Origin: a virus
Lineage: Duplodnaviria; Caudoviricetes
Reading direction: 5' to 3' (one strand)
Virus record (IMG/VR): IMGVR_UViG_3300032335_000777
Coordinates: 1-64,000 of that record
DNA length: 64,000 bases
Numbering within the stretch: the stretch's first letter is position 1; every line of letters begins with the position of its first letter. The position numbers were made by a program, and so were the translations under genes. Below the pieces are notes generated by a model, which saw only the letters and a program-made list of their open reading frames with translations, was not told the origin of the DNA and did no database searches. Shown here piece by piece: positions 1 to 64,000 of the stretch.

Positions 1-288
1 CTTTATGCCAGAGCAACTCTTCATCTAGTTGAAACCAAGTGGAAAGGATATGCAGCACTCATTCCAGAGTTTATTGTCTGTGACAGTACAAACTATTACA
101 ACCCGCTCATCTACACTCTTACACAAGAAGATTTGGCAGATTGTTACAATGGCTTCACTCACAAAGGGAGAAACTATCCTGGTGTGAAAGAAACTATTGA
201 AGATCTTAAATGGGCTTTGTACAATGGTGTCTGGAACATCTCCAGAACAAATTATGAAAATAAAGGAATCGTAAACATTAGGGGATAA
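1..288 (+). CDS. Partial CDS, C-terminus of probable PD-(D/E)xK exonuclease
   Basis: Frame 1 open from base 1 to TAA at 286-288 (LYARATL...EFIVCDS...); LY followed by a FIV strand fits the tail of phage PD-(D/E)xK nucleases; recombination context. Confidence 0.45.
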   Translation, partial: LYARATLHLVETKWKGYAALIPEFIVCDSTNYYNPLIYTLTQEDLADCYNGFTHKGRNYPGVKETIEDLKWALYNGVWNISRTNYENKGIVNIRG

Positions 289-289
289 A

Positions 290-856
290 ATGAAATTGAC
301 GAGAAGCATCACAACGTTATTTATGGTAAAACCACTTGGTATAGGTATTGAGAAACTTGACAAGGTGGGTTTTATTAATGCATTCGTGCGAGATGTAGAG
401 CACGACTGCATATATCAAGATTGTGTGTATTTGCTTTTCAAACCCACTGATATGGATTTGTTCAGAGACTTCATAGACAGCGAATATGAAAGAACTGATA
501 ACATCGTAGAAGATTATGATTACGAAGGTGGTTATGTGGTGGTGGTTTATAAATTAGACCCAAGGTTTAAAAAGGACTATCAACTTATTAGACAGGGATT
601 GTATTCCAAAACCAGTAAAGACTTTCAGAATGCATTTCCAAAAATTGTGAAGATCATGAAGAATGGTAAACACAGAGATGAGATATCTCTGCAATATAGA
701 ATCTTCAATAAGACACAAGATCTCATCAACTTTTGGGAAGACAAACTGGGTATAACATTCTCTAGCGATCAAGAAGTTTGGGAAGGATTCCACGAAGAAA
801 GAGAAACATTAAACATTAACAACATAAAACAATATGTCGAACAAGTTAGCAATTGA
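290..856 (+). CDS. Hypothetical phage protein
   Basis: 188-aa ORF in co-directional operon. Confidence 0.75.
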   Translation: MKLTRSITTLFMVKPLGIGIEKLDKVGFINAFVRDVEHDCIYQDCVYLLFKPTDMDLFRDFIDSEYERTDNIVEDYDYEGGYVVVVYKLDPRFKKDYQLIRQGLYSKTSKDFQNAFPKIVKIMKNGKHRDEISLQYRIFNKTQDLINFWEDKLGITFSSDQEVWEGFHEERETLNINNIKQYVEQVSN

Positions 857-1202
857 AATACTAAATGATTATCCCCTAGCTACAGAAACTGTTAGGGATT
901 GGTTCTTAAAGAAGATGACTGAAAGCTTTGAGCAAGACAATGCTCCAGAGGATTTCAAGAAGCAAATGTTATCAAGAGGTGTGTCAGACATCACTCTAGC
1001 AATTATGTTTGAGCAGAGTCCTAGAAACTTCTTTGATGTTTTGGATGAGAATAAGATAGTGGTTGAGATTCTTAGAGATGAGAACATTAACCCTGATTTA
1101 TTCTATTACAAAATCAATGGTAAAACAACAGGGCAATTCTTTGAAGGAAGAATTGCTTGTGAGAGAGCTGCTGTAGAGAAAGCTTTTGAGTTACTAAATT
1201 GA
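834..1202 (+). CDS. Hypothetical protein
   Basis: 122-aa ORF overlapping neighbours. Confidence 0.7.
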   Translation: MSNKLAIEILNDYPLATETVRDWFLKKMTESFEQDNAPEDFKKQMLSRGVSDITLAIMFEQSPRNFFDVLDENKIVVEILRDENINPDLFYYKINGKTTGQFFEGRIACERAAVEKAFELLN

Positions 1203-1420
1203 TACACGAGTTCAAAAATCCCATCCCTGTTGTTGTAGAAGGCAATAGAGATGGGTATGCTCTTTATGTCAGTGACTCTGGAGCATTTGAAAATGATGTG
1301 TGGTGTGTTGTGCTCTGTGATGGAGGACATGTGAGACATTATATGTCAGATCAGATTAGAATATATGTAAATGCAACATTAGGAATAGAGAAAAATGGAA
1401 ACAATCAGAGTTCATTGTAA
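1199..1420 (+). CDS. Hypothetical protein
   Basis: 73-aa ORF with 4-nt overlap to upstream gene. Confidence 0.65.
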   Translation: MIHEFKNPIPVVVEGNRDGYALYVSDSGAFENDVWCVVLCDGGHVRHYMSDQIRIYVNATLGIEKNGNNQSSL

Positions 1421-1640
1421 AAAAGATTTTAGAGGAAACATTGATATTAGAGACTTCATTGTCAAAGCTGCGATTGAAAGTGGTAAAAGTGTAACAGTTA
1501 CATGCGGATCATTTCCTGGAACAAGTGTATATACACCAATTGAGCTTTTAGAACCTGTAAAAATTAGTGAGCCATATAGAGCAAAGTATGGAAATATGGA
1601 AAGCTACAGACTGCATTCTTATCCCTGGAAATTTGATTAG
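1395..1640 (+). CDS. Hypothetical protein
   Basis: 81-aa ORF followed by terminator. Confidence 0.65.
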   Translation: METIRVHCKKDFRGNIDIRDFIVKAAIESGKSVTVTCGSFPGTSVYTPIELLEPVKISEPYRAKYGNMESYRLHSYPWKFD

Positions 1641-1660
1641 TTAGTGTGTTTTTGTTTATT

Positions 1661-1696
1661 AAAAAAAGCCCCATGACATGTGTTGTGGGGTTTTTT
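1661..1696 (+). terminator. Intrinsic terminator (probably bidirectional)
   Basis: A7-GCCCCATGACA/TGTTGTGGGGT-T tract hairpin. Confidence 0.8.
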
Positions 1697-1697
1697 A

Positions 1698-1729
1698 ATT
1701 GAAAATGTTAAAAAAATTAATTAAATTCG
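1698..1729 (+). promoter_or_regulatory. Putative Bacteroidota-type promoter for recA operon
   Basis: ATTG-N20-TAAATTCG, near consensus TTTG-N19-21-TAnnTTTG, 21 nt before recA ATG. Confidence 0.45.
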
Positions 1730-1750
1730 TTATCTAAATTCAATTCAATA

Positions 1751-2776
1751 ATGGCAAAGAAAAAAGAAAATCAAGAGGAACAAAGCAAGTTCCAAGCAGC
1801 TCTGGACAAGCTGAACAAAGCGTATGGTGTAGGTAGCGTACTTACACTGAATTCTAAGAACCAGAACACCTACGAGCTAATTAGCACAGGTTCTGTTGGT
1901 TTTGATTACATCACACTAGGTGTAGGAGGTTTCGTTAAAGGGAAACTCTATGAACTAATGGGATGGGAGGGCACAGGTAAGTCAACCATTTGTGGTCACA
2001 CTGTAGCAGAATGTCAAGCAAAAGGTGGTAGAGTGTTGTACATCGATGGCGAGCATGCTGTTGATAAGATTTATTTCGAAGCTCTAGGTGTGAACACTGA
2101 TGAGATGTTGATTGCTCAACCAAGCTGTGGCGAAGAAGGTTTTCAGATTGCTATGGACTTAATCAACACTGGAGAGATAGATCTTGTAATTATCGACAGC
2201 GATAGTTCATTGATTCCAAAGAAGGTGTTAGATGGTGATGTGGGTGATAGTTCTATTGGTAAGAAAGCTATTCTTAACAGCAATGCCTATCCAAAACTAA
2301 AGACAGCTCTATCTACACACAATGTATGTGTGATTGTAATCAGTCAGTATCGTGAGAAGATTGGTGTTATGTTTGGTAACCCAACAACAACTCAAGGTGG
2401 TCATGCATTGAAGTTCTATTCAGATTGCAGAATAGAAGTGAGTAGATCATTGGCAAAGGAAGGAGACGTGACTTACGGTAACATCACTAAGGTGAAGGCT
2501 GTGAAGAACAAAATGTCTCCTCCATATCGACTAACTAGCTTTGATATTGTCTATGGTCAAGGTATTGATAAGTTTGCAGAGCTCATGGAGCTTGGTAGTG
2601 AGTATGGTGTTCTTAGGAAGTATGGCTCTACAGTGACATACAAAGAAGAGAAGTATCAATACGATGGATTCCAAAAGCTTCTAGAAGATAACCCAGAGCT
2701 AGAAGAAGATATCAAGCAAACAATCATCAATCGTATTAAGAACATAGAACCTACACCAGAAGATGATGGACTATAA
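1751..2776 (+). CDS. recA: RecA recombinase
   Basis: Walker A GWEGTGKST, YIDGEHA, IIDS, QYREKIGVMFGNPTTTQGGHALKFY, KNKMSPP motifs. Confidence 0.96.
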   Translation: MAKKKENQEEQSKFQAALDKLNKAYGVGSVLTLNSKNQNTYELISTGSVGFDYITLGVGGFVKGKLYELMGWEGTGKSTICGHTVAECQAKGGRVLYIDGEHAVDKIYFEALGVNTDEMLIAQPSCGEEGFQIAMDLINTGEIDLVIIDSDSSLIPKKVLDGDVGDSSIGKKAILNSNAYPKLKTALSTHNVCVIVISQYREKIGVMFGNPTTTQGGHALKFYSDCRIEVSRSLAKEGDVTYGNITKVKAVKNKMSPPYRLTSFDIVYGQGIDKFAELMELGSEYGVLRKYGSTVTYKEEKYQYDGFQKLLEDNPELEEDIKQTIINRIKNIEPTPEDDGL

Positions 2777-2778
2777 AA

Positions 2779-3177
2779 ATGCCTAAACCAAAGTGTAAAA
2801 CATGTGGTGCATCCTGTGAAGGAGAGTATTGCTTTAGACACAAACCAAGAAAACCAATGTTAGCAAGAATAACAACTAACTATTCAACAAAGCTCATCAT
2901 AGAGGAGAAATCCTCTATGCGTGAGATGTTTTTAGGGATATGGAAGAAAAGACCACACAAGTCTGAAATTAGTGGAGAAAGACTAGGGACAGAACCTTTG
3001 TCAATATTCTTTCATCACATTCTTCCAAAGGAAAAGTATAAGCAGGCAGCTCTTGATGAAGAGAACATTATTCTTATGACGCTAGACGAGCATACAAATG
3101 TAGAGAATGACATCTATCGCTATGAAGAAGTGAACAAAAGACGTGAGTATTTAAAAGAAAAATATGATTTAACATGA
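2779..3177 (+). CDS. HNH-family endonuclease with N-terminal Cys/His zinc knuckle
   Basis: CKTC..C...CFRH; FHHILPK...ENI...EH HNH-like core; directly after recA. Confidence 0.65.
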   Translation: MPKPKCKTCGASCEGEYCFRHKPRKPMLARITTNYSTKLIIEEKSSMREMFLGIWKKRPHKSEISGERLGTEPLSIFFHHILPKEKYKQAALDEENIILMTLDEHTNVENDIYRYEEVNKRREYLKEKYDLT

Positions 3178-3386
3178 AGCAATTATTCCAATATACAGTT
3201 ATATTTCACAAATATGGACTTAGCGAATCAGGAGTTAAAGTTTATTTAGACTCTGAATTGATCATTGAGCCAAGGTATGTCCTTGCTCTTGATGAGAAAG
3301 ACGTTATCTTTAAGGCCACAAGAGAAGTGGGTGAAGAATATGCCCATTCTCCTGACAGCGTTGAAATCTTAATTAAAAAATTCTAA
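3174..3386 (+). CDS. Hypothetical protein
   Basis: 70-aa ORF with ATGA overlap. Confidence 0.65.
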   Translation: MKQLFQYTVIFHKYGLSESGVKVYLDSELIIEPRYVLALDEKDVIFKATREVGEEYAHSPDSVEILIKKF

Positions 3387-3399
3387 AACCAATTACATT

Positions 3400-3699
3400 A
3401 TGAATCAATTCTTTTACACAAGAAAGGAACCAATTCAAGGAACAGATCCTCTTGAATTCAAAGAACATCTAGACAGCTTCAATATTGAGAAGGTGATTAG
3501 AACAATCATCGTAGAGAATGGTAATCGACTAGTGTTGCTAGATGATATCCATGAGCGTTCTACAGAAGTGCCTGATACTAATCCAAAAAATGGGCAGATC
3601 AGAGGATACAAACGTGAGCGTAACACCTATCAAACTGAAATTTATCTGTCTCCTGATGATTCAGAAAGGTTTGTTAAACTAATGAATATTGAATCATGA
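3400..3699 (+). CDS. Hypothetical protein
   Basis: 99-aa ORF in operon. Confidence 0.7.
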   Translation: MNQFFYTRKEPIQGTDPLEFKEHLDSFNIEKVIRTIIVENGNRLVLLDDIHERSTEVPDTNPKNGQIRGYKRERNTYQTEIYLSPDDSERFVKLMNIES

Positions 3700-4457
3700 A
3701 CTATCCATTGATCTCTTGCAAGATGATCACTTATGGAAGAGTGGAGTTTCTCGAGGAGTCTCTCCACTCTTTTCTTCTTCAGGATTATCCTGGAGAAAAG
3801 GAACTAGTGATCGTAAATGACTATCCTCTACAGAAGCTTGTGTTTGATCATCCAGATGTAAGAATATACAATCTTGATGAAACATTTAAAACTATTGGGG
3901 ATAAGGAAAACTATGCTACAGAACTATGTAGAGGAGAAATCATCTGTCAATGGGACGATGATGATGTTGCTACGTCTTGGCATTTAAAAAATGTAGCTGA
4001 ACAATTCACAGATGATGTTAATATCCTACACTGGGCCACTGGTGTTTATTACAATGACTCAACTATTACAAATGTTGGATGGATAGGTAACTCAGGTATT
4101 GTGTTTAGGAAGTCTGCATGGAAAGCTATTGGTGGGCATCCTGTAGAGAATGCTGGTTATGATATGACATTTGTAAATGCTCTTGCTCATTACGGTGGTA
4201 GAAAGTTTGCTGAGATGCCTAATGAAAAAGCTAGCTGGTTTTATATGTGGGGAGGAAGAGGTTATCACATGAGTGGAATGGGTACAGATACTAGCGACAG
4301 AGCTAATGTTATTGAAAGACATTCAAATCATGTTGAAAGCTTAAGAGTAAAAGGATTGATCCCTACAGGAGATGTACACTTAAATCCTCATTGGAAACTT
4401 GATTATCAAAAACAATTAGAAGAACATGTTAGTAGACTTCATAATCCCAACGTATAA
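3696..4457 (+). CDS. Glycosyltransferase family 2
   Basis: ISCKMITYGR, LLQDY, ELVIVND, WDDDD (DxD) GT-A motifs. Confidence 0.85.
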   Translation: MNYPLISCKMITYGRVEFLEESLHSFLLQDYPGEKELVIVNDYPLQKLVFDHPDVRIYNLDETFKTIGDKENYATELCRGEIICQWDDDDVATSWHLKNVAEQFTDDVNILHWATGVYYNDSTITNVGWIGNSGIVFRKSAWKAIGGHPVENAGYDMTFVNALAHYGGRKFAEMPNEKASWFYMWGGRGYHMSGMGTDTSDRANVIERHSNHVESLRVKGLIPTGDVHLNPHWKLDYQKQLEEHVSRLHNPNV

Positions 4458-4992
4458 TCGACCTGCACTATTGAAGTGCATGTTAGCTTCTCTTGTAGCA
4501 CAGAACAATCCAGATTGGGGAGCTCATGTAGTAATTGACAATCCTGATGATGAAGATAATGTAAAGCTTGTAGAAAGCTTCAATGATAGCAGAATCAGGT
4601 GGTCAAAGATGGACAAGAGATATAATGACTGGGGCCACACACCAAGAGAATATGGTAAGCAGCAGACTGAAGCAAAGTATGTAATCATGACAGGTGATGA
4701 TAACTACTACACTCCTAACTTTGTGTCAGAGATAAAACATCTATGTGATGTAGATGCTGGAATGATTTACTGGGATATGGTGCATTCGCATTACAATTAC
4801 ACATATTTTAGATGTGTTCCAGGAGATGGTCAGATTGATATGGGAGCATTTGCTACACGTACAGATCTAGCCAAAGAAATATATCTTGGTGTTGCGTATG
4901 CTGCTGATGGAATGTTTGTAGAAACTTTTAAAAAGAAGTTTCCATCACAAGGAATTCACAAGATTGATAAAGTTTTATTCGTACATAATTAA
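4426..4992 (+). CDS. Glycosyltransferase family 2
   Basis: IIPTYNR, VVID, GDDNYY, AADG motifs. Confidence 0.85.
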   Translation: MLVDFIIPTYNRPALLKCMLASLVAQNNPDWGAHVVIDNPDDEDNVKLVESFNDSRIRWSKMDKRYNDWGHTPREYGKQQTEAKYVIMTGDDNYYTPNFVSEIKHLCDVDAGMIYWDMVHSHYNYTYFRCVPGDGQIDMGAFATRTDLAKEIYLGVAYAADGMFVETFKKKFPSQGIHKIDKVLFVHN

Positions 4993-4996
4993 ATCT

Positions 4997-5560
4997 ATGG
5001 GAAAGCTTACAGAGATTGCCAATAATCAAAAAACTGATAAGGGCACAGAACATTATGAGAAGCATGGATATACAGAAGTGTACGATAAATATATTCCTGG
5101 AACAGGTGCATATAAGCTACTAGAAATAGGAATATGGCATGGTGATTCTTTGAGAATGTGGAAAGCTTACAATCCTGAGCTTGAAATACATGCAATAGAT
5201 ATAGATGATAATGTTGTCAATCATATTGAGCATCCTAATCCATATCATATTTATATTGGAGATCAAACAGATCCAATTATTCTAGATGAGATTGTAAAGA
5301 ACGGTGGACCATTTGATTTTATAATTGATGATGGAAGTCATGTTGGTCGTCACATCACATCGTCCTTCAAACTTTTGTGGGAACATGTAAAGATTGGAGG
5401 TTATTATTTCATCGAAGATCTACATGCAGGTCATGCTAATAGACCAGAGACGATTAGAATAATTACAGAATGGTTAAGTGATAAACCACACTCTATACTC
5501 CTAACAGTTAATGATAAACTTTTAATCATTGAGAAGAAATGGAAATCCCTGTCATCATAA
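4997..5560 (+). CDS. Class I SAM-dependent (sugar O-)methyltransferase
   Basis: TDK...HGY, LLEIGIWHGDS, GDQ, DFIIDDGSH, GGYYFIED; start taken at MGKL. Confidence 0.85.
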   Translation: MGKLTEIANNQKTDKGTEHYEKHGYTEVYDKYIPGTGAYKLLEIGIWHGDSLRMWKAYNPELEIHAIDIDDNVVNHIEHPNPYHIYIGDQTDPIILDEIVKNGGPFDFIIDDGSHVGRHITSSFKLLWEHVKIGGYYFIEDLHAGHANRPETIRIITEWLSDKPHSILLTVNDKLLIIEKKWKSLSS

Positions 5561-6192
5561 ACAACAGAAACTTTCTAACATGGCCCAAAGCAATGGTGGA
5601 AAGAATAAAAGAATATGATGGTGTTGGTGAAATAATCATTGTAGACAATGATTCTACATATCCACCATTGTTAGAGTGGTATGCTACAAATCCTTGTAGA
5701 ATAGAAAGATTGAATGATAACTTAGGTATGGGTGCTCCTTGGGCATCAGAGATAGTTAAACAATTGAATGGTGTTCCTTATGTTCTCACTGATCCAGATA
5801 TGGGACTAGAAGACACCCCAGATGATACACTTCTATACTTATTTGATAAGCTTAATAGCTTACAGCTTGATAAGGTGGGGCTAGGACTAGACTGGCAGAT
5901 TGTTGAGAAGAAATCTCCGTATTACGAAAGATTAAACGTGTACGAGAAAAATAGATGGAGTAATTCTCCTGTAAAAGATGGTGTGCATACAGAGGTTCAG
6001 ATAGATACAACCTTTGCTCTGTATAATGTAGATCATTATTTCATAGGAGGAGGCTCTACAACATTTCCTTACGTAGCTAGACACTACCCTTGGGAATTCT
6101 CTATTGAAGAAGCTAGAAACAATGAGGAGTTTATGTACTATATGGACAATGCCACTAGTGCATCTTCTTACAAAACACTAATTAAACTATAA
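5539..6192 (+). CDS. Glycosyltransferase (GT2-like)
   Basis: IIIVDNDSTY, TDPD (DxD), IDTTFALY, ARHYPW. Confidence 0.75.
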   Translation: MEIPVIINNRNFLTWPKAMVERIKEYDGVGEIIIVDNDSTYPPLLEWYATNPCRIERLNDNLGMGAPWASEIVKQLNGVPYVLTDPDMGLEDTPDDTLLYLFDKLNSLQLDKVGLGLDWQIVEKKSPYYERLNVYEKNRWSNSPVKDGVHTEVQIDTTFALYNVDHYFIGGGSTTFPYVARHYPWEFSIEEARNNEEFMYYMDNATSASSYKTLIKL

Positions 6193-6193
6193 A

Positions 6194-6212
6194 AGCCCCC
6201 TAAAAGGGGGCT
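6194..6212. terminator. Terminator between convergent operons
   Basis: AGCCCCC-TAAAA-GGGGGCT hairpin with A tract on left. Confidence 0.75.
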
Positions 6213-6218
6213 CTTACA

Positions 6219-6371
6219 TTATTTTGATAACTTTTTTCTTGACATGGGCCATTGAGCATTCCCTTGTTGTTTCTTACTCCTAACATCATTGCTACTATAC
6301 TCTCTCATATAGTTTGCATTTGGTTTTGGATTAGGAACCTTTGGTGCCTTCTTTGGTTTTCCAGATTTCAT
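6219..6371 (-). CDS. Small basic protein (50 aa, not in ORF track)
   Basis: MKSGKPKKAPKVPNPK...RKKLSK; ATGA overlap with upstream gene. Confidence 0.65.
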   Translation of the reverse strand: MKSGKPKKAPKVPNPKPNANYMREYSSNDVRSKKQQGNAQWPMSRKKLSK

Positions 6372-6898
6372 TTCTTGAATGATTTTCTTACAGCTTTCAC
6401 TTTGTCTTTTGCTGATTTCACTTCATATCGTTTCTCAGCTCTTTCAGCTTTATTTCTAATCTTTTGTGTAGCCATACGTTCTTTTGTACGAATAGCTTGA
6501 ATCTTTCGCTGGGCACTCTCTTTCATTGTACCATCAGCCTTCTTACCCTTTTCCATAACACTCATCATTTTCTTTTCAGAATCAGAATAAGTTCTTGTTT
6601 TTGGTTTGTAAGAAATATCTACATCCTCTCTTTTAGGAATGTCTAAACTCTTCTTAATCTTAGAAGGCATAGCACTTCCCATTTTTGGAGTGATTCCAGG
6701 CTTCTTAGCTTGCTCTGTAGATTTTTTAGGAGAAGATTCTTTTTTAACAACCTCTTTCTTTTCCTCTTTAGCTTTTGTTGAGAAGTTGAAAGATTCTCCT
6801 TTAGTAGTATTCATGTAATCATTATACATTTTATCTTGCTTCCAATTACGAGGAGGTATCAACAATCCACGTTGAGCTTTTTTAATATCCTTTTTCAT
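6368..6898 (-). CDS. Lys-rich basic protein
   Basis: ORF with start at MKKDIKKAQRG; highly basic. Confidence 0.7.
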   Translation of the reverse strand: MKKDIKKAQRGLLIPPRNWKQDKMYNDYMNTTKGESFNFSTKAKEEKKEVVKKESSPKKSTEQAKKPGITPKMGSAMPSKIKKSLDIPKREDVDISYKPKTRTYSDSEKKMMSVMEKGKKADGTMKESAQRKIQAIRTKERMATQKIRNKAERAEKRYEVKSAKDKVKAVRKSFKK

Positions 6899-6899
6899 A

Positions 6900-7115
6900 T
6901 TAGCAACCCATTTTACACTTACCACCACCCATCATCTTTTTCATTTTTGTACCAGACTTAGCAGTCATGGTTTTTCCATACATAGCTTTGCCAGCGTTCA
7001 TTTTAGCACCAGCAATTCTGTCAGCAGCTGTAGGCTTAGGGTTCTTATCAATACCTGCTTTTACAGAAAGCATTCCAAAACTTTTGCCAGATTTGGCTTT
7101 TGCGATTTTTTTCAT
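6900..7115 (-). CDS. Small basic protein with repeated AKxG/MxGG motifs
   Basis: 71 aa; KAKSG, AMYG, AKSG, MMGGG; PTAADRIAGA core. Confidence 0.7.
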   Translation of the reverse strand: MKKIAKAKSGKSFGMLSVKAGIDKNPKPTAADRIAGAKMNAGKAMYGKTMTAKSGTKMKKMMGGGKCKMGC

Positions 7116-7207
7116 GATTTATAAATGTTTTGTTTGAATTGTCGAATGTTTAGTAAATTTAAAAATAATTTGTATATTTTTCATAAAACCAAAATTTAAT
7201 TAAATGT

Positions 7208-7462
7208 ATGGAACACACTGATGTTTTAAACCCCTTTGGAACCCACGAAGTATTGAAGGTTATTGACGAGAACAAAAAACCTAACGAATGGTGGAAAGAT
7301 TATGTCTCACTTAATGAACCTGAAATTGAAAATGAATTCTACGTTCTTTTCCCAGATGGTCTCCTGGTTAAAAAGGGGAGAACCAAATTCAAAACCAGCG
7401 ACTATCTCAAGGATCAAAAGTTTAAAAGCTTTAAATCCTATTATGAAGAAGTTCAGGTTTGA
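7208..7462 (+). CDS. Hypothetical protein
   Basis: 84-aa ORF. Confidence 0.65.
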   Translation: MEHTDVLNPFGTHEVLKVIDENKKPNEWWKDYVSLNEPEIENEFYVLFPDGLLVKKGRTKFKTSDYLKDQKFKSFKSYYEEVQV

Positions 7463-7871
7463 AGGTGATCCTAACCTTTATGGTTGGAAGACAAAGCCTG
7501 TTGTAGGCAGTGTTTACACTGTCAAGGACATGAACTTCATGAGGCACAACTTTGGAGGCTGGGTAGGTATTATAGAAGAGGATGTATTGAAATGGAAAGA
7601 CTTTGTACAAGTTGATATGAATAACTTTGACGAGAAAGTGAAAGAAGTTCTCAATGAGATTGAGACTCTCTTGATTAGTAAGAATGCTAAGTATGGTAAC
7701 TCAGCATTAGAACCTCTTGGTGTATTCAGTCAGTTGTCCGCAAAACAAGGACTACTGGTACGCATCGATGATAAGCTGAAAAGAATAAAGAATGGTAGCC
7801 TTGAGAAGGATGATGAAGATGTAGTTAATGATCTTATTGGTTACCTGGTGCTGCTAAAGATTAGTGGATAA
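7443..7871 (+). CDS. DUF1599 / nucleotide-modification-associated domain protein
   Basis: KNAKYGNS...RIDDKLKRI...DLIGYLVL helical motif; start taken at MKKFRF. Confidence 0.75.
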   Translation: MKKFRFEGDPNLYGWKTKPVVGSVYTVKDMNFMRHNFGGWVGIIEEDVLKWKDFVQVDMNNFDEKVKEVLNEIETLLISKNAKYGNSALEPLGVFSQLSAKQGLLVRIDDKLKRIKNGSLEKDDEDVVNDLIGYLVLLKISG

Positions 7872-8222
7872 TGTAAAATATATTTTACAAATGAGTGACT
7901 TATCTTTCATTGTGCTTTACATTACGTATTAATGCATGACAAATCATACGTATAATTGCATGAAGATTTAGGAAAAATTCATGCACATTTGTCGCACATT
8001 TAGTGAATTTTTGCGACAAAAATGTCCAGTTTATTATTCAAAAAACTAGACAGATTCGTCCCAGATTTAGTCAATATTTGGGACTATATTTTGGCACTTT
8101 TTTCTATTTGCTGCTAAAACATGTAATAAAATAGTGACAATTACGGAAGATATTCGAATTACAAGGGTAAATTTTACAACTTTCTACCCTCGTTAACTTA
8201 TAAGTTACCAAATTGGGAACTT
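7872..8222. repeat. Array of about 14 distinct, tightly packed inverted repeats/palindromes
   Basis: e.g. TGTAAAATATATTTTACA; TGCATGAA-N13-TTCATGCA; TTTGTCGCA-N15-TGCGACAAA; GTCCCA-N15-TGGGAC; AGGGTA-N15-TACCCT; TAACTTATAAGTTA. Confidence 0.9.
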
Positions 8223-8232
8223 TTGTTAACTT

Positions 8233-8775
8233 TTAGAATAACTTCTTACTAATTCCCAAACTGTGAATTTTTGTCACAGGTTGATATTGGTATTGGAATA
8301 GATACTTGTTGTCCAAGTAGGAAACTTTTGCGCCTGGATCTAACAGAGAGTTGATGCTTGCGCCTATATATATTCCTTTAGGCTTTTGTATAATAGTCTT
8401 GGTCTCTGTGTTGGTGATAGTATTTGTTATTGTAGGGATTTTGAAATCGTTTGTTACACTCATTTTAAGCACGTCTCCCAGCACTTCTCCATTTACATAG
8501 GTGTTACCATATTCAAAAGGAGTTGTCGCACTGAAGCTCTTAATTGTAGGCTTGTAGTCAACAAGGATTGTATCCCTAAGAACTTGTGTTTTTATCCACA
8601 TTTTTGGCACATAAACTGTGTCCCTAATTTCTTTGTAAACTGTATCAGTTTCTGTTCTTGTAGTGAATCTATAGATTTCTTCAACTTCAGGTTTTGGATA
8701 GATGATGAATGTTAGGATCACTCCTGCAAAGAATGCTAGAATAGCAATTTGGATTTTTTGTGCGTCAGGTGTCAT
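8233..8775 (-). CDS. Membrane-anchored protein (possible spanin-like)
   Basis: N-terminal TM helix, DTVY/DTI repeats, C-terminal beta strands ending in F. Confidence 0.5.
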   Translation of the reverse strand: MTPDAQKIQIAILAFFAGVILTFIIYPKPEVEEIYRFTTRTETDTVYKEIRDTVYVPKMWIKTQVLRDTILVDYKPTIKSFSATTPFEYGNTYVNGEVLGDVLKMSVTNDFKIPTITNTITNTETKTIIQKPKGIYIGASINSLLDPGAKVSYLDNKYLFQYQYQPVTKIHSLGISKKLF

Positions 8776-8780
8776 TTTAA

Positions 8781-9002
8781 TTATTGTTCTATAAATAAGT
8801 TGTCTTGTTCTAATATTTTTCTCAACTCTTCCCTACACCATTTATAAGCATTGTAGGTTTCTTCAGATAATTCTTTGTACTTCATTTCAGAACGAAGTAG
8901 TTGGTCAAAGTCCCAAATGGCACTTTTGTAATTGTGTCCATTTATGGCTGCCTGAAAGTCTGTGTTTTCTTCAGGCAAATCAAATTCTAGGATTGCTTTC
9001 AT
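8781..9002 (-). CDS. Hypothetical phage protein
   Basis: 73 aa, MKAILEFDLPEE start. Confidence 0.7.
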   Translation of the reverse strand: MKAILEFDLPEENTDFQAAINGHNYKSAIWDFDQLLRSEMKYKELSEETYNAYKWCREELRKILEQDNLFIEQ

Positions 9003-9874
9003 AGTGGGAATTTAATGGAATCTATCAAAACATTATAATTATTTGTTCCTTTTAAAGAAGTTCTTTTGACATTGAATAAAATAATTCTACCACCTGTAGG
9101 TTTTGGAGGAGCACCACGTTCAATGTGCCATCCATGTGATCCATCACCGTATTCTTCTTTGTATGTTCCAACAATGCAATGGTGAATTTCTTTCTGCTCT
9201 AGCTCATATTCACGCTTTCCACGATTGAATTTAAGAACATCTCTAACATCATTTCTACACCAGTTCTCGTGTATGTGACCAAGAACAAATATATCCATGT
9301 TCTCATACATTTCAAGGGCTCTGGTTAGGTTAATAGCACCTTTCGTTACGATACCTCCTCCACCAGAACCGTGAAAATACTTAAGATGTTTTACTAGTGA
9401 TACAGTGCTTGAATTTATTTTTATAGAAACCCATCCACCATATCCACCCACTTGAACATTTGTTTTGTTCTTGTAGTTGAGAAGGTCTACAAATCTTTGT
9501 AGAACATCTGTCTCCTGGTATTTGATAATGCTAGTCTCATGGTTACCATAAGCAATCACTGTAAAGAGATGTGCGTATGGACTGAACCATTCTACAGCTG
9601 TCTCAATAACAGAGTCTAGATACTTAGCGTTGTTGTGCTCTGGTCTAATGTCTGATTTATTAGCTCTGCGATCTCCACGCCCTTGCATGAGGCAAAATAG
9701 GTCTCCGTTGATCAGGATGGGTATTTTATTGCTCTTACAATATTCTAGGTGATCCTTGAGTTTTGCTCTATCACATTTAGGATTGTCCCAATGCAAATCT
9801 GATATGATCGCAAGCTTATAGTCCTTTAGCTCTAAAGAATGTACATTCTTCAGTATTCTCTCTATTTTAAACAT
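8999..9874 (-). CDS. Calcineurin-like metallophosphoesterase
   Basis: SDLH, NGD, GNHE, FHG, GHIH motifs. Confidence 0.85.
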   Translation of the reverse strand: MFKIERILKNVHSLELKDYKLAIISDLHWDNPKCDRAKLKDHLEYCKSNKIPILINGDLFCLMQGRGDRRANKSDIRPEHNNAKYLDSVIETAVEWFSPYAHLFTVIAYGNHETSIIKYQETDVLQRFVDLLNYKNKTNVQVGGYGGWVSIKINSSTVSLVKHLKYFHGSGGGGIVTKGAINLTRALEMYENMDIFVLGHIHENWCRNDVRDVLKFNRGKREYELEQKEIHHCIVGTYKEEYGDGSHGWHIERGAPPKPTGGRIILFNVKRTSLKGTNNYNVLIDSIKFPL

Positions 9875-10012
9875 TGTGCGGGGCTTTAGTTGATTTATTC
9901 ACTGACCACGTAAAAAGTTTTGGTCTCTTGGAATTAGTTGATTTTAAAAAGTTGAAGTTATAACGTACATGCTTAGAGCACATAACTAAAAAAGTGATAT
10001 ATAATATGATGG

Positions 10013-10285
10013 CTAGCAGTTCCACTTTCTTAGTGCTAAGGCTTTTCTTGTGGGTTTACCATTGGGCTTTGTCATAGGGCCCTTTACACCAGACATCCTA
10101 GCACAGAAAGACTTGCGTCTTTTTGCAGGTTTGCTATCTGGGTCAAGTTTAGATGGCTTAGTTGTTACAGCCATCTTTAATTTGCTTCCAGGATTCTCTC
10201 TTCTATAAGATGCTACACCTTTACGATTGAGACCACCCTTAGGATCTTTACCTTCTTTTCTTGTCCAAGCTGCTGTCTTTGCCAT
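10013..10285 (-). CDS. DUF6321-like small basic phage protein
   Basis: GGLNRKG..SY...NPGS.LK, RRKSFCARM, LRKWNC. Confidence 0.7.
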   Translation of the reverse strand: MAKTAAWTRKEGKDPKGGLNRKGVASYRRENPGSKLKMAVTTKPSKLDPDSKPAKRRKSFCARMSGVKGPMTKPNGKPTRKALALRKWNC

Positions 10286-10609
10286 TTCCTTTTCCTTTGT
10301 ATTTATAATCAGGATTATCTTTGTGCCATTTCTTTGTAGAGGCTACACCTTGCTTAACTGTTTTGGCTCTTCCTATCTTAGTGAGATTGATAGTATCCCA
10401 TTTACCCTTGTCTTTGGTAGGATGGTTTACAATTATGTCTCCTTTGGTAGCTTTACTACTGTTTTTGGAAGCTTTGTAAACTACATGCTTTTCTCCACCA
10501 GCTTCCACCTTCACCTTTCCACCATTCTTTAGTGTAGAGCCCTTAAATGGTCCTTTCTTTTAATGAGAGGACCATTTGGTACAGGTGTAGCTTTGATGTT
10601 GTCAGGCAT
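10248..10609 (-). CDS. Small basic protein, apparently split by a 1-nt frameshift near 10555-10562
   Basis: ATG at 10609 overlaps upstream TAA; 26-aa ORF, with the -1 frame continuing KGPFKGSTLKNGGKVKVEAGG into the 10248-10514 ORF. Confidence 0.55.
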
Positions 10610-11109
10610 TATTTCTTATTCATTTTCTTTAGTGTCTGAGCAAGACGAGCTCTTTGACCAAGTTTCCCAGGTTTCTTTGCAGCAGCTGCAAGTTTACCAG
10701 CAGGAATTGGTTCACCCTTCTTAGCACCAAGTTGTGCACGTAGAGCTCCTGGCTTTTTGATAGCCTTCTGAATCCACTTACCACCTTTAGCTTTTTCTAC
10801 TTCACCACCCTTTTTCATCATCTTGGTAGCACCAAGTTCTTTATCTGGAGCAAGGCTCACTTTAGTTTTTGCGTTAACAGGAGGCAAGTTTCTTTCTTGC
10901 ACTTTAGTGTAAGCACCATCAGGATCAACAGGTCCTACACGTCTTGGTTGAGTTTTAACAACTCCACCAGCTTGCATCATGTCAACAGATCCACCATACT
11001 TCTGGTAGCCCATTTTGTTTCTAACTGGTGTAGGTAGTTTTGCTAGTCCAGGATTCTTAGACTTATCAACTGGCTTCAAAGAACCACCCATCTTCATTTT
11101 CTTTTTCAT
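10609..11109 (-). CDS. Basic protein with repeated xxxGG motifs
   Basis: MKMGG, QKYGG, MQAGG, MKKGG, AKGG; C-terminal KWIQKAIKKPGAL...RARLAQTL. Confidence 0.75.
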   Translation of the reverse strand: MKKKMKMGGSLKPVDKSKNPGLAKLPTPVRNKMGYQKYGGSVDMMQAGGVVKTQPRRVGPVDPDGAYTKVQERNLPPVNAKTKVSLAPDKELGATKMMKKGGEVEKAKGGKWIQKAIKKPGALRAQLGAKKGEPIPAGKLAAAAKKPGKLGQRARLAQTLKKMNKK

Positions 11110-11264
11110 TTCTTTTTAGATTTAGATTGTGCCTTAATCTTTTTCTCTTGCTTGAGCATAGCAGCAGTGGGTTTTTTCCCACTGCCTTTGTTTGCTCTAA
11201 TATTATCCCACAAACCTCTTTGTGAAACTGAGCCATCAGCTCTTTTAATCATTTCCTTCTTCAT
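11106..11264 (-). CDS. Small basic protein (52 aa, not in ORF track)
   Basis: MKKEMIKRADGSVSQRGLWDNIRANKGSGKKPT...; ATGA overlap with downstream gene. Confidence 0.7.
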   Translation of the reverse strand: MKKEMIKRADGSVSQRGLWDNIRANKGSGKKPTAAMLKQEKKIKAQSKSKKK

Positions 11265-11496
11265 CGTTGTTAATGGTTAATTGTGTAGGGGCAGGTTTGA
11301 TTTTGCCTGCTTCAACATTCTTAGCCATAATGCTGTCAAGAGCTGTATTAGCCTTGTCAGCAAGGATGATTGCTGGAGCTTCTGGAAGGTTTAGAATGCT
11401 TCTTACAGCATTAACCACCATTGCAAATTCCTGACCATTTAGTTCAATTTTCTCATCTGGAGACCAGACGTACTTCTGTGTTGGATCGTAAGACAT
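11245..11496 (-). CDS. Hypothetical protein
   Basis: ORF, start taken at MSYDP. Confidence 0.65.
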   Translation of the reverse strand: MSYDPTQKYVWSPDEKIELNGQEFAMVVNAVRSILNLPEAPAIILADKANTALDSIMAKNVEAGKIKPAPTQLTINNDEEGND

Positions 11497-11509
11497 AATT
11501 ATTATTGGT

Positions 11510-11791
11510 TTATAAAATGATTTCAAATGATATTGTGCCCGTTGTCTTAATACTTTTTGACAAGTTTAGTCTGATTCCATATATGTTGTGGAACTTCAAC
11601 ACCTCATCAAGTAGCATCTCTATATACTTAGGATGACTTGGGGCAAGTCTAAATTGATATGAGTTAGAGTTCTTTGTGATTTGCAAAGAAGAAAGCTCAT
11701 CGATTGAGTCAATCATTCCTTCTAACCTTGCAAAGTAGACCATGTCGTTATCCTGCATGATCTCTGGAAAGAACTTCCTTACTATATCCAT
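11510..11791 (-). CDS. Hypothetical protein
   Basis: 93-aa ORF with TAATG coupling. Confidence 0.7.
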   Translation of the reverse strand: MDIVRKFFPEIMQDNDMVYFARLEGMIDSIDELSSLQITKNSNSYQFRLAPSHPKYIEMLLDEVLKFHNIYGIRLNLSKSIKTTGTISFEIIL

Positions 11792-12207
11792 TAAGATAAA
11801 GTTAGTAAATATTTAGTTTTAGCTGCTTCACCAGACAAAGAATCTGCAAGATTTGCAATGTCATGATATGAATTTATTTCAGCATAAGATTTTAATGATG
11901 ATGCAAATGCCATTAATTCTAAAACAACAGCCTCAGCTGATGTAGTTGTGATTGGATCAATCTTCATGGAAGTAGGTCTTCTACCTGTATATCCCATTAG
12001 TTTCTCAATCACACCATCTTTAAAGTCATGAACATAATCATACAATCCACCAAGTGCTTGATGCTCTGCATAACTTGTAGTTTGCCAGTGCAACAAATGT
12101 AGTTGCTCGTGGAAGTATGTTAGCTTAGAGGCAATGGACTCTAGAGACATTGCTCCTTGTCCACTGCCTTTGCTAATCATTTCCTCTGGAAATAAGGATT
12201 TTGCCAT
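11791..12207 (-). CDS. Ferritin/Dps-like protein (DUF5856-like)
   Basis: LHLLHWQT.SYAEH.ALG.LYD......D..IE, ending KYLLTL. Confidence 0.75.
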   Translation of the reverse strand: MAKSLFPEEMISKGSGQGAMSLESIASKLTYFHEQLHLLHWQTTSYAEHQALGGLYDYVHDFKDGVIEKLMGYTGRRPTSMKIDPITTTSAEAVVLELMAFASSLKSYAEINSYHDIANLADSLSGEAAKTKYLLTLS

Positions 12208-12476
12208 TATCCTGGAGAAGTGGTGGTGGTTGTAGTAGTTGCTCTCACCGTTGTAGTGGTAGTTGTTGTGCTACTTGTGCTTGTACTTGTAGTGGTTGTG
12301 CTACTTGTACTTGTAGTGGTGGTAGTTGTAGGCGCACAGCATTCGTATGCTGGAACCTCTTTCCAATTACCAACTTTAGGCTTCTGTCTTCTTAGGATCA
12401 AGCTACCTGCTACTACACGTCCGCTACCATCGTAACGCACGTACGCTTTCAAATCTTTTCTGTTGTAAGCTCCCAT
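12207..12476 (-). CDS. Small protein with C-terminal poly-Thr/Ser tail
   Basis: AYVRYDGSGRVVAGS domain followed by ~38 aa of Thr/Ser. Confidence 0.75.
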   Translation of the reverse strand: MGAYNRKDLKAYVRYDGSGRVVAGSLILRRQKPKVGNWKEVPAYECCAPTTTTTTSTSSTTTTSTSTSSTTTTTTTVRATTTTTTTSPG

Positions 12477-12489
12477 AATTGTTTTACGG

Positions 12490-13506
12490 TTAATAGGTTA
12501 GGTTATATTTATTTTTTAGTTCTTTAATTTTGTTTGCATAGAACCATGTGCAATATTTTTGTGATGTTTCATCATTAAGAATTGCATCTAGATGTGGATC
12601 TTGTGTAGGATCTCCACCATTGTGATATTTTCCTTTGTAGAAGCAATGGTATGTTCCATTGTGTGGAGATACAATTCCTGCATTGTGAAACAGCGTATTT
12701 TCTTCTAATCTTTCAATTGGATCAGTTGCCCAAGAGAAATTCATTTCTTTAATCACTTTTGTTTCTTGTCCTCTGAACCAGAGATTCCAAAGCACACCCC
12801 ACATATCTGCACACCAGCTTTGATATCCTGCATTCTCACTTTCGAAGAACTCTTTGTTTATCTTCTGTAGATAAACTCTGATCATCATGCAGTCATTCAT
12901 CACCTTGTTCCAGAATGTAGCATCAACATCTTTAAGGAAGTATTGTGCTCCTCCTGAGTGTTCATTGTTGTCAATAGCTATTTGCTTATCAACACCAACT
13001 AAACTTATCACTTCTCCAAGAATATCTCTGGTCTTGTATTCTTCCAACTTATTTGGGAGAACGTCTTTCTCTTTACTCTCAAAATATCTAGCATTGATGT
13101 AGCTGTTTGTATCTGACAAATAACAAACATCATCCTGTGTGTAATCATCTACATTGAAATCTTTTGTGAATAGCACATCAGAATCGCAATAGAAGATTGC
13201 TTTGTTACTAAGATCTGGATTTTCCTTGAAATGTTTCCACAGTGTCCAAGGTCTGAGAATTGGAATGTATATAGGTAAATATTTATCTAAATCACCCTCG
13301 TCTTGGTAGAAATGAAACTCTGCTTCTGGATACAAATTGATAACTTGTTCCCATTTTGTGTTCTTCGCTCTTCCTGTTGGAATGTAAAGAAGAACAATTG
13401 CTTTATCAGAGTGTCCTATTTCTTTAAGACTTTCCAACCATAGATGCACTTGCCATGTAAAATAAATATCATCTGGCTGAACGCAAATAAATCTAAGATC
13501 CTTCAT
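12490..13506 (-). CDS. GT-A glycosyltransferase, resembling peptidyl-Ser/Hyp O-glycosyltransferases
   Basis: YFTWQ, LRP, YCDSD (DxD), GGAQY, WCADMW, FHNAG. Confidence 0.6.
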   Translation of the reverse strand: MKDLRFICVQPDDIYFTWQVHLWLESLKEIGHSDKAIVLLYIPTGRAKNTKWEQVINLYPEAEFHFYQDEGDLDKYLPIYIPILRPWTLWKHFKENPDLSNKAIFYCDSDVLFTKDFNVDDYTQDDVCYLSDTNSYINARYFESKEKDVLPNKLEEYKTRDILGEVISLVGVDKQIAIDNNEHSGGAQYFLKDVDATFWNKVMNDCMMIRVYLQKINKEFFESENAGYQSWCADMWGVLWNLWFRGQETKVIKEMNFSWATDPIERLEENTLFHNAGIVSPHNGTYHCFYKGKYHNGGDPTQDPHLDAILNDETSQKYCTWFYANKIKELKNKYNLTY

Positions 13507-13530
13507 ATGTAGTTGTTATTGGTTTCTCTT

Positions 13531-13695
13531 TTATACAGTGGTTGTTGTTGTCGTAGTTGGAGAGGCAGTTGTGGTGGTAGTAGTGGTGGTTATATTTTTA
13601 CCCATTATACGTGTTAAATATTCAAGCTGCTTCGAGATTTGCCAAAGCAAGTTTGATTTTACACTCCAACCTATCTGTCTTGATGATATAGCCAT
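13531..13695 (-). CDS. 54-aa protein with poly-Thr tail (not in ORF track)
   Basis: MAISSRQIGWSVKSNLLWQISKQLEYLT...TTTTTTTTASPTTTTTTTV; N-terminus paralogous to 13711-14283. Confidence 0.8.
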   Translation of the reverse strand: MAISSRQIGWSVKSNLLWQISKQLEYLTRIMGKNITTTTTTTTASPTTTTTTTV

Positions 13696-13710
13696 TTTAT
13701 TATAATTTAT

Positions 13711-14283
13711 TTATCCAACGTTAAATATGGAAAAGTTAACAGATGGTGATGCAGGTCTAGTTGGACTAGTTCCAGCAGCAGTTGGTAAAAGTTTCATACC
13801 AGTAGCCTGTGACCACCAATAAAACTTAATGTATTGTCCAGCATTTATTTCTATTGTATCTGTTACAGTAGCTAATGTTTGGTCATTCTGCCCACCTGTT
13901 GTAGTAAATGTGTATGCAGAATTAGGAACAATTACGTCATCTATAGTAAACCAGACAGTTACATTATAATTTGATGCTCCTCCTGTAAATGCAAGTTGAA
14001 GCTGTAAGATTAAGAAATAAACATCAGAGTTAGTAATATTTATTCTATTATCAGGACCTAATGTAAACCCATTAGTTCTTTGAGTGCTATCAAATCTAAC
14101 TTGATTTGCTACGGTTGCTCCACCATTAGTTTGTTGAGTGGTGTCAAAGAAAGTAGCAGAATAAAGATTTCTAGGTGCTGGTATAGCACTTGTTACACTG
14201 GTAAGTTGCTCTAATTGTTTAGATACCTCCCAAAGTAAATTTTCTTCTGTACCCCAACCTATTTGTCTATTTGGAATTCCCAT
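13711..14283 (-). CDS. Probable virion decoration protein, C1q/BclA-CTD-like beta domain
   Basis: RQIGW...NLLW..SKQLE anchor followed by beta-strand-rich jelly-roll-like region. Confidence 0.55.
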   Translation of the reverse strand: MGIPNRQIGWGTEENLLWEVSKQLEQLTSVTSAIPAPRNLYSATFFDTTQQTNGGATVANQVRFDSTQRTNGFTLGPDNRINITNSDVYFLILQLQLAFTGGASNYNVTVWFTIDDVIVPNSAYTFTTTGGQNDQTLATVTDTIEINAGQYIKFYWWSQATGMKLLPTAAGTSPTRPASPSVNFSIFNVG

Positions 14284-14318
14284 GAGTTTTTAATTTAATT
14301 GTTAAAGATAATTCAAAA

Positions 14319-14447
14319 TTATCTTCCTTGTCCCCTGTACTTACTAACCTTTTTACCCTTTGGTGTGTTCATGTTTCTAGCCTTTCCCACTCTCCTTTTT
14401 CCAAAAGAAATCTTTCTTGATTCAGCTGCAACCTTTGCCTTAGCCAT
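14319..14447 (-). CDS. 42-aa basic peptide ending YRGQGR (not in ORF track)
   Basis: MAKAKVAAESRKISFGKRR...KYRGQGR; common small phage peptide type. Confidence 0.7.
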   Translation of the reverse strand: MAKAKVAAESRKISFGKRRVGKARNMNTPKGKKVSKYRGQGR

Positions 14448-14491
14448 AACTTATTCATTTTCAATAGTGTGAATTTATAAATAATTATTTA

Positions 14492-14743
14492 TTATTCATC
14501 AACACTATTATTTTTTGTTTTATTAATCCATTTATCTACAGAAGCTATGCCAAATGATCCTAGCACAATCACCATGAATCCATCAAATATGAATTCATGT
14601 ATAGGCATTTCTTTTCCTAATACACCTGTTACAACATCTGTAATTAGTGTAGCGATCATCATTATGAAAGCAATGAACCCCACTAAGGACTTTTCATTGA
14701 TGCTATTCTGATCGTTGAATAAATCTTTGATGAACTGTTTCAT
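14492..14743 (-). CDS. Putative holin (2 TM)
   Basis: Two hydrophobic helices, ATGA overlap with endolysin. Confidence 0.6.
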   Translation of the reverse strand: MKQFIKDLFNDQNSINEKSLVGFIAFIMMIATLITDVVTGVLGKEMPIHEFIFDGFMVIVLGSFGIASVDKWINKTKNNSVDE

Positions 14744-15333
14744 ACTAGTAGGCTATGATATTGTTTGAAATGTTTTAATCTATCTGCTAAACCAATTGTA
14801 CCACCATTCACACACTTAGTTACAGCTGTAACTGTAGCGTCAGTAGCATCTACACATTTGCCTAGGCAGTTTTTGTGGAAGAACCAAGCTGCTGATAGAA
14901 GTGGATACTTAGTAGCCACAAGATCTGGGTTAGCTATAATGTCATCTTCAACTACAGCATCAAATAATTTGTAGTTGCTCTTACCTGTCAATTGGATGTA
15001 ACCTCTTCCACGAAATCTAAAGCCTTCACCAGAAGCCTCATCACCATTACCCATTCTACTTCCGTAAACTAGGTTAGCAATTTTCTCTGGTTTTCTTTCA
15101 TATTCCTTAGCCTTAGCTTCTGTAGGAAAGTATTTTTTGAAAATTGTCAATAGACCTTTAGCTCCATAGTTCAAGTTCTCAGTGACAGCTTTAAAGTTTG
15201 CAGACTCATGTCCCACTTGGGCCAAGAAATGAGCAAGCTTAACAGGCGTGTCAATTCCAAATTTAGAGATGGTGTCAGGCAGCTGTGCTATTACAGCATC
15301 AGGAACATGCCCTTTTAGTTTTTCAATATTCAT
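14740..15333 (-). CDS. Endolysin, glycoside hydrolase family 19
   Basis: AHFLAQVGHES, ENLNY, FRGRGYIQLTG, SAAWFF, VNGG..GL.DR; start taken at MNIEKL. Confidence 0.92.
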   Translation of the reverse strand: MNIEKLKGHVPDAVIAQLPDTISKFGIDTPVKLAHFLAQVGHESANFKAVTENLNYGAKGLLTIFKKYFPTEAKAKEYERKPEKIANLVYGSRMGNGDEASGEGFRFRGRGYIQLTGKSNYKLFDAVVEDDIIANPDLVATKYPLLSAAWFFHKNCLGKCVDATDATVTAVTKCVNGGTIGLADRLKHFKQYHSLLV

Positions 15334-15343
15334 TGTTTTAATT

Positions 15344-16459
15344 TTAAGCTTTGTCTTTTTTATCGTCTGATGTTGCATACTTAATACCCATAATGGTACC
15401 AACTATAGAGAAGGCATTAGTTAACAACACTGAAAACATGTTACTCCATGTTGAGCCAATAATTTGCGTGTCCTTGTTTGAGAGAATAGCAAATGAGTAC
15501 ATTATAGTCGTGATAAATCCAACACTCATGATAACGAACAATGCAGATTTAACAATCGTTTTAATCAACTCATTCTGGCTTTTTTTGATAGTTGCATCTA
15601 AATCATTCAAAGCTGCATCTTTCTCCATCTCTATTGCCACCCTAAGTTTGTTTGAGTTATCTAACTCTGCTTGCAAGCTTTTAGATAGTTCTCCAATTTT
15701 GTTTTTACTATCTACAGTGTCAGTAATGTCATTAGCAATTTTCATCACCTTTTTACAAGTTCCATCATTGCTCAGTATGGGATTGTAAGTTGCCTTCAAA
15801 TAAATAGGAGTGCCATCTACCTTCCTTCTTTCATACTCTCCTTCAAAATACTTGCCACTACTTAATTTTTTCCAAAACTCCTTGTATTCTTCTGATTTCA
15901 AATACTCGTGACTAACAAAAATGCTGTGGTGCTTGCCAATAATTTTACTCTCATCTTTTTCATCAAAGCCCATTGCCTTTAGAAATATTGAGTTTGCACC
16001 TAGTATATATCCATCGCAATCAAAATAAATAATGGCATTACTTTTACTGACTGCGTTAATCTCATTCTTTGCTATTACAGTTGCACTTACATCACTAGCA
16101 ATCTTCATTATCTTAGTCACCTCACCATCCTCATTCATTATTGGGTTGTAGGTAGCCTGTAAGTAGATTATGCTTTCGTCTGCTTTGATTCTTTCAAATT
16201 CTCCTTCGAAAAACTTTCCTGCTCTTAATTTTTTCCAAAACTCTTTATACTCATCTGAACTTGCGTACTCAGGAGAAACAAAAATACTATGATGTTGACC
16301 AATGATTTTTTCATGATCATCTTCTTTGTAGCCCATTGCTTTCAAGAAGATATTATTCACTCCAAGAATTAAACCATTTAGATCGAAGTAAATAATCGCA
16401 TTGCTACGATTAATCGCTTCCATTCTACTTACTAGCTCTTCTTTGGATAGATTTTTCAT
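15344..16459 (-). CDS. Tandem PAS-domain protein with coiled coil and two C-terminal TM helices
   Basis: Two ~120-aa PAS/PAC repeats (AIIYFD.G.I..N..FL..MG...IIG.HHSIFV...FW..L..G..F.GE..R.....YL.ATYNPI) of the MCP/BdlA type; no signalling output domain. Confidence 0.85.
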   Translation of the reverse strand: MKNLSKEELVSRMEAINRSNAIIYFDLNGLILGVNNIFLKAMGYKEDDHEKIIGQHHSIFVSPEYASSDEYKEFWKKLRAGKFFEGEFERIKADESIIYLQATYNPIMNEDGEVTKIMKIASDVSATVIAKNEINAVSKSNAIIYFDCDGYILGANSIFLKAMGFDEKDESKIIGKHHSIFVSHEYLKSEEYKEFWKKLSSGKYFEGEYERRKVDGTPIYLKATYNPILSNDGTCKKVMKIANDITDTVDSKNKIGELSKSLQAELDNSNKLRVAIEMEKDAALNDLDATIKKSQNELIKTIVKSALFVIMSVGFITTIMYSFAILSNKDTQIIGSTWSNMFSVLLTNAFSIVGTIMGIKYATSDDKKDKA

Positions 16460-16469
16460 TACTTACTTA

Positions 16470-16790
16470 CTAATTGACATTAGACAATAAGCCAGATACA
16501 TATTGCAGCACTGCTGCTATAGCTACCACTATTCCAATTGTCCAAGTGATTCTTCTTCTAAATTCTTCTTGCTTCTCTATTTTTTTCTCCATCAAAGTGA
16601 TCTTCTCTTCTAGCACTTCAATCTTATCCACAAATCCACCAGACTTTGTTAGGGGATTGCCTAGAATTGCATCCACAACTTGCGTAAGTTTCCCATCAAT
16701 AGAAGACATTTTTTCTTCTAAATCATATAGACGCTGATCCATACTTTTTAATTCGTTGTTAATTTGCTGTTGATACGACTCAGTTGCCAT
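16470..16790 (-). CDS. Coiled-coil protein with C-terminal TM helix (lysis-cassette accessory)
   Basis: Heptad-rich N-terminus, single TM helix; start taken at MATESY. Confidence 0.6.
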   Translation of the reverse strand: MATESYQQQINNELKSMDQRLYDLEEKMSSIDGKLTQVVDAILGNPLTKSGGFVDKIEVLEEKITLMEKKIEKQEEFRRRITWTIGIVVAIAAVLQYVSGLLSNVN

Positions 16791-16823
16791 ATTAGATTCA
16801 TTTAAAATGGTTTGAAACAACAA

Positions 16824-16847
16824 AGCACACCCCTTGAGAGGTGTGCT
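16824..16847 (-). terminator. Terminator-like hairpin in leader of lysis cassette
   Basis: AGCACACC-N8-GGTGTGCT followed on minus strand by TTGTTGTTT. Confidence 0.5.
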
Positions 16848-16976
16848 GTGGAGCTTTTAGTTGGATGGGTTATTCAATTCTGGCGAATGCTAGTAAATTT
16901 AGCAAGTGATTGTATAACTACCAAAAATTCATACATTTAATTCGTAAATCCGTCAACTACGTAATAAAATTCAAAA

Positions 16977-19900
16977 ATGCCTAACAGCTACACCTACTTC
17001 AAACTACAAGTAAAAGAATGGTTTATTGACAACATTCCTACAAGTTTACGCATATTGGATGTGGGTCCTGGAAATGGAACTTACTCAGAGCTCATAAGAA
17101 ACTTAGGATACAGAATCGATGCTGTTGAGATATGGGCTCCTTATGTAGAACAGTTTAACTTACGACAGAAATATGACAATGTTTATGTGGGAGACATTTT
17201 AGAATTTGATGTTGAACCGTATGACTTTATTATTCTGGGAGATGTATTAGAGCACATCCACACAGATCAAGCCAAAGAGCTTCTTGAAAAGTTTAGCATC
17301 ATGAATAAGAAATTCATGGTTGCAGTGCCATACATGATGCCTCAAGATGGAGATGAGTATGGGAATACATACGAGACACATCATCAAGAAGATCTTACAC
17401 CAGATGTAATGCTAGAGAGGTATCCAAACTTGGAAAAGCTATATGACAATCAGTGGTATGGTTACTACGTAAATAAAAACAATGTTTGGGACAAGGCTTA
17501 CGTTCTGTATGCTACAGACAGCTATAAAGAAACTGTGCAAGCCTGTGTAGATTCTATTAGAGCATTTAGCAATTTGAATGTCATTGTCTACATGATGAAT
17601 TCAAATGCAAAGATTGATGGGGCTCTAACTTTACGATGGGATTGTAACATAAAAGAACTGGGTCAACAAAAATACATTGATAGATCTAGCTCAGATATTT
17701 ACAACATCCTTATACAGCGTCCACTAATTGTAAAGGATGCTTTGAAATATTCCAATGTTGTAGCTTATGTAGATAGTGATAGTGTTGCCACTAGATATGT
17801 TGATAATATATTTGACTATTTCCCAATCAAATCAACATATCCATACTTCACAGAAGGGATATACGATTGGATGATTATAAATGGAAGAGGTGCTACAGAG
17901 AGTAGAGAAGATCTTTCCACAACACTAGAGCATCCAGCATGTGAACTGTTTGGTGTAAATCAATACATTAGAAAAACTTACAGACAGACAGGATACTTTG
18001 TAGCTGGTAAATGGTGTCTTGAATTTTTAGATGAGTGGACTTGGATGTGTAATCATCCTAAAATTTTAAAAAATCCTCAATGGTATGCACCATATCATGA
18101 AGAAACTATAGCCAATGTACTGTTGTGGAAATGGAAAGCCTTCAAAGGACTTCCATACATGTACATCAATGGTTCTTTAGATGTAATAAACAACATTACA
18201 TTCGTTGGGACAAAGCAACATGTCAAACACTTTGTTGCTACACCTGCACATGAGGACCAATTATTCTTTTATCATGGGGAGAAGGATGCTAATGTAATGC
18301 GTCAAATGATACATTTTCAGAAGAAGCGTCCTAGAGTTTTGTTTGTAGCTCCTCACTTATCTACAGGAGGGATGCCTGCTTTCTTGTTGAGAAGAATTCA
18401 AGCTTTGCAAGCACATACAAACATAGACATCTATGTTGTAGAATATGCCAATCACAGCAATGACTACGTTGTTCAGAAAAATCAGATAAAGCAACTAGTG
18501 AAACACTTCTGGACGTTAGATGAGAACAAGATGGAGTTGATAGACATCATTAAGAATAACAGAATTGATGTTGTCCATGTAGAAGAAATGGTGGAGGATG
18601 GTTGGAACAACTGGCCAGAAGAACTAAGAGAATCTTTATATGCAGAGGATAGAAGTTGGAGAATGGTTGAGACATGTCACAACATCATATTCAAGCCAGA
18701 CATTGAAAAAAGATTTCATCCAGATGCTTATGCATTTTGTACCACTCATCACCTCAAGACATTTAAGAACATGCCTTCTACAAAGAAGGTGATTGAGTTT
18801 CCAATAGAGAAAAGAGAAAGTGAATCTGTTGATTTAGGAGAAGGTAAGCATGTACTGAACGTGGGACTATGGACTCCTGGTAAAAATCAAAAGGAGGCAG
18901 TGGAGCTAGCCAAACAAATGCCAGATGTAAACTTCCACTTTGTAGGAAATCAAGCTGGAAACTTCCAGGACTATTGGGAACCTATAATGAAAGATGTTCC
19001 TACAAATGTACACGTGTGGGGAGAAAGAAATGATGTAGGTGCGTTCATGCAAGCAGCTGACTTGTTCTTATTCAACAGCACATTTGAATGCAACCCATTA
19101 GTTATTAGAGAAGCTATAGGTTATGGACTTCCCATCATAGCTCGTAACCTCCCTCAGTATGGAGACATGTTCACTCCCTACATCACTGATTTAGATGTTT
19201 CTAGGCTAAAGCAACAGGTGTATGAGCAATTGGAAAATCCAAAGACATATACCATTCCCGAAAATCAAGAGTTTGAATTTGCCATTGCACATGTAGAACT
19301 ATACAAAGAAGCGTGTGAACAACCTACTCGTTCTAGTGAGGACATTTCAATTTCCCATTATTTCATCAATGAACCATTTCTTGAAATTAAAGGAAGATCA
19401 AAAAGTAAATTCACTATAAAGTACTATGATGAAGAAGGTGTTTGTCATTTCAACAGTGTAATAGGTGTACAAAACTGGGTGAGGCTCAACAGAAGATGGT
19501 ACACTAAATGGAACATTAAGATATGGAAAGACAATGATTTGTATTACAACTACACACTAGACTACACGGGAAAGCGTGTGTACATAGCTTTTGATAGTAA
19601 GTCTTTAGGAGATACAATAGCTTGGATGCCGTACGTACTTGAGTTCAAGAAGAAACACAACTGCGATGTTGTTGTGAGTACATTCAAAAACTTTTTATTC
19701 AAAGATGTCTATCCAGAGATTGAGTTTGTAGAACCAGGATCAGGTGTAGGTGACATACTTGGAATGTACACCGTAGGATGGTTTTACAATCCTGATAAAG
19801 AACCAGCTTTATGTAATACCATACCACTTCAAAAAGCTGCTACAAACATATTAGGTCTTGACTATCAAGAGATTAAACCAAGAATTGACTTTAAGCCTGG

Positions 19901-20396
19901 TGACAATTTGTACGGTAAATATGTTACAATAGCCACCAACTCTACAGCTGGTTGCAAGTTCTGGACTAAAGAAGGTTGGCAGTTAGTAATTAACTTTCTA
20001 AACGACAATGGATATAAAGTTATCAATGTGTCAAAGGAAAAGAATCCTTTTGATAACTGTGAACAAATAGACGATACGTCTATGGAAAACACTATGAATG
20101 TCATTCACCATAGCCATTTGTTCATAGGATTATCTAGCGGTCTTAGTTGGTTAGCTTGGGCATTGAATAAAAAGGTGGTGATGATATCAAACTTTACAGA
20201 ATCAGACCACGAATTCCAATGCATTAGAATTGACAAAAAGGATGTGTGTAATGGATGTTGGAACAAAGCTGAGAACAGATTTGATGCAGGAGATTGGGAC
20301 TGGTGTCCTTTACACAAAGGGACAGATAGACAGTTTGAGTGTCATCAGAAAATAGATGCTAGTCAGGTTATTTCTGCCGTCTTATACCATATTTAA
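16977..20396 (+). CDS. Four-domain glycan enzyme: SAM methyltransferase + GT-A + GT4 + Aah/TibC-type O-heptosyltransferase
   Basis: LDVGPGNG; YVDSD; PHLSTGGMP...KNQ...ECNPLVIREA; SLGDTIAW, GLSSGLSWLAW, CNGCW...CP...FEC iron-finger. Confidence 0.85.
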   Translation: MPNSYTYFKLQVKEWFIDNIPTSLRILDVGPGNGTYSELIRNLGYRIDAVEIWAPYVEQFNLRQKYDNVYVGDILEFDVEPYDFIILGDVLEHIHTDQAKELLEKFSIMNKKFMVAVPYMMPQDGDEYGNTYETHHQEDLTPDVMLERYPNLEKLYDNQWYGYYVNKNNVWDKAYVLYATDSYKETVQACVDSIRAFSNLNVIVYMMNSNAKIDGALTLRWDCNIKELGQQKYIDRSSSDIYNILIQRPLIVKDALKYSNVVAYVDSDSVATRYVDNIFDYFPIKSTYPYFTEGIYDWMIINGRGATESREDLSTTLEHPACELFGVNQYIRKTYRQTGYFVAGKWCLEFLDEWTWMCNHPKILKNPQWYAPYHEETIANVLLWKWKAFKGLPYMYINGSLDVINNITFVGTKQHVKHFVATPAHEDQLFFYHGEKDANVMRQMIHFQKKRPRVLFVAPHLSTGGMPAFLLRRIQALQAHTNIDIYVVEYANHSNDYVVQKNQIKQLVKHFWTLDENKMELIDIIKNNRIDVVHVEEMVEDGWNNWPEELRESLYAEDRSWRMVETCHNIIFKPDIEKRFHPDAYAFCTTHHLKTFKNMPSTKKVIEFPIEKRESESVDLGEGKHVLNVGLWTPGKNQKEAVELAKQMPDVNFHFVGNQAGNFQDYWEPIMKDVPTNVHVWGERNDVGAFMQAADLFLFNSTFECNPLVIREAIGYGLPIIARNLPQYGDMFTPYITDLDVSRLKQQVYEQLENPKTYTIPENQEFEFAIAHVELYKEACEQPTRSSEDISISHYFINEPFLEIKGRSKSKFTIKYYDEEGVCHFNSVIGVQNWVRLNRRWYTKWNIKIWKDNDLYYNYTLDYTGKRVYIAFDSKSLGDTIAWMPYVLEFKKKHNCDVVVSTFKNFLFKDVYPEIEFVEPGSGVGDILGMYTVGWFYNPDKEPALCNTIPLQKAATNILGLDYQEIKPRIDFKPGDNLYGKYVTIATNSTAGCKFWTKEGWQLVINFLNDNGYKVINVSKEKNPFDNCEQIDDTSMENTMNVIHHSHLFIGLSSGLSWLAWALNKKVVMISNFTESDHEFQCIRIDKKDVCNGCWNKAENRFDAGDWDWCPLHKGTDRQFECHQKIDASQVISAVLYHI

Positions 20397-20583
20397 TCCA
20401 TCTATACCATATACGCTCATGGATGTAATATTGTACAGGTTTCCATAAAAGCTCAGCTACACCAAATGCAGCTCCTGCTTTTATAGATCCTGTCACTACA
20501 AACATTGTCACCATACCAATGAGTGTACTAATTAGACGATAGCTGATAGTTTTAGCTATGTGTCTTTTTTTTTCTACAATCAT
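20368..20583 (-). CDS. DUF2061 membrane protein
   Basis: RHIAKTISYR...YYIHERIW. Confidence 0.8.
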   Translation of the reverse strand: MIVEKKRHIAKTISYRLISTLIGMVTMFVVTGSIKAGAAFGVAELLWKPVQYYIHERIWYRWIKYGIRRQK

Positions 20584-20966
20584 AGCTTACCCTCAGCCTT
20601 CATTTGCTCTCTAATCTTTGTAGCAGAAATGTAATGTATTTCTGTAGGAGGAACGTGTTCTATAACATCATATCCAACACCTCTACCAATGTTGATGGAT
20701 TCAATGTTAGGGATTTTAATTATTTGAAGTTTACCAGCCTGCACTAAGTCTTGTAGTTCTTTGCCAAGATTCATCAAGATTTCTTGAGCTGTCCAAGGAT
20801 TTCTTTCATCCACAGGGACATCACGAACACATAGTAATACCTTCTTTCCCTCATCGAGAGCTTGGTCAATCAACCATCTATGACCTTTGTGCCAAGGTTG
20901 CCATCTCCCAATGAACATTGCCCACTCTCCTGATTTGTGTTCAGCTTTTGCCAATACGTTTTGCAT
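20580..20966 (-). CDS. HxGH nucleotidyltransferase (cytidylyltransferase-like)
   Basis: IGRWQPWHKGH, NP, ISATKIR. Confidence 0.8.
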   Translation of the reverse strand: MQNVLAKAEHKSGEWAMFIGRWQPWHKGHRWLIDQALDEGKKVLLCVRDVPVDERNPWTAQEILMNLGKELQDLVQAGKLQIIKIPNIESINIGRGVGYDVIEHVPPTEIHYISATKIREQMKAEGKL

Positions 20967-21709
20967 AATAATAATCCTTCGTTTAGTGAATATTTAGGAG
21001 ACCATCTAGGCATCCAGTTTGTTTGATTGCTACATGTCTGCATCTGATAACCATCTGGTATTGCTGACTCATCATGGTAAATATATGGGATGCCCAACAC
21101 ATCTGCAACATGCTCAAATGTGTGTGCTATTCCAAGTCCTACATCATATTTGTTTCCAGTAAAGCTTTCATAGTTTACAAATGCGTGCAGGTTAGCTTCT
21201 ATTACATCCTCTACATATATGAAGTCACGCTTAGGATGGCCAGGAAAAAGTTTAGCATCACCCGCTTTGAACATCTGGTATGCCATAGATGCCATTCTAC
21301 CTTTGTGTTCTTCTCCAGGACCATAGACATTAAAGTATCTAAGAGCCACTCCACCATTGCTGATAACGTATTGCTCAGCTACATACTTACTCCATCCATA
21401 TAGATTAGATGGATGTACACCGTTCGTACCATACGAAGCTGCTGAAGATGAATATATGATGGACTTGTTGTTTGCCTTGCACCAATCAGTTAAAATCTTT
21501 GTAGACTCAAAATTAACTTTCATGATGTAGTTTACATTTGTCTCAAGAGTGTTAGAGCAAGCTCCTACATGGAATACAACATCTGGGTTTTTTTCATCTA
21601 ACCACTCAAGACTAACATGAAAATTTTCATTAAGTTCTAGTGGATTGCTAAAACATTTCTTCAACTGTCCAGCTATGAATCCATTGGTTCCTGTAATTAG
21701 CACTCTCAT
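20870..21709 (-). CDS. hldD: ADP-L-glycero-D-manno-heptose 6-epimerase-like SDR
   Basis: GTNGFI, HVGACSNT, SSAASYG, NLYGWSK, LRYFNVYGPGEEHKGRMAS, RDFIYVED. Confidence 0.85.
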   Translation of the reverse strand: MRVLITGTNGFIAGQLKKCFSNPLELNENFHVSLEWLDEKNPDVVFHVGACSNTLETNVNYIMKVNFESTKILTDWCKANNKSIIYSSSAASYGTNGVHPSNLYGWSKYVAEQYVISNGGVALRYFNVYGPGEEHKGRMASMAYQMFKAGDAKLFPGHPKRDFIYVEDVIEANLHAFVNYESFTGNKYDVGLGIAHTFEHVADVLGIPYIYHDESAIPDGYQMQTCSNQTNWMPRWSPKYSLNEGLLLCKTYWQKLNTNQESGQCSLGDGNLGTKVIDG

Positions 21710-22449
21710 GGTGTAGCTACTCCTCGTTTTGATACAACAATAGCACTCATCTGATTAGCAAATGTGATGGAGATGCTAGGGTCTTGTGTTTCTAAATACT
21801 TTGTTACAAATGCTGCTAAAAAAGTATCACCAGCTCCTGACACATCTATTGTTTCTTTTGGACTTGGGGAATGATATAAGTTGTTAATGTATCTAGCTCC
21901 ATTAGATCCAAGTGTAACTATTGTTTTACTCTTGAGCTGATCTAACGACTCTTTATTAGCTATGTATTCAGATTCATTAACCTTGATGAAATCAAACATG
22001 GACAGGTGTTCAACGTCTAGTTTTTTCTTAGTATCAATTATTGAAAACTTTGCAAGTTTTGATAGTTCAACTAAATCATCTTTAGCTAAGAATCCTTTGT
22101 TGTAGTCACTAATCACTAGAGCGTCAGCATCTTCTATGTCAGAGAGTAGTTCTTTTGATATGTGTATTCTAGTTAAGTGTATGTCATCATCCACTCTAAG
22201 GAATAAGTGATTAGTCTTCTTGTCCACATATCTAGTTTTAGTCATCTTCTCCTTGCTGTGGTAGAAAGATATTTTAAAACTGGGAATGATAGCATTGATG
22301 TTCGCAACAACATTACCAGCCATACCTTGGTTTTCTACAGTGTGTAAAGGATTGAATACAGGAACAGGGGCTTCTGGACTAAGCCTCTTGCACTCTCCAT
22401 ACACAAAAACATCATGGCAGAGTTCTCCTATCACTACTATCTTTTTCAT
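21706..22449 (-). CDS. hldA: Heptose-7-phosphate kinase (HldE kinase domain, PfkB family)
   Basis: RLSPEAPVP, GMAGNVVANI, KTR, LRVD, SDYNKG, DVSGAGDTF. Confidence 0.88.
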   Translation of the reverse strand: MKKIVVIGELCHDVFVYGECKRLSPEAPVPVFNPLHTVENQGMAGNVVANINAIIPSFKISFYHSKEKMTKTRYVDKKTNHLFLRVDDDIHLTRIHISKELLSDIEDADALVISDYNKGFLAKDDLVELSKLAKFSIIDTKKKLDVEHLSMFDFIKVNESEYIANKESLDQLKSKTIVTLGSNGARYINNLYHSPSPKETIDVSGAGDTFLAAFVTKYLETQDPSISITFANQMSAIVVSKRGVATP

Positions 22450-22825
22450 ATTCAAGGATTGATGTAGTTGAGACATTTGGTATTCTATCAAAGAAAGAAA
22501 CTTCCTTAACGTACTCAATGCCTATAATTCTTTTGTCTTTGTAGTCAGACCCTATAACCATTACATCTGGTTGGTATTCTTTTATTTGATTTATTAGTTC
22601 TTCTTCACTACCAAATCCTACAACATCATCTACAAATCTTAGTGATTTCAAGAACTCCATTCTATTTTTAAAACAATTAAAGGGTCTACTAGAACCCTTC
22701 AATTCTTTTATTCTATCATCTGTATCTATCCCCACTCTAACACTTCCTATTGTCGATGCATGCTTTAGAAGATTCAAATGACCAATGTGTAACACGTCAA
22801 AGGCTCCATTAACCCACACTCTCAT
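22412..22825 (-). CDS. hldC: Heptose-1-phosphate nucleotidyltransferase (HldE domain II)
   Basis: NGAFDVLHIGH, LKG..RP, GSDY, STT. Confidence 0.88.
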   Translation of the reverse strand: MRVWVNGAFDVLHIGHLNLLKHASTIGSVRVGIDTDDRIKELKGSSRPFNCFKNRMEFLKSLRFVDDVVGFGSEEELINQIKEYQPDVMVIGSDYKDKRIIGIEYVKEVSFFDRIPNVSTTSILEYEKDSSDRRTLP

Positions 22826-23124
22826 ACCTCTTCTATTCTTTTTGTCTTGTCACAAATCAAAAGATCATAGGAAGGCTTGTCATTCATTATAACATCTTCA
22901 TACTTACATCCCCAGCGCATGAGTTGTTCACGTGTTAGTTTTGTGTGGTCTGTGTTTGACTTCCTGCCACGTGCTGTCCAATAAATAATGCAATGGCCCT
23001 CGTCATAGAGCTTGTTCACTTTGTCAATGTTATCATACAGAGGAGTTGAGTTAATGTAGTCGCTACCATTTGTATGACAGATTGTTCCATCTATATCTAC
23101 ATATATTGTTAGTCTCCCTTCCAT
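22822..23124 (-). CDS. Small HAD phosphatase
   Basis: DIDGT, WTAR, KP..D...D motifs. Confidence 0.8.
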   Translation of the reverse strand: MEGRLTIYVDIDGTICHTNGSDYINSTPLYDNIDKVNKLYDEGHCIIYWTARGRKSNTDHTKLTREQLMRWGCKYEDVIMNDKPSYDLLICDKTKRIEEV

Positions 23125-23465
23125 ACTCTGTAGCTATCTGAGTCAAAATGTTCTGTGCTAACTTCGAATATCTCACCATCTTCTAGTGCTTCTAGTTGAT
23201 GTGGATGAAATGGCATAATGGTAATCACCTCACCCTTTTTCAAAAACTGTTTGTGTAAACTACCATTCTCAAGATCTATCCAGCTGTAAATAAAGTTACC
23301 ACTATTCACATACCAGGTTTCCTGTTTTTTCTTGTGATAATGCATGCTGAACTTCTTACCAGCATCAAACACTAACAGCTTACCACAATACAGAGATGAA
23401 TTATATATCCACAACTCATGTCCCCAGCCTTTCTCAACTCTTTTGATTTCTGACATAGTTATCAA
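23109..23465 (-). CDS. Cupin sugar-phosphate isomerase-like protein
   Basis: KGWG.E, SMHYH....ETW, H.L, EVST. Confidence 0.8.
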   Translation of the reverse strand: MITMSEIKRVEKGWGHELWIYNSSLYCGKLLVFDAGKKFSMHYHKKKQETWYVNSGNFIYSWIDLENGSLHKQFLKKGEVITIMPFHPHQLEALEDGEIFEVSTEHFDSDSYRVWKGD

Positions 23466-23865
23466 TTAGTTTAAGGCAATCATTTAAAGATGTAGCTGAT
23501 GTATTTATATGCAATATATTCTCATCTGTAGGAAGTTCAAAGTCTTGGACATGGAAATTTTCTCTACCCCTTTGATCTGTGTAAGTTAAATATACCCATG
23601 TTACATCCTTTGTAAGACTATTGAGATAGTCTCTAGCTTCTTTGTAAGGATAGACAAGAGATAGCGTTACGTCATCACCCTCAGTATTCATATAATGAGC
23701 AATGTCGCTAGCCCTGTTCAAGTTTCTAATACGTCCTTCTCTGCTGTAATCTTTGTTAGCAAATAGCTCTCTTAGCTTATCCCCATCAATGTTTCTGTAT
23801 GATAGAAACTCTTTTGCTATTGTTGTCTTACCACTATGTGGTTGTCCAAATAGTACAATTATCAT
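23434..23865 (-). CDS. cysC: Adenylyl-sulfate (APS) kinase
   Basis: GQPHSGKTT, IDGD.LR, DYSREGR..N, FELP. Confidence 0.8.
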   Translation of the reverse strand: MIIVLFGQPHSGKTTIAKEFLSYRNIDGDKLRELFANKDYSREGRIRNLNRASDIAHYMNTEGDDVTLSLVYPYKEARDYLNSLTKDVTWVYLTYTDQRGRENFHVQDFELPTDENILHINTSATSLNDCLKLIDNYVRNQKS

Positions 23866-24680
23866 TTGCTATATCTGAATTGATCGTAGAACCACTTGTA
23901 GTTGTTGTAAATCCAATCTGACACATCTTTACCTAGAAGATGTTTAGCTCTAGAAGGAACAGGCTCAAGTTTTTTTCTTATAACGTGATCTCCAAACTGA
24001 CCATACACTTCATCATCTTCTTTGGTGACTTGTTCAATATTGTCAAAGTCGTGCTTGTAATGTGGTATGTCAAGATATTGGTATATCTTCTTCATCTCTA
24101 GTTCAGGATAGAGACACAAGTCTTCGAACTTAACGAATAAAATTTTATCTGAATATCCAAGTCTGAATAACTCGCTAAGTCTTTCAATAGCCAAACCTAC
24201 AGGTTGAGACTGTGCCCAAATGTCTATACGTTTAGGAACTGTTGTTCCACTCATTTGTGCCCAGTTAAGAATAGGATTTGCTTTGTCAGGATTCTTTCTA
24301 TAGTTCTTCTCCATAGAAGAGAAGATGTCTCTAAGATCCCTAACCATGCATATAACCTTTGGTTCAGCTTGAATAAAGTTTAGGAAGTCATAATGTATTC
24401 CCCATCCACGTGACTTATCTATGACATACTTCTTATCTGTAATAGCATTGTAATACGCATCCATACCACCCTTACAAAAAGCTTGGAAGCCAGACTTCAT
24501 TAACTCTGGGTCCTGAGCTTTGAACTCAGGAGAGTCTGTGTAATTAGCTCTAGCTGCAAACACAAGCTCCAATACACCAGATGTAGGTGTAGCATATATG
24601 TCTGGATTTTGAGCAAATATATTTTGCAAAAGCGTAGACCCAGCTCTTGGTAAAGAGCTCTGATAAAATATTTTTTCCAT
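23862..24680 (-). CDS. PAPS-dependent sulfotransferase
   Basis: 5'-PSB LPRAGSTLL, DKSR, 3'-PB VRDLRDIFSS, FEDL. Confidence 0.85.
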   Translation of the reverse strand: MEKIFYQSSLPRAGSTLLQNIFAQNPDIYATPTSGVLELVFAARANYTDSPEFKAQDPELMKSGFQAFCKGGMDAYYNAITDKKYVIDKSRGWGIHYDFLNFIQAEPKVICMVRDLRDIFSSMEKNYRKNPDKANPILNWAQMSGTTVPKRIDIWAQSQPVGLAIERLSELFRLGYSDKILFVKFEDLCLYPELEMKKIYQYLDIPHYKHDFDNIEQVTKEDDEVYGQFGDHVIRKKLEPVPSRAKHLLGKDVSDWIYNNYKWFYDQFRYSK

Positions 24681-24681
24681 G

Positions 24682-25563
24682 TTAGTTTTGGTTTTTAATA
24701 GAAGCAATCACTTTATCTATATCAAAGATTTCAGACTCAGAGTTGTAAGGGAACTCTAGTAGATTTCCTGTGATGTCAAACTTTTGAATGTATGAATGTT
24801 TAAGTTCAGGTTTCTTAGTTAGTGGATTAGCCACAATGTTATCATGAACGTCATGACCAAATACTACAGGAGTGTTGGCTATCCATAGCACTGTAGAAGG
24901 CTTATTGAGAGCTGCTGCTGCATGGTGTCCAAAGCTATCCATTAATAGTCTCTTGTTGCTAAGCTCAATCAATACAGCCAGTGCTCTGAAGTTGTCAGAA
25001 ATAGTCAGAGTTCCTTCGTAACCAATCTGATCTTCTCTTCTCATGTGGACAATGTTGTATTGATTTTTAAATTCTTCAATGACAGATTGTACAACATTTG
25101 AAGGAATGTCTCTAGCCCAAGAATATTTAAGATCTTGTCCTTGTGCACCTCCGTTTGTTTGTAATAAAAGAATGGGTCTATCAGAATAAAACTTCTGAGA
25201 AAAGAATATGCGTTCCCTCTCTGTGATGTAAAGTTTTGGCAATATATCTTCAGGAGGATTGATGTCAAACATCTTTGCCCATGTCTGAACCAAGTGTTCA
25301 TTCTGCATTAGGTATTCTGTTTGCAGATATGGATCGTGTGCAAACACTTTAAAATCTTTACCCTCAATAAAATCTTGATAGAAATATTGAGCTTGTCCAA
25401 ATGCAAATGAGCGGTCTACAAAGGGGTTGTTTAAAAACACCTCTGGATAACCGCTCATTACAATTAATTGACTATTAGGATGTTGAGACTTGATAGCCTC
25501 ACATACAGGAGTGGCTAGTATGCACTTGCCTATCCCACCGTTAATTTGGAATATAATATTCAT
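24682..25563 (-). CDS. GT9 (heptosyltransferase-like) glycosyltransferase
   Basis: GGIG.I..TP, NNPFVD, DSFGHHAAAAL.KP. Confidence 0.75.
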   Translation of the reverse strand: MNIIFQINGGIGKCILATPVCEAIKSQHPNSQLIVMSGYPEVFLNNPFVDRSFAFGQAQYFYQDFIEGKDFKVFAHDPYLQTEYLMQNEHLVQTWAKMFDINPPEDILPKLYITERERIFFSQKFYSDRPILLLQTNGGAQGQDLKYSWARDIPSNVVQSVIEEFKNQYNIVHMRREDQIGYEGTLTISDNFRALAVLIELSNKRLLMDSFGHHAAAALNKPSTVLWIANTPVVFGHDVHDNIVANPLTKKPELKHSYIQKFDITGNLLEFPYNSESEIFDIDKVIASIKNQN

Positions 25564-25578
25564 AGTTTGAGGTTTTTA

Positions 25579-25610
25579 CAAATGTAAACCTCATCCATAG
25601 AATAACCAAA
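25579..25610 (-). promoter_or_regulatory. Bacteroidota housekeeping-type promoter of heptose/sulfation operon
   Basis: Minus strand TTTG-N20-TACATTTG, exact consensus, 15 nt upstream of GT9 ATG. Confidence 0.75.
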
Positions 25611-25614
25611 TTAA

Positions 25615-25974
25615 TTATTCCTCTTCTACAGACTCTGTAGTTGTGGTTGTTGTAGTAGTTGATGGGTTGTAAGAAAGCACCGCTGATGCCAAATCATCTA
25701 GCAGAGATTGATCTAAATCTGATACATTCACTCTGAAAGATTTTGCATTAGGTTCACTAGGTAACCAGTCAGAAAATAACTCATAAAAGTTATTTATTGC
25801 ATGGTAAGTTTTCTCACCCTGATAATCCGCAGGTTTGTTAGCCCACACATCATCTACGACTAATTGAGCTTCAGTTTCGACAGCCTGAAAAGGAGCCTGT
25901 ACGTTCTGTGTGTCAGAAATTACTTGTACTGTTCCGAAACCAAAAATGTGGATGGTATTCCAAAGATTTGCCAT
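25615..25974 (-). CDS. Hypothetical protein with C-terminal poly-Thr
   Basis: 119 aa ending STTTTTTTTESVEEE. Confidence 0.7.
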   Translation of the reverse strand: MANLWNTIHIFGFGTVQVISDTQNVQAPFQAVETEAQLVVDDVWANKPADYQGEKTYHAINNFYELFSDWLPSEPNAKSFRVNVSDLDQSLLDDLASAVLSYNPSTTTTTTTTESVEEE

Positions 25975-25997
25975 TTTAATTTATTTTAAGTTTTTAA

Positions 25998-26005
25998 CAA
26001 ATATA
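25998..26005 (-). promoter_or_regulatory. Bacteroidota -7 element
   Basis: TATATTTG on minus strand 23 nt before ATG 25974; no clear -33. Confidence 0.45.
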
Positions 26006-26034
26006 CATTTTTTATTAAAGTTATTACTGTGTTG

Positions 26035-26511
26035 CTAGAAAGGACATAATGCTTGTAAATAAAAAACTATACCATCATCATTAATCCCAATTGAGTAAAG
26101 AACATATGAAGGTTCCCAATAATTTGTGAGTATAAGGAAATATCCTAAATTCCCAAGAATGGTAACATTTTGTATTTGCGTGCCAATTCCTAAATTCCCA
26201 CTATATGTTACGTTTTGTACTACAGTAAAAGGAACAAAACAAGTATCACCAACTATATCTCGCTCTGCTGACAATCCCATAGTTCTAATACTAGCATCTA
26301 AATTAGATTTTACAACTAATTGATTAGAAGACTTGGCTGCATACGAAGCAAATGATGTATTTATATTTACATAAGTGTCAGCATCAGCTTTAGTAATCTG
26401 CTCTGTGCTTACTGGAATGGTAGTCTTAGCAACAAATACATTATTATTCACTGCATTCTGTAAATTGTTAAACGATATAGTCTGATTATTTGCTAAGCCT
26501 GCCCAACTCAT
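26035..26511 (-). CDS. Fibre-associated virion protein
   Basis: 158 aa, ATGA overlap with fibre gene. Confidence 0.55.
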   Translation of the reverse strand: MSWAGLANNQTISFNNLQNAVNNNVFVAKTTIPVSTEQITKADADTYVNINTSFASYAAKSSNQLVVKSNLDASIRTMGLSAERDIVGDTCFVPFTVVQNVTYSGNLGIGTQIQNVTILGNLGYFLILTNYWEPSYVLYSIGINDDGIVFYLQALCPF

Positions 26512-29500
26512 AAGTTAAGTTTTTTAATTATGTTCTCAAGTTGTTCGATTCTTTCTTCCAACTTCATGATCTTGTAAATGTGAACCTGATGGTAATCAAC
26601 ATTGTAATAACCTTTCTCATCTGTTCGTATGGTTTGTGGAAGAACTTCTTTAACATTTTGTGCAGAATATCCAATGTTAATAACACTAGCATCTCCTTCT
26701 TTCCAATTAAAGTAGATTGGATTGATAGAGTCACAAGATCCTACAGTGCAGTGGATATCTTTTAAACGCTCATCAGAAGATTCGAAATAAGACGTAGCCC
26801 ACATGCAACCTGTAGCACAGAAGTTATTCCAATAGAATGTTGCAGAAACACCTCCTGATATACCTGCTCCTCCTCCACCAGAACAGTTTCCTGATATGTT
26901 ATTTCCACATCCACCAAGTACTGAAGAATGAGTACCTGAAGCTGTATTAGCTCTACCACCCGCAACTACTGCTTGAGCTCCAGAAGCAGTGTTGGCCCAA
27001 CCACCACCAACTGTCGAACGATATCCTGATGCACTACTACCAACACCTCCTGCAATAACACTTTCACTACTTGAAGTATTAAATGCTCCACCGCCAATAG
27101 CATTCCAATATCCTGAAATAGTGTTATTTCTTCCTCCTGCAATTGTTGACTGACAACCATTTATTGTATTTAGGCAACCACCACCAATTGTTGAGAATCC
27201 AGCATTTATAACACAATTATTTCCACCTCCTCCAACAAAAGAACGAATTGCTGAAGCAATATTGCTTATACCACCGCCTACAGCTGAATGATTTTGGTTA
27301 GCGGTATTACCTTGCCCTCCTGCCACTACAGACATGTAACCTGATGATGTGTTACTATCACCACCTCCTACAAAAGACCAGTTCCCCGTTGCACTATTTG
27401 ATGAGCCTCCTGCAACTACAGGTCTATATGTAGCATTTGCTGTATTACCCGTACCACCGCCTACGAAAGAACCATTACCTGCTGATACGTTTGCTTGACC
27501 TCCTGCTATAACACCATAAGTTGCTGATGTAGTGTTATTTAAACCACCTCCAATAGTTGAACAAACTCCTGAAGCTGTATTTCCTCTACCACCACCAACT
27601 GTTGAAGTCCCGCCAGTAGCACTATTTATATATCCACCACTTATAGTTGAAGCTACCCCACTAGCACTATTTAATCTACCCCCACCAACTGTACCACAGT
27701 TACCTGCTACGCCATTAACGCTACCTCCTGAAATTGTAGAATAAGTACCACTAGCAGTACTTGCATAACCACCTGCTACATTAGAGTATACACCAGAAGC
27801 AGTGTTAGCAAGTCCTCCTGCAACTGTTGAACTACCACCACCACATGCTTTATTAGAAGAGCCTCCACCAACTGTACCACAGCTAGCTGATGCAATATTA
27901 CTAATACCTCCACTAACAACAGCTCTTAATCCTGATGCAGTGTTGCCCTGTCCACCACCAACTGTTGCTGAATAGTTAGAGGCAGTATTACTATTTCCCC
28001 CACCTACTGTTGCAAACCAGTTGGTGTTTGTTGTGTTTGCACAACCACCACCAATAGTATTCCAGCATTGACTTGCATTGTTATTTTGACCTCCACTAAT
28101 AACAGAACGAGTTCCACTTGCGGTATTACTGCTACCTCCTCCAACAAATGCTCCATATCCACTTGCGGTGTTACTATTACCACCTACTACTGAAGAAAAA
28201 TATCCACCACTTGCTGTATTAGATTGACCACCACCTATGAACCCTCTATTACCACTAATACAGTTTGTCGTGCCTCCACCTATTGTAGACCATTGACCAT
28301 TCGCAGTGTTATTCTGACCACCTCCTATTGTTGAGCAGTTTCCTAAAGCATTGTTACCACTACCTCCACCTATAGTTGATACTGCACCACTTGCTGTATG
28401 TGAAACACCACCTCCTATAGTTGATGCGTGCGCATTAGCTGTATTCCCAAAACCTCCTGATACAGTTGCTCTGTAAACAGATGCTGTGTTGCATCCACCT
28501 CCACCAACAGTTGTACATTCAGCAGAAGATATATTACAAAGTCCTCCTCCAATAACTGAAGCAGTTCCTGTACCTCTGTTTTGGAAACCTCCACTGATTG
28601 TAGAAAGTCGACCTGCTGTGTGTAAAGTAGTAGGAGCTACAGAAAAAGTTGTACCATCAAACGTGCCACCTGATGTATTGTTACCCACACCACCTGCAAT
28701 AGTGACTCCTGCTACACAAGTAGCACCTAAACTATTACATATCCAATTACAAATACCACCACCTACAGTTGCTTGATTTCCATTTACACAGTTTCTGTAT
28801 CCCCCTGAAACAGTTGATCCATATCCTAAACTACTATTAAAATATCCTCCTGATACTACAGAATAATAGCCTGATGCTGTTGATTTGTTACCCCCTCCGA
28901 TAAAAGCAAATCTACAAGCCACACCCCCACAACCACCTGCAATAGATGACCAAATTCCAGAAGAAGTATTTCCTTGACCACCTCCAACAGTTGAACAAGC
29001 TCCTGATGCTGTGTTTGTTTGTCCTCCACTAACTGTTGAACGATAACCTGAAGCAGTATTGCTATCTCCCCCTCCAACAAAGCTTCTACCACCGCTAGCT
29101 GTATTTGATACCCCACCTGCAATAGTTGAAAAGTATGAACCACTTGCTGTATTGTTATTACCACCGCCTACTGTACTCGCACCACTTCCTGTAGCTCTGT
29201 TACAAATACCACCACCAATAGTTGATTGAGTTGATGTAGCGCAGTTTGTAATACCGCCACCTACAAAAGCATAAGTAGCAGAGGCTAAGTTTGAATTACC
29301 TCCTGCAATAACAGAAATATATCCTGATGCAGTATTATTAACACCAAATGCTACTGAAAATCCACCACTTGCTGTGTTGGTCCTACCTCCGACAACAGAA
29401 CAAGCTCCTGAAGCAACTGCTCCACAACCACCTACAACGGTTGAAGCATTTCCACTTGCAATGTTACCGCATCCACCACCTATAAAAGAGAAATTTCCAG

Positions 29501-32500
29501 ATACAGTGTTTTGTGCTCCCCCTGTTAAAGAAGAACATTTACCTGTTACAGAATTCAAGCTACCTGCAAGTATGGCTGAATAAGAATTACTAACTGTGTT
29601 TGTACCACCAACTACAACTGCTGATTCACTGGCAGCACCATTTAAAACATTTTTATATCCACCACCAATAAAGTTATATCCTCCTGATACAATACAGTTA
29701 CATATACCTCCAGCAATAGTTTGCCAAACACCTGTGTTAATAAGATTAAAACATCCACCACCAATAAATGATTGACAACCTGCATCGTTTCTATTGCAAA
29801 AACCTCCACCTACAACATTACCTAGTCCACTTGCTCTATTGTCATTACCACCACCTATTGTAGAACAAGCACCCGATGCTGTATTACTTACACCTCCTCC
29901 AACTACAGAGTGATTGTTTGATGATAAGTTTTGTTCTCCACCTGCTATAGTAGAAGCGTATCCACTTGCTGTGTTAACTTGACCTCCTGCCACAAATGAC
30001 CTTGGACCTGTGGCTCTATTTTGAAAACCACCACCTATCGTTGAATAAATACCTGCTGTGCAAACTGTTGGAGCTACTGTTGGTACACCATAAAGATTCC
30101 ATGTTCCACCTATCGTATTATTCCCAACACCACCTGCGATAGTTGCTCCTGTTACACAACAAGTTGCTAATGTGGTGCATATTTTATTCCAAGAACCACC
30201 ACCAACAGTAGACATGTCACCACAAGCGTGATTACACAAACCACCACCTGCAAATGAATATCTACCACTTGCTGAGTTTTGTTGTCCCCCACCCACTGTT
30301 GAATACCCACAGTTTGCTACGTTAAAATAACCACTACCTATAAACGTGCCCGCTGAAGTAGATGCATTACCTATGCCTGCTCCTACAAAAGCAAGACCGT
30401 TTGAAGCTGTGTTACAATTTCCACCCCCTACAAATGAACAAGCTCCTGATGCAACGTTAGTTAAACCACCAGCTACTGCTGCTCTTGCTCCTGAAGCTGT
30501 GTTTTGCTGACCCCCACCTACTGTTGACATATAGCCACTAGCAGTATGTAAATAGCCTCCACTTACTGTAGAGCAATTACCACTTGCTGTATTACATCTA
30601 CCACCTCCTATTGTAGATGCGTATCCTGAAGCCGTGTTTAAATTACCACCACTTACTGTTGAACAAGGGAAACATGCTCTATTAACACTACCACCACCAA
30701 TAAATGAATAATTCCCTGATGCAGTGCTGCAAAAACCACCTGACAAGGTTGAAAATAAACCACTTGCAGCATTAAATTCTCCTCCTCCTACAAATGTAGA
30801 TGCATTAGTTGCTCTATTACAGTTACCAGCAACTACTACTGATCTTGTTCCTGTAGCACAGTTTGCACATCCACCACCAATGAAAGAGGCATAATTTCCT
30901 GATACAGTATTTAAACACCCTCCAGCAATTGTAGAAAAAGCACCTGAAGCTGTATTAGATTGACCTCCTACTACAGAAGAACAATTTCCTGAAGCATTAT
31001 TACCTACCCCGCATCTAACAGAAGAATTTGTTCCTGCACCAAGGATGATGACAGCACTTGATCCAACGTTTATACCACTAGATCCAGATGTACCTGCTGT
31101 ACCTGATGTACCAGCAGTTCCTGATGTGCCAGAAGTTCCTGCATTACCAGACGTACCACTTGTACCTGCTGTACCACTGGTTGCACTACTTCCACTTGTT
31201 CCACTAGTTCCTCCACTACCATTAGTAGCTGATGTTCCAGAAGTTCCAGAGGTGGCAGAAGTTCCACTAGTTCCACTACTTCCTGCTGTACCGCTAGTTC
31301 CAGTTGTACCAGACGTACCAGTTGTGCCACTAGTTCCAGAGGTTCCACCTGTTCCATTAGTGCCACTTGTACCTGAACTTCCAGATGTTGCACTAGAGCC
31401 AGATGTACCAGAAGTTCCCGTAGTACCAGATGTTCCTGTAGTCCCACTAGTTCCGCTCGTACCTGTTGTACCACTTGATCCACTAATACCAGAAGTACCA
31501 GTGGTTCCTGATGTTCCTGTAGTTCCAGATGTACCAGAAGTGGAAGATGATCCAGAAGATCCTGAGCTTCCACTAGTACCTGATGTTCCAGAAGGAGGAG
31601 TGAATGTGGTTTGTGCGTATGAATAGTTACTTGTTCCTTCTGTATAGAATGTAATGTTTTGATTTACTGTTCCTGTGTGCTCTACATATAATTGACAGAA
31701 TAATCTGTCAGTAGAGTTCATTCCAGTTTGAGGTAGGAAAAGATCTGTGAAAAATTCTTTGATGACATTGGAAGTCATCACCTCAGTGTCAAGGTTAGTA
31801 GTTCCAAGAAGCGTTACACTTCCACCTGTAGAGTCACATTTGTAAAGCTCTACATCCACCTTTAAACTAACATTGGCATTTATTGAGAAGTGTGTTACCC
31901 AAGCCCAAAGTCCTGAAGGCAAGCTTATTACACCTGGATTGTTTGAATCTGTAGCATACGTAGCAAGTAGGGTTCTAGTATTAGGTGAAACACTTGCCAC
32001 TACAGTTTGCTCTGCTCCACCTGTAGCAGAACCAGACCATTGCTTATATGTAGGAGTGCCTATCGCACTGCTAGTATTTAATGATTGATTTAGATAGTAT
32101 ACAAGTCCTCCAGATACACCATTCACACCTGAGGAACCTGAGGAACCTGACGTACCTGATGTACCTGTTGTACCAGAGGTTCCTGTGGTTCCTGAACTAC
32201 CACTGCTGCCAGTAGTTCCACTAGAGCCACTAGTACCACTAGTTCCACTAGTACCACTGGTTCCATCAACTCCACTTGTTCCGCTGGTTGCAGATGTTCC
32301 AGAAGTACCACTAGTACTTGACGTTCCACTAGTACCGCTTGTACCCCCAGTACCATCTGTTGCAGAAGTACCACTTGTACCACTACTGCCAGATGTTCCT
32401 GTACTACCACTTGTGCCTGATGTCCCTGTGGTACCAGAAGAACCACTGGTGGCACTTGTACCACTAGTACCTGACGTACCTGCTGAACCATCTGTTCCAG

Positions 32501-33644
32501 AGCTTCCTGAAGTACCAGATGTACCTGAAGAACCAGAAGTACCGCTAGTTCCCCCCGTTCCATCAGTACCAGAAGTACCGCTTGTACCAGAAGTTCCACT
32601 AGTCGCAGATGTACCAGAGGTACCTGTCGTACCACTTGTACCAGTAGTACCGCTAGTACCGCTAGTTGCAGATGTACCACTTGAACCAGACGTACCTGTA
32701 CTACCGCTAGTACCAGAAGTACCTGTTGTTCCAGAAGTACCTGTTGTGCCAGACGTTCCTCCAGTACCATCTGTTCCTGATGTGCCAGTTGTACCACTGC
32801 TACCGCTTGTTCCTGTAGTACCTGATGTGCCACTGGTTCCGCTTGTTCCACTTGTACCGCTACTACCAGCTGTACCACTGGTTCCTGGATAATAACCAAG
32901 AATGTTTATAATGTCAGAAGCTGTTATTGGAGAAGCAGATGTAACTAGTCCTTTACCATTCACTGTAAACTTTAGAGGAGTGATGGTGTTGTATGGGTTT
33001 GGATTAACATTCTGCAATAGCAGAGTGATGTTACTTCCTGTGAATCCTGATCCAACAACATCACCAATGAAAGTTATTGGTAGTGGTGGTATAGTAACTG
33101 GTACAGGAGTGATGTTTGTAACTAAGCCTTTTGCGTTCACTGTTACAATTGGAATAGTGTTACCATTACCAAATGTTCCAGAGGCAAAGTTTACAGTGGC
33201 TAGCGTCATAGCTGCTACACCAGGACCTGAAGCTGTTGCATCTCCAGAGAGTCCAGTCATGTAATTGCCAGCTGGCTGATATGCTGTTGAATCTAATGTT
33301 CCATCACCCTTTACAAACTGTGAAGATGTTCCACCAGTGGTGATGTGTCTAGCAGCTTGTACGTTTCCTGTAAATGCTAGTGTAAAGTTTCCACCAATGG
33401 TGGTGTTTTGTATTAATGCACCACCAAGTTGTACAGGTTGGAATGGTGTAGGCTGAATCAAGCCATTTGTAAATGCGTATCCCACCCCAGCATTCTGAAA
33501 TGCTTGGTTAATCTTTATAATAATTGCCTCAAGGGTGTCATTGTTTTGTACACCTATATAAAGAAGACTCTCACCTGTGTAGAACACACAAGTGGAGTTG
33601 AGGAATAATGGGCAAGGTTCAGATCCGCAATATACTTCTGCCAT
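26508..33644 (-). CDS. Giant tail/capsid fibre: Gly-Thr-Ser collagen-like blocks, 15-aa beta-helix repeats, C-terminal peptidase S74 chaperone
   Basis: [10 protein letters not shown] fibre repeats, (G-T/S-S/T)n, N.ASG..S.V.GG repeats, SSDERLK...IGYSAQ.V. Confidence 0.85.
26870..31020 (-). repeat. Roughly 85-90 copies of a 15-aa Cys/Gly-rich beta-helix repeat
   Basis: Consensus N-x-A-S-G-x-x-S-x-[VI]-x-G-G-x-x in translation; count estimated from length. Confidence 0.85.
31070..31590 (-). repeat. Gly-X-Y (GTS) collagen-like repeat block 2
   Basis: 9-bp-period degenerate repeats encoding GTS/GTT/GSS. Confidence 0.9.
32123..32887 (-). repeat. Gly-X-Y (GTS) collagen-like repeat block 1
   Basis: About 250 aa of GTS/GTT/GSS triplets. 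Confidence 0.9.
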
Positions 33645-33665
33645 GTTTTTGTCGTCTTATGTTTT

Positions 33666-33719
33666 CAGAAAATACAAAACCTAGAGACTATTGTGCCCCT
33701 AGGTTTAGTTTATTTTCTG
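33666..33719 (-). terminator. Long hairpin between cargo operon and fibre gene
   Basis: CAGAAAATA..AAACCTAG / CTAGGTTT..TATTTTCTG. Confidence 0.55.
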
Positions 33720-33762
33720 TAGTTATGTAAAACTAATCAATATTGAGTTATTTCTCAATACA

Positions 33763-36700
33763 TTATCGTATTCCGTAGTTACTCTGCACTCTAATACCAA
33801 GATCTTTTGCCATGTCTGGATAGAACATAGGTAGGTAACCAATCATTTGGTTTGCAAATGGGAATGTTTTTGCTAAGTACTTTATCACCTTGGTGTCTTC
33901 AACAAGTTCTTCATCACCTATTCCTAATCCATACAATTCTACAAATGAGTTTTTAACTCCTTTGAAACCATTATTCAATATAGACATTGCTGGGAATGGT
34001 CCATTCCCTACAAGGTTCAATACTGATGTTGGATTGTAGAAATAGGAAACTTCATCAGATAGTTTATCTGCAAGTCTTCTTGCATAGTTGTATTGGTTCT
34101 TCACTATAGGATCTTCCTCATCATCTGGTGCAGCAGCAGCCATTCCAAATGTAAGTGCTGCAAGAGCAAGTACGAACATTGTATCGCGAGCAAATGCATT
34201 GACATTGCTTTGGAATAAATCCATAAACATCTCTTCAGTCATTTCTAACTTTCTTCCTGTTTCGAGCTCATACTTTTCAGCTCTCTTCTCAAAAGATTGT
34301 CTCATCAATTCTGCACCACGATCATTACCTGTTATCAAACCAAGCAACCCATCAAAATTTGTAAACAAGTTATCACGAAGAACAGACATCATCATGCGTG
34401 TTCTTCCCCACTCGTAAGCATCAGAAGCTGCATTGTATTTCAGTCCACCAAATCGAACATCAACAAGTCTAGGAATCCAGTTCTTGAACACCATGAATGA
34501 TTTTCCAAGAATGTTCATGTTGATTAGTCTCACATCATCTTCAGAAAGGTTACCCATAGCATCCTTGCTAAGTTGCTGTACCTTTCTTCTCACCTCAAGA
34601 ACACTGTTAGACATTCTTTCTACACCAGGAATAACAAACTCATTATTCTCAATTGTAGCAAGTTTCATTACACCTTTTTCTTCAACTAGCTTCTTGACAG
34701 CTTCTTCAAACTTCTCGTCAAATGCTTTTCTGTCTTGAGAGCTTCCAGACCATCTACCCTTGTATTCAGGAAGTGATCTTAGATATTCTCTAGCATTTAC
34801 CACCTTACCATCAATAACAACACTGTTATTTAAGAATGCTAAGAAGTTTGCTCCTTGTACAGTTCTATCAGCACTTCGCATCATCCACATTAGGAAGTCT
34901 TGGAATCCTTCTTCTGTTGCAAAGTTTGATGAGATTTTATTTGCTGTCTTCCCTTCAACAGCAATATTAGTTGAAAGTCTTTTAGCTAGGTCTCTATTGT
35001 AGTTATCTGTTAGAGGTTGGAAGTATTCAAAAGCTTTAAAAAACTTAGCTTTGTCTTCTCCACTAAACTTGTTTATAATCACTTGAGTCTCAGCAGCAAT
35101 GAAATCGTTCTTTGTAAAATACTTACCAGAGTTAATCACTGACTGGAATGTGCCACCAAGTCCGTTAGATATAGATGAGCCAAGGTTAAATCCTAATGTT
35201 GCAATTGAGAAAGAGTTGTTAAGGTTATCAACAATCTTATTGAGTGTAACTTGTCTTCCCTCTAAGTTTTCTGGGAATACATTTATTCCAAGTTTCTTAT
35301 TGATTGTTTCTCCCCACTTACCAATCTTGAATAGGGCAGCATCAAAGTTTTGATTGTCAATGTATCTCTGACCATAGATGATTGCTTTGATCATTGAATC
35401 TAGCAACTCGTAGTTACCTTCAGTGCTTTCTGGATTGTAAATAACATCACCTGTAACAGGGTCTCTTGCCACCTTACCAAGATTGTTAGTCATGATAGTC
35501 TTCTTATTCTTCTCCACTCTAGCAATCGCTCTAATCTGACCCTCAATCTCACTTACATATTTATATTTCAATGCAGCTTCATTGTACATTGACATAGTTC
35601 TGAATAAGTCTTCACTCAACACTGCATCAAATGGTGTAGTGAAGTATCTTGGAATGGTATTGATTGGTTTACCTGTTTCTGGATCTATTTGACCATATCC
35701 AACATCACCAGCATCAATAGATATACTTCTCCAGAATCTTTCACCAACATTAAGACTCTGTCCTTTTATTGCAGCTTCTACAAGAGAGCCTTCAACATAA
35801 GGCAAGAATATTCTTTCTTTCTGTTTTGATATATATCCTAAGTCAGCGTATTCTTTATTCTTCTCAACTATATAATCGTAGAATGCTTTTGCTGGAGCAT
35901 TCTCAGGCTTGTTCAAGTTTTTCCACTCTTCAGTTTGCCATTTTTCCAATGGAAACTTTTTAACAATATCATATAAGAACCATCCTTTAGATGAGTCTGT
36001 ATTGATGCTGTATAAGCGTTCAACATCACTAATCTCTCTAGTGATATCTTTTAGTATTTGTTCAGGAGTTCCTTTTCTATTTGGTTTATTTTTAACTTTC
36101 TCAATCTCTTCATTCTTCTTTTTCTCAAGAGCTTCTGACAATTGGCTAACATCTATATTATCCTTCATCCACTTAACATCACCATCTCTAGCTGCTTTCT
36201 TAGCTTCAGTGTAGAATTCTTTTTTGAATTGATTGATTAGTTCATTGCTGTCCTTCTTCTTTATCATTGAGAAGAATTCTTTCTGACTAATACCTTTTGA
36301 TTTTGCCCAAGCTAAGTAATCATCACGAAGCTTATCAAGCTTTGCATTTTCCACTTGCGTGGCTATAGTAGCCTTACCAAAGGCCATGTTAGCCTTCTTA
36401 AAAAGAAGCTGTATAGTTTTTACCTGAAGAGTAGATGTAGATGAGAAGAACTTTGCAAGACCTTTAACAATCTTTTCTGGGCTCAATACATCATTGAAGT
36501 TCTCACGTTTTGCAAGAACATCGTTTACAAAGTTTTTATTAACCTCTGTAAGTTCAGATATGTAATCGCTAGCAACATCTGATATGTCACGTAAACTATT
36601 TCTTAGGTCTGCATCATCAACAACATCTTTCAACAAGTTGTGAATATTGATATATGAGTTGAATGCATTCTGAACACTCTCCACTTCATCAGAGAAGTTG

Positions 36701-39270
36701 TTCAGCTCTTCTTCAGAAAACTTAGTTACGTCCTCTGGATTCTCATACAGATTTCTGTATCTCTCAAGAAGCTCTTTTGCTTTCAATTCAAGAAGCTCAG
36801 CTTGTTCAATAAGAGGACGAACATCACGTTTCACTTGCAATCTTCTGATTGCCTTGAATAAGCTTTGTAGCTGATCTCTCTTAGCTTCTTTTCTATCTGG
36901 TGCAACTTTCTCTTTTGCAAATCTTTCATAAGCTGCATTCAACTTCTTAAGAAGCTCATCAAGCTTTCTGTTGTCTGTTGATTCATCCTTTGTAGGAACA
37001 GGAAGTAAGAAATCTTCTTTCTCATCAATGTCTTGAACATTGACATCACCAATCTTCACACCAGTGAGTCTTGGTAGTTCAATCACCTTACCCTCTTTAC
37101 TCTTCTTACCTCTAGAGTATTCAGCAAGAATGGGAATCATTCTTGTTTGTTTGAAGTCTTTTGCCTGCACACCATAGTTTGCAATCAAGATTTTCTTGTA
37201 TTCATCCATCTGGATGTTCCAAGATTCAATCTTATACCAAGGTACATCAGTGTATTTCTCTTGGTTAAGATTCATAAACTTCCAGTCAAGAATGTCAATC
37301 TTCCCTTCTTTGGTAATTGCCATAAAGTCAACTGTACCAGCTAGATTCTTACCATTGTATATAGCAACTTCTTTAAGGAATCTGGTTCCTTCTGGATATG
37401 ATTCAAGTCTTCTCTCAAGGTTGTCTCTTAATGTTTCATAAAAACTTTGACTACCTATTTGAGAAACATAATTATCGTTTTCTTTATTTTCTGCACGTGC
37501 AGCAGCATCTCTCAAGTATCCGTTCTCATCTACAAATAGAGAGAATGCATATTCAAGATCAGCGTGACCTTTTGTTCCCTTTTCTTTCTTAAGTTCCTTT
37601 ACAGCTGTATCGTATTCATCATCAAGAAGTTCTTGATTCTTTTGACGATTATCGTAGTATGTTTTTACAATTTCTGAAACCCTTCCTACTTCTTTACCAT
37701 CAACTATATATTTCTCTTTCCCTTCTTTTGGTTTCTCAATTCTGTTTGATAGTTCTATAACAGAGTCATACACGTTGTCTTGTTTACTCTTCTGTAGGAA
37801 TGTAGCATCTTGTTCTTCTCCAATCTGATCAGCTGTTCCAATGTCTTTACCAGAGATAATGTCAATAGTAACTTGATCAAATCCAGACTTGATGTAAAGT
37901 AGATCTTTAATCCAATCAAGAATACTTCTCCACCATGACTGAGCAGTTGCTAAATTTTCTCTAGTCTCTGCAATTCCTTCAGACTTGTTAATGATTTTCT
38001 CAACTAGCACTTTTGCAATAGCTTCTTCCTTGAGTTTGATAACATCAGGCTTACCATCCTTCTGATAGAGAGGATCGTTGCCATAAGTCTTAAACACTTG
38101 TGTAAGCATATCATATCCATTAATCTCCTTCATAAGCTTTTGGTAAAGTTTAGGATTGGTTTGTTTGATGATGGACACAGCAAAGTGCATGGCTTCTTCT
38201 GGAAGAGCCTGTGCTTCTTTTCCTTCTACAACAGAGATGAGTTGTTGCATAACTTGTGCAACACCATTAGCATCATACTTGACACCATTGACAACTATCT
38301 CCTTAACAATATTGACATTAACACCCACCTTCTCTAGGAAGTCTCTGATGATTTTTAATGTCTTAGGTGATGCGTTTGATGGTAGAGTTTCTGATTCTGA
38401 TTTTTGTAGAGATGTTCCTTGCTCACTAACAAATTGTCTAAAGCCTTGAACATCATTTTCATTTCCTAGAATGTGGATTTGTTCAGGTTCAAATACTACA
38501 TACAAATCTCTTCTAGTTATACTTTTAATACCCCCAAATTCAGGAGAAAAACTTTTTGAAGATATAATTCCACTATCATATTTATCTTCAATATTTGCTG
38601 ATTGGTAATCACTGAAAGATAAATTAGGTTTAGGATTTATTACATTAAGTAATGCATAATATAAATTACCCCCGTAATTCTTTTTTAAACTATTTTTAGA
38701 TGTTTCTGTCTCATCTTGACTAAAAAAGAAGCCTTCTCTTTTATAAAAATCATCTTTATAATTTTCAGTTTTTTTAAAATACTTTTTATTTTTTTGTGGG
38801 CTACCATGATAAACAACATCCTTCACTTTACTATTAGGAAAGATAGAGTCTAGATATTGAGAATATTGTTCTGGTGTACCAACACTAGCAAGCTCTGGAT
38901 TAGAATTGAATAGTTCCTGCACTCCTGGTTTAACAGCTGTAGGAGTTTTCTGAAGAAACAAATCTCTTTGCTCTTGTTCCATAAGAGCTTCATCACCTTT
39001 GAAGAAATCTAAATCACGCTCAAATGCTTTTTCAGCATCTTGTTGTCTTTTGAATTCCTTGTTGACAGCATCTTCGAGAGGATTGACAATAACTCTAGCC
39101 CCACCAAGACCAGAATACTGTTGTATTCTCGTTATGGCAGATGACCAGAGTTTATTCAGATAGTCAACAATTCCTTTAGCAGCATCTTGTGACATAACTG
39201 CCTGTGGATCAGGCAGCTTTCTATCAATGCTCTTCTGAATTGTTTCTCGAATTTGTATGGGACAAGGCAT
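33763..39270 (-). CDS. Large polyvalent ejected protein: ART-like domain, degenerate zincin, PD-(D/E)xK nuclease
   Basis: VYHGS...GFFFS...YVVFEPEQI; EEAMH; GTVD...ILDWK...Q...Y. Confidence 0.7.
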   Translation of the reverse strand: MPCPIQIRETIQKSIDRKLPDPQAVMSQDAAKGIVDYLNKLWSSAITRIQQYSGLGGARVIVNPLEDAVNKEFKRQQDAEKAFERDLDFFKGDEALMEQEQRDLFLQKTPTAVKPGVQELFNSNPELASVGTPEQYSQYLDSIFPNSKVKDVVYHGSPQKNKKYFKKTENYKDDFYKREGFFFSQDETETSKNSLKKNYGGNLYYALLNVINPKPNLSFSDYQSANIEDKYDSGIISSKSFSPEFGGIKSITRRDLYVVFEPEQIHILGNENDVQGFRQFVSEQGTSLQKSESETLPSNASPKTLKIIRDFLEKVGVNVNIVKEIVVNGVKYDANGVAQVMQQLISVVEGKEAQALPEEAMHFAVSIIKQTNPKLYQKLMKEINGYDMLTQVFKTYGNDPLYQKDGKPDVIKLKEEAIAKVLVEKIINKSEGIAETRENLATAQSWWRSILDWIKDLLYIKSGFDQVTIDIISGKDIGTADQIGEEQDATFLQKSKQDNVYDSVIELSNRIEKPKEGKEKYIVDGKEVGRVSEIVKTYYDNRQKNQELLDDEYDTAVKELKKEKGTKGHADLEYAFSLFVDENGYLRDAAARAENKENDNYVSQIGSQSFYETLRDNLERRLESYPEGTRFLKEVAIYNGKNLAGTVDFMAITKEGKIDILDWKFMNLNQEKYTDVPWYKIESWNIQMDEYKKILIANYGVQAKDFKQTRMIPILAEYSRGKKSKEGKVIELPRLTGVKIGDVNVQDIDEKEDFLLPVPTKDESTDNRKLDELLKKLNAAYERFAKEKVAPDRKEAKRDQLQSLFKAIRRLQVKRDVRPLIEQAELLELKAKELLERYRNLYENPEDVTKFSEEELNNFSDEVESVQNAFNSYINIHNLLKDVVDDADLRNSLRDISDVASDYISELTEVNKNFVNDVLAKRENFNDVLSPEKIVKGLAKFFSSTSTLQVKTIQLLFKKANMAFGKATIATQVENAKLDKLRDDYLAWAKSKGISQKEFFSMIKKKDSNELINQFKKEFYTEAKKAARDGDVKWMKDNIDVSQLSEALEKKKNEEIEKVKNKPNRKGTPEQILKDITREISDVERLYSINTDSSKGWFLYDIVKKFPLEKWQTEEWKNLNKPENAPAKAFYDYIVEKNKEYADLGYISKQKERIFLPYVEGSLVEAAIKGQSLNVGERFWRSISIDAGDVGYGQIDPETGKPINTIPRYFTTPFDAVLSEDLFRTMSMYNEAALKYKYVSEIEGQIRAIARVEKNKKTIMTNNLGKVARDPVTGDVIYNPESTEGNYELLDSMIKAIIYGQRYIDNQNFDAALFKIGKWGETINKKLGINVFPENLEGRQVTLNKIVDNLNNSFSIATLGFNLGSSISNGLGGTFQSVINSGKYFTKNDFIAAETQVIINKFSGEDKAKFFKAFEYFQPLTDNYNRDLAKRLSTNIAVEGKTANKISSNFATEEGFQDFLMWMMRSADRTVQGANFLAFLNNSVVIDGKVVNAREYLRSLPEYKGRWSGSSQDRKAFDEKFEEAVKKLVEEKGVMKLATIENNEFVIPGVERMSNSVLEVRRKVQQLSKDAMGNLSEDDVRLINMNILGKSFMVFKNWIPRLVDVRFGGLKYNAASDAYEWGRTRMMMSVLRDNLFTNFDGLLGLITGNDRGAELMRQSFEKRAEKYELETGRKLEMTEEMFMDLFQSNVNAFARDTMFVLALAALTFGMAAAAPDDEEDPIVKNQYNYARRLADKLSDEVSYFYNPTSVLNLVGNGPFPAMSILNNGFKGVKNSFVELYGLGIGDEELVEDTKVIKYLAKTFPFANQMIGYLPMFYPDMAKDLGIRVQSNYGIR

Positions 39271-39272
39271 TT

Positions 39273-42200
39273 TTAACAGGTTTTTCTATACAATACAGCT
39301 TTATCAAGAATCTGTTCTTTGATTTTAGCATCTCCAACTGTTTCTTTTCCAAGATTAGTTTTTCCACTACCTAAGATTCTACCATCTAAAAGTACGAAAT
39401 ATTCGTTATTGTTATAAGTAGAAACTCTCAAAGTCCCATCTTGCAGCTCTTTTCTAATACTCACTTTGTTTTTAGTAGTTTGATCTGTCACCTCTTTACC
39501 ATTATCATAGAACATTTTTCCATCAGGTTGAATAGTGATGCTGAACTGATTCACTTTAATGATTCTTGACTTTTGTTCAACAGGAGCTGGTGTAGCAGCA
39601 ACTTCTTGACCATCTGGATAATAGAAATTTAAAGGATTGTCTGCATTGATTCCAAGATACTCAGAAGCTCTAGATATACCTACATAGAGGAGTGAGTGTT
39701 TCTCTGTGCTCACTTCTTTACCATTCATCATCAATTTTGATGAAGAACCTCTTGGTAAACTGGAAGCATCAAAAAACACATTCTTTACTGTAGACCCTTG
39801 AGATTTGTGAATTGTCACAGCATGTCCAAAGTCAATACCTTTTTCAATGAGCAAATCTTTATCAATATTTTTATGTTGTTCGTTAACATATTTTTCCATC
39901 ACTCCTGATGCAGGATTATAAATGTATGTATCTCCTAAATCAACTATTCGTAATTGCATAGAGATTCCATCTTTTACATCATAATACCTAGCCCAGTCTT
40001 TACCAGATTTAGTTCTAAGTGCAATTTGTTTTGCTTCATGCAACCTGCTCATCATTTTTGAAAGCATTTCATTATTCTTTTGGAAATCTTCTTCTGTAAG
40101 ATTTTCAAAATCAAATGAATCATTTCTAGAAAGTTGTGCATAATTCGTACTTGCAATTTCTTCAACATCGCTAAGTCCTGCATCTTGTAAAGATTTTAAC
40201 TTTTTAGAAGAAGCAACAATTGAATACAACGATCCATCTTTTCGAACATCTCGAATTGTATATCGAATACTGTTTGCTATGTTTTGTTTTTCAATTTGTT
40301 TACTTGAGTAGCCTAGATAGCCAACAACAATATCTCCTTTTTGAAGATCTCCATATCTACCCAAAGACTCTCTGATTTTAAGGTTGTAATCTTGAACTCC
40401 TTTATTAGTGTAGGATATTAGAACAGTCTCTTCAGGATTCTTTTCGAAAACTTCAGCAAGCTTTGAATTGAATTTTGATATAGGTAAGTATTCAAGTTGA
40501 TCAGTAGATGGTACTATTGGTATTTGATCATTAACATTATTTCTAACATTAGTTAACATATTCAATATTGCATCACTACTAGTTCTCTTAACCTCTGTCA
40601 ATACAACTTGGCCAGTATCTGTAAAAGCTTTTGATACAAGTTTCTTCTCTGGGTTTCTTACATCCACCTCTGGGATCTGCATTACATCACCCATGAATAT
40701 AACTTTGATATTATTTTTAGGAGCCACTTGTACTAAAGCTTCATAATCTTTAGAATTTAGCATTGACACCTCATCCAATACAATTATGTTGTTACTTAAC
40801 CCAAGTCTTCTAGCCAACTTTGCATTAATTACTGGCGTTGATTCTCCTGTTGTAGGATCATATTTAGTTGATATAGCAGAAGCTACAGTCATTGGAAGTT
40901 GTTTATTTCCAGTTTTAACTGTAGCAAAAGCTAGCTCAGCAGTTGCTGCATGGGTTGGTGCAAGGAAATTAAATTTATAATTCCTTAAATACTTTTGTAA
41001 GTATCCAATTATAGATGTCTTACCTGTACCTGCTGCACCTTGCAAAGTGATAAATTCAGAACCTGGATCTGTAGAAAAATCAATAAGTCTTTCTAATGCC
41101 TGTCTTTGACCTTCTGTAAGTTGGAAGTCAGTATCTATAGTGGTTCCCTTGTAGGTGAATTTAGGAGTTGTAGGAACATTTTTAATAGATTCATTGAACT
41201 CTGAAAGAACTCTATTCCAAACCTTATCATTAGGATCTTGAATACCAGGAGTGTTTGACTTTCCTTCATCAAAAGCTTTTGATCTATCTGCACCAATTAA
41301 ATAAGCAGTGTGATAATCTTTTGCATTTACAATAGAATCATATTTTTCAGGAGCATATTCTTTTGCTTTTTCTGCAAAATAATACCAAAGTAAATTTTTA
41401 AATCCTTTATAAGGTTTTGACAATTGCTCTTTTGTAATTCCTTTATTTTCAACAACATCAACTTCTTCTTCCACTACAGGTTCAATACCAGTAGATACTA
41501 ACTTTTCAAAGTTTTCATTAAATACAATGTTAGATGGAATAGGACCAGCATTAGCAAACATTGCTGCCATTTCTTGTCCTGAATAACCATTCAAATTAGT
41601 TTCAGAATAATCAGAAACTAAGAACTCTTTATCAGGATTATTTTTAGCATAGTCATACAATGTTTTGATTTCTGTAGTTATTTCTTCAGGAGTGCTAGAT
41701 CTTTCTACATCGTAAAACTTCTTAGTTACAATAGCATAAGACTGACCTTGAAGACCTCTAGACTGACCTTGTATAGCACCAAATTTATCTTTAGCTAATT
41801 TTGCAGCACCTGCACCATGTGTAGGAGCTTGTCCTTGAGAACCACCTTCATTTGATCCAAATACAAATATTTGATTAGGTTTCAAACTTGTAATCTTTCC
41901 AGAGTATGTTTCAGTACCAGTGGATGGTTCAATAATAGTTGGTTGCTCAATAACTGTTGGAGCAACAACTTTCTCTCCAGCAAACATTGCAATGATAGCG
42001 TTGTCTGTCAACTCTTTCTCCACTTTGAAAGTGTTGTTGTCAAACACAGAAGGTGTCATTAACTTTTTATACTCAGTTACAATTCTTGAGCTTCCATATA
42101 AGTTAACCATCTTGAACACACTAAACTCGTCAAGTGACTTACCTGATTTTCTTTGAATGGTTAATGGAACACCATCTTCACTTTTCACTTTCTTGTAGCC

Positions 42201-45200
42201 AACCATTTCATTTTTGGAAAGAATTCCATCATTTGAAAGTTTGGTGAAGTCTTTCACTAACATAGTTTTTCCACTTGTGATGTCAACCACAATTGTTTTT
42301 GGTCCACTAGCAGTCATAGAACTTACGTATTGATATCTTCTCATCTTCACAAAATCTTTATTAGCTTGATTCATGAATGAGTATTTGTTATTGAGAGATA
42401 TCAACTTTCCACTTCCTGGAGTTATTCCATTTGTGATGGATGAAAGGAATGTGTCTGTCTTACCATAATCAATTTGTAATCCAAGCCCTGAATCTACAGT
42501 TCTGTATCTAGGACTAATCTCAGGGACAATGGTACTGTCAGAGAAATTGTTTCTGTAGAATAATCCTTCCTTGTTGAATGCCTCAAGTTCTGAAGATGGT
42601 TGTAAGACATTTATTACAGGAGCAATGATTGCAGCTCTGTCTTCAACAGGAACAATTGGTGCAATTGATAAATTGGTATCCATTGTTCCTTGTAGAATAG
42701 AAAGTTTTACCAAGTCATTGTAGAACTCTGGCTCTAGTTCTTTCAATTCTCTCATCATTCCTATATGCATATCTACATCAACAGCATCTGTAGGTTTCAC
42801 CTTTAAGGAAACTGTTACAGGACCATTCTCTTGTAGTGAACTTACAGGAACTAGATTGGATAAAAGGTTTGATGTAGGATATTTCTTCTTAAGCTTAAGT
42901 AGTCTAGAAGCTACACTATTTTCTCCTGTGAATAAGTTTTTACTATCATCAGGGAATATGGATGTAGATCTTGTTTGAATTAAGAAATCTAAGAATGAAG
43001 ACTTAAGCTTCTTAGCCACATAATTGAAATCATCTTCTGACATGTATTCATTATCATAGAATGGCTCCATGACATCATCAATGTATTGATCAATGCCTTG
43101 TGAATCAAGTTTCATTATAGCACCAAGAGATTTCAATTCTTCTCGAAGTAGTCTAACTTGTTCACCAATGAATGTGTCATTCATAACTTTTTCAATAGAA
43201 GAGACAATGTTAGTTTCTATGGCAGATGTTGTTCTTGTCATCTTTCTTTTGAAACCTTCATAGTTTGTCACTCTAGTGGTGTCATAGTTATATGCTTGAG
43301 TGAATTTGAAATTCAATTGAGCAAGCTTAGCAAGCTTTAGGAACTCATTGAATATAGCAACCTGCTTAGCATTAAACTCAGCAGAAGCCTTAGTGCCTTC
43401 TGGTCTGTTTGCATTCTCTCTAATTAAGTTTAACAGATTCTGCTTTGATTTCTCAAAATCGATCTTTCCATCAACGTCTTTTTCAAACTCATTAGACAAG
43501 TCATAAGATTCATCTTCACTACTTGGGAATTTAGAATAAGTGTATTCAAGATTATCCTTACCAAATAACGATCTACTCTTAATCTTATCAATATTTTTTA
43601 AGTGCTCTATAATGATTGGTTGGTTCAAGAAGTATGCTGTAAGTTCACCAGCACCAATTCTTTCCATCAACATTGCAGTTCCAACAACTAAGTCACTTTG
43701 AATAAGCTTCAAGATGTATGGATCTTTAGCAACGTCCACAAATGATGTAGCATATCCAGATAGTCTATCAGAGATGAATTCATCTTTTCCATCAGCAGTT
43801 TTTAGACCACCTAGAGAGATCATCTCTTTACCATCAACAGTTGTAGTGTTGTGAGGAATTGCTAAGCTGAGATCGCCTAAGAATCCTCTGTCATAATCAG
43901 AAAGTTTGTCTAGTAATCTAGAATCAAAATACAATCCAACCTTCTGACCAATTGCGTGACCAGTGATGTTTACAGCTGCAATACCCACCCACTTCTTACC
44001 CATCAAGAATGCTTGTCTCAAAGAAGTCATGAAGCTTCTAGAAACTAGTTTATTCTTAACGTCAGCTTCTTTGTTGTTTGTGGCATCATCAAGAATGTCA
44101 GCCACCTTTGATAATCCTGCATCACTTACTGGTGACATCAATCTTTCAAAGTTTCCAGGAAGTGTAACTAGGTCTTGTAAGATTTCATAATATCTGTTCT
44201 CTAAAGACTTCTTGTACATTTTCTGTACATACGCATTCTTTAGATTGCTATCAAACTTTTCTTTAGATAGATCTTCAAACTTGGTGGCAAGTCTACCCAT
44301 TTGATCACCAACATAATCAGCAGGAGTCATTCCTTTAGAAAGAGCTTGCTCTTCCATCTCATTAATTATTTCTCTGTGATTGATGTAGAAATTATAAAGA
44401 TCTTCACCAAGTAGAGTCTCAAGTGATTCAGCAGTTACGTTAGATGGATCTTCGATGGTTTCAGCAGCTTCAAATATCTCAAGCACCTTATCTCTAAATT
44501 CATCATATCTAGAAATACTATCTAGTTGCTTTTGAATACGATCTTCGTACACCTTAGTATAGAATTCCATTGTAGCTTCTTTGCTACCTTTGTATTCAAC
44601 AGCTTTGATATTTCCATTCACGTCAACATACACTGATTTAAGGTACATGTTGAGTTTATCAATATCAAAGTCAGATCCTGCTTTGGCTACAATCTCAGAA
44701 GGTACAACAACTGTAGATCCCATAGATGAATCAAGGAATCCTGCAATCTTGAACACCTCTGTAGAAGATGTTGCCTGGTGAGGAATACGAGCTCCTACAC
44801 CAAACAAAATCTTTTGATTCTCTGGCTTATTCAAATATTCAAAAATAGCCTTATCATCAGGGAACTTAGTCTTATCAGTGAAATACTTTTTCCAGAAGTT
44901 TGGAATCATTACTTCCATGTATCTCTTTCCATCCTCATTCTCATAGAACTTAAGAGCATCACTAGAAAGTACAACACTACTCTTATCTTGTTCAGATAGA
45001 GCATCATATTGCTTTCTAGTAATTTCTACATATCCATCTTTTGTTTTTCTTAATATCTTTCTTCCCTCTTTTGCATTCTCCCAAAGTGTAGCTGGAACCT
45101 GAACGTGAGGTTTACCATTCATCTGTGGAGAGATGAGAGACTTATTAATCATTGATATAAGAACACTTCTAATCTGTTCGTATGCAGAAGATGCTTCAAA

Positions 45201-48200
45201 TGGCATATTGAACTCACCATTCTCATTAAGACGTATTGTGTCAATTACATTTTGTGACACTTGTCTTCTCAACAACTCATACTCAAGTTCTCTAGATATT
45301 TTTACGTTGTCTACAACTACGTAATTACCATTCAGATCTTCTAGACCAAGTTTGTTCAAAAACTCTTCGTAAGCATTCTGATGCATCTCCTTGAAGATTT
45401 TAATCTTCTCTTCAGCAAGAGCTGTTGCACCTTCCATACCTTCAACTTCCTTACCATTCTCGAACATATCCATTGTGTCGTTCTTGGTAAGTTGAGATAC
45501 TCTAGTTTGAAGTTTACCTTCTTCGTAAGAGTTTTCCACTTGGATACCATAAGTTTTCCAAGCTACGTTCTCAATAGTTTCTTCTCCAAACTTTGCATTG
45601 TTGTAATCACCGTTTCCATTGTACAAGTTATGCCCTTGACGAGCACCTTCTTTTCTTGAAGACTTGTAAGAAACATATCCCACCTTCTCATTCAACATCT
45701 GTACATACAAGTTCTCAAGGTTTGTACCCTCTACCATCTTGTATGTAATAGGCATTTGAGAGAACTTGTCAAGGATGCCTTCTATTCTATTTAGTCCAGC
45801 TTTAGAACCAGATACAATAGGCTTCAGCACCTCTGTAACAAATGGAGGTTGTGGTTTAGTAATTAGTTTTTGATCATGCTTTTTAAGTGCCTCACTCTTG
45901 TATTCATACAATCCTTTAGCAGACATCTTCTGTCTAGCATAAGCTTGATTCCATTGGAACCAAGGTTCAGCAAGATCATTTGACCATTCACCATTCTTAA
46001 GCTTCACTTCTCTATAAGCACCATCAATGATCACTGAGAAACCATCAGCTTCATCATATCCTCCAAACTTCTTAATAAACTTAGAGAATGGGTTTACATC
46101 ATTTAGTGTAGCAGTTTTAACGTATGACTTAAATGTATAACGAAACTTATCATCTGCTTCTAGAGATAGGTCTTCTGTTACATCATTGAATCTATTATTT
46201 AGAAACTTATTGAATTCTGGATGATCAATAGTTACTCTTCTAGGAGATAGCCAAGACTTGATACGCTTGGTTTCATCTAGTTTACCATTTTTAATTTTGA
46301 ATTGATAAGGATCGCCAAATATAAATTTGTGCATTTCAATGTTTGCAATCATGTAGTTCATGTTTACAAACGAAAGCACCTGCATCATCTCGTCTTCAGA
46401 TAATGAATTTCTATTCAATTCATTAGTTTGAGCAAACTTGCTATCTAAAGTTTCATATCTATAACCCTCTGAATTTTTTGTCACTTCACCAGAATTAATC
46501 AAATCTTTCAGTGTTGATTGATTTAGACTAGTGATTGTATTTCTAATAGAATTTTCTAGAGCTTCATCACTAACAAGAGCTAGAATGTCCTTTCTAGATT
46601 TACCTTCTTTAATAGCTTTATGTATCTCTTCAACAAGTGGTGCATCAAGAATATCTTTGAAGAATCTAAGTTCTTTAGCGTTATCTTTTGCAGAAGCAAG
46701 TTTTGATCTTGTTTCCCAATCAAGGGCCAAATCAACCTCATCTTCTAAGTATCCCTTGAAGATGCTCTTGATTTTTGTAAATGCTCTTTCAGCATCGTTG
46801 TTGAATAGTTCATACTCAACCATTGATCCTAGATTCAGCATTCTTTCTGTAGAAGAGTCTGCTGGTACTAAGATGTAATAGTTACCATTTATGTTTTGAT
46901 TGATTTCAACAGTGAATCTGTCACCCTTTGTCAAAGATGATATGGATAGTCCTCTATCAGTAGTCTCATCTTTCAATCCATCAATTACACCAATCTGTAA
47001 AACTTTACCTTCAATCTTATTACCATTATCATCATAGAACATTCCACCCTTCTTAATCAACAAGCTGTTCTTTGAGAATGCATCTTTTAGCTCTGGTCTT
47101 GCTTCAAATAGTTCATCAAGAGTCATTGCCTCATTGAACTCTGCTTCGAATACAGAAGGAGCGTTACTATCTGTGAAGTTACTTATACGCTTATTCTCTA
47201 TGTTAAATCTAGTTGTATCCTGGTCAGGATTAACTAGTCTAACATACATATCTGCAAGAGTTCTCACATGAGAGTCCACTCCTGAGAACTTGTCTCCAGA
47301 TAATGAAGCATATCCATTTGGACCCATTTCATATATCTTGGTTACAGCATTATCAAACCTCTTATTAAGTTTCTCATCATTATTTATCTTTTCAATAAAG
47401 CTTAATGGGAACTCAATGCCTATATTCTTCAGATAGTTTTGTACAGCCTGTGGCTTAAGAAGACCTTCTTTAGTTGGATATTCTTTTTGGTCTTTATTAA
47501 TTGCGTAAAGTGTTATTCCTTTGTCACCTTTCTTTTTGAAAATAAATGATGTTTCTGATTTAGAAAGTTGTTTTATATTTTGGAACCACTCGTTTCTAGT
47601 TTTATTCAAAGCAGATGTTCTATCACCAGGAGCAGTGAATGATTCAACACCACCATCTCCCTCTCTTTGAATTGCTATTTCAACAAATGGATTACTCTTA
47701 GACATTGATTGAATAAACTGAATATAGAATCTCCAGTCAGCTTCTTCAAACTTGCTATAATCAAGAATTCCATTCTTAGCATCGCCACCAAGTCTATTGA
47801 AGATTCTGTAATAGTTACCATCTTCTTTTACCAGATCAATAATTTTTTGATCAACTTTTGCCAAGCTTGTATTAGAAAGCTTGTTCAATAGGGTTGCGAA
47901 CGTCTTATTAAAATTGTTTAGAAGACTCAATCCCTTCACTGACTTAGATCTTAGCAGCTTAGGAGCAGTACCTTCTGGATAAACAGTTTCAGCTGCTGGG
48001 TTAGAAGCCAATACAAACTTCACAGAGAACCTCATGTTCTTTTTGAAGTCTATTTCAAAGGCTTCAGCAGCATAGAGTCTATCAGTTTGGCTAGCATCAT
48101 TTGTACTAACCACACCTTCAGTGTCAATATTTATACCCATTGTTCTAATTAGATCTTTTGATCTCAAGAACAAATCTTTGAAAGCCTCTTCTCCAAGAAG

Positions 48201-51200
48201 TTCTATGTTGTCAGTATATTCACTTCTCAAGAAATTGTACACTTCTTTTCCAGTGACAGATCTTGGATTGAATAGTTTTTCCAATCCATCAGTGTTGTTT
48301 CTATTGAAGATGTATTCAGACATTGTAATAGTCATGTCCTGAACAATTGCCCAAGCCTCATCTTCAGATAATACACTACCATCTGCTATACTTATCTTTC
48401 TGTATTCAGGAGCTGCTGATTTAGCTTCTTCTGAAACAACATAATCTTTGAACTTACCTGTATCAATAGACTTGAACAAATCATCTTTGAGAGATGGCTT
48501 TGCAACAAAGCTTTTGAAGAAGTCAACAATAGCCTTGAAGAAGTTTCTTATCTTCTCAGACAATGTTCTAGCTGGCAGCTTACCAAGTCTATAGTCAGCA
48601 AAGTCATCAGCAATACGTTCTTTAGCTTGTCTATCTGTAGCATTACTGTATGCAACAAGTTGACCACTTTCTCTATCAAGGAAACTACCACGCTTAGATT
48701 TAAACTCATCTAGAATAGCTTGTCTCTCGCCTTCTGTCAAGAATGCTTTCCATACACCTTCAAAGACTTCGTGATATTCTGTACCACTCAAACCACGTCT
48801 GAAGAACTTAGCAACTCCGCCTTCAAATACACCCCATGCCTTAGAACCATCATGTAGTGTGATGATGTTCTCAAGGATTTCAAATGGTATGTTAGGAACA
48901 TTCTTTGCATGCCAAGCTTTGAATGCTTCAATGTCTCTATCACTTATTCTTCCACCACGTTCACCAGTACGAACTTTTCTAGTTTCCTCATCTTTAACAC
49001 CAGACTTAAATCCTGATAGTCCTTTCTTTTCTTTAGGTGCTTCTTTTTCAACAGGTGCAGGAGCTTCAGTAGGTGCAGATTCTTCAATAGTTGGTTCAGT
49101 AGTTTCAGAAACAGGAGCCTCTGGAGCAACAGGAGCTGGAGCTGGTGCTTCATTAATTGCAGCTTCCACTTTACTTGCTGCTTCACCAATGTAGAACACT
49201 GTTGCTGCATCAAAATCATTTAGTCCTTCTGTTGCTGTAGGATATTTCTTTCTAGCAACTTCAATCTTTTTAGGATTGTCAGCAAACTTCTGTATTGTCT
49301 CTGCATTAGTTTCTGGAGAGATTGCATCAATTTCAATTTCACCACTTGGTAGAATGTTAGCTTTGAAACTAAACTCACCACCAAACATGGTTACAGTGTT
49401 TACAGTGCCATCGTTAAGAGTGTATGGTCCCACTGTAACAGGAACGTCAGATTCAATTATATCTGATGGTCTTACTGGAGCACCTGAGCTAGAAGGGCTT
49501 GGGGGATCTTGTTCTTTCTCACTTGGTACATATCCTTCATCACCTGTCTCAAAGTTAATCAGCGTAGCATACTTACCTGCAAATGCGTAAGGTTGTGCTT
49601 CTGTAGGATTTGCAATTGTTACAAATGGAATCTCATCTGTAGTTCTGTCTTTACCAGAGGCAAGATAGGATTGATAGTTTGGCCATTCTCTTTCTTGTAA
49701 CTTACCATCTTCAAGGAAGTATTCAAAGAATGGACTTTCTAGTCTCAATGTTTTAGCATTGGCAGAATGATACATCTCAGAAAGCTGAGCAACAATCTCT
49801 TGTTCTTTAGAAGCGATTTCTGAGAACTTATATGATTGTGATCCAAGCTTAAGAGTGAGGTTTTCTGTGTCAAACCAAAACTGATTATCTTTTGCGTTTT
49901 CTGTAATCTTCTTATAGTTGAGAACATTCTTCAAGAACAATAATTTGTTCTTGTCAAACTGAGGAGCTTTACCTTCGCTAGCATCCTTCTCAAGCTTTGT
50001 TATAATAGACTTAATAAGTTCGTATGCTGTAGCAGCTTTCTTCTTACCAAGCTTATTATTGTTTAGATATTGTAATAGGTCACCATTTTGAATGTAGACA
50101 AGTCCTTTTTTAGAATTTACAATCTTACCATTGTATGAAATAGTATCAGTGGTAACAACATTTATAAGTCCTGGAATAGTAGCTATTGCAGTTTCATCAA
50201 CTAAAGAACTAGTTACAGGATTCTTTTTATATACACCACCCTCTTTTTTTGTATTAGCAAAACCTGCTGAAACTCTAAATTCAAGAGTTGGAGGAACTGT
50301 AGAAGGCTTCATAAGTTCTACACGTCTGTTTCTCCAAATCTTTGCAAACTTTACAAAGTCATCCTTCTCATTCGTTCTATATCTATCATTTCCTCTACTA
50401 TCTGTAATAGATGTGCTAGGCATTGTTTGGAATATAACCTTTCCAAGATCAGTAGGTTGACCCACTTCACCAATGCGCTTACCATCCTGATCTACAAAGT
50501 ATCTCTTCTTACCATCAATCTCAACAAATACCATTGCTACGAATCCATTGTCTTCATTCATGACTCTGGATTCAAAAGCAGCTTTATCAGCATCCACTTG
50601 CTCTTGTGTCATTTTGTATGACAAAGCTGTAATGCCAGATAGGCCAAGAGATTCTTCTTGGCTGTATGTAAATACAATTGCTCTAAGCTTATTTCTATTC
50701 TTAAATTTTCTGATTTTATTTAAGAAAATTCTTGATCTTGTTACATGAGGCTCTGACTTAGAAGTGTCAGCAAATTCCTCAGACTCTGTAATACTAGAAT
50801 CAAAGAAATCTATAGCACTTTTCATTCTACCAGTTTCGCCTGTATCAACTCTTTCTCCAACATCTTCTGGGAGAGTGCCTACAGGGAATGGTTCGTTGTC
50901 AGAAATATCTTCTTGTTGTTTATCAAGAGAGCTACTAGATTCTTTAATCTTATCAGCTATTTCTTTTGCCTTAGCTTGTTTTTCAAGCAGTTCTTTAGTA
51001 AGTCTTTTAAATCTATTTATAACAGCTGCACTGATCTTTTTATCACCAAGAGAGTTAATGTATTCAAGTTTGTTTACGCCTTCTCCTGGCTTCTCATATA
51101 TGTCTCTGAAGGCAGGATATTGAAGTACATCATCAATAGATTGATTCAATGCATCTTCAAGTTCCTGAGAAGTGTTATCCTCTTCAGTGATGTTGTATTT

Positions 51201-53750
51201 ATTAAATTGTTCAGGAGAGAAGAACGTAGCAGTACCATCAGGTAGTTGCACTTCAAACTCTCCACCAAGTGTACTGGATAATACAGTGAACTTTGGTGCA
51301 AGAACGATCTTTCCTTTTTCTAAAGTGATGGGTTCAGCAAGAGAATAGGTTTTGCCCAATTCTAAAGTTTTCTGAACTTTCTTTCTACCTTCTTTTTGAG
51401 AAACTTCTACATCTTGGATTTCTTCCTCTGGACGTTCGTAGTTTAATGGATCATTCTTAATACTATCGTATTCTCCAATAAACATCTTTCTTCTTAGAGA
51501 TAGCTCAATAACATCGTCTAGAGTGCCTTTGAGTTCATCCTTAACATCAGATGTCACACTCATTGAGTTAATTGTTTCTAGAGCTTCTTTGGTAGCTTCA
51601 GCGTTTGGTTTACCTGTCTCAATAATGTCTTGGAGAATTGCTTGTGTATTAATACCAGCAGTGGTCAACTTAACATTCAGTTCAGGAATCCTTACATCAT
51701 AGTTTGCAATTTTAGTACTTGCATAAGCAAGCATGTCAATTGCAAAAGGAGAATACTTTCTTTTTTGTTCACCATCAACTTCTATAGTCTCACCAGCATA
51801 TCTAATGTTCAAAGCCTGATACATATCACTGAGAGCCTTTGCAGAGTTCTCAATGCTAGTGATTCTTTTCTGGAAGGTTTCAACAGTATCGTTGATGTTT
51901 GCCATTCCTTGTTCCTTAAGTTCAGTGAGACCTTGTTCAGTCAATCCACCTTTCTTAAGTTCATCCAGATCTTCCATCACCATATCAAATCTTCCGTATT
52001 TGATACGTGGTGCTAGATAGTTATACATCTGGTCACTGTACAAGTCACGCTCTTCTAATCTATCACCATTGATGATTGCGTCTCTATGTTGTTGTTGTAA
52101 TACAACGCCTCTGTTAGCAGCAGCAAGTCTATCTTCAAATGCTTCTTTGAACGATGGTGCATTATTCATCATGTTCAAAAAGATCTCTGTATTCTTTGCC
52201 AGAGCTTTTCTTTCTCGATAGGTACCTCTTGCTTGCATCAAGCCACCAGTGATTCCTCCAAGAATACCACTCTCAATACCTTCTTTAGATACAAGAGCAC
52301 CTACGCCTTCTCCAAATTTATCTTTACCAAACAATCCATACAAGAAGCCATCTACAAATAGATCAGCTTCTCCACCTTCTTGAGCCTTCTTAAAATAGTT
52401 TTGTGTACCTACTTGCAATCCATATTGTAAAATCTCTTGAGCTGATTCTTTTGGATCAAACACATAAACCCCACTTCTTTTTACACCTTGATAAAGTTTA
52501 CCAAATCTAGTTTTTGGTCCAGCTTTGGCTACATACTTTCCTGTCTCATCAATTACAAAATCATCAACTCTTCCTAGCAAACTGTTTGCAGCTTGTCTAC
52601 TTGCTGAATAGCTTGATCCCATCAAGTATGGAAGTTGTGAATATTCTGTAATAGACAACAATGCCATGTTGCCAAAGAAAGCAGTTTTACCAACTCTCTC
52701 AGCTTCAACATTTATATTTTTTAAGTCTTCACCAATTGGAGCAAATCCATTTTTTTTAGTGTACTCTTCAATTAAATTTTCTCTAAATTCTTTAGATGTA
52801 TGCAAAGCTTCGAACGATGCTTCACCAGCAGATGAATTAATTGCTACAGCAGTTCTTCTGAAATTATCACCAAACTTTGCAAACTGTGTAGTTTGTTTAG
52901 CCAGGTTAGCCAAAGCAGAAGATCTTGCAGACAAATCTGCTATAGATGAAATCTGACTTTCTAATATAGATGCAGCCTCTACATTTTTAGCAGCTGAGAA
53001 TGCTCTTGATGTGTTTCTTAGAAGTGGTGTAAAAAGTTTAAATCCTTGTGAAGCTTCAGCAATAGTTGCAGCTCTAGCAGCTGCGCTACCTATTGTTGAA
53101 CCAAGTCTTAAAAGTCCAGCATTTGCAATGTTACCAGTAACCATTGCCCCCACTGCAAATCCAGCATTCTTGATTAACTTATCAAAAAGAAAGTTGGTTG
53201 TAAACCAGTTATCTGTAGAATACCACTCAGAATTTTTCTCAGCAGCTGTATAATAGTTTGGAAGAAACTCATTATCAACTTTAGTATTCCACTTATCCAA
53301 TCCACGCATTACTTCATTGTCAAATACATCAGACATTTTCTGTGTAAATAACAATGACTTACCAACACCATATAGCATACCAAATCCACCAGCTACTGTA
53401 GTGGCTGCAAGGTTTGCTCCTTTCAATACACCATTGGCAGCTTGCTTATACCAAGCTTGCCCTTGTGCAGCAAAGTCTTCGTAGTCTCCAATTGTAGGAT
53501 TGAAAGTTTTGTATCTCTTATTTGCTTCAAGTTCTGCATTGCTAACAAACAATCCCTTTTGAGAAAACTTTTGTCCAGCAGCTGCTAGTTCAGCAAATAC
53601 ATCTTCCTTCTGAGAAAGATCTGAAACTCCACCACCTTGTCCAGAACTAAAGTTCATTGGAGGATCCTTTGGTGCAACTAGTGGAATATTAGAAGATTTG
53701 TAACCTGTTTCTTTAATGATGGGTTGTAAGTTTCTATCAAAATCAGCCAT
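39273..53750 (-). CDS. Virion RNA polymerase polyprotein with C-terminal macro-like domain and SF1B helicase
   Basis: GARIP.Q and GSDFDIDKL (44658-44672); IFVFGSN...HGAGAA; GAAGTGKT, DEVSM, GD..Q, TIHKSQGST, YVGISRA. Confidence 0.85.
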   Translation of the reverse strand: MADFDRNLQPIIKETGYKSSNIPLVAPKDPPMNFSSGQGGGVSDLSQKEDVFAELAAAGQKFSQKGLFVSNAELEANKRYKTFNPTIGDYEDFAAQGQAWYKQAANGVLKGANLAATTVAGGFGMLYGVGKSLLFTQKMSDVFDNEVMRGLDKWNTKVDNEFLPNYYTAAEKNSEWYSTDNWFTTNFLFDKLIKNAGFAVGAMVTGNIANAGLLRLGSTIGSAAARAATIAEASQGFKLFTPLLRNTSRAFSAAKNVEAASILESQISSIADLSARSSALANLAKQTTQFAKFGDNFRRTAVAINSSAGEASFEALHTSKEFRENLIEEYTKKNGFAPIGEDLKNINVEAERVGKTAFFGNMALLSITEYSQLPYLMGSSYSASRQAANSLLGRVDDFVIDETGKYVAKAGPKTRFGKLYQGVKRSGVYVFDPKESAQEILQYGLQVGTQNYFKKAQEGGEADLFVDGFLYGLFGKDKFGEGVGALVSKEGIESGILGGITGGLMQARGTYRERKALAKNTEIFLNMMNNAPSFKEAFEDRLAAANRGVVLQQQHRDAIINGDRLEERDLYSDQMYNYLAPRIKYGRFDMVMEDLDELKKGGLTEQGLTELKEQGMANINDTVETFQKRITSIENSAKALSDMYQALNIRYAGETIEVDGEQKRKYSPFAIDMLAYASTKIANYDVRIPELNVKLTTAGINTQAILQDIIETGKPNAEATKEALETINSMSVTSDVKDELKGTLDDVIELSLRRKMFIGEYDSIKNDPLNYERPEEEIQDVEVSQKEGRKKVQKTLELGKTYSLAEPITLEKGKIVLAPKFTVLSSTLGGEFEVQLPDGTATFFSPEQFNKYNITEEDNTSQELEDALNQSIDDVLQYPAFRDIYEKPGEGVNKLEYINSLGDKKISAAVINRFKRLTKELLEKQAKAKEIADKIKESSSSLDKQQEDISDNEPFPVGTLPEDVGERVDTGETGRMKSAIDFFDSSITESEEFADTSKSEPHVTRSRIFLNKIRKFKNRNKLRAIVFTYSQEESLGLSGITALSYKMTQEQVDADKAAFESRVMNEDNGFVAMVFVEIDGKKRYFVDQDGKRIGEVGQPTDLGKVIFQTMPSTSITDSRGNDRYRTNEKDDFVKFAKIWRNRRVELMKPSTVPPTLEFRVSAGFANTKKEGGVYKKNPVTSSLVDETAIATIPGLINVVTTDTISYNGKIVNSKKGLVYIQNGDLLQYLNNNKLGKKKAATAYELIKSIITKLEKDASEGKAPQFDKNKLLFLKNVLNYKKITENAKDNQFWFDTENLTLKLGSQSYKFSEIASKEQEIVAQLSEMYHSANAKTLRLESPFFEYFLEDGKLQEREWPNYQSYLASGKDRTTDEIPFVTIANPTEAQPYAFAGKYATLINFETGDEGYVPSEKEQDPPSPSSSGAPVRPSDIIESDVPVTVGPYTLNDGTVNTVTMFGGEFSFKANILPSGEIEIDAISPETNAETIQKFADNPKKIEVARKKYPTATEGLNDFDAATVFYIGEAASKVEAAINEAPAPAPVAPEAPVSETTEPTIEESAPTEAPAPVEKEAPKEKKGLSGFKSGVKDEETRKVRTGERGGRISDRDIEAFKAWHAKNVPNIPFEILENIITLHDGSKAWGVFEGGVAKFFRRGLSGTEYHEVFEGVWKAFLTEGERQAILDEFKSKRGSFLDRESGQLVAYSNATDRQAKERIADDFADYRLGKLPARTLSEKIRNFFKAIVDFFKSFVAKPSLKDDLFKSIDTGKFKDYVVSEEAKSAAPEYRKISIADGSVLSEDEAWAIVQDMTITMSEYIFNRNNTDGLEKLFNPRSVTGKEVYNFLRSEYTDNIELLGEEAFKDLFLRSKDLIRTMGINIDTEGVVSTNDASQTDRLYAAEAFEIDFKKNMRFSVKFVLASNPAAETVYPEGTAPKLLRSKSVKGLSLLNNFNKTFATLLNKLSNTSLAKVDQKIIDLVKEDGNYYRIFNRLGGDAKNGILDYSKFEEADWRFYIQFIQSMSKSNPFVEIAIQREGDGGVESFTAPGDRTSALNKTRNEWFQNIKQLSKSETSFIFKKKGDKGITLYAINKDQKEYPTKEGLLKPQAVQNYLKNIGIEFPLSFIEKINNDEKLNKRFDNAVTKIYEMGPNGYASLSGDKFSGVDSHVRTLADMYVRLVNPDQDTTRFNIENKRISNFTDSNAPSVFEAEFNEAMTLDELFEARPELKDAFSKNSLLIKKGGMFYDDNGNKIEGKVLQIGVIDGLKDETTDRGLSISSLTKGDRFTVEINQNINGNYYILVPADSSTERMLNLGSMVEYELFNNDAERAFTKIKSIFKGYLEDEVDLALDWETRSKLASAKDNAKELRFFKDILDAPLVEEIHKAIKEGKSRKDILALVSDEALENSIRNTITSLNQSTLKDLINSGEVTKNSEGYRYETLDSKFAQTNELNRNSLSEDEMMQVLSFVNMNYMIANIEMHKFIFGDPYQFKIKNGKLDETKRIKSWLSPRRVTIDHPEFNKFLNNRFNDVTEDLSLEADDKFRYTFKSYVKTATLNDVNPFSKFIKKFGGYDEADGFSVIIDGAYREVKLKNGEWSNDLAEPWFQWNQAYARQKMSAKGLYEYKSEALKKHDQKLITKPQPPFVTEVLKPIVSGSKAGLNRIEGILDKFSQMPITYKMVEGTNLENLYVQMLNEKVGYVSYKSSRKEGARQGHNLYNGNGDYNNAKFGEETIENVAWKTYGIQVENSYEEGKLQTRVSQLTKNDTMDMFENGKEVEGMEGATALAEEKIKIFKEMHQNAYEEFLNKLGLEDLNGNYVVVDNVKISRELEYELLRRQVSQNVIDTIRLNENGEFNMPFEASSAYEQIRSVLISMINKSLISPQMNGKPHVQVPATLWENAKEGRKILRKTKDGYVEITRKQYDALSEQDKSSVVLSSDALKFYENEDGKRYMEVMIPNFWKKYFTDKTKFPDDKAIFEYLNKPENQKILFGVGARIPHQATSSTEVFKIAGFLDSSMGSTVVVPSEIVAKAGSDFDIDKLNMYLKSVYVDVNGNIKAVEYKGSKEATMEFYTKVYEDRIQKQLDSISRYDEFRDKVLEIFEAAETIEDPSNVTAESLETLLGEDLYNFYINHREIINEMEEQALSKGMTPADYVGDQMGRLATKFEDLSKEKFDSNLKNAYVQKMYKKSLENRYYEILQDLVTLPGNFERLMSPVSDAGLSKVADILDDATNNKEADVKNKLVSRSFMTSLRQAFLMGKKWVGIAAVNITGHAIGQKVGLYFDSRLLDKLSDYDRGFLGDLSLAIPHNTTTVDGKEMISLGGLKTADGKDEFISDRLSGYATSFVDVAKDPYILKLIQSDLVVGTAMLMERIGAGELTAYFLNQPIIIEHLKNIDKIKSRSLFGKDNLEYTYSKFPSSEDESYDLSNEFEKDVDGKIDFEKSKQNLLNLIRENANRPEGTKASAEFNAKQVAIFNEFLKLAKLAQLNFKFTQAYNYDTTRVTNYEGFKRKMTRTTSAIETNIVSSIEKVMNDTFIGEQVRLLREELKSLGAIMKLDSQGIDQYIDDVMEPFYDNEYMSEDDFNYVAKKLKSSFLDFLIQTRSTSIFPDDSKNLFTGENSVASRLLKLKKKYPTSNLLSNLVPVSSLQENGPVTVSLKVKPTDAVDVDMHIGMMRELKELEPEFYNDLVKLSILQGTMDTNLSIAPIVPVEDRAAIIAPVINVLQPSSELEAFNKEGLFYRNNFSDSTIVPEISPRYRTVDSGLGLQIDYGKTDTFLSSITNGITPGSGKLISLNNKYSFMNQANKDFVKMRRYQYVSSMTASGPKTIVVDITSGKTMLVKDFTKLSNDGILSKNEMVGYKKVKSEDGVPLTIQRKSGKSLDEFSVFKMVNLYGSSRIVTEYKKLMTPSVFDNNTFKVEKELTDNAIIAMFAGEKVVAPTVIEQPTIIEPSTGTETYSGKITSLKPNQIFVFGSNEGGSQGQAPTHGAGAAKLAKDKFGAIQGQSRGLQGQSYAIVTKKFYDVERSSTPEEITTEIKTLYDYAKNNPDKEFLVSDYSETNLNGYSGQEMAAMFANAGPIPSNIVFNENFEKLVSTGIEPVVEEEVDVVENKGITKEQLSKPYKGFKNLLWYYFAEKAKEYAPEKYDSIVNAKDYHTAYLIGADRSKAFDEGKSNTPGIQDPNDKVWNRVLSEFNESIKNVPTTPKFTYKGTTIDTDFQLTEGQRQALERLIDFSTDPGSEFITLQGAAGTGKTSIIGYLQKYLRNYKFNFLAPTHAATAELAFATVKTGNKQLPMTVASAISTKYDPTTGESTPVINAKLARRLGLSNNIIVLDEVSMLNSKDYEALVQVAPKNNIKVIFMGDVMQIPEVDVRNPEKKLVSKAFTDTGQVVLTEVKRTSSDAILNMLTNVRNNVNDQIPIVPSTDQLEYLPISKFNSKLAEVFEKNPEETVLISYTNKGVQDYNLKIRESLGRYGDLQKGDIVVGYLGYSSKQIEKQNIANSIRYTIRDVRKDGSLYSIVASSKKLKSLQDAGLSDVEEIASTNYAQLSRNDSFDFENLTEEDFQKNNEMLSKMMSRLHEAKQIALRTKSGKDWARYYDVKDGISMQLRIVDLGDTYIYNPASGVMEKYVNEQHKNIDKDLLIEKGIDFGHAVTIHKSQGSTVKNVFFDASSLPRGSSSKLMMNGKEVSTEKHSLLYVGISRASEYLGINADNPLNFYYPDGQEVAATPAPVEQKSRIIKVNQFSITIQPDGKMFYDNGKEVTDQTTKNKVSIRKELQDGTLRVSTYNNNEYFVLLDGRILGSGKTNLGKETVGDAKIKEQILDKAVLYRKTC

Positions 53751-53761
53751 TCTAGCAATGA

Positions 53762-56320
53762 TTACATGGTTCTAATAATTTTTTTAACTTCCTCTGAAAT
53801 ATTCGGAGATTGAAGATACAACTGTTTTACCTTTTCATCAGTAAGATTCCCTATAAAATTCATTCCCTCAGTTGCATCTACTGGCTGTTGAGGCTGTAAT
53901 GGATAAACTATTCCATTAGGAAGCTTTAATCTAAAAGTCAAATATTGCTTTTCTGGAGATCCTAATGAGTGCTTCATATCAGCTCTAACATTCATATTAA
54001 CTCTAGGCATATATTGACCTTGGAAATAAGCATTTTCAAAACTTCCAGTGGGATTTGTATTTCTTCCACCCATAGATTGCGCTTCTATTAGTCTTCTTAA
54101 TTGAGGGCTTGGAGAATCTTTATCAATTATTGGAAGCTGTTGTGCTTCTCTTGGATCTAAAGGTATAACAACTTCTTCATCTCCTTTGAGAATAATTAGA
54201 GAAGTTTGATCACCTTGTTCAAGTTTCTTATATTGAAGATTTGATTTATCAGAAGAATCAAACCACTGCAACACTTCTCTCGCTCTGCTACTAGAAAGTC
54301 CTTCATATCCTCCTTCCATTCCAGATAAAGAAGTATCTGCTACTTTTCTCAATAATGATGTGGATATATTTTCCCAAGTACTTCTTGCAATATTACCTTC
54401 TCCCGTTCCAAATATAATTGGAACTTCTCTAGGGATGTATTGAATAGTTTTATCACTAATTTTTTTCTCTATAAGAGAATTATATTGACCGTTATAATCT
54501 GATGTTGCTCTTCTATAAGGTGCAAAATATCCTCTTAACATTGCTTTATTGTCATACATTATCTTCTCTCTTTCTGAAAGAGGAGATAATATTTCTGTTT
54601 CTACTTTTTGACCACCAGTAGCACCTGTTCCAGATACCTGACCGCCTGTTACAGTTTCTTTTACTTTTGTTAAATACTGCGCCACTTCAAAAGGAGTGAA
54701 GAAATATTCTCTTCCTTTTATAGTTACATTTAAAGCACCAACTTCTTTAAGCTGATTACCATATTCATTTTTAATCTGTTGAAGTTCTGGAGAATTTGCA
54801 GCTTCTTCCTCAACAGTTTTTAAGAATTGTTCTTTTCTACTCAAATCACCTTTAGCAGTGATTACTGAATTTGCTAAGTCTTTCAAATCATTAGGTATAA
54901 GAGACTCATACGCAGAGACATCTCCTTTTCTATAAGCCTCCAATGCATTCAATACTTGGATTTTTTGCACCTTTGTTCCTCCTCCAGCATTTAATGCATC
55001 CACTAGTTGATTAACTTGATCTTCAACTACTCCACTTGCACTTTCAACATCTTTCAAAAGAGCAACTCTTTGATTGGGAACGTTTGTACTTTTTCCACCA
55101 TATACTTGAAATCCACCAGGTACACCAAACATTTTTGCATTTGCCTCGTCAAGTTTTAACTGATAATCTCGATCATCTTTAAATTGACTCCAAGAAAATT
55201 TATCTTGTTCAAGTGCAAGATTTGCTTGTGATAAATTGAACCTTTTAGCTTCCCACTCATCTTGTCTTATAGGATTTGTCAAAAGATTATTCTTTTGATT
55301 TTCCCAAGCATTTGAACTAGCAAACTGTTCTATTGCTCCATTTTTATAAATAATTCCCTTTGCTTCTTCTGGATTTGCTTTAATGAATTCTATCTCTTCA
55401 TTCATCTCTGCGGTTAATGTTTTATTCACTGCTTGCAAAGATTTTATTCCTTGTTCAGCTTTAACGTATTTATCAGGATCAGATTCATACATCTTTAGAG
55501 CACCTTGAAGCTCTATAATAGTTTTATTATTCTGTGCTATTGCAGATGCAGTTTTTGCTGTAGCTAATGTAGCAAGTTGTTCAGGATCAGTTATATTTCT
55601 AAACTGATATCTACCATTAATATTTAATTGTTCTAACTCATCAGGAGAAAGACTAGCTCTTAATGCATTTTGAATCTTTTCAGCACTAACGCCTTCCTTA
55701 CTAATTCTTTGCATTGCTTGTGCTGTTGCACCAACATTGAGCGTACCATCTTGATTGTATTCATATGGGATGTCTTCTTCCAAAAGATCTGAGTGTAGAG
55801 TCTTCATGACTTCTAGCCACTTCTTATCTACATCAATATACTTTCTATATCTACCACTAAAGTTTGCGCCTAAATTAGGATCGTTCAACCAATCACTTGA
55901 CTGTCTTGAAAAGTCATATTCATTTTGAATAGCAGACTCGCCTTTTTGTCTGGATTCTTCCATGAACTTTTGTTCTTTTCTGTATGCAGCAGTTGCTTGT
56001 ACAGAAGATAATACATTAGAATCTTTGGCAACACTACCAGCCATCCCTGCTACAGAATTGACTAATTGATAATTGGAGAAGTCAGCAGCTGCAACAGTCT
56101 TTAACTTAGAGCCAAGTTCATTAAGCTTTGATTGTAAATACTGTCTATCTACATCACGAGCAATATCTAATCCTGCGACTTGATCTATCTGAGATTGGAT
56201 CTTTTGCAATCCTTGGTCGTAACGCTGTTGCTTCTCCATACCAACTCTAACCATAGCCTCAACAGGAAGCTGTTGAATATATGGGTTAAACTGTGGTATT
56301 GCATCTGTAAATGAAGCCAT
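53762..56320 (-). CDS. Virion cargo/ejected protein
   Basis: 852 aa, helical, FNPYIQQLP N-terminus, directly upstream of vRNAP. Confidence 0.65.
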   Translation of the reverse strand: MASFTDAIPQFNPYIQQLPVEAMVRVGMEKQQRYDQGLQKIQSQIDQVAGLDIARDVDRQYLQSKLNELGSKLKTVAAADFSNYQLVNSVAGMAGSVAKDSNVLSSVQATAAYRKEQKFMEESRQKGESAIQNEYDFSRQSSDWLNDPNLGANFSGRYRKYIDVDKKWLEVMKTLHSDLLEEDIPYEYNQDGTLNVGATAQAMQRISKEGVSAEKIQNALRASLSPDELEQLNINGRYQFRNITDPEQLATLATAKTASAIAQNNKTIIELQGALKMYESDPDKYVKAEQGIKSLQAVNKTLTAEMNEEIEFIKANPEEAKGIIYKNGAIEQFASSNAWENQKNNLLTNPIRQDEWEAKRFNLSQANLALEQDKFSWSQFKDDRDYQLKLDEANAKMFGVPGGFQVYGGKSTNVPNQRVALLKDVESASGVVEDQVNQLVDALNAGGGTKVQKIQVLNALEAYRKGDVSAYESLIPNDLKDLANSVITAKGDLSRKEQFLKTVEEEAANSPELQQIKNEYGNQLKEVGALNVTIKGREYFFTPFEVAQYLTKVKETVTGGQVSGTGATGGQKVETEILSPLSEREKIMYDNKAMLRGYFAPYRRATSDYNGQYNSLIEKKISDKTIQYIPREVPIIFGTGEGNIARSTWENISTSLLRKVADTSLSGMEGGYEGLSSSRAREVLQWFDSSDKSNLQYKKLEQGDQTSLIILKGDEEVVIPLDPREAQQLPIIDKDSPSPQLRRLIEAQSMGGRNTNPTGSFENAYFQGQYMPRVNMNVRADMKHSLGSPEKQYLTFRLKLPNGIVYPLQPQQPVDATEGMNFIGNLTDEKVKQLYLQSPNISEEVKKIIRTM

Positions 56321-56336
56321 GTTATTATTGTTTTAT

Positions 56337-56344
56337 CAAATTTA
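56337..56344 (-). promoter_or_regulatory. Bacteroidota -7 element upstream of cargo/vRNAP operon
   Basis: TAAATTTG on minus strand 16 nt before ATG 56320. Confidence 0.55.
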
Positions 56345-56369
56345 GTAGTAATATATTATTCTATGCACA

Positions 56370-59024
56370 TTACATAGATTTGATTGCTTTTACAAGAGCT
56401 CCGTTTCTTTTACCACTTGATGATTTCTTAGCCATTTCTGCTGCTGTTTTTTCTTCAAGTTCTTTTTGAAGAGCCATGAGTTTATATTGGTCAGAAGTCA
56501 TATTTCCAAACGGTGTGTCAGAAGCTCCAGATCCTTGAGGAGCAAACTGAGCAAGAGGATTCATATTCATTGCTCTGAAGCGTGGATCAAATCTGTAATT
56601 GTAAAGATTCTCGTATGTCTGAAGGGCTCTGTTCTCAGCTTGATTCTGTAGATATTTAGCAGAAATAGAATTAAGAGCAGCCTGTGCTGTAGCCTTTGTA
56701 TTAGAAAGAGCTTGTTGTTGTCTTACATACTGTTCGCCAAGAATTCCAAGATTTTGAGCACCAGCTTGATTTAGAAGATTTCTATTTTCAGCAAACACCT
56801 TATCTCTCATAGATTGATTCAATCTAAACTGCTCACCAAGCACCTGTTGATTTGCTTGATACTTCTGTGCATTCAATGCAGCTAATGCAGCTGGATTATA
56901 TCCAATCATTCTTTGAGCAGCTCTGTAATCAGCTTGGTTCTTATTGATAATGTCTTGAAGAGAAATATCATAAGGTGTGCTTAATTGTGGTTGGAAAGTT
57001 TGTGCTTGTACAGGCTCTAATTGATTTTGAGCAAGAGCAAGCATCTCTCCAGATAGCTGACGTGGATCAAGAGCTTCTGCATCAGTTGGTCTCACGTAAG
57101 GTAAGATTTGATTAGCTATTGTCATCCAATCAAATTCTTCTTTAGTAGGCTTGGATTTTTGTTTAATTCCTGCCTTCTTAACACTTTCAGGAACTTTAAT
57201 TTCTAAACTTCCTGGTCCTCTTTGCATTTCTCTTTTAGCAAGTACATCAACCCCTGGTAAATCAATGTATTCTGGATAAGTCTCTAGTTGATTTTCTAAC
57301 ATATATCTAACTCCAGGTTCCAATGCTAAAGCATCTCTATATATCTTATCACTAATGTCTTCACCACCTTGAGCTTTCTTAATAGAAGCTCCTTTCTTAG
57401 CTTGCTTCACTTTACCCTGTGCTAAATCATCAGCTACAAGATTATATTCTTCAGCAGTGTCATTGATAGCAGATTGTAGATCAGCTAGTTTTATTTTCTC
57501 ATCAGCAATGTTCTTGAGCTTTTGATTTGCTCCAAGCATGTTTGCTTTGTATGATTCAAACTTGAGTAGGTCGTAAGGATTATTAACATCTAGGTTGTCA
57601 AGTTCTGTAACAGCCTTATCAATAAGTTTATTTTGTTTCTGTTCAGTTTTAGATAGGTCAGCAACATAGTTTTTAAACTTCTTACCTGCCGCTTTAGGAG
57701 CACCAATCATCTCAGCACCAAACTTTGGAACTTTTAAGTTACCATACACTGTAAGACTGTTTTCCCCATCTGATCCATTACGAAGTTGTAAAGCTGGTTC
57801 TCCTCTTTCCACTTCTACAGGACTATCACCATAAGTGATTCCAATACCTGTATTACCTTTTCCATCAGACTCATCGTGGGACTTACCTCTAAACATTACA
57901 GTTTCTCCTCCTTCAGGAAGATAAGGATTGTATGACATAGGTTCTGCATATCCACCCCAATGAGTTTCAAGATCACCACCCATAGCAAACTTATCTCTTC
58001 CTGTATACATTGCACGTTCACTAGGAGGAGTGTAACTTTTCAAATGTCCACCTGCACGTAATGTATCCATTGTTGGATCAGGTTGTAACAATTGACTCAA
58101 TTTGTAATTACCAAACTGATTAATTACTTGTGGATTTGCAATACCACCATCTCTCATATAAGAGGCGTTTGCTTGCTGAAGAGATTGTGCTCCTTGACCA
58201 AGAGCACTTGCCATTACATTTTGATCAGTTATACCTTCGTACCGTTTTGTTTTCCTAACATTTCCGCTACCTACAAGATTACCAAGAGTTTGACCAGCAA
58301 CCTTTCCAATCATTCCTCCAACTGGACCACCAAGTAATGTACCTGCTACACTTCCAATTCCAGCACCTACTCTTCCAGCACCAGTAACGCCATATCCTTT
58401 TGGACTTCCAAGTCCAGCAGTAACTTGTGCTAAAGCATCTCCACCACCTTGTTCTGCAAATTCATATACATCAGATAGTTGACCCTGGACAGCATTTTTT
58501 CCTGTTGCCATTTTCATGAAGTCAGGATTAGTTTTAAACTGTGGAAGGTTTAATCCACCTTGAGCTTCTTCTAAATCTGTGTAAATAGTATTAGGAGCAA
58601 ATGTATTTGCTATCTCTGTTCCATTCTTTGCAAGAGTGGTTCCTACACCATAAATTGGGAAGAACTCTTGTCCTGTATTAATATTATCTTCTGGACGTAC
58701 ATATTTTTTCTGAACTTGCTCAGGACGTGTCATAGAAGCTTGAAGAGAAACATCACTCACACCAGCCATTTGTTGAGCCTTTAGCATGTTTTGTTTTTCA
58801 TCCTTCATTTGTTGAATACCACCAACAACATCACCAACAGACTGAACTCCAGCAGCAAAGGCATTGCTTCCAGCAAGCTTATTCATCATTGCCATTGCTC
58901 CTCCTTGTTGGAGTTTCTTTACTTGTTTTCCATACTTAGCCATGAAAGACTCCTCTGTAGGAAACTTTTTATAAAACTCCTTCTCAGACTTAACACCTGC
59001 TATCTTTAAAATTTCAGCCTTCAT
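56370..59024 (-). CDS. Virion cargo protein with repeated xxxGG motifs and glycine-zipper segment
   Basis: 884 aa; GKSH...EVERGE; GAGIGSVAG..LGGPVGGMIG; many GG motifs. Confidence 0.65.
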   Translation of the reverse strand: MKAEILKIAGVKSEKEFYKKFPTEESFMAKYGKQVKKLQQGGAMAMMNKLAGSNAFAAGVQSVGDVVGGIQQMKDEKQNMLKAQQMAGVSDVSLQASMTRPEQVQKKYVRPEDNINTGQEFFPIYGVGTTLAKNGTEIANTFAPNTIYTDLEEAQGGLNLPQFKTNPDFMKMATGKNAVQGQLSDVYEFAEQGGGDALAQVTAGLGSPKGYGVTGAGRVGAGIGSVAGTLLGGPVGGMIGKVAGQTLGNLVGSGNVRKTKRYEGITDQNVMASALGQGAQSLQQANASYMRDGGIANPQVINQFGNYKLSQLLQPDPTMDTLRAGGHLKSYTPPSERAMYTGRDKFAMGGDLETHWGGYAEPMSYNPYLPEGGETVMFRGKSHDESDGKGNTGIGITYGDSPVEVERGEPALQLRNGSDGENSLTVYGNLKVPKFGAEMIGAPKAAGKKFKNYVADLSKTEQKQNKLIDKAVTELDNLDVNNPYDLLKFESYKANMLGANQKLKNIADEKIKLADLQSAINDTAEEYNLVADDLAQGKVKQAKKGASIKKAQGGEDISDKIYRDALALEPGVRYMLENQLETYPEYIDLPGVDVLAKREMQRGPGSLEIKVPESVKKAGIKQKSKPTKEEFDWMTIANQILPYVRPTDAEALDPRQLSGEMLALAQNQLEPVQAQTFQPQLSTPYDISLQDIINKNQADYRAAQRMIGYNPAALAALNAQKYQANQQVLGEQFRLNQSMRDKVFAENRNLLNQAGAQNLGILGEQYVRQQQALSNTKATAQAALNSISAKYLQNQAENRALQTYENLYNYRFDPRFRAMNMNPLAQFAPQGSGASDTPFGNMTSDQYKLMALQKELEEKTAAEMAKKSSSGKRNGALVKAIKSM

Positions 59025-59025
59025 A

Positions 59026-62000
59026 TCAATTGTATTTATCCAGCCAGTTATCCTTGTCTGGGTTATTTGTAAAGTTAAGTAATTGATTTAATTTTTTCAT
59101 TGGTTGAGCATCTAATTGATTGATTCCCAATTTAGCAACAGGAAACTCTGTCACTTTCTTACCCTTGAATTTATAATTCTTTCCTGGCTTCATTAGCTTA
59201 GTGTCACCAGTGTCAGACACACCAAGAAGGGGTTCGTACACTCCTTGCATTGTTATGTTATTAGAATCTATTTCTACAGGCTTTCCCCAGTTGTCTGGAT
59301 TCCAATATCCTCGATTATCTTTGGTCACTCCACCATTTTTAAAATTAGTATCGAAATCATAATCAGAAAAATCAAAATCAATAGTTTGTGGAGGACTAGA
59401 AATAGGAGCATTAGAAGATGCATCATAGACAGATCTTTTAACACCAAGTCTGTCTGCTATTGAATTTTTATTTAAATAGTCTTGAATTGCTTTATTTGTT
59501 GAACCTTTGGATATAGCAAACTTTGGTAATATTAAGCTATTAGCATATTCACTTTTGTTTATATAGGGTTTAGGAAGAGATTGTCCAGAAATACCTTCCA
59601 GCTCCTTAACTATTTGAGAAAGTTCAGATCTTACTAATTCAGGATTATTTATTCTGTCAGCAAATCCAAGTTCATTAGATTTGTCAAATCCAATAAGTCT
59701 TAGTTTTGAATCAGGATTATTTTTTAATTCACGGGCCATCATGTTAAGTGCCAATGGATAACTATCAGCTGATAAACTACGTGCTGGAAACATTACTCCA
59801 TCTGGATTTTCATCGATGAATCTTGAAGCTTGACGAAGCATACTTCCCACATTATATCTGTCAGCAAACAAAGATGGCATTAGCTCATAAGCACCAGTTG
59901 AATTTGGTATTTGTGGAATAGTTGAAGCTGATGGAAGTCTTAAATTAGCATAAGTATCTATTATCTTATCACCAATATTTTTGTAAAATGGATATGAATA
60001 AAATTCATCACCCTCATCGCCCCATCCATAAGAATCTACATATAGTTTATTATCTACTTTTTTCAATGCTGGACGTTGTGACCATTCTATATCAGCAGTA
60101 GTAGGGTCTACTCTATTTGTAGAAATATTTGTATAGTTTGGAGAAAAATCTGATACTTTTCCTAAATTAGGATATGTTCGAAAATTTTCAAGTGCTGATA
60201 GTACATCTCCAGTAATTAGCTCTTCCGCCATTCGATTATTACTAAAAGAAGATATTGTATTAGAATAGCGTAATGCTAAATCTGGGTTGTTCCTTAATGT
60301 TTCTAAAGCAACTTTATTAGCTCCTTGTTTTTTTAGATTACTAATAAAATCATCGAGCTTAAAATCTGATAGCGTCTTTAGTTTATCATTTATAGAATTT
60401 AATTTATTTCTGACATCTGTTATACCAAGTGATTCAATTTCTTTAGCTTTTGCGCTAAGTTTTGTATATTTTTCACGAAGTGGACCTAATTCATTAAGAT
60501 TTGGATTTCTTAATTTTGATTCTAATTCAGCAATTTCTTTACCAAAGTTTCTAACATCTTTAACCTTATCAATATCTCTCAATGCAGGAACATCTGCCAC
60601 TGCAAGTTTTTCTAATTGTCTAGTGCGATCAATCTCCTTTATTGCATCTAATGTTTCATTTGTAACATTTGATATACTTTTAAGATGTGGGGCAACTGCT
60701 TTTCCAGCTGCAATTCCAATTGGTTTTGCAATTGGTGCTGTCATTAGAGGAACTAAACTAAATGTATCTAATGTATTAAATGTTCCTTCTAGATTTTGTT
60801 GATTAAATAATTCCTCTTTCGTAATTGGATTATATCCACCAAGTGATCCATACCCAGTTGGCGAAAATGCAGCAGCTCCAGTAATACCAAGATCCAATAA
60901 AGTTTTACCTGCACCTTTTAGATTTTTAACAGGATCACCTGCAAATCTTATGGTGCCTGGAACTCCAGTTACTTCTGATGCAACTTCTTGAACAGTTCTA
61001 TAAGGTGTTGATATATCTTTAGCAGTTTGTCCTATCTTACCAGTTGTTGCAATTGCTCTAATACCTCTTCCTATTGGACCTTCATCATTGATATATTTTT
61101 TTTGTTCAGGAGAAAGAGTTTGATAAAATGGATATTGTTGATCGTAAGGAGTTATGGTGACCTCAGGAAGTGGTTGACCTTCATATATTTCTTCTCCACC
61201 ATTCTGCATACTCTTTGGTTTCCAATCCAATCCATTCTGATAGAATCGCATTTCTCCACCATTCTGCTTCTTTTGTAAATCCATAGATGGCATTCCTGCA
61301 TATCTTCCAAATTGACCTACACTAGCTGGAGGTGCTGTAGGAAAGAAGGGAACATCAGAATATTGTTGAATAGCTTGTGTAGCATCTGTACCACGACCCA
61401 TGTAGGGTATAGACTGTAAAATATTAGATATAAGACTTGCATTAGTTTTTAGTCTTTTGTTTGCATAGCCAGCAGTAAGTAATGGTCCTAAAAGTTTACC
61501 TGCTGTACCTACCTTTCCTAGAGGTAATGCTCCAAATATTTCAAGTTCTGTTTGAGGAGACATTCCAGTTTCTTGATATGATTTGTAAACATCATCCCAA
61601 GAACTCATTCCACTTGGATCAATTATTTCAAATATATTTTCTAAAGTAGAATCAACATTGCTTGCTGTTTTATTCTTTTGAACGCCTTTTCCATTCTGTG
61701 CAGAAGCCATTGTCTTCTTTGCATACTTTCCTTTACTAGGAGCAGAACCAGCTGTACGTGCGTATGTGAATCCTACAGAACCAGGAATAGACATACCACC
61801 CATTGCCATTGGTAATTCTTCTTCGTCTGCTTTAGCAATAGTGTTCATTAAGTTGACAAAGTTTTTCTTACCCACTCTGTTTTCTAATCTTTTGAAAACT
61901 CTGTCTTTCCCCAAATTTTGTTTTGCTTTTTCAAAATCTGATTCTGTAAACTTTTGCCCCTTTGTAATATCATAAATGCCTTTATCATACATTGTAAAAC

Positions 62001-62742
62001 GAAGAGCATCTAAATCAGCTTTAAGTTCTTTTGGTTTTTGTGAATGCATGAAGTCTTCAAGAGCTCTTTTACTAGCTTCTCTCTGTTGAGAACCTTGTGG
62101 ACCAGATAGAACAGGTTCTTTCATAGGAAGCATTGACTTCTTGAATATCTCTTGCTCTCTAGCACTCATTACGCCTGGACGTGTAGTTCCTTCACTCTCC
62201 ATTGCACCAGCAATGTGTGCAAGCTCATGAGCTTCTACCATACCTCTATTTGTATCAATGTAGTCTAGTGGATTGATATTAACTGTAGAAGAACTTCCAT
62301 AAACTCCAGGTCTTGATTCAGATGGTTGTCTTGTGCTATATGTAATTGGATCAATATTCTGTAAACTCTCTAGTCTAATTTGTCTAGAAGCTGCTGCACT
62401 TGGAACACTTAAAGATTCATCTTTAGCAGATGGGGAGTATCCTGTAAGAAGTTGTCTTCTTGCATATTCAGGACTTTGAATCCATGATTGATAAAACTCT
62501 ACAGGATCTTTTGTTTGTAAATATGGAACAGTTGGAGAAATAACAGAAGGTGCTTGTCCAGTGATTTGTTCCATTGGTGAAACTGGAATAAGATTGCCAC
62601 CTCTTTGAAACTGTCCTCCCCATGCAGGAGAATAGTTTCTTCCTTTAGTGTTATATCCTAGTCCAACAAAGCCTTCAGAAAAGCTAACGTTTGAATCATT
62701 AGCGTTTTCTGCTTTCCCAAAGTTATCTAACCATCCTTTCAT
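59026..62742 (-). CDS. Modular cargo protein with zincin metalloprotease motif
   Basis: HELAH (62215-62229) plus downstream ELKAD; segments delimited by QRGG/AMGG/QNGG/KNGG. Confidence 0.65.
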   Translation of the reverse strand: MKGWLDNFGKAENANDSNVSFSEGFVGLGYNTKGRNYSPAWGGQFQRGGNLIPVSPMEQITGQAPSVISPTVPYLQTKDPVEFYQSWIQSPEYARRQLLTGYSPSAKDESLSVPSAAASRQIRLESLQNIDPITYSTRQPSESRPGVYGSSSTVNINPLDYIDTNRGMVEAHELAHIAGAMESEGTTRPGVMSAREQEIFKKSMLPMKEPVLSGPQGSQQREASKRALEDFMHSQKPKELKADLDALRFTMYDKGIYDITKGQKFTESDFEKAKQNLGKDRVFKRLENRVGKKNFVNLMNTIAKADEEELPMAMGGMSIPGSVGFTYARTAGSAPSKGKYAKKTMASAQNGKGVQKNKTASNVDSTLENIFEIIDPSGMSSWDDVYKSYQETGMSPQTELEIFGALPLGKVGTAGKLLGPLLTAGYANKRLKTNASLISNILQSIPYMGRGTDATQAIQQYSDVPFFPTAPPASVGQFGRYAGMPSMDLQKKQNGGEMRFYQNGLDWKPKSMQNGGEEIYEGQPLPEVTITPYDQQYPFYQTLSPEQKKYINDEGPIGRGIRAIATTGKIGQTAKDISTPYRTVQEVASEVTGVPGTIRFAGDPVKNLKGAGKTLLDLGITGAAAFSPTGYGSLGGYNPITKEELFNQQNLEGTFNTLDTFSLVPLMTAPIAKPIGIAAGKAVAPHLKSISNVTNETLDAIKEIDRTRQLEKLAVADVPALRDIDKVKDVRNFGKEIAELESKLRNPNLNELGPLREKYTKLSAKAKEIESLGITDVRNKLNSINDKLKTLSDFKLDDFISNLKKQGANKVALETLRNNPDLALRYSNTISSFSNNRMAEELITGDVLSALENFRTYPNLGKVSDFSPNYTNISTNRVDPTTADIEWSQRPALKKVDNKLYVDSYGWGDEGDEFYSYPFYKNIGDKIIDTYANLRLPSASTIPQIPNSTGAYELMPSLFADRYNVGSMLRQASRFIDENPDGVMFPARSLSADSYPLALNMMARELKNNPDSKLRLIGFDKSNELGFADRINNPELVRSELSQIVKELEGISGQSLPKPYINKSEYANSLILPKFAISKGSTNKAIQDYLNKNSIADRLGVKRSVYDASSNAPISSPPQTIDFDFSDYDFDTNFKNGGVTKDNRGYWNPDNWGKPVEIDSNNITMQGVYEPLLGVSDTGDTKLMKPGKNYKFKGKKVTEFPVAKLGINQLDAQPMKKLNQLLNFTNNPDKDNWLDKYN

Positions 62743-62743
62743 A

Positions 62744-63610
62744 TTACTTGTAACTTATTTGTGCTGCTCCAATAATGAATTGTGAAACTAAATGAGCATC
62801 TGATTTATTATCAAGAATGTGTCTGATTTTCAATTCTTTAGCTCTGAGAGGTTCTTTCTTAAATGATCTTGATCCATAGTCCATGTTGATTTGATTCACT
62901 TCTTTATCAAGAGAAAGTGATTGACATGTTCTGACAAAGAGTGGTATGCTCTTGTCCTTCACTACAGACCAGAATGTATTGTACTGATAGAAGTTATCAC
63001 TCTTGGTAAATGTAATAGTCTTGCTTTCAGCATTTAATATAGGATATTGTAAGTAGGATTTCAAATTGTTTATTGGTTTTGGCACAAGCTCAAGCACACC
63101 TGTTGATTGTTGTCCATTGTAAAGAACAGCTTTATTAAACCATGCATTGTCAAGTTCTATTCTTGATACATCATTTGACACACCATAAGGATCACTAAAG
63201 TATTTGTACACCTTGGTATAGTCTTTTACATTCTGAAGAATCTCATCTTGGTATTGATATGCAAAAGGATATTCAATAATATATGGTTCTATGTTTCCGT
63301 AGAATATATTATATATTGTATGGTTATTAAGATGTCTCCATACACAAGCTGTCTGAATAGTTTCTAAAGGAGTATTTTGATATTGATTTTCTGTAATGGT
63401 AGTGACAGGGAATGATTTTTGGTACGCACACTTTCCTTCAGATGTAATTGTAATCAAATCAACACTATCATCTACAATGAAACTAATGCCTGTAGTCACT
63501 TGTGAAAGTGTTACACCAGAGGCAATAACATTCCCAAACGCATCTGTGATGGTGAAAGGCCCTGCGTTAGGGCCTGTCTTTGTTAGCTTTATAGTGATTG
63601 TCTTTGACAT
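62744..63610 (-). CDS. Structural protein, similar to C-terminal part of crAss-like tail stabilisation protein
   Basis: WRH....Y..FYG...PY.IEY, FNKAVLYN.QQSTG; small N-terminal beta domain. Confidence 0.5.
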   Translation of the reverse strand: MSKTITIKLTKTGPNAGPFTITDAFGNVIASGVTLSQVTTGISFIVDDSVDLITITSEGKCAYQKSFPVTTITENQYQNTPLETIQTACVWRHLNNHTIYNIFYGNIEPYIIEYPFAYQYQDEILQNVKDYTKVYKYFSDPYGVSNDVSRIELDNAWFNKAVLYNGQQSTGVLELVPKPINNLKSYLQYPILNAESKTITFTKSDNFYQYNTFWSVVKDKSIPLFVRTCQSLSLDKEVNQINMDYGSRSFKKEPLRAKELKIRHILDNKSDAHLVSQFIIGAAQISYK

Positions 63611-63623
63611 GTTATTTATTTAA

Positions 63624-64000
63624 TTACGAAGGTCCCTCAGTTGTAGTAGTTGTAGTAGTTGGTGGAGGGGAGCAATCACATTGTGGATCAAGACAACCAA
63701 CACCTTGAGATAAGAATCCACAATCATCACTTATAACTTCAGTGACACATGCAGTGAAGCATAGTCCTTGATCTTCAGAAGGTATGTTGTAAGTTATAGT
63801 TACACCATTTTCATTCTTGTATACAAATGTGCAACCACCAAATGGAGCTGATGTTAATATGTAACATTCAGATGGTATTTGAGTAGTTGATGTAGTTACT
63901 GTTGTACTTGTAGTTGTAGTGGTAATTGGATTTTGAGTGGTAGTTGTTGTAGTCGTGGTAGGTCCCTGAGTAGTTGTAGTTGTTGTAGTCGAAGGTGGAG
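63624..64000 (-). CDS. Partial CDS: mucin-like Thr-rich, Cys-rich virion protein
   Basis: Open frame to window edge: PPSTTTTTTTQGPTTTTTTTTQNP...C-rich...PTTTTTTTEGPS*. Confidence 0.75.
   Translation of the reverse strand, partial: PPSTTTTTTTQGPTTTTTTTTQNPITTTTTSTTVTTSTTQIPSECYILTSAPFGGCTFVYKNENGVTITYNIPSEDQGLCFTACVTEVISDDCGFLSQGVGCLDPQCDCSPPPTTTTTTTEGPS

Follow-up and report, generated by a model that had tools for sequence, protein, structure and literature searches.

The DNA analyzed here, hereafter called the window, is a stretch of 64,000 nucleotides taken from the start of an IMG/VR virus record of 109,983 bp, which is rated linear and 95% complete. An ORF that leaves the end of the record (genome positions 109285–109983) seemingly resumes at window positions 1 to 289, which suggests that the record is probably a circularly permuted and nearly complete genome without true ends. 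The genes are organized into two arms, wherein a + strand arm runs from ~87.5 kb across the record ends to position 7871, and a − strand arm carrying late genes runs from 86,358 down to 8233. This two-arm layout is crAss-like, and the genome includes giant ORFs of 4825, 2378, and 1835 amino acids. The Bacteroidota −7 box TAnnTTTG is located 16 to 63 nt 5′ of seven late phage genes, and this placement argues that the phage host is a member of the Bacteroidota. The names of related contigs are typical for freshwater metagenomes.

The + and − transcription arms converge on a 361-bp gap (7872–8232) that contains no genes (Table 1). Homologues of p1, which borders the gap on the + arm, are present at 100 or more related loci, and p2 on the opposite side served as the anchor for collecting related loci (n = 160). 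A search for cultured relatives returned none for the DNA or for p2, whereas the C-terminal domain of p1 matched hypothetical proteins only.

Table 1 Dyad units of the convergent gap and the two flanking genes (window coordinates)
Feature	Position	Strand	Description
p1	7263–7871	+	Last gene of the + arm; C-terminal ~85 aa match phrog_1485 (function unknown)
U1	7872–7889		Perfect 18-bp AT palindrome adjoining the p1 stop codon
U2–U4	7890–7956		Weak dyads and a 17-nt direct repeat; kept only in close relatives and a few others
U5	7957–7985		Right half and loop homologous to the 3′ coding end (..LGKIHA) of ORFs in relatives
U6	7988–8020		Orphan copy of a G:C-class abiE operator (DUF6088-type AbiEi); 25/27 identity to host site
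U7	8023–8052		Orphan operator copy, matching a subfamily of 241-aa AbiEi proteins; 25/28 identity in the core, 30/33 with flanks
U8	8058–8084		Orphan copy of a C:G-class abiE operator (DUF6088-type AbiEi); 25/27 identity to host site
U9	8083–8119		Copy of a DUF6577-type abiEi promoter/operator region
U10–U11	8120–8160		Aligns with a degenerate copy of a module from relatives
U12 and flanks	8158–8197		Resembles one host palindrome; kept in ~25 relatives, without compensatory changes
U13–U14	8194–8232		Conserved 3′ flank of p2 in 55–80 relatives; not a canonical terminator
p2	8233–8775	−	Last gene of the − (late) arm; 180 aa, no family

Re-inspection of the sequence confirmed that the dyad units listed in a first-pass annotation of this DNA are present. 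The gap contains 11 dyads whose arms are perfect over 6 bp or more and whose loops do not exceed 20 nt, and these cover 239 of its 361 bases. This density exceeds chance: 500 dinucleotide shuffles of the sequence gave 3.5 ± 1.9 dyads, with one shuffle reaching 11, and the value for the gap is the maximum over all 360-nt windows of the 110-kb genome (mean 2.9, SD 1.75). The weak dyads U2, U3, U10, U11, and U14 have arms that are short or mismatched. Spacers of 15 nt are present in U6, U8, U9, and U12, as first described. The units U6 through U9 (7988–8119) are adjacent, with centers at 8004, 8037.5, 8071, and 8104 that are spaced 33.5, 33.5, and 33 bp apart.

The annotation had also held that each unit differs in sequence. 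This needs correction for U6 and U8, two paralogues (GTCnCA-N15-TGnGAC) with a common core and one compensated arm position, and for a 17-nt direct repeat with copies at 7923–7939 and 7947–7963. No common repeat exists beyond these, and CRISPR arrays, REP/BIME elements, and iterons were rejected on this basis, in agreement with the original view.

Folding z-scores for the gap lie between −4.5 and −4.8 on both strands, for RNA and DNA alike, with no strand preference. Scores of this strength are what might be seen if the dyads were nucleic-acid structures, such as terminators, hairpins that stabilize 3′ ends, a noncoding RNA, an origin or terminus, or a packaging signal. Also consistent with such roles are a cumulative GC-skew maximum near 8.8 kb and the highly transcribed intergenic regions of phage phi14:2. 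However, strand-symmetric folding is better explained by duplex dyads than by a strand-specific RNA, as was favored at the outset. An Rfam covariance-model search of the gap returned only mir-3 (E 0.12), which is far under the gathering score. RNA or ssDNA hairpins were likewise rejected by a search for covariation, since arm changes among the phage copies are mostly uncompensated, and the loops are conserved or inverted. Furthermore, the 13- to 15-nt loops and AT-rich stems are unlike the canonical terminators found elsewhere in this phage, which are GC-rich, short-looped, and T-tailed. Indeed, no intrinsic terminator (GC-rich stem, loop of 3–8 nt, and T-tract) is present in 7872–8232, and the sole terminator-like site reported (8261–8279) falls within the p2 gene. 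For an origin or terminus, the GC-skew extreme near the gap is confounded with gene orientation, and some relatives are without the array. Thus, the origin, cruciform, and ncRNA alternatives put forward by the annotation gained no ground, and we regard a structural role as the least probable of the explanations considered here.

Signals for transcription initiation also were sought. A sigma-70 promoter scan of the gap found nothing, and the Bacteroidota sigma-A −7 box TAnnTTTG is absent from 7872–8232. The sigma-70-like sequence TTTACA-N16-TAAAAT, which is located before accessory genes of relatives, was considered as a general promoter and was rejected for this phage.

Counterparts of U6 and U8 were identified in host genomes. 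A consensus pattern for these two units that specifies 21 bases was run against prokaryotic genomes, one for each species, and was found in at least 120 bacterial genomes, where fewer than one match is expected by chance. Among the matches listed (at least 120), almost all are labeled Bacteroidota, with two from Ignavibacteria and one from Balneolaceae. The site occurs singly in each matching stretch and is also single copy in three whole genomes. It is a 27-bp palindrome composed of 9-bp arms and a 9-bp center. In 119 of the 120 host copies among the matches listed, the bases at the fourth position of the two arms are complementary. The arm classes among these 120 listed matches are A:T (43), G:C (42), and C:G (34).

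The host site lies mostly 12 to 21 nt upstream of a gene for a protein of ~200 aa that matches DUF6088 (E 1e-63 to 1e-90) and PADLOC AbiEi (E ~1e-70), and the next gene encodes an AbiEii toxin (PF08843). On the sense strand of the gene, the palindrome includes TAAATTTG, which is the −7 box. This position and the embedded −7 box indicate that the palindrome is the promoter/operator of the host abiE operon. AbiEi is an autorepressor that binds inverted repeats at abiE promoters (PMC7319586; PMC3985639). In Streptococcus agalactiae (IR1/IR2) and for Rv2827c of Mycobacterium tuberculosis (IR1–IR4), the inverted repeats overlap the abiEi-abiEii promoter (PMC7319586; PMC3985639), and the Bacteroidota sites, of which the phage units are near-copies, occupy the same position. 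Binding has been published for the AbiEi proteins of these two species only. Unlike the 23-bp repeat pairs of those operators, the Bacteroidota sites are 27 to 28 bp long, with 9-bp arms and a 9- to 10-bp center. At six host loci (L170, L219, L230, L250, L260, and L264), more palindromes with the same architecture and other arms, for example of the GTAACA type, lie 10 to 60 bp past the abiE operator, which suggests that hosts cluster several operator types too.

U7 corresponds to a different set of host sites. Its arms pattern is present in 12 of 401 sampled Bacteroidota genomes versus 0 in the reversed control, and at eight of 10 loci examined the site is located 13 to 32 nt upstream of an AbiEi-type gene, whose product is 241 to 247 aa where intact. 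Two representatives of these loci match PADLOC AbiEi (E 1e-56) and DUF6088 (E 1e-12). The longer identity given for U7 in Table 1 relates window positions 8020 to 8052 to one host U7-type site; the arms of the window copy carry one mismatch, and those of copies in relatives are perfect.

For U9, a loose pattern of the arms only showed no enrichment over the reversed control. One U9-like host site is found 50 nt before a gene that matches DUF6577 and PADLOC AbiEi (E 5e-92), and one of eight DUF6577 loci has a U9-like site 10 nt upstream of the gene, with an AbiEii gene downstream. The site at this DUF6577 locus equals window positions 8083 to 8096 (14/14), which hold the left arm of U9. Its reverse complement matches window positions 8100 to 8119 at 19 of 20 bases, and at 20 of 20 in close relatives.

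U12 has a possible counterpart at one host locus, where a palindrome shares 11 + 13 identical arm and flank bases with the phage unit at the same 15-nt spacing. A truncated Fic-N-like ORF follows this palindrome at a distance of ~40 nt, and a U7-type abiE operator lies 710 bp away. A stricter U12 pattern occurred in one of 201 genomes, with no clear neighboring gene, and two 14-nt matches in coding DNA were dismissed as chance. U12 is perhaps also a copy of a host-type operator.

Judged by these identities, U6 through U9 are copies of the operators of at least three AbiEi subfamilies. The annotation had proposed that the units are sites for autoregulated host antitoxin or defense regulators and had suggested a search of host genomes. 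This search placed the U6–U9 palindromes upstream of Bacteroidota abiEi-abiEii operons, and the proposal is borne out for these units and perhaps for U12. It does not extend to U5 or to U1–U4, U10–U11, and U13–U14, for which the searches made found no host counterpart. Nor do the units represent 14 different regulators, because every one of the four confirmed units falls within the AbiEi family, albeit in several of its subfamilies.

The left arm of U5 is part of the 17-nt direct repeat. The U5 pattern was found in two of 301 host genomes, with GC-rich spacers, and this pattern and a BLAST search of 7868–7990 against 301 genomes produced only chance matches or matches to coding sequence. U5 is a recombination relic of a coding 3′ end and not a host-type operator. 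The right arm of U1 and the A-run that follows are kept in ~45 relatives, where U1 opens a module that precedes accessory genes, and host-operator searches with U1 were negative or uninformative. The module that aligns with U10–U11 consists in relatives of a −10-like box and a TTCGGA/TCCGAA terminator-like hairpin; this hairpin is common among them, and U11 is a degenerate version of it.

No gene lies downstream of the phage units U6 through U9, and profiles for DUF6088, DUF6577, and AbiEi_4 matched no phage gene at E ≤ 1. The units are therefore orphan copies and not operators of an operon. Unlike known abiE operators, the phage copies lack a gene, an intact promoter box, and a cognate phage AbiEi. 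The sequence TAnnTTTG is kept in 114 of 120 host copies among the matches listed versus one of the 31 distinct phage copies collected from the window and its relatives. The box has been lost in different ways, by changes at unit position 7 in U6 (A>C) and U8 (A>G) and by changes of the center in other relatives, and the arms are kept throughout. This is the pattern expected if protein binding, rather than transcription, is under selection. In many phage copies, one half-site is mismatched or the arms are hybrid, and such hybrid combinations of half-sites were seen in one of the 120 host copies among the matches listed.

Sites for a host regulator are known from other phages. The Spo0A boxes of the lytic Bacillus phages phi29 and Nf (PMC2731898) are used to the advantage of the phage, and the phage DNA examined here likewise matches host sites without a gene for the regulator. 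The Spo0A boxes shut the phage down from within its promoters and origins, whereas the array is orphan, is clustered in a gene-free gap, and corresponds to a defense antitoxin rather than a developmental regulator. The palindromes could instead be sites for a divergent DNA-binding protein encoded by the phage that shares the specificity of AbiEi, with the array serving in autoregulation or as partition-like DNA. Many small + strand ORFs upstream of the gap have no family, and 5% of the genome may be missing, which leaves room for such a protein. However, the profile searches named above revealed no candidate, the units are confined to this gap within the 110-kb genome, and several specificity classes would need several regulators. 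We consider a phage-encoded regulator very unlikely.

The locus is variable among related phages. The p1-p2 gap ranges from −4 to 1174 bp and is 60 bp or less in nine of 127 relatives; any of the four operator families (U6–U9) is present in only 38 of 127. On these counts, the array is dispensable. In some relatives, a tRNA-Thr(UGU) gene directly follows p1 (L086, L091, L093, L096, L108, and L165:1750–1830). The gaps of L004, L010, L014, L065, and L165 contain an amidase-like gene of ~215 aa, those of L006, L013, and L016 contain a gene for a Cys-rich protein (~65 aa) together with an 80-aa ORF on the other strand, and others are almost empty. Differing cargo between the same two genes identifies this junction of the arms as a hypervariable accessory-gene hotspot.

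Pieces of the array differ in their phylogenetic spread and are swapped even among close relatives. The alignment of the locus in related phages, which the annotation had also suggested, thus revealed units that are swapped, flipped, or lost. The center of U8 (window 8058–8084) is inverted in L002 and L003. Such centers, which measure 13 to 16 nt overall, are also inverted between the arms of the TTGTTAC and TTTACAA families (L021, L074, and L075). The flips are small inversions such as arise when inverted arms recombine or when the template is switched from one arm to the other. Relatives also hold other arm variants of the operator families, including a T:A-class unit and a form of U7 with GTCAAGT arms.

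Despite this turnover, individual units can be strongly conserved. The gap of L083 is 97.8% identical to that of the window phage, versus 83 to 89% identity at third codon positions of the flanking genes. Similarly, U6 and its loop have hardly changed in relatives that retain only ~66% identity at the third codon positions of p2. As measured against these codon positions, the phage lineage keeps the operator copies under selection, above the synonymous rate.

The turnover could also mean that the units are nonfunctional leftovers of host or mobile-element regulatory DNA that is decaying in a recombination hotspot. The range of gap lengths and the varied cargo (tRNA-Thr, amidase, and Cys-rich protein) are compatible with this view, as are the coding relic in U5, the inversion of unit centers between relatives, and the arm mismatch present in each of the window copies of U7 and U9. 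It does not readily account, however, for four operators from different abiE subfamilies that have each been cut down to ~30 bp, sit at even intervals, and bear no remnant of abiE coding sequence. Nor would decaying DNA be expected to leave U6 nearly invariant where synonymous sites have diverged by about one-third, or to lose the promoter box in different ways with the arms kept. For these reasons, we view leftovers as an unlikely explanation.

Palindromes of the abiE type with an intact −7 box also are present in other phage lineages, on 18 viral contigs. In three of these (L321:1809–1835, L322:3751–3777, and L333:1209–1235), the palindrome runs right up to the start codon of the large terminase gene. 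In L325 (1644–1670), it lies 60 nt upstream of a gene for an M15-type (lysis-type) peptidase, and in a 167-kb phage (L320:5562–5588), it resides inside a FEN-like ORF. Several of these palindromes have hybrid G/A-class arms. These locations indicate that the abiE-type palindrome also serves, or invades, ordinary phage regulatory DNA.

The comparisons establish, at the level of nucleotide sequence, homology to abiE operators, orphan status, promoter loss, selective constraint, and modular turnover. We propose that U6 through U9, and possibly U12, are orphan operator decoys for host AbiE regulators that benefit the phage, a reading to which we assign a probability of roughly 0.55. Host AbiEi, alone or with AbiEii, would bind U6–U9 on replicating phage DNA, where the many copies of the sites would act as a decoy and perturb AbiE control in favor of the phage. 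This might occur if the antitoxin, or an inactive antitoxin-toxin complex, is held on the DNA, or if derepression is forced and the antitoxin is resupplied. Structural work in a 2026 preprint indicates that the DNA-binding residues of AbiEi remain exposed in the AbiEi:AbiEii complex. The remaining units would be cassette-boundary and relic sequences of the accessory-gene hotspot.

Several considerations weigh against this proposal. The 2026 preprint also suggests that viral DNA, by sequestering AbiEi, would activate AbiEii, which would make the phage sites a liability. The dispensability of the array counts against the proposal too, as does the use of intact-box palindromes before terminase or lysis genes of other phages, since such sites can act in ordinary phage gene regulation. 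Titration of an autorepressor might also raise the amount of toxin relative to free antitoxin, and mismatched half-sites or hybrid arms could weaken cooperative binding.

The sites may bind host AbiEi without serving as a decoy. They may instead act as a regulatory input, through which the phage would detect that a cell carries AbiE or would use bound AbiEi as a roadblock between the convergent arms, or as the feature that is sensed by AbiE systems, with loss of AbiEi to the sites triggering the toxin. The discussion in the preprint casts sequestration of AbiEi by viral DNA as just such a trigger. Also in keeping with non-decoy roles are the intact-box palindromes of other phages at the terminase start and before the lysis-type peptidase, and the position of the array exactly at the point of convergence, where a canonical terminator is lacking. 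However, a pure liability is not expected to be kept above the synonymous rate or to be diversified into several specificities. Each AbiE type is present in only a few percent of genomes, which makes an essential role as a roadblock unlikely, and the absence of the array from some relatives also counts against this reading. We consider these non-decoy roles unlikely. A decoy that is beneficial to the phage is favored because the lineage keeps and diversifies the sites.

A more specific form of the decoy proposal is offered tentatively, and we lean against it. It holds that hundreds of promoter-dead abiE operator copies, produced as the phage replicates, act as a DNA decoy of multiple specificities that captures AbiEi or AbiEi:AbiEii of several subfamilies, such that abortive infection is disarmed. 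Related phages would then exchange parts of this decoy repertoire as they compete with host AbiE types in an arms race. The neighboring tRNA-Thr gene of some relatives perhaps backs the decoy by replacing tRNA that is damaged by an AbiEii-type toxin. Toxins of the AbiEii/MenT type act on the 3′ ends of tRNAs (2026 preprint), and the tRNA-Thr(UGU) gene sits immediately before the U6 operator copy in these relatives; the window phage has no tRNA gene at this location. A phage tRNA beside abiE operator copies might thus constitute a second counter-measure.

There is precedent for noncoding phage elements that mimic a component of a toxin-antitoxin abortive-infection system. The pseudo-ToxI repeats of phage PhiTE, reportedly described by Blower and colleagues in 2012, are said to neutralize ToxIN. 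Pseudo-ToxI is an RNA antitoxin that acts on the toxin, whereas the mimic in the array is double-stranded DNA of the operator of the antitoxin. Phage proteins also keep the antitoxin side of TA-type defenses effective. T7 uses Gp4.5 against the DUF1814 system SanaTA, as summarized in a preprint (bioRxiv 10.64898/2026.01.19.700257), and T4-like phages carry orphan antitoxin-like proteins that act against DarTG1 (PMC11825919). In contrast to these proteins, the counter-measure proposed for the array is DNA.

In the literature searched, we found no DNA-level counter-measure against a TA system, and reports on intergenic repeats or termini of crAss-like phages and on phage operator decoys for antitoxins described no such arrays. 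There is a substantial chance that the array represents a new class of anti-defense element. On the question of how AbiE systems sense phages, AbiE researchers have speculated that viral DNA might sequester AbiEi. A natural phage lineage that keeps under selection near-exact, gene-less, and promoter-dead abiE operators of several subfamilies opens this question to direct tests that pair U6–U9 DNA with defined proteins. If the sites work for the phage, a DNA-level decoy would join the list of anti-defense mechanisms, and gene-free palindrome clusters in phages may then read as a catalogue of the host regulators that a phage faces.

Two smaller features deserve mention. A 13-codon ORF (MSDLSFIVLYITY) spans window positions 7891 to 7932 over U2–U3 and undergoes partly synonymous changes in relatives; it could be a mini-ORF or could have arisen by chance. 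A tRNA scan of the window found none, and a tRNA-like T-arm is present outside the window at genome positions ~91,150 to 91,230, in a 430-bp gap of the + arm, where it probably marks a tRNA gene of the phage.

Follow-up and report, generated by a model that had tools for sequence, protein, structure and literature searches.

The window analysed here, a stretch of 64,000 nucleotides of DNA from an uncultured freshwater phage, carries on its minus strand a compact lysis cassette. Its four genes encode, in this order, an XhlA-like protein with a coiled coil and one transmembrane (TM) helix, a 371-aa PAS-PAS-helix-TM-TM protein, a GH19 endolysin, and an 83-aa protein with two TM helices. The gene order and positions reported in the initial annotation were all recovered. 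As the intergenic spacers are only about 10 nt, the four genes are read as a single operon, and the PAS gene, lying between the XhlA-like gene and the endolysin, is inside this cassette and not at its edge. Just upstream is a terminator-like stem-loop (16824..16847, minus strand) of 10 pairs followed by TTGTTGTTT, the only such site in positions 14200-17100. There is no gene upstream of it on the same strand, and it is a putative leader element.

The first gene (16470..16790, minus strand, or up to 16823 with a TTG start) encodes 106 aa from its ATG and 117 aa from the TTG at 16823. Its product combines a coiled coil with a C-terminal TM helix (residues 91-116 by hydropathy). It matches phrog_937, the “hemolysin” family that includes XhlA-type proteins, weakly (E 1.6e-7), and Pfam yielded no XhlA family at thresholds up to E 0.1. 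The endolysin gene (14740..15333, minus strand, 197 aa from ATG) is more firmly assigned, with 30.1 bits to Pfam GH19 (PF00182; cut-off 25.5) and an E-value of 1.3e-63 to the endolysin family phrog_181. By hydropathy, the enzyme has no N-terminal TM or SAR segment. Its stop codon overlaps the start of the last gene (ATGA; 14492..14743, minus strand), whose 83-aa product has two hydrophobic TM segments and a charged C-terminus. This protein matched no Pfam or PHROG family, and belongs to a family of at least 2,648 unnamed proteins. Among 80 relatives of its gene, 53 have a GH19 or M15 endolysin in the same locus, and 48 of these 53 lack the PAS gene. The 83-aa protein would be the likeliest canonical holin of the cassette. 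The host of the phage is probably a Bacteroidota diderm.

The 371-aa protein (15344..16459, stop codon included, minus strand) begins with two PAS domains, at residues ~10-125 (16085..16432) and ~131-247 (15719..16069), the second being an internal repeat of the first. Pfam detects PAS_3 (73.9 bits against a cut-off of 25.6; E 1.3e-20) and PAS (68.8 bits; E 5e-19), each over two stretches, as well as PAS_9 in the first domain. In the AlphaFold2 model (mean pLDDT 83), both domains adopt five-stranded PAS folds with pLDDT >90. These are followed by a continuous helix (residues 246-326), which a loop of 5 residues joins to a second helix (332-367). The first helix comprises a cytoplasmic stalk (residues 248-296; 15572..15718) and TM1 (residues ~297-326; 15482..15571), where hydropathy places a hydrophobic segment at residues ~297-327. 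A second hydrophobic segment at residues ~341-359 precedes the tail KYATSDDKKDKA. The end of the periplasmic loop, TM2, and the juxtamembrane KYAT (residues 330-363; 15371..15472) together form an invariant block, DTQIIGSTWSNMFSVLLTNAFSIVGTIMGIKYAT. This is the architecture that had been proposed from the letters alone. The comparison with class II holins also holds at the level of topology, since hydropathy and the model predict two TM helices in an N-in/C-in arrangement with a charged C-terminus. As had likewise been claimed, a chemoreceptor (MCP) or kinase output is missing: no kinase, MCP, or other output domain was detected in the protein. Many homologues bear the JGI label “methyl-accepting chemotaxis protein,” but only PAS families score significantly in this protein and there is no MCP signaling domain, so that this identity can be rejected. 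In the ESM Atlas, only one unnamed viral cluster was matched, with a score of 0.78.

The nearest solved structure is the tandem PAS sensor MmoS (PDB 3ewk), which is the best PDB sequence match of the second PAS domain (E 1.3e-9) and the best Foldseek match of the PAS fold (E 2e-16). In such sensors the flavin isoalloxazine is contacted by a His (Aer H53/MmoS H132), an Asn (N85/N164), and an Arg (R115/R195) (PMC9668731). When these positions are mapped through phmmer alignments to Aer and MmoS, the His is retained in both domains (H56 in the first, H178 in the second). The Asn is replaced by Arg (R90 and R211) and the Arg by Ala (A121 and A242), both replacements being invariant among 33 homologues. 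In contrast, the first PAS domain of a related phage kinase (in locus L075) retains T, G, H, N, and R. With two of the three checked contacts replaced by invariant residues, we reject the designation “flavin-type sensor” for this PAS type, and assignment to flavin is doubtful because the canonical Asn and Arg contacts are missing. The suggestion that the protein is gated by redox, oxygen, or energy state is weakened accordingly: its nearest solved relatives are indeed flavin sensors, but the Asn and Arg that contact the flavin there are substituted here.

The gene is optional. Comparison with a near-identical phage contig (that of locus L163) by blastn, with inspection of the junctions and of the L163 ORFs, reveals that a 1,119-bp segment (15352..16470, minus strand) is missing there. 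This presence/absence segment corresponds exactly to the PAS-PAS-hairpin gene, as a clean indel, and the rest of the cassette is 97% (XhlA-like protein), 98% (endolysin), and 95% (83-aa protein) identical to that of the window. Among the 80 relatives of the 83-aa gene, only five have the PAS gene in their loci; the other 75 cassettes lack it, and therefore have no hairpin gene in those loci. The gene appears to be dispensable for lysis.

Where the gene does occur, it keeps company with endolysins. The initial annotation had made its proposal depend on homologues being linked to endolysin genes, and this linkage is found: a GH19 or Peptidase_M15_3 endolysin lies within 2.5 kb in 65 of 73 PAS-hairpin loci, and in 37 of the 38 loci with full flanks, although these loci are related sequences and the counts are not independent samples. 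The endolysins belong to two unrelated families, the PAS-hairpin gene directly adjoins the endolysin gene in 31 loci, gene orders are shuffled and flanking genes vary, and the link spans unrelated phage backbones on contigs of ~100 kb to ~300 kb. Unrelated accessory genes are known to insert around lysis genes, and a hot spot of this kind could account for part of the adjacency. Judging from these gene neighborhoods, membership of the 371-aa gene in the lysis cassette is supported. Its position within the lysis genes, its linkage to endolysins, and its natural presence or absence are traits of a regulator, and a role as an antiholin or another kind of regulator would fit the data.

The hairpin itself has a wider distribution than the PAS domains. 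A profile search of 1.84 billion representatives yielded 107 hairpin proteins, including 77 at E<=1e-10. The hairpin forms the C-terminal end of the protein, or lies close to it, in every case except that of a 984-aa protein, whose matches are weak and internal. Across this set the front ends differ: an N-cap plus stalk, a GAF domain, or another PAS type. Some members are short hairpin-only fragments. Many of the short matches and of those with “other” N-termini look like fragments or chimeric gene calls, and were left out of the counts of stand-alone holin-like genes. The idea that the C-terminal ~90 aa also exist as solo holin-like genes thus survives in part: the tail does occur without PAS domains, but almost always with a long cytoplasmic stalk. 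IMG/VR contains 75 loci of the PAS type and at least 390 that match the hairpin-family profile; among those listed, a kinase-receiver type predominates. The cap form, found in 80 loci of jumbo or large phages, comes directly after a receiver gene in 74 of them and after a PAS histidine kinase in 66. In 49 of the 80 there is a PG_binding-GH19 endolysin at most 4 kb away, and in about 31 no endolysin is found within that distance. No receiver domain was found in the window's genome, and the hairpin there does not follow a receiver and kinase, its sensor being fused directly to it. Neither Pfam nor PHROGs includes a hairpin family; phrog_1544 (E 0.0014-0.008) and ExbD (E 0.1) match too weakly to be of use. 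Among 185,579 species genomes there are just five matches, each on a MAG contig, and the bins represent five different lineages. Matches of the family in MAGs and at the DNA level indicate freshwater samples. By these searches, the hairpin is a C-terminal module shared by a family confined to phages.

It is also the most constrained part of the protein. The loop and TM2 show 0.0% amino acid difference where the PAS domains differ by 25-28% and pS is ~0.6; all PAS-type loci share one amino acid sequence for the block, which is encoded in 49 distinct DNA versions (the L075 copy included). In TM1 the mean amino acid difference is 8.6% among 14 distinct genes. The Nei-Gojobori pN/pS for the loop and TM2 is 0.07, a value inflated by switches between the AGY and TCN serine codon families, and for this reason amino acid difference is reported beside pS instead. 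TM2 is conserved on every helix face; Gly, Ser, Thr, and Asn are frequent in it, and it has a GxxxG motif. Its polar/small stripe departs only weakly from randomness: the moment is 0.31 against 0.18, and 9.5% of shuffles attain it. Such invariance beside variable PAS domains suggests that the hairpin is under functional constraint.

What does this hairpin do? Resemblance to a class II holin raises the idea of a sensor-gated holin, in which the hairpin oligomerizes into holes that release the soluble endolysin and the PAS domains set the moment. Such a protein would have the predicted N-in/C-in topology and short charged tail seen here, and would be expected beside an endolysin gene, as this one is; four loci (L001-L004) have no other clear TM protein within 1.8 kb, and the window's genome has no Phage_holin_4_1 gene. 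Against this, class II holins are roughly 65-95 aa long and have no large soluble domain, while the 371-aa protein is 4-5 times that size, with ~295 cytoplasmic residues. Of the 73 loci with the gene, 54 also contain the small 2-TM family and 20 a bona fide Phage_holin_4_1 gene. The TM2 of the protein is invariant, unlike holins, whose sequences are very diverse. The near-identical L163 cassette and 75 of the 80 cassettes with the 83-aa gene do without it, so that an essential holin is rejected and the earlier view of the protein as the hole-former of this phage fails. We consider a sensor-gated holin quite improbable.

The same optional status, a single gene present or absent, is typical of morons, and would suit a membrane protein with no part in lysis that merely sits in the variable region near the lysis genes, acting in superinfection exclusion, interfering with respiration or transport in the host, or targeting one of its conserved membrane proteins. 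An invariant TM2, conserved all around, would fit the binding of such a target, and for 31 of the 80 loci with a kinase-receiver-hairpin unit the nearest 4 kb contain no endolysin. However, the window's gene is inserted inside the cassette and not at its edge, and the endolysin link persists with either of the two unrelated endolysin families, in many gene orders, and on phage backbones that are unrelated. This makes a non-lysis role unlikely, if less so than a gated holin. Alternatively, the PAS domains could be the active part, for example by pairing with PAS chemoreceptors or kinases of the host, leaving the hairpin as a mere membrane anchor. The domains do resemble cellular sensors, homologues are labeled as chemoreceptors, and there is no enzymatic output domain. 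Yet a passive anchor would drift, and here it is the hairpin that is most conserved while the PAS domains vary by ~26%. The same hairpin moreover occurs in proteins that have no PAS domain at all, whether encoded immediately behind a kinase-receiver pair or carrying a GAF domain, and is therefore the constant element. A decoy of this kind is highly improbable.

We therefore lean, with some reserve, toward the 371-aa gene being an optional accessory of the late lysis operon, a signal-coupled modulator of lysis timing and not the hole-former. It probably tunes the timing of the host burst to a signal inside the cell. From the architecture, optional status, endolysin linkage, modular front ends, and extreme conservation described above, we infer each functional step of the following model. 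The two cytoplasmic PAS domains would join a rigid ~80-residue helix that runs straight into TM1, and the two-helix membrane hairpin would be the part that does the work. When the sensor changes, the change would travel along the stalk of a presumed parallel dimer and alter the packing of the hairpin in the inner membrane. The moment at which a separate holin, most likely the 83-aa protein aided by the XhlA-like protein, releases the soluble GH19 endolysin would then shift. The hairpin could act in two ways. It may self-assemble and form a small polar-lined leak, so that the membrane potential falls and the holin is set off early; or it may bind the holin and delay it, as an antiholin does. 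We slightly prefer the leak, since no face of TM2 varies, regardless of which holin-like genes adjoin; the pore idea is not based on the polar/small stripe of TM2. A broader proposal, which we rate at slightly below even odds, is that the hairpin may be a new phage-only domain for signaling output. It would act in the membrane to set the lysis clock and be driven either by fused PAS or GAF domains or by a phage kinase and receiver.

Lysis timing largely decides the fitness of a phage, and its known timers are holin accumulation and membrane potential. To our knowledge, timing by a signal inside the cell is known from no studied phage, and our literature search turned up no report of holins or antiholins coupled to PAS domains, or of two-component control of lysis by phages. 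If the proposed role is right, a cytoplasmic sensor of ligand or state wired to a membrane effector in the lysis cassette would be a new layer of control. If the hairpin is an output domain, host lysis would be a decision regulated by intracellular cues, and the kinase-receiver units would be the first two-component pathway to end in a membrane hairpin instead of a transcription factor or an enzyme. The sensor-effector protein would also provide a lysis switch that is modular, natural in origin, and gated by a signal, which synthetic biology might put to use. The family is abundant in uncultured phages, and since natural isogenic pairs with and without the gene exist, such as the window's phage and that of L163, the idea of lysis timing can be tested now.

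Several known systems help to place the protein. The first gene of the cassette has the layout of XhlA in the XhlA-XhlB-XlyA cassette of Bacillus PBSX, a coiled coil and a C-terminal TM helix followed by lysis genes, although its PHROG match is weak; we know of no sensor protein in PBSX. The class II holins and pinholins, such as S68 of phage 21, which is a two-TM N-in/C-in pinholin, share with the window's hairpin two predicted TM helices, a short loop, and a charged C-terminal tail. The window's protein differs from them in its ~300 extra cytoplasmic residues, in being encoded by an optional gene, and in having an invariant and not a fast-evolving TM2. A pinhole alone could not release the window's endolysin, because this enzyme has no SAR segment. 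MmoS, NifL, and Aer (PDB 3ewk, 2gj3, and 8dik) are the closest solved relatives of the PAS domains by sequence (E 1.3e-9 to 2e-3) and by fold, and MmoS has the same tandem layout, but their outputs are a kinase, an anti-activator, or a chemoreceptor where the window's is a membrane hairpin. In function, there is a parallel with lysis inhibition. The antiholin RI of T4 senses superinfection in the periplasm and binds the periplasmic domain of the holin T (PMC11413866, PMC8385771), and the antiholins of both T4 and ICP1 respond to superinfection, ICP1 also displaying lysis inhibition (PMC7182436). As far as these accounts go, the likeness is of function only: a non-essential protein encoded among or close to the lysis genes would make holin triggering depend on a signal that is sensed. 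Searches of Pfam, PHROG, and PDB gave no sequence relation between the 371-aa protein and the lysis-inhibition proteins of T4 or ICP1, and where RI senses in the periplasm, the window's protein has a cytoplasmic PAS pair and a TM-hairpin effector. Also related are the kinase-receiver-hairpin units of large uncultured phages (L075, L082-L161). Their hairpins are 62-76% identical to that of the window, with a common TM2 motif; their kinase carries the window's PAS type (GxHHSxFV), and they have a like tendency to adjoin a GH19 endolysin. What these units distribute over three genes with a predicted phosphorelay, the window's phage holds in one polypeptide.

The window covers positions 1 to 64,000 of a 109,983-bp IMG/VR virus record (CheckV, 95% complete). 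The GC content of the window is about 36%, and DNA of the endolysin region is 66-71% identical to that of Flavobacterium and Cellulophaga phages, which makes a Bacteroidota host likely. The lysis cassette takes a late-operon position and comprises four minus-strand genes, with spacers of about 10 nt or an ATGA overlap. An XhlA-type coiled-coil protein with one C-terminal TM segment (16470-16790; phrog_937 "hemolysin", E 1.6e-7) is followed by the 371-aa PAS-PAS-hairpin protein (15344-16459), a GH19 endolysin whose N-terminus has no hydrophobic stretch (14740-15333; Pfam 30.1 bits, cut-off 25.5; phrog_181, E 1e-63), and a small protein of 83 aa that ends in a charged tail after two TM segments (14492-14743). 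The sole terminator-like stem-loop in the region (16824-16847, minus strand) lies in the leader just 5' of the lysis genes; that strand has no gene upstream of it. By analogy with lambda tR', it may serve the late lysis operon as an attenuator or antitermination site. Elsewhere in the window, small proteins with long poly-Thr/Ser tails (12207-12476, 13531-13695, and 13711-14283) flank a glycosyltransferase-like gene (phrog_4417), and those of 54 and 190 aa have an N-terminal RQIGW..NLLW..SKQLE segment in common.

This cassette and the PAS-PAS-coiled coil-TM-TM layout described in the initial annotation are both present in ORF calls, Pfam searches, hydropathy, and an AlphaFold2 model built on an alignment of 33 homologues (mean pLDDT 83). 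The two PAS domains (Pfam, E 1e-20) are an internal repeat of each other, and both folds are modeled at pLDDT >90. Residues 246-326 form one unbroken helix in which the rigid cytoplasmic stalk runs straight into TM1, and a five-residue loop then leads to a second helix (332-367), closing the membrane hairpin. An N-in/C-in topology is predicted, since there is no signal peptide and lysines lie ahead of TM1. Domain searches of the protein found no kinase, MCP, GGDEF, or other output domain.

The gene is optional. In L163, a related locus on a 109,827-bp contig, the cassette is nearly identical (XhlA-like protein 97%, endolysin 98%, 83-aa protein 95%). Window positions 16948-16471 align with L163 3916-4393, and 15351-14512 with 4393-5232, both at ~94% identity (blastn); the 1,119 bp between them (15352-16470), which hold the PAS-hairpin gene and its spacer, are missing, a clean presence/absence difference. 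Only 5 of 80 fetched loci with relatives of the 83-aa gene carry a hairpin gene, and a further 48 have an endolysin and no hairpin gene. Being optional, the 371-aa protein is not the phage's hole-former. Where it lies and its topology make the 83-aa protein the strongest candidate for the cassette's holin; its family holds at least 2,648 proteins, all unnamed. The window's genome has neither a Phage_holin_4_1 gene nor a receiver gene. In other relatives with the same backbone the sensor gene lies 3' of the 83-aa gene (L165, L166, L187, L188), or a one-PAS sensor is paired with an M15 endolysin (L162). In many loci with a relative of the 83-aa gene, two different endolysins follow it in tandem, GH19 and then Peptidase M15 (L205-L207, L218-L226, L232-L233, L237-L238). 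L163 also has two genes 3' of its 83-aa gene (5233-5850, compared with window 14471-14511), encoding an i-spanin-like protein (96 aa, N-terminal TM and coiled coil) and, overlapping it, an o-spanin-like lipoprotein (114 aa, LLGC lipobox). Neither gene occurs in the window or anywhere else in the 110-kb genome; within this backbone, none of six cassettes with the PAS gene carries the pair and at least four PAS-less relatives do, a small and non-independent sample.

A scan of IMG/VR gave 75 loci, which encode proteins of about 370 aa with two PAS domains or of about 250 aa with one; neighboring ORFs were called, clustered, and named with Pfam. A GH19 or Peptidase_M15_3 endolysin, two unrelated enzymes, lies within 2.5 kb in 65 of the 73 PAS-hairpin loci and in 37 of the 38 whose flanks extend 2.5 kb or more each way; it directly adjoins the PAS-hairpin gene in 31. 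The same 73 loci include 54 with the small 2-TM family of the 83-aa gene and 20 with a Phage_holin_4_1 gene. Gene orders vary (sensor-lysin, small TM-sensor-lysin, lysin-small TM-sensor, and others), and flanking genes differ by locus. The outcome that the initial annotation named as refuting its reading, homologues without linkage to endolysins, was therefore not observed.

The hairpin also extends beyond PAS proteins. Searched against 1.84 billion representative proteins, a profile built from the C-terminal 92 residues matched 107 (77 at E≤1e-10). The hairpin lies at the C-terminal end or close to it in all of them except one, a 984-aa protein whose matches are internal and weak. Part of these are short hairpin-only fragments; most well-formed matches are 130-230 aa long and join a small conserved N-terminal cap (..LEGNILKLID..) and a long helix (148 residues, pLDDT 89, AlphaFold2) to the hairpin. 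One match has a GAF front end, and another a different PAS type. One membrane hairpin behind interchangeable cytoplasmic front ends is an output-domain pattern, and there is a real chance that the hairpin is a new signaling output domain. It has no entry in Pfam or PHROGs. The family is phage-only: among 185,579 species genomes there are five matches, each on a MAG contig, and the bins belong to five different lineages. At least 390 IMG/VR loci match the cap-form profile, which also catches other hairpin proteins. Among the best 80 of these, on contigs up to 304 kb, a receiver gene (Pfam Response_reg) directly precedes the cap-form gene in 74, 66 include a TM-PAS histidine kinase, and 49 have a PG_binding_1-GH19 endolysin no more than 4 kb away, immediately downstream in 20 and divergent from the kinase in others. 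In large uncultured phages (L075:4284-7551, L082-L161), the phage's own TM-(GAF)-PAS histidine kinase, stand-alone receiver, and cap-stalk-hairpin protein form a fixed unit of three genes that often neighbors a PG_binding-GH19 endolysin. A 174-aa membrane protein (cluster d10, e.g., L152:5701-6225) is often encoded 3' of the hairpin gene in these loci, and in database protein P0144 its N-terminal half is joined to the hairpin, through a genuine fusion or else a chimeric call.

The hairpin is under extreme constraint. The 34-residue block DTQIIGSTWSNMFSVLLTNAFSIVGTIMGIKYAT is identical across all PAS-type loci and encoded by 49 distinct DNA sequences (L075 copy included), with switches between the two serine codon families. 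For 14 distinct two-PAS genes, amino-acid difference averages 25-28% over the PAS domains and 28% over the stalk, falls to 8.6% for TM1, and is 0.0% for the loop plus TM2; synonymous sites are ~60% different in every segment. TM2 has a mid-membrane Thr-Asn, several Ser and Gly, and a GxxxG motif. In the wider family its conservation extends all the way around the helix (conservation moment 0.04). TM2 probably packs inside a protein assembly and does not face lipid.

The nearest solved relatives of the window's PAS domains are flavin sensors: MmoS 3ewk (E 1.3e-9), NifL 2gj3, and Aer 8dik by sequence, and 3ewk (E 2e-16) followed by NifL, DosP, LOV-HK, and FixL by fold. In Aer/MmoS the flavin contacts are H53/H132, N85/N164, and R115/R195 (PMC9668731). 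Mapped through alignments to solved PAS proteins, the His is kept in the window protein (H178; H56 in PAS1), but the Asn is replaced by R211 (R90 in PAS1) and the Arg by A242 (A121 in PAS1), both invariantly in 33 homologues. Like Aer and MmoS, NifL aligns an Asn where the window protein has Arg. A canonical flavin pocket is thus not supported for this PAS type, which weakens the redox gating proposed earlier; as speculation, the invariant Arg and two invariant His might suit an anionic ligand. The L075 kinase has the window's PAS type (GxHHSxFV, 37% identical), which a motif count finds in only 11 of 74 kinases, against 39 with an MmoS-like first PAS. Since its first PAS keeps all five Aer/MmoS flavin-pocket residues and it matches MmoS over both PAS domains (E 4e-29), kinase-linked relatives probably sense redox through FAD.

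We consider a role in lysis timing, whether by a leak, an antiholin-like action, or some unspecified route, to have somewhat better than even chances. The sensor state would travel along a parallel dimeric stalk and alter hairpin packing, and this would shift the firing time of a separate holin. Within this role, a self-assembling, polar-lined leak that lowers membrane potential and so triggers the holin can be put forward only tentatively; it is slightly favored because TM2 is invariant whatever holin-like genes adjoin (83-aa family, Phage_holin_4_1, or others). The endolysin is soluble, and a small pore alone could therefore not let it out. Slightly less likely is that the protein delays the holin by binding it, as an antiholin would, a route favored by the precedents of T4 RI (PMC11413866, PMC8385771) and ICP1 (PMC7182436).

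Outside lysis timing, an unlikely reading gives the protein a membrane function unrelated to lysis, the gene sitting in a hot spot; the presence/absence difference would fit it, and the endolysin linkage across two unrelated enzymes and many gene orders speaks against it. A sensor-gated holin proper has the two TM segments in its favor and the absence of the gene from the cassette of L163 against it; we regard it as improbable. Least credible is a PAS decoy with a passive membrane anchor: the lack of a catalytic output domain would fit it, and the constraint on TM2 speaks against it. A literature search found no paper describing such a PAS-hairpin lysis-cassette protein. Lysis-timing accessories are a known kind of system, of which the 371-aa protein would be a variant.

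Follow-up and report, generated by a model that had tools for sequence, protein, structure and literature searches.

Which molecules are modified by the sugar and sulfate enzymes that an uncultured crAss-like phage encodes beside its tail fibre? The locus occupies positions 16977-33644 of the window (the whole stretch of DNA analysed, 64,000 nucleotides), belongs to a 110-kb genome and is flanked by a lysis cassette on one side and by structural and cargo genes on the other. In a preliminary description, it was suggested that the phage makes its own heptose donor and coats its virion, with the SGG-repeat fibre as the likely substrate, with methylated and/or sulfated heptose glycans, an interpretation that our analysis partly supports. 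Every gene of that description was found in its place, and two further members of the locus, a nucleotidyltransferase gene (20580-20966) and a DUF2061 gene (20368-20583), were added. The features are the following:

16977-17486, + strand: domain 1 of the fusion protein (aa 1-170), SAM-dependent methyltransferase (Pfam Methyltransf_23/11, E 1.7e-8)
17487-18326, + strand: domain 2 (aa 171-450), GT-A fold (AF2 model, pLDDT 83; Foldseek)
18327-19376, + strand: domain 3 (aa 451-800), GT4-family GT-B glycosyltransferase (Pfam Glycos_transf_1, E 5.6e-12)
19377-20396, + strand: domain 4, TibC/Aah-type (BAHT) protein O-heptosyltransferase with a four-Cys iron finger (TIGR04414; TibC 4RAP)
20368-20583, - strand: DUF2061 membrane protein, 71 aa (PF09834, 54.8 bits)
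20580-20966, - strand: NMNAT-like HxGH nucleotidyltransferase, 128 aa (PF01467, NMNAT models)
20870-21709, - strand: HldD-like ADP-heptose 6-epimerase, 279 aa (TIGR02197, E 1.8e-47, 162 bits, below cut-off)
21706-22518, - strand: HldA-like heptose-7-phosphate kinase (TIGR02198, E 6e-34, 117 bits; PfkB)
22412-22825, - strand: HldC-like heptose-1-phosphate adenylyltransferase (TIGR02199, E 8e-28, 97 bits; HIGH (HxGH) motif)
22822-23124, - strand: mini-HAD phosphatase, 100 aa (weak HAD_PNKP and capsule-phosphatase matches; DIDGT (DxDGT) motif)
23109-23465, - strand: metal-binding, mannose-6-phosphate-isomerase-like cupin, 118 aa (Cupin_2, Lyx_isomer, MannoseP_isomer)
23434-23865, - strand: CysC-type APS kinase, 143 aa (PF01583, E 3e-9; P-loop, DGDxxR and VYPY motifs)
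23862-24707, - strand: PAPS-dependent sulfotransferase (Sulfotransfer_3, E 1.4e-15; PRAGST and RDxRD motifs)
24682-25563, - strand: GT9-fold glycosyltransferase, a second heptosyltransferase-like enzyme, 293 aa (AF2, pLDDT 85; Foldseek)
25615-26511, - strand: two small ORFs separating the enzyme genes from the fibre gene, one of 119 aa (poly-Thr tail) and one of 158 aa
26508-33644, - strand: tail fibre, 2378 aa (Collagen, E 3e-42; Peptidase_S74)

The ORF at 16977-20396 (+ strand) encodes a 1139-aa protein with, in order, methyltransferase, GT-A, GT4 and, at the C-terminus, BAHT domains. The Aah/TibC-type transferase with a four-Cys motif described previously is genuine, but it is a domain of this fusion and not a separate gene. 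Residues 810-1135 score 266 bits with the equivalog model TIGR04414 (hepto_Aah_TibC; cut-off 200) and match TibC (PDB 4RAP) with E 2e-46, while LPS heptosyltransferase models give only 16-28 bits on this domain. TibC, from E. coli, attaches heptose to adhesins (PMC4358343; PDB 4RAP/4RB4) and requires its Asp110, Lys230, Trp305 and iron-finger cysteines (PMC4358343). We observed that the equivalents of D110, T226, K230, W305, the four cysteines (CNGCW..CP..FEC) and F368 (TibC numbering) are all kept in the phage domain, including the catalytic Asp, the phosphate-binding Thr and Lys and the sugar-binding Trp of TibC and Aah; among BAHT family members, the Asp110, Lys230 and Trp305 equivalents are found in 142/142 and the Cys quartet in 141/142. 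These comparisons show a genuine BAHT-family domain whose catalytic and iron-finger set is intact. At position 300, the stereoselectivity site, the phage domain shares the Ser of Aah, an enzyme that takes L,D-heptose (PMC4358343); an HldD-like epimerase in the locus is consistent with this. Unlike in TibC, the beta-hairpin thumb, which is needed for the TibC dodecamer, is about 10 residues shorter, and the equivalent of Arg286, an adenine contact, is a Thr; since this position is variable across the family, an ADP-heptose donor is not certain for the whole clade. As with TibC-TibA and Aah-AIDA-I, the enzyme gene adjoins a large, repetitive, Ser-rich surface protein. Unlike TibC and Aah, the enzyme is phage-encoded, is fused as a C-terminal domain to three other enzymes and is known here from sequence; what is conserved beside it is a trimeric fibre of collagen-like type and not a type Va autotransporter beta-helix.

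Of 80 related viral loci, 79 carry the GT4-BAHT fusion, which is also present in the Microcystis phage Mel-JY01 and the megaphage LR756501, and the matches of the GT4 domain include RfaG. The GT-A domain (64/80 loci) has no Pfam match; the best Foldseek matches of its model are GT6 alpha-1,3-galactosyltransferase, blood-group transferases, WbbM and UGGT (E about 1e-6, TM 0.45-0.5), D96 and D98 of its D-x-D motif (DSD) are invariant in 13 relatives, and it is probably a retaining glycosyltransferase. The methyltransferase domain is present in 40/80 loci. As for the GT9 proposed previously, the separate 293-aa ORF exists, but it has no Pfam or NCBIfam match and is recognised only via its predicted fold, with GT9 3TOV, WaaF 1PSW, WaaC and TibC as best Foldseek matches (E 5e-11 to 2e-6). 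It occurs in 16/80 loci, and sulfation genes are present in all 16.

Beside the transferase, the heptose genes form a discrete five-gene block. As in the pathway to ADP-L-glycero-beta-D-manno-heptose (GmhA, HldA/HldE, GmhB, HldC, HldD), homologues of the kinase, the adenylyltransferase and the epimerase stand in one cassette. Four of the five synthesis steps, plus the epimerase, are encoded, which agrees with an own heptose donor, but GmhA is missing, and no SIS/GmhA gene was found in the genome. Unlike in the known pathway, a 100-aa HAD takes the place of GmhB and a mannose-6-phosphate-isomerase-like cupin is added; both move with the cassette across relatives. The mini-HAD is a candidate replacement for GmhB and the cupin a candidate sedoheptulose-7-phosphate isomerase in place of GmhA. 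In HMM searches, the heptose-pathway proteins all lie below the NCBIfam equivalog cut-offs. The HldD-like protein carries the motifs GTNGFIAG (GxxGxxG) and YGWSK (YxxxK), and the HldA-like protein likely starts at the ATG at 22449. The cassette, located between the CysC and NMNAT-like nucleotidyltransferase genes, is rare (3/80 loci and one further near-complete genome). A HAD-cupin-HldA-HldC neighbourhood recurs in a Thaumarchaeota MAG.

In relatives without the heptose cassette, the NMNAT-like nucleotidyltransferase directly adjoins CysC, and fused CysC-nucleotidyltransferase proteins exist in other sequences (e.g. P0274). No ATP sulfurylase (PF01747) was found in the genome; in a mini PAPS synthase, the NMNAT-like enzyme is a candidate for the sulfate adenylyltransferase moiety. 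The arrangement resembles bifunctional PAPS synthases, in which ATP sulfurylase and APS kinase are fused, in that an APS kinase is linked to (and, in relatives, fused with) a nucleotidyltransferase of the HxxH superfamily, to which ATP sulfurylase also belongs, and the two travel with the sulfotransferase (likely start, ATG at 24680); it differs in that the candidate is a 128-aa NMNAT-like protein that cannot be recognised as an ATP sulfurylase. The DUF2061 gene, whose start overlaps the stop of the nucleotidyltransferase gene, was found in 18/80 loci, nearly all with sulfation genes.

The fibre is composed of an N-terminal anchor, two collagen-like shafts, a beta-roll and a C-terminal S74 chaperone, and it is the only collagen-like ORF of the 110-kb genome. 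Its shafts (aa 254-514 and 704-859) are proline-free Gly-Thr-Ser repeats, with Thr at X in 77% of the triplets, Ser at Y in 68% and no Pro. The UspA1/YadA-like beta-roll (aa ~906-2255, ~1350 residues, 184 Ser) contains about ninety repeats of ~15 residues and matches the UspA1 head (3PR7) with E 7e-18. The fibre is, as previously noted, rich in SGG-type and ASG repeats; we counted 35 S[TV][IV][SAG]GG, 36 ASG and 21 SGG motifs. The two small ORFs have no family matches; in relatives, the 158-aa one is found together with the C-terminus of the fibre.

The transferase was expected to occur together with Ser/Thr-rich fibres, and this was observed: of 54 related loci, 36 have a collagen-like Ser/Thr fibre gene downstream of BAHT (median distance 1.8 kb), and of 48 loci, 9 have one upstream. 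The related loci come mostly from one phage lineage, so that common descent may account for much of the synteny. No collagen-like ORF was found downstream in the other 18 of the 54 loci with enough flank. Fibres neighbouring BAHT reach 3122 aa, with 85% Gly+Ser+Thr. In two independent lineages, Mel-JY01 and the megaphage, Gly-Thr/Ser-Ser collagen-like frames are located within 5 kb of the BAHT genes, and a Bacteroides-binned contig likewise has such a frame within that distance. Among near-complete relatives retrieved via the fibre anchor, 3/3 with collagen-like fibres have BAHT and four without collagen repeats in the examined locus also lack BAHT. In one complete phage of 36.8 kb, a collagen region of 777 residues is present yet BAHT is not, and one megaphage with a stand-alone BAHT has no collagen-like ORF within 15 kb. 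The idea that the SGG repeats are the partner of the enzyme was not supported, an SGG-bearing beta-roll being present in only ~10-13/80 loci; in the 80 loci and the two independent lineages, the conserved partner of GT4-BAHT is the proline-free (Gly-Thr/Ser-Ser/Thr)n collagen-like fibre. Nor does the co-occurrence extend to the heptose cassette and the sulfation module, which are accessory, both being absent from two near-complete relatives with BAHT and collagen-like fibres.

A fusion containing a TibC relative, own genes for ADP-heptose and a sulfate donor, and an adjoining giant fibre together point to sugar-coating of the fibre, and we therefore consider it reasonably probable that this phage-encoded system O-glycosylates the phage's own tail fibre. 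We infer the acceptor, the sugars, the order of the steps and the roles of the cupin and the NMNAT-like enzyme as follows. Late in infection, the 1139-aa fusion would act on newly made fibre chains, the likeliest acceptors being the hundreds of Ser and Thr in the two proline-free (Gly-Thr-Ser)n shafts, with beta-roll serines perhaps as further ones. The TibC-like domain would use ADP-heptose to place heptose on Ser/Thr. The glycan would be started or extended by the fused GT4 and GT-A domains and by the stand-alone GT9-fold enzyme, and decorated by the methyltransferase domain and the sulfotransferase. ADP-heptose would be supplied by the cassette, through the cupin (as isomerase), the HldA-like kinase, the mini-HAD, the HldC-like enzyme and the HldD-like epimerase, and PAPS by the NMNAT-like nucleotidyltransferase and CysC.

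Also against this reading, the acceptors so far known for BAHT enzymes are beta-helices in folded form and not chains of collagen-like type, and the cassette is absent in most relatives, including the two near-complete genomes. Protein glycosylation could also be directed mainly at the SGG/ASG repeats of the beta-roll, or at other virion or host proteins, instead of the shafts. Known BAHT acceptors are serines in beta-solenoid turns (PMC4358343), the iron finger, with which TibC holds the TibA helix, is conserved, and the length, serine content and UspA1 match of the beta-roll are in keeping with this possibility. However, few of the GT4-BAHT loci contain these repeats. The feature that the loci have in common is collagen-like repeats, which are also present in Mel-JY01 and the megaphage, where no UspA1/YadA-like beta-roll was found near the BAHT gene. 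We regard such a main acceptor as rather unlikely.

Still less probable, in our view, is a remodelling of the host envelope during infection (LPS core, capsule or surface glycoproteins), which could block superinfection or change a receptor, the fibre adjacency being inherited gene order. GT9, GT4 and ADP-heptose genes are the classical LPS inner-core toolkit, the GT9-fold ORF resembles WaaF/WaaC at least as much as TibC, RfaG is among the GT4 matches, and phage glycosyltransferases that alter host surface glycans are well known. On the other hand, the C-terminal domain exceeds the cut-off of a protein-modifying equivalog and scores poorly with LPS models, and no flippase, polymerase, lipid-carrier enzyme, membrane anchor or ligase was found in the locus. 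In addition, this phage is crAss-like with an adjoining lysis cassette, serotype conversion is typically a trait of temperate phages, and it would be left unaccounted for that the enzymes co-vary with collagen-like fibres in lineages independent of each other.

Phages often glycosylate their DNA against restriction, an idea also raised in PMC10202952, but PAPS-dependent sulfotransferases and O-methyltransferases are not known to decorate DNA sugars. A role of the sugar and sulfate genes in modifying DNA or small molecules, or in boosting metabolism, with no link to the fibre, is very improbable: neither base-hydroxymethylating nor DNA-binding enzymes are encoded in the locus, proteins are the substrates of the BAHT family, and the tight physical link to fibre genes would be left unexplained.

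Returning to O-glycosylation of the phage's own fibre, we found no paper describing the pairing of a BAHT enzyme with a collagen-like fibre in a phage. Freeman et al., a work to which PMC11256854 refers, reportedly described in 2023 mycobacteriophage virions glycosylated by phage-encoded glycosyltransferases. As in that case, phage-encoded transferases, putative here, would serve the phage's own structural proteins; the mycobacteriophage systems modify capsid and tail-tube C-termini with one or two simple transferases and host donors, whereas the present phage has a BAHT-centred multi-enzyme fusion, predicted fibre acceptors, own donor pathways and sulfation genes. In streptococcal serine-rich repeat adhesins, GtfA/GtfB (GT4) start a dense cytoplasmic O-glycosylation on long Ser/Thr tracts and follow-on transferases extend the glycan; the phage, in contrast, has no GtfB-like partner and no accessory Sec system, its transferases are joined in one chain and a BAHT domain is added. 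Thr-rich Gly-X-Y repeats are O-glycosylated in Bacillus anthracis BclA and in Riftia cuticle collagen, and in the latter glycosylated Thr assumes the stabilising role of hydroxyproline. Both contain proline and involve other sugars and other transferase families, whereas the phage shafts lack proline entirely, with X occupied by Thr and Y by Ser. If the fibre is indeed the acceptor, a collagen triple helix that has neither proline nor hydroxyproline would be stabilised and shielded by dense Thr/Ser glycosylation, and the fibre would acquire a different surface chemistry.

All of the genes listed in the preliminary description were found in the window, which corresponds to the first 64 kb of a source record of 109,983 bp (estimated 95% complete) and has a GC content of about 36%. 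The gene of the 1139-aa fusion protein is convergent with a minus-strand operon. In the order of transcription, this operon encodes the 2378-aa fibre, two small ORFs, the 293-aa GT9-fold protein, a sulfotransferase, an APS kinase, a cupin, a 100-aa HAD protein, HldC-, HldA- and HldD-like proteins, an NMNAT-like nucleotidyltransferase and a DUF2061 protein. The main features are the following:

16977-20396, plus strand: four-domain fusion protein, 1139 aa (ORF and domain searches)
residues 1-170 of the fusion, plus strand: SAM methyltransferase domain (Pfam)
residues 171-450 of the fusion, plus strand: GT-A fold domain (AF2 model and structural matches)
residues 451-800 of the fusion, plus strand: GT4 domain (family match)
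residues 810-1135 of the fusion, plus strand: TibC/Aah-type (BAHT) domain (TIGR04414 and TibC 4RAP)
20580-20966, minus strand: NMNAT-like nucleotidyltransferase, 128 aa (NMNAT-like)
23434-23865, minus strand: CysC, APS kinase (APS-kinase DGDxxR and VYPY signatures)
24682-25563, minus strand: GT9-fold glycosyltransferase, 293 aa (predicted fold)

The GT-A domain (residues 171-450) gave no family match; its AF2 model (pLDDT 83) has retaining GT6/GT8-type transferases as nearest structures, and its DSD motif is invariant. Searches of Pfam, NCBIfam and PHROGs assigned no function to the ORFs of 293, 119 and 158 aa. For the 293-aa ORF, which had no sequence-family match, the GT9 assignment was made by fold search only: the model (pLDDT 85) resembles GT9 enzymes, WaaF, WaaC and TibC, and the best Foldseek matches were 3TOV, 1PSW, WaaC and TibC (probability 1.0, TM 0.56-0.64), so that its predicted GT-B fold is closest to GT9 members. 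The 119-aa ORF (25615-25974, minus strand) sits between the GT9-fold gene and the fibre gene, terminates in nine consecutive Thr and then acidic residues, and is kept in 7 of the best 80 of 296 loci; it could itself accept the glycan or act as an accessory of the fibre.

The C-terminal domain of the fusion scored 266.4 bits with TIGR04414 (cut-off 200), the model of bacterial autotransporter heptosyltransferases (BAHT), covering model positions 27-371 of 374; the score was 269.5 bits in the genome search. The domain also matched TibC (4RAP) with an E-value of 2e-46. From the alignment with TibC we read the key residues defined experimentally for that enzyme (PMC4358343), in which Asp110 is the catalytic base and Thr226, Lys230 and Trp305 bind the donor (PMC4358343). 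The equivalents of these four residues and of Phe368 are identical in the window's domain. In a family alignment of the window with 141 diverse relatives, drawn from a library of 1.8 billion proteins, the Asp, Lys and Trp equivalents are invariant (142/142) and the Thr equivalent is present in 134 members. The 1Fe-0S iron finger of TibC is held by Cys339, 342, 358 and 370 (PMC4358343); the motif CNGCW..WCP..FEC aligns with it as a predicted iron finger, each Cys of which is kept in 141 of the 142 members.

Other positions are different. Arg286, which in TibC touches the adenine N1 and gives ADP specificity (PMC4358343), is replaced by Thr in the window, at a position that is variable across the family (T in 46, R in 33 and V in 23 members). 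In TibC, a beta-hairpin thumb builds the dodecameric ring (PMC4358343); in the window's domain it is about 10 residues shorter, TibC residues 261-270 including Phe265 and Val266 being missing, which places the domain in the short-loop class of the family. At the position governing stereoselectivity, TibC has Pro300 and Aah has Ser, and Aah accepts L,D-heptose (PMC4358343); the window's domain has Ser, as in Aah, in keeping with the HldD-like epimerase of the locus. Since the active-site residues are conserved whereas Arg286 and the thumb differ, we classify the domain from its sequence as a BAHT-family member with a predicted intact active site, and assume neither a TibC-like ring nor strict ADP specificity. 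The BAHT domain is matched by 1444 clusters at 50% identity. Among its best 150 relatives, 134 exceed 450 aa and 15 contain 2-4 tandem BAHT domains, so the family is mostly multi-domain outside E. coli.

No autotransporter is encoded; the neighbour of the fusion gene is the collagen-like and beta-roll fibre. After an N-terminal anchor common to many relatives, this fibre has two collagen-like shafts separated by a globular insert, with 117 Gly-X-Y triplets in all, arranged as eight runs of 6-24 triplets. The Pfam Collagen family matched six stretches (E 3e-42). X is Thr in 77% of the triplets and Y is Ser in 68%, and proline is absent. With such long uninterrupted Gly-X-Y runs, the shafts are predicted to form a triple helix. 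A repeat region of about 1350 residues, with a period of 14-16 residues, was assigned as a YadA-type beta-roll because two parts of it matched the UspA1 head (3PR7; E 7e-18 and 4e-16); the TVSGG/ASG motifs that had been pointed out before are real and lie within this beta-roll. The C-terminus is an S74 intramolecular chaperone. Both types of candidate acceptor, collagen-like and beta-roll, are therefore combined in one fibre.

Relatives of the BAHT domain are encoded on at least 296 viral contigs, and we analysed the best 80 loci (57-83% identical). Within these 80, the GT4-BAHT fusion is present in 79, the GT-A domain in 64 and the methyltransferase in 40. Defining a collagen-like ORF by at least 8 consecutive Gly-X-Y triplets and counting only loci whose flank spans 6 kb or more, we observed that such an ORF lies downstream and convergent in 36 of 54 loci of this set, at a median distance of 1.8 kb, and upstream in 9 of 48. 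The neighbouring ORFs encode Gly-Thr/Ser-Ser arrays that reach 3122 aa, with Gly+Ser+Thr making up 85%. The co-occurrence with Ser/Thr-rich fibres put forward as a test in the preliminary description is thus borne out for collagen-like ORFs but not for SGG beta-rolls, whose repeats occur in only about 10-13 of the best 80 loci.

Because the 80 loci are related to one another, independent lineages were also examined. Microcystis phage Mel-JY01 encodes a 1226-aa protein with an N-terminal GT4 and a C-terminal BAHT domain, and an unannotated Gly-Thr/Ser-Ser frame of 1016 codons lies about 1.7 kb upstream of its gene. In megaphage LR756501, the genes for a 743-aa GT4-BAHT protein and for a 699-aa collagen-like protein are about 3.6 kb apart, and a Bacteroides-binned contig has the same pair. 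A second megaphage has a stand-alone BAHT, within 15 kb of which there is no gene for a collagen-like protein. The fibre anchor also led to near-complete genomes: the three whose fibres are collagen-like all have BAHT, and the four whose fetched locus contains no collagen repeats are all devoid of it. An unrelated 36.8-kb phage has collagen repeats and no BAHT. Given these locus counts, independent lineages and exceptions, BAHT and collagen-like fibres are strongly but not invariably associated. This pattern suggests that the conserved partner of BAHT is the collagen-like shaft rather than the SGG repeats. The serines of the beta-roll, which had been proposed as acceptors, are a possible target in the window's own fibre, but this would leave the family-wide pattern unexplained.

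Two further observations concern these fibre genes. The collagen-like frame of Mel-JY01 (L082:2-3049, plus strand, of the fetched locus; PP395634.1) is at the start of the record, which apparently begins inside the gene; the annotation over this frame consists of two minus-strand hypothetical proteins, and covers the plus strand only in the last 534 bases. In addition, a 110-kb relative, IMGVR_UViG_3300042564_002372 (loci L086 and L096), has two fibre genes about 43 kb apart that share the common N-terminal anchor, each fibre having about 300 collagen-like residues.

The heptose cassette (cupin, HAD, HldC-, HldA- and HldD-like genes) is present in only 3 of the best 80 of 296 loci (L003, L006 and L008) and in one near-complete relative. 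An apparent HldD remnant in loci L004 and L005 was considered as a deletion scar and rejected, since it is only an overlap, in an alternative frame, with the 5' end of the gene for the nucleotidyltransferase. The proposal that the phage makes its own heptose donor is in part supported: homologues of the kinase, adenylyltransferase and epimerase of the ADP-heptose pathway are there, all below curated cut-offs, and the place of GmhB would be taken by the 100-aa HAD protein, but no SIS/GmhA gene was found in the 110-kb genome. The cupin has metal-binding cupin motifs and weak matches to mannose-6-phosphate and lyxose isomerases; its family is large and conserved (more than 1000 homologues), and the source labels are often mannose-6-phosphate-isomerase-like. 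GmhA catalyses, with a seven-carbon substrate, the counterpart of the reaction of phosphomannose isomerase, and this makes the cupin, by analogy, a reasonable candidate for the sedoheptulose-7-phosphate isomerase in place of GmhA. Cellular neighbourhoods of the cupin are mixed, heptose genes adjoining it in 2 of 6 loci and eRF1 in two others, and we therefore keep the isomerase role as a hypothesis. A Thaumarchaeota MAG (JACAFS010000024.1, L138:7703-11128) contains in a row genes for HAD, cupin, Mpo1-like, HldA-like and HldC-like proteins and an SDR dehydratase/epimerase, the HAD, cupin, HldA-like and HldC-like proteins being 42-49% identical to those of the phage; this cluster may represent either a GmhA-free heptose pathway or viral DNA in the bin.

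In relatives that have the sulfation genes without the cassette, CysC adjoins the NMNAT-like gene, and in many metagenomic sequences the two are fused in one protein of 265-281 aa; one such fusion, P0274, shares 54% identity with CysC and 61% with the nucleotidyltransferase of the window. The cassette thus lies precisely where the two parts of one unit meet. No ATP sulfurylase (PF01747) was found in the genome. By analogy with PAPS synthases, the sulfate adenylyltransferase that is missing may be supplied by the NMNAT-like enzyme, and the existence of fusions suggests that a minimal PAPS synthase has so far gone unrecognised. To read the two genes as a NAD salvage pair of the NadR type is less likely to be right: DGDxxR and VYPY, signatures of APS kinases, are present in the kinase, which is almost always accompanied by a sulfotransferase. 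The start of the gene for the 71-aa DUF2061 membrane protein (20368-20583, minus strand) overlaps the stop of the NMNAT-like gene. DUF2061 genes occur in 18 of the best 80 of 296 loci, nearly all with sulfation genes and sometimes elsewhere in the locus; a link to sulfate handling is possible, and a literature search on DUF2061 gave nothing useful. BAHT and collagen-like fibres are present, but kinase and sulfotransferase both absent, in two near-complete relatives; the heptose cassette and the sulfation module are therefore accessory.

The 4825-aa protein encoded downstream of the locus resembles virion proteins of crAss-like and Cellulophaga phages and has a Dda-type helicase at its end, in agreement with a crAss-like phage. 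Close relatives of the transferase lie on three MAG contigs, all in Bacteroidota bins (Sediminibacterium, Bacteroides and Lutibacter), which is a weak clue to the host. A full-length HldA/HldE-like kinase was found in the Sediminibacterium (329 bits) and Bacteroides (312 bits) MAGs and was absent from the Lutibacter MAG on direct search; with the kinase in only two of three MAGs, the supply of heptose by the host may vary, binning being weak evidence. A megablast of the enzyme region gave no match to cultured phages. The scan for sigma-70 promoters gave no more sites than shuffled sequence, and that for terminators only slightly more.

Altogether, we think it fairly probable that the fusion protein and its helpers O-glycosylate the phage's own fibre in the cytoplasm, with ADP-heptose and PAPS as donors that the phage itself would make. 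The glycan could possibly be initiated by the GT4 domain, as a GT4 enzyme starts the glycosylation of the serine-rich repeat adhesins of streptococci. A more detailed version seems doubtful to us: a methylated and sulfated heptose O-glycan on a proline-free collagen-like fibre, in which the sugar, in place of hydroxyproline, would hold the triple helix together, made by one four-enzyme polypeptide centred on a TibC-type transferase whose target would have shifted from adhesins of bacteria to fibres of viruses, and supplied by donor pathways with two enzyme replacements. That version would require jointly that the cupin be the sedoheptulose-7-phosphate isomerase and the 128-aa NMNAT-like protein the ATP sulfurylase. 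Outside protein glycosylation, the main alternative is that the enzymes remodel the host envelope; the equivalog-level BAHT match, the lack of lipid-carrier machinery and the co-variation with the fibre argue against it.

The literature searched describes neither a phage BAHT nor glycosylation of collagen-like fibres in phages. To our knowledge, protein O-heptosylation is known only from bacterial adhesins and phage virion glycosylation only from a few mycobacteriophages. Judged from sequence, fibre glycosylation by the fusion protein would be an unproven variant of these known kinds, BAHT protein heptosylation and phage virion glycosylation. Regarding the donor, the window is more informative than any other example because the phage brings an ADP-heptose cassette of its own and Ser occupies the position governing stereoselectivity. 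It also offers two candidate non-orthologous enzyme replacements, of GmhA and of ATP sulfurylase. Microcystis phage Mel-JY01 is a cultured carrier, which makes the central claim directly testable. If true, the large and widespread clade of phage BAHT fusions with collagen-like fibres would represent a new use of this enzyme family, and would explain in general terms how viral collagen-like fibres that lack proline can be stabilised or shielded.
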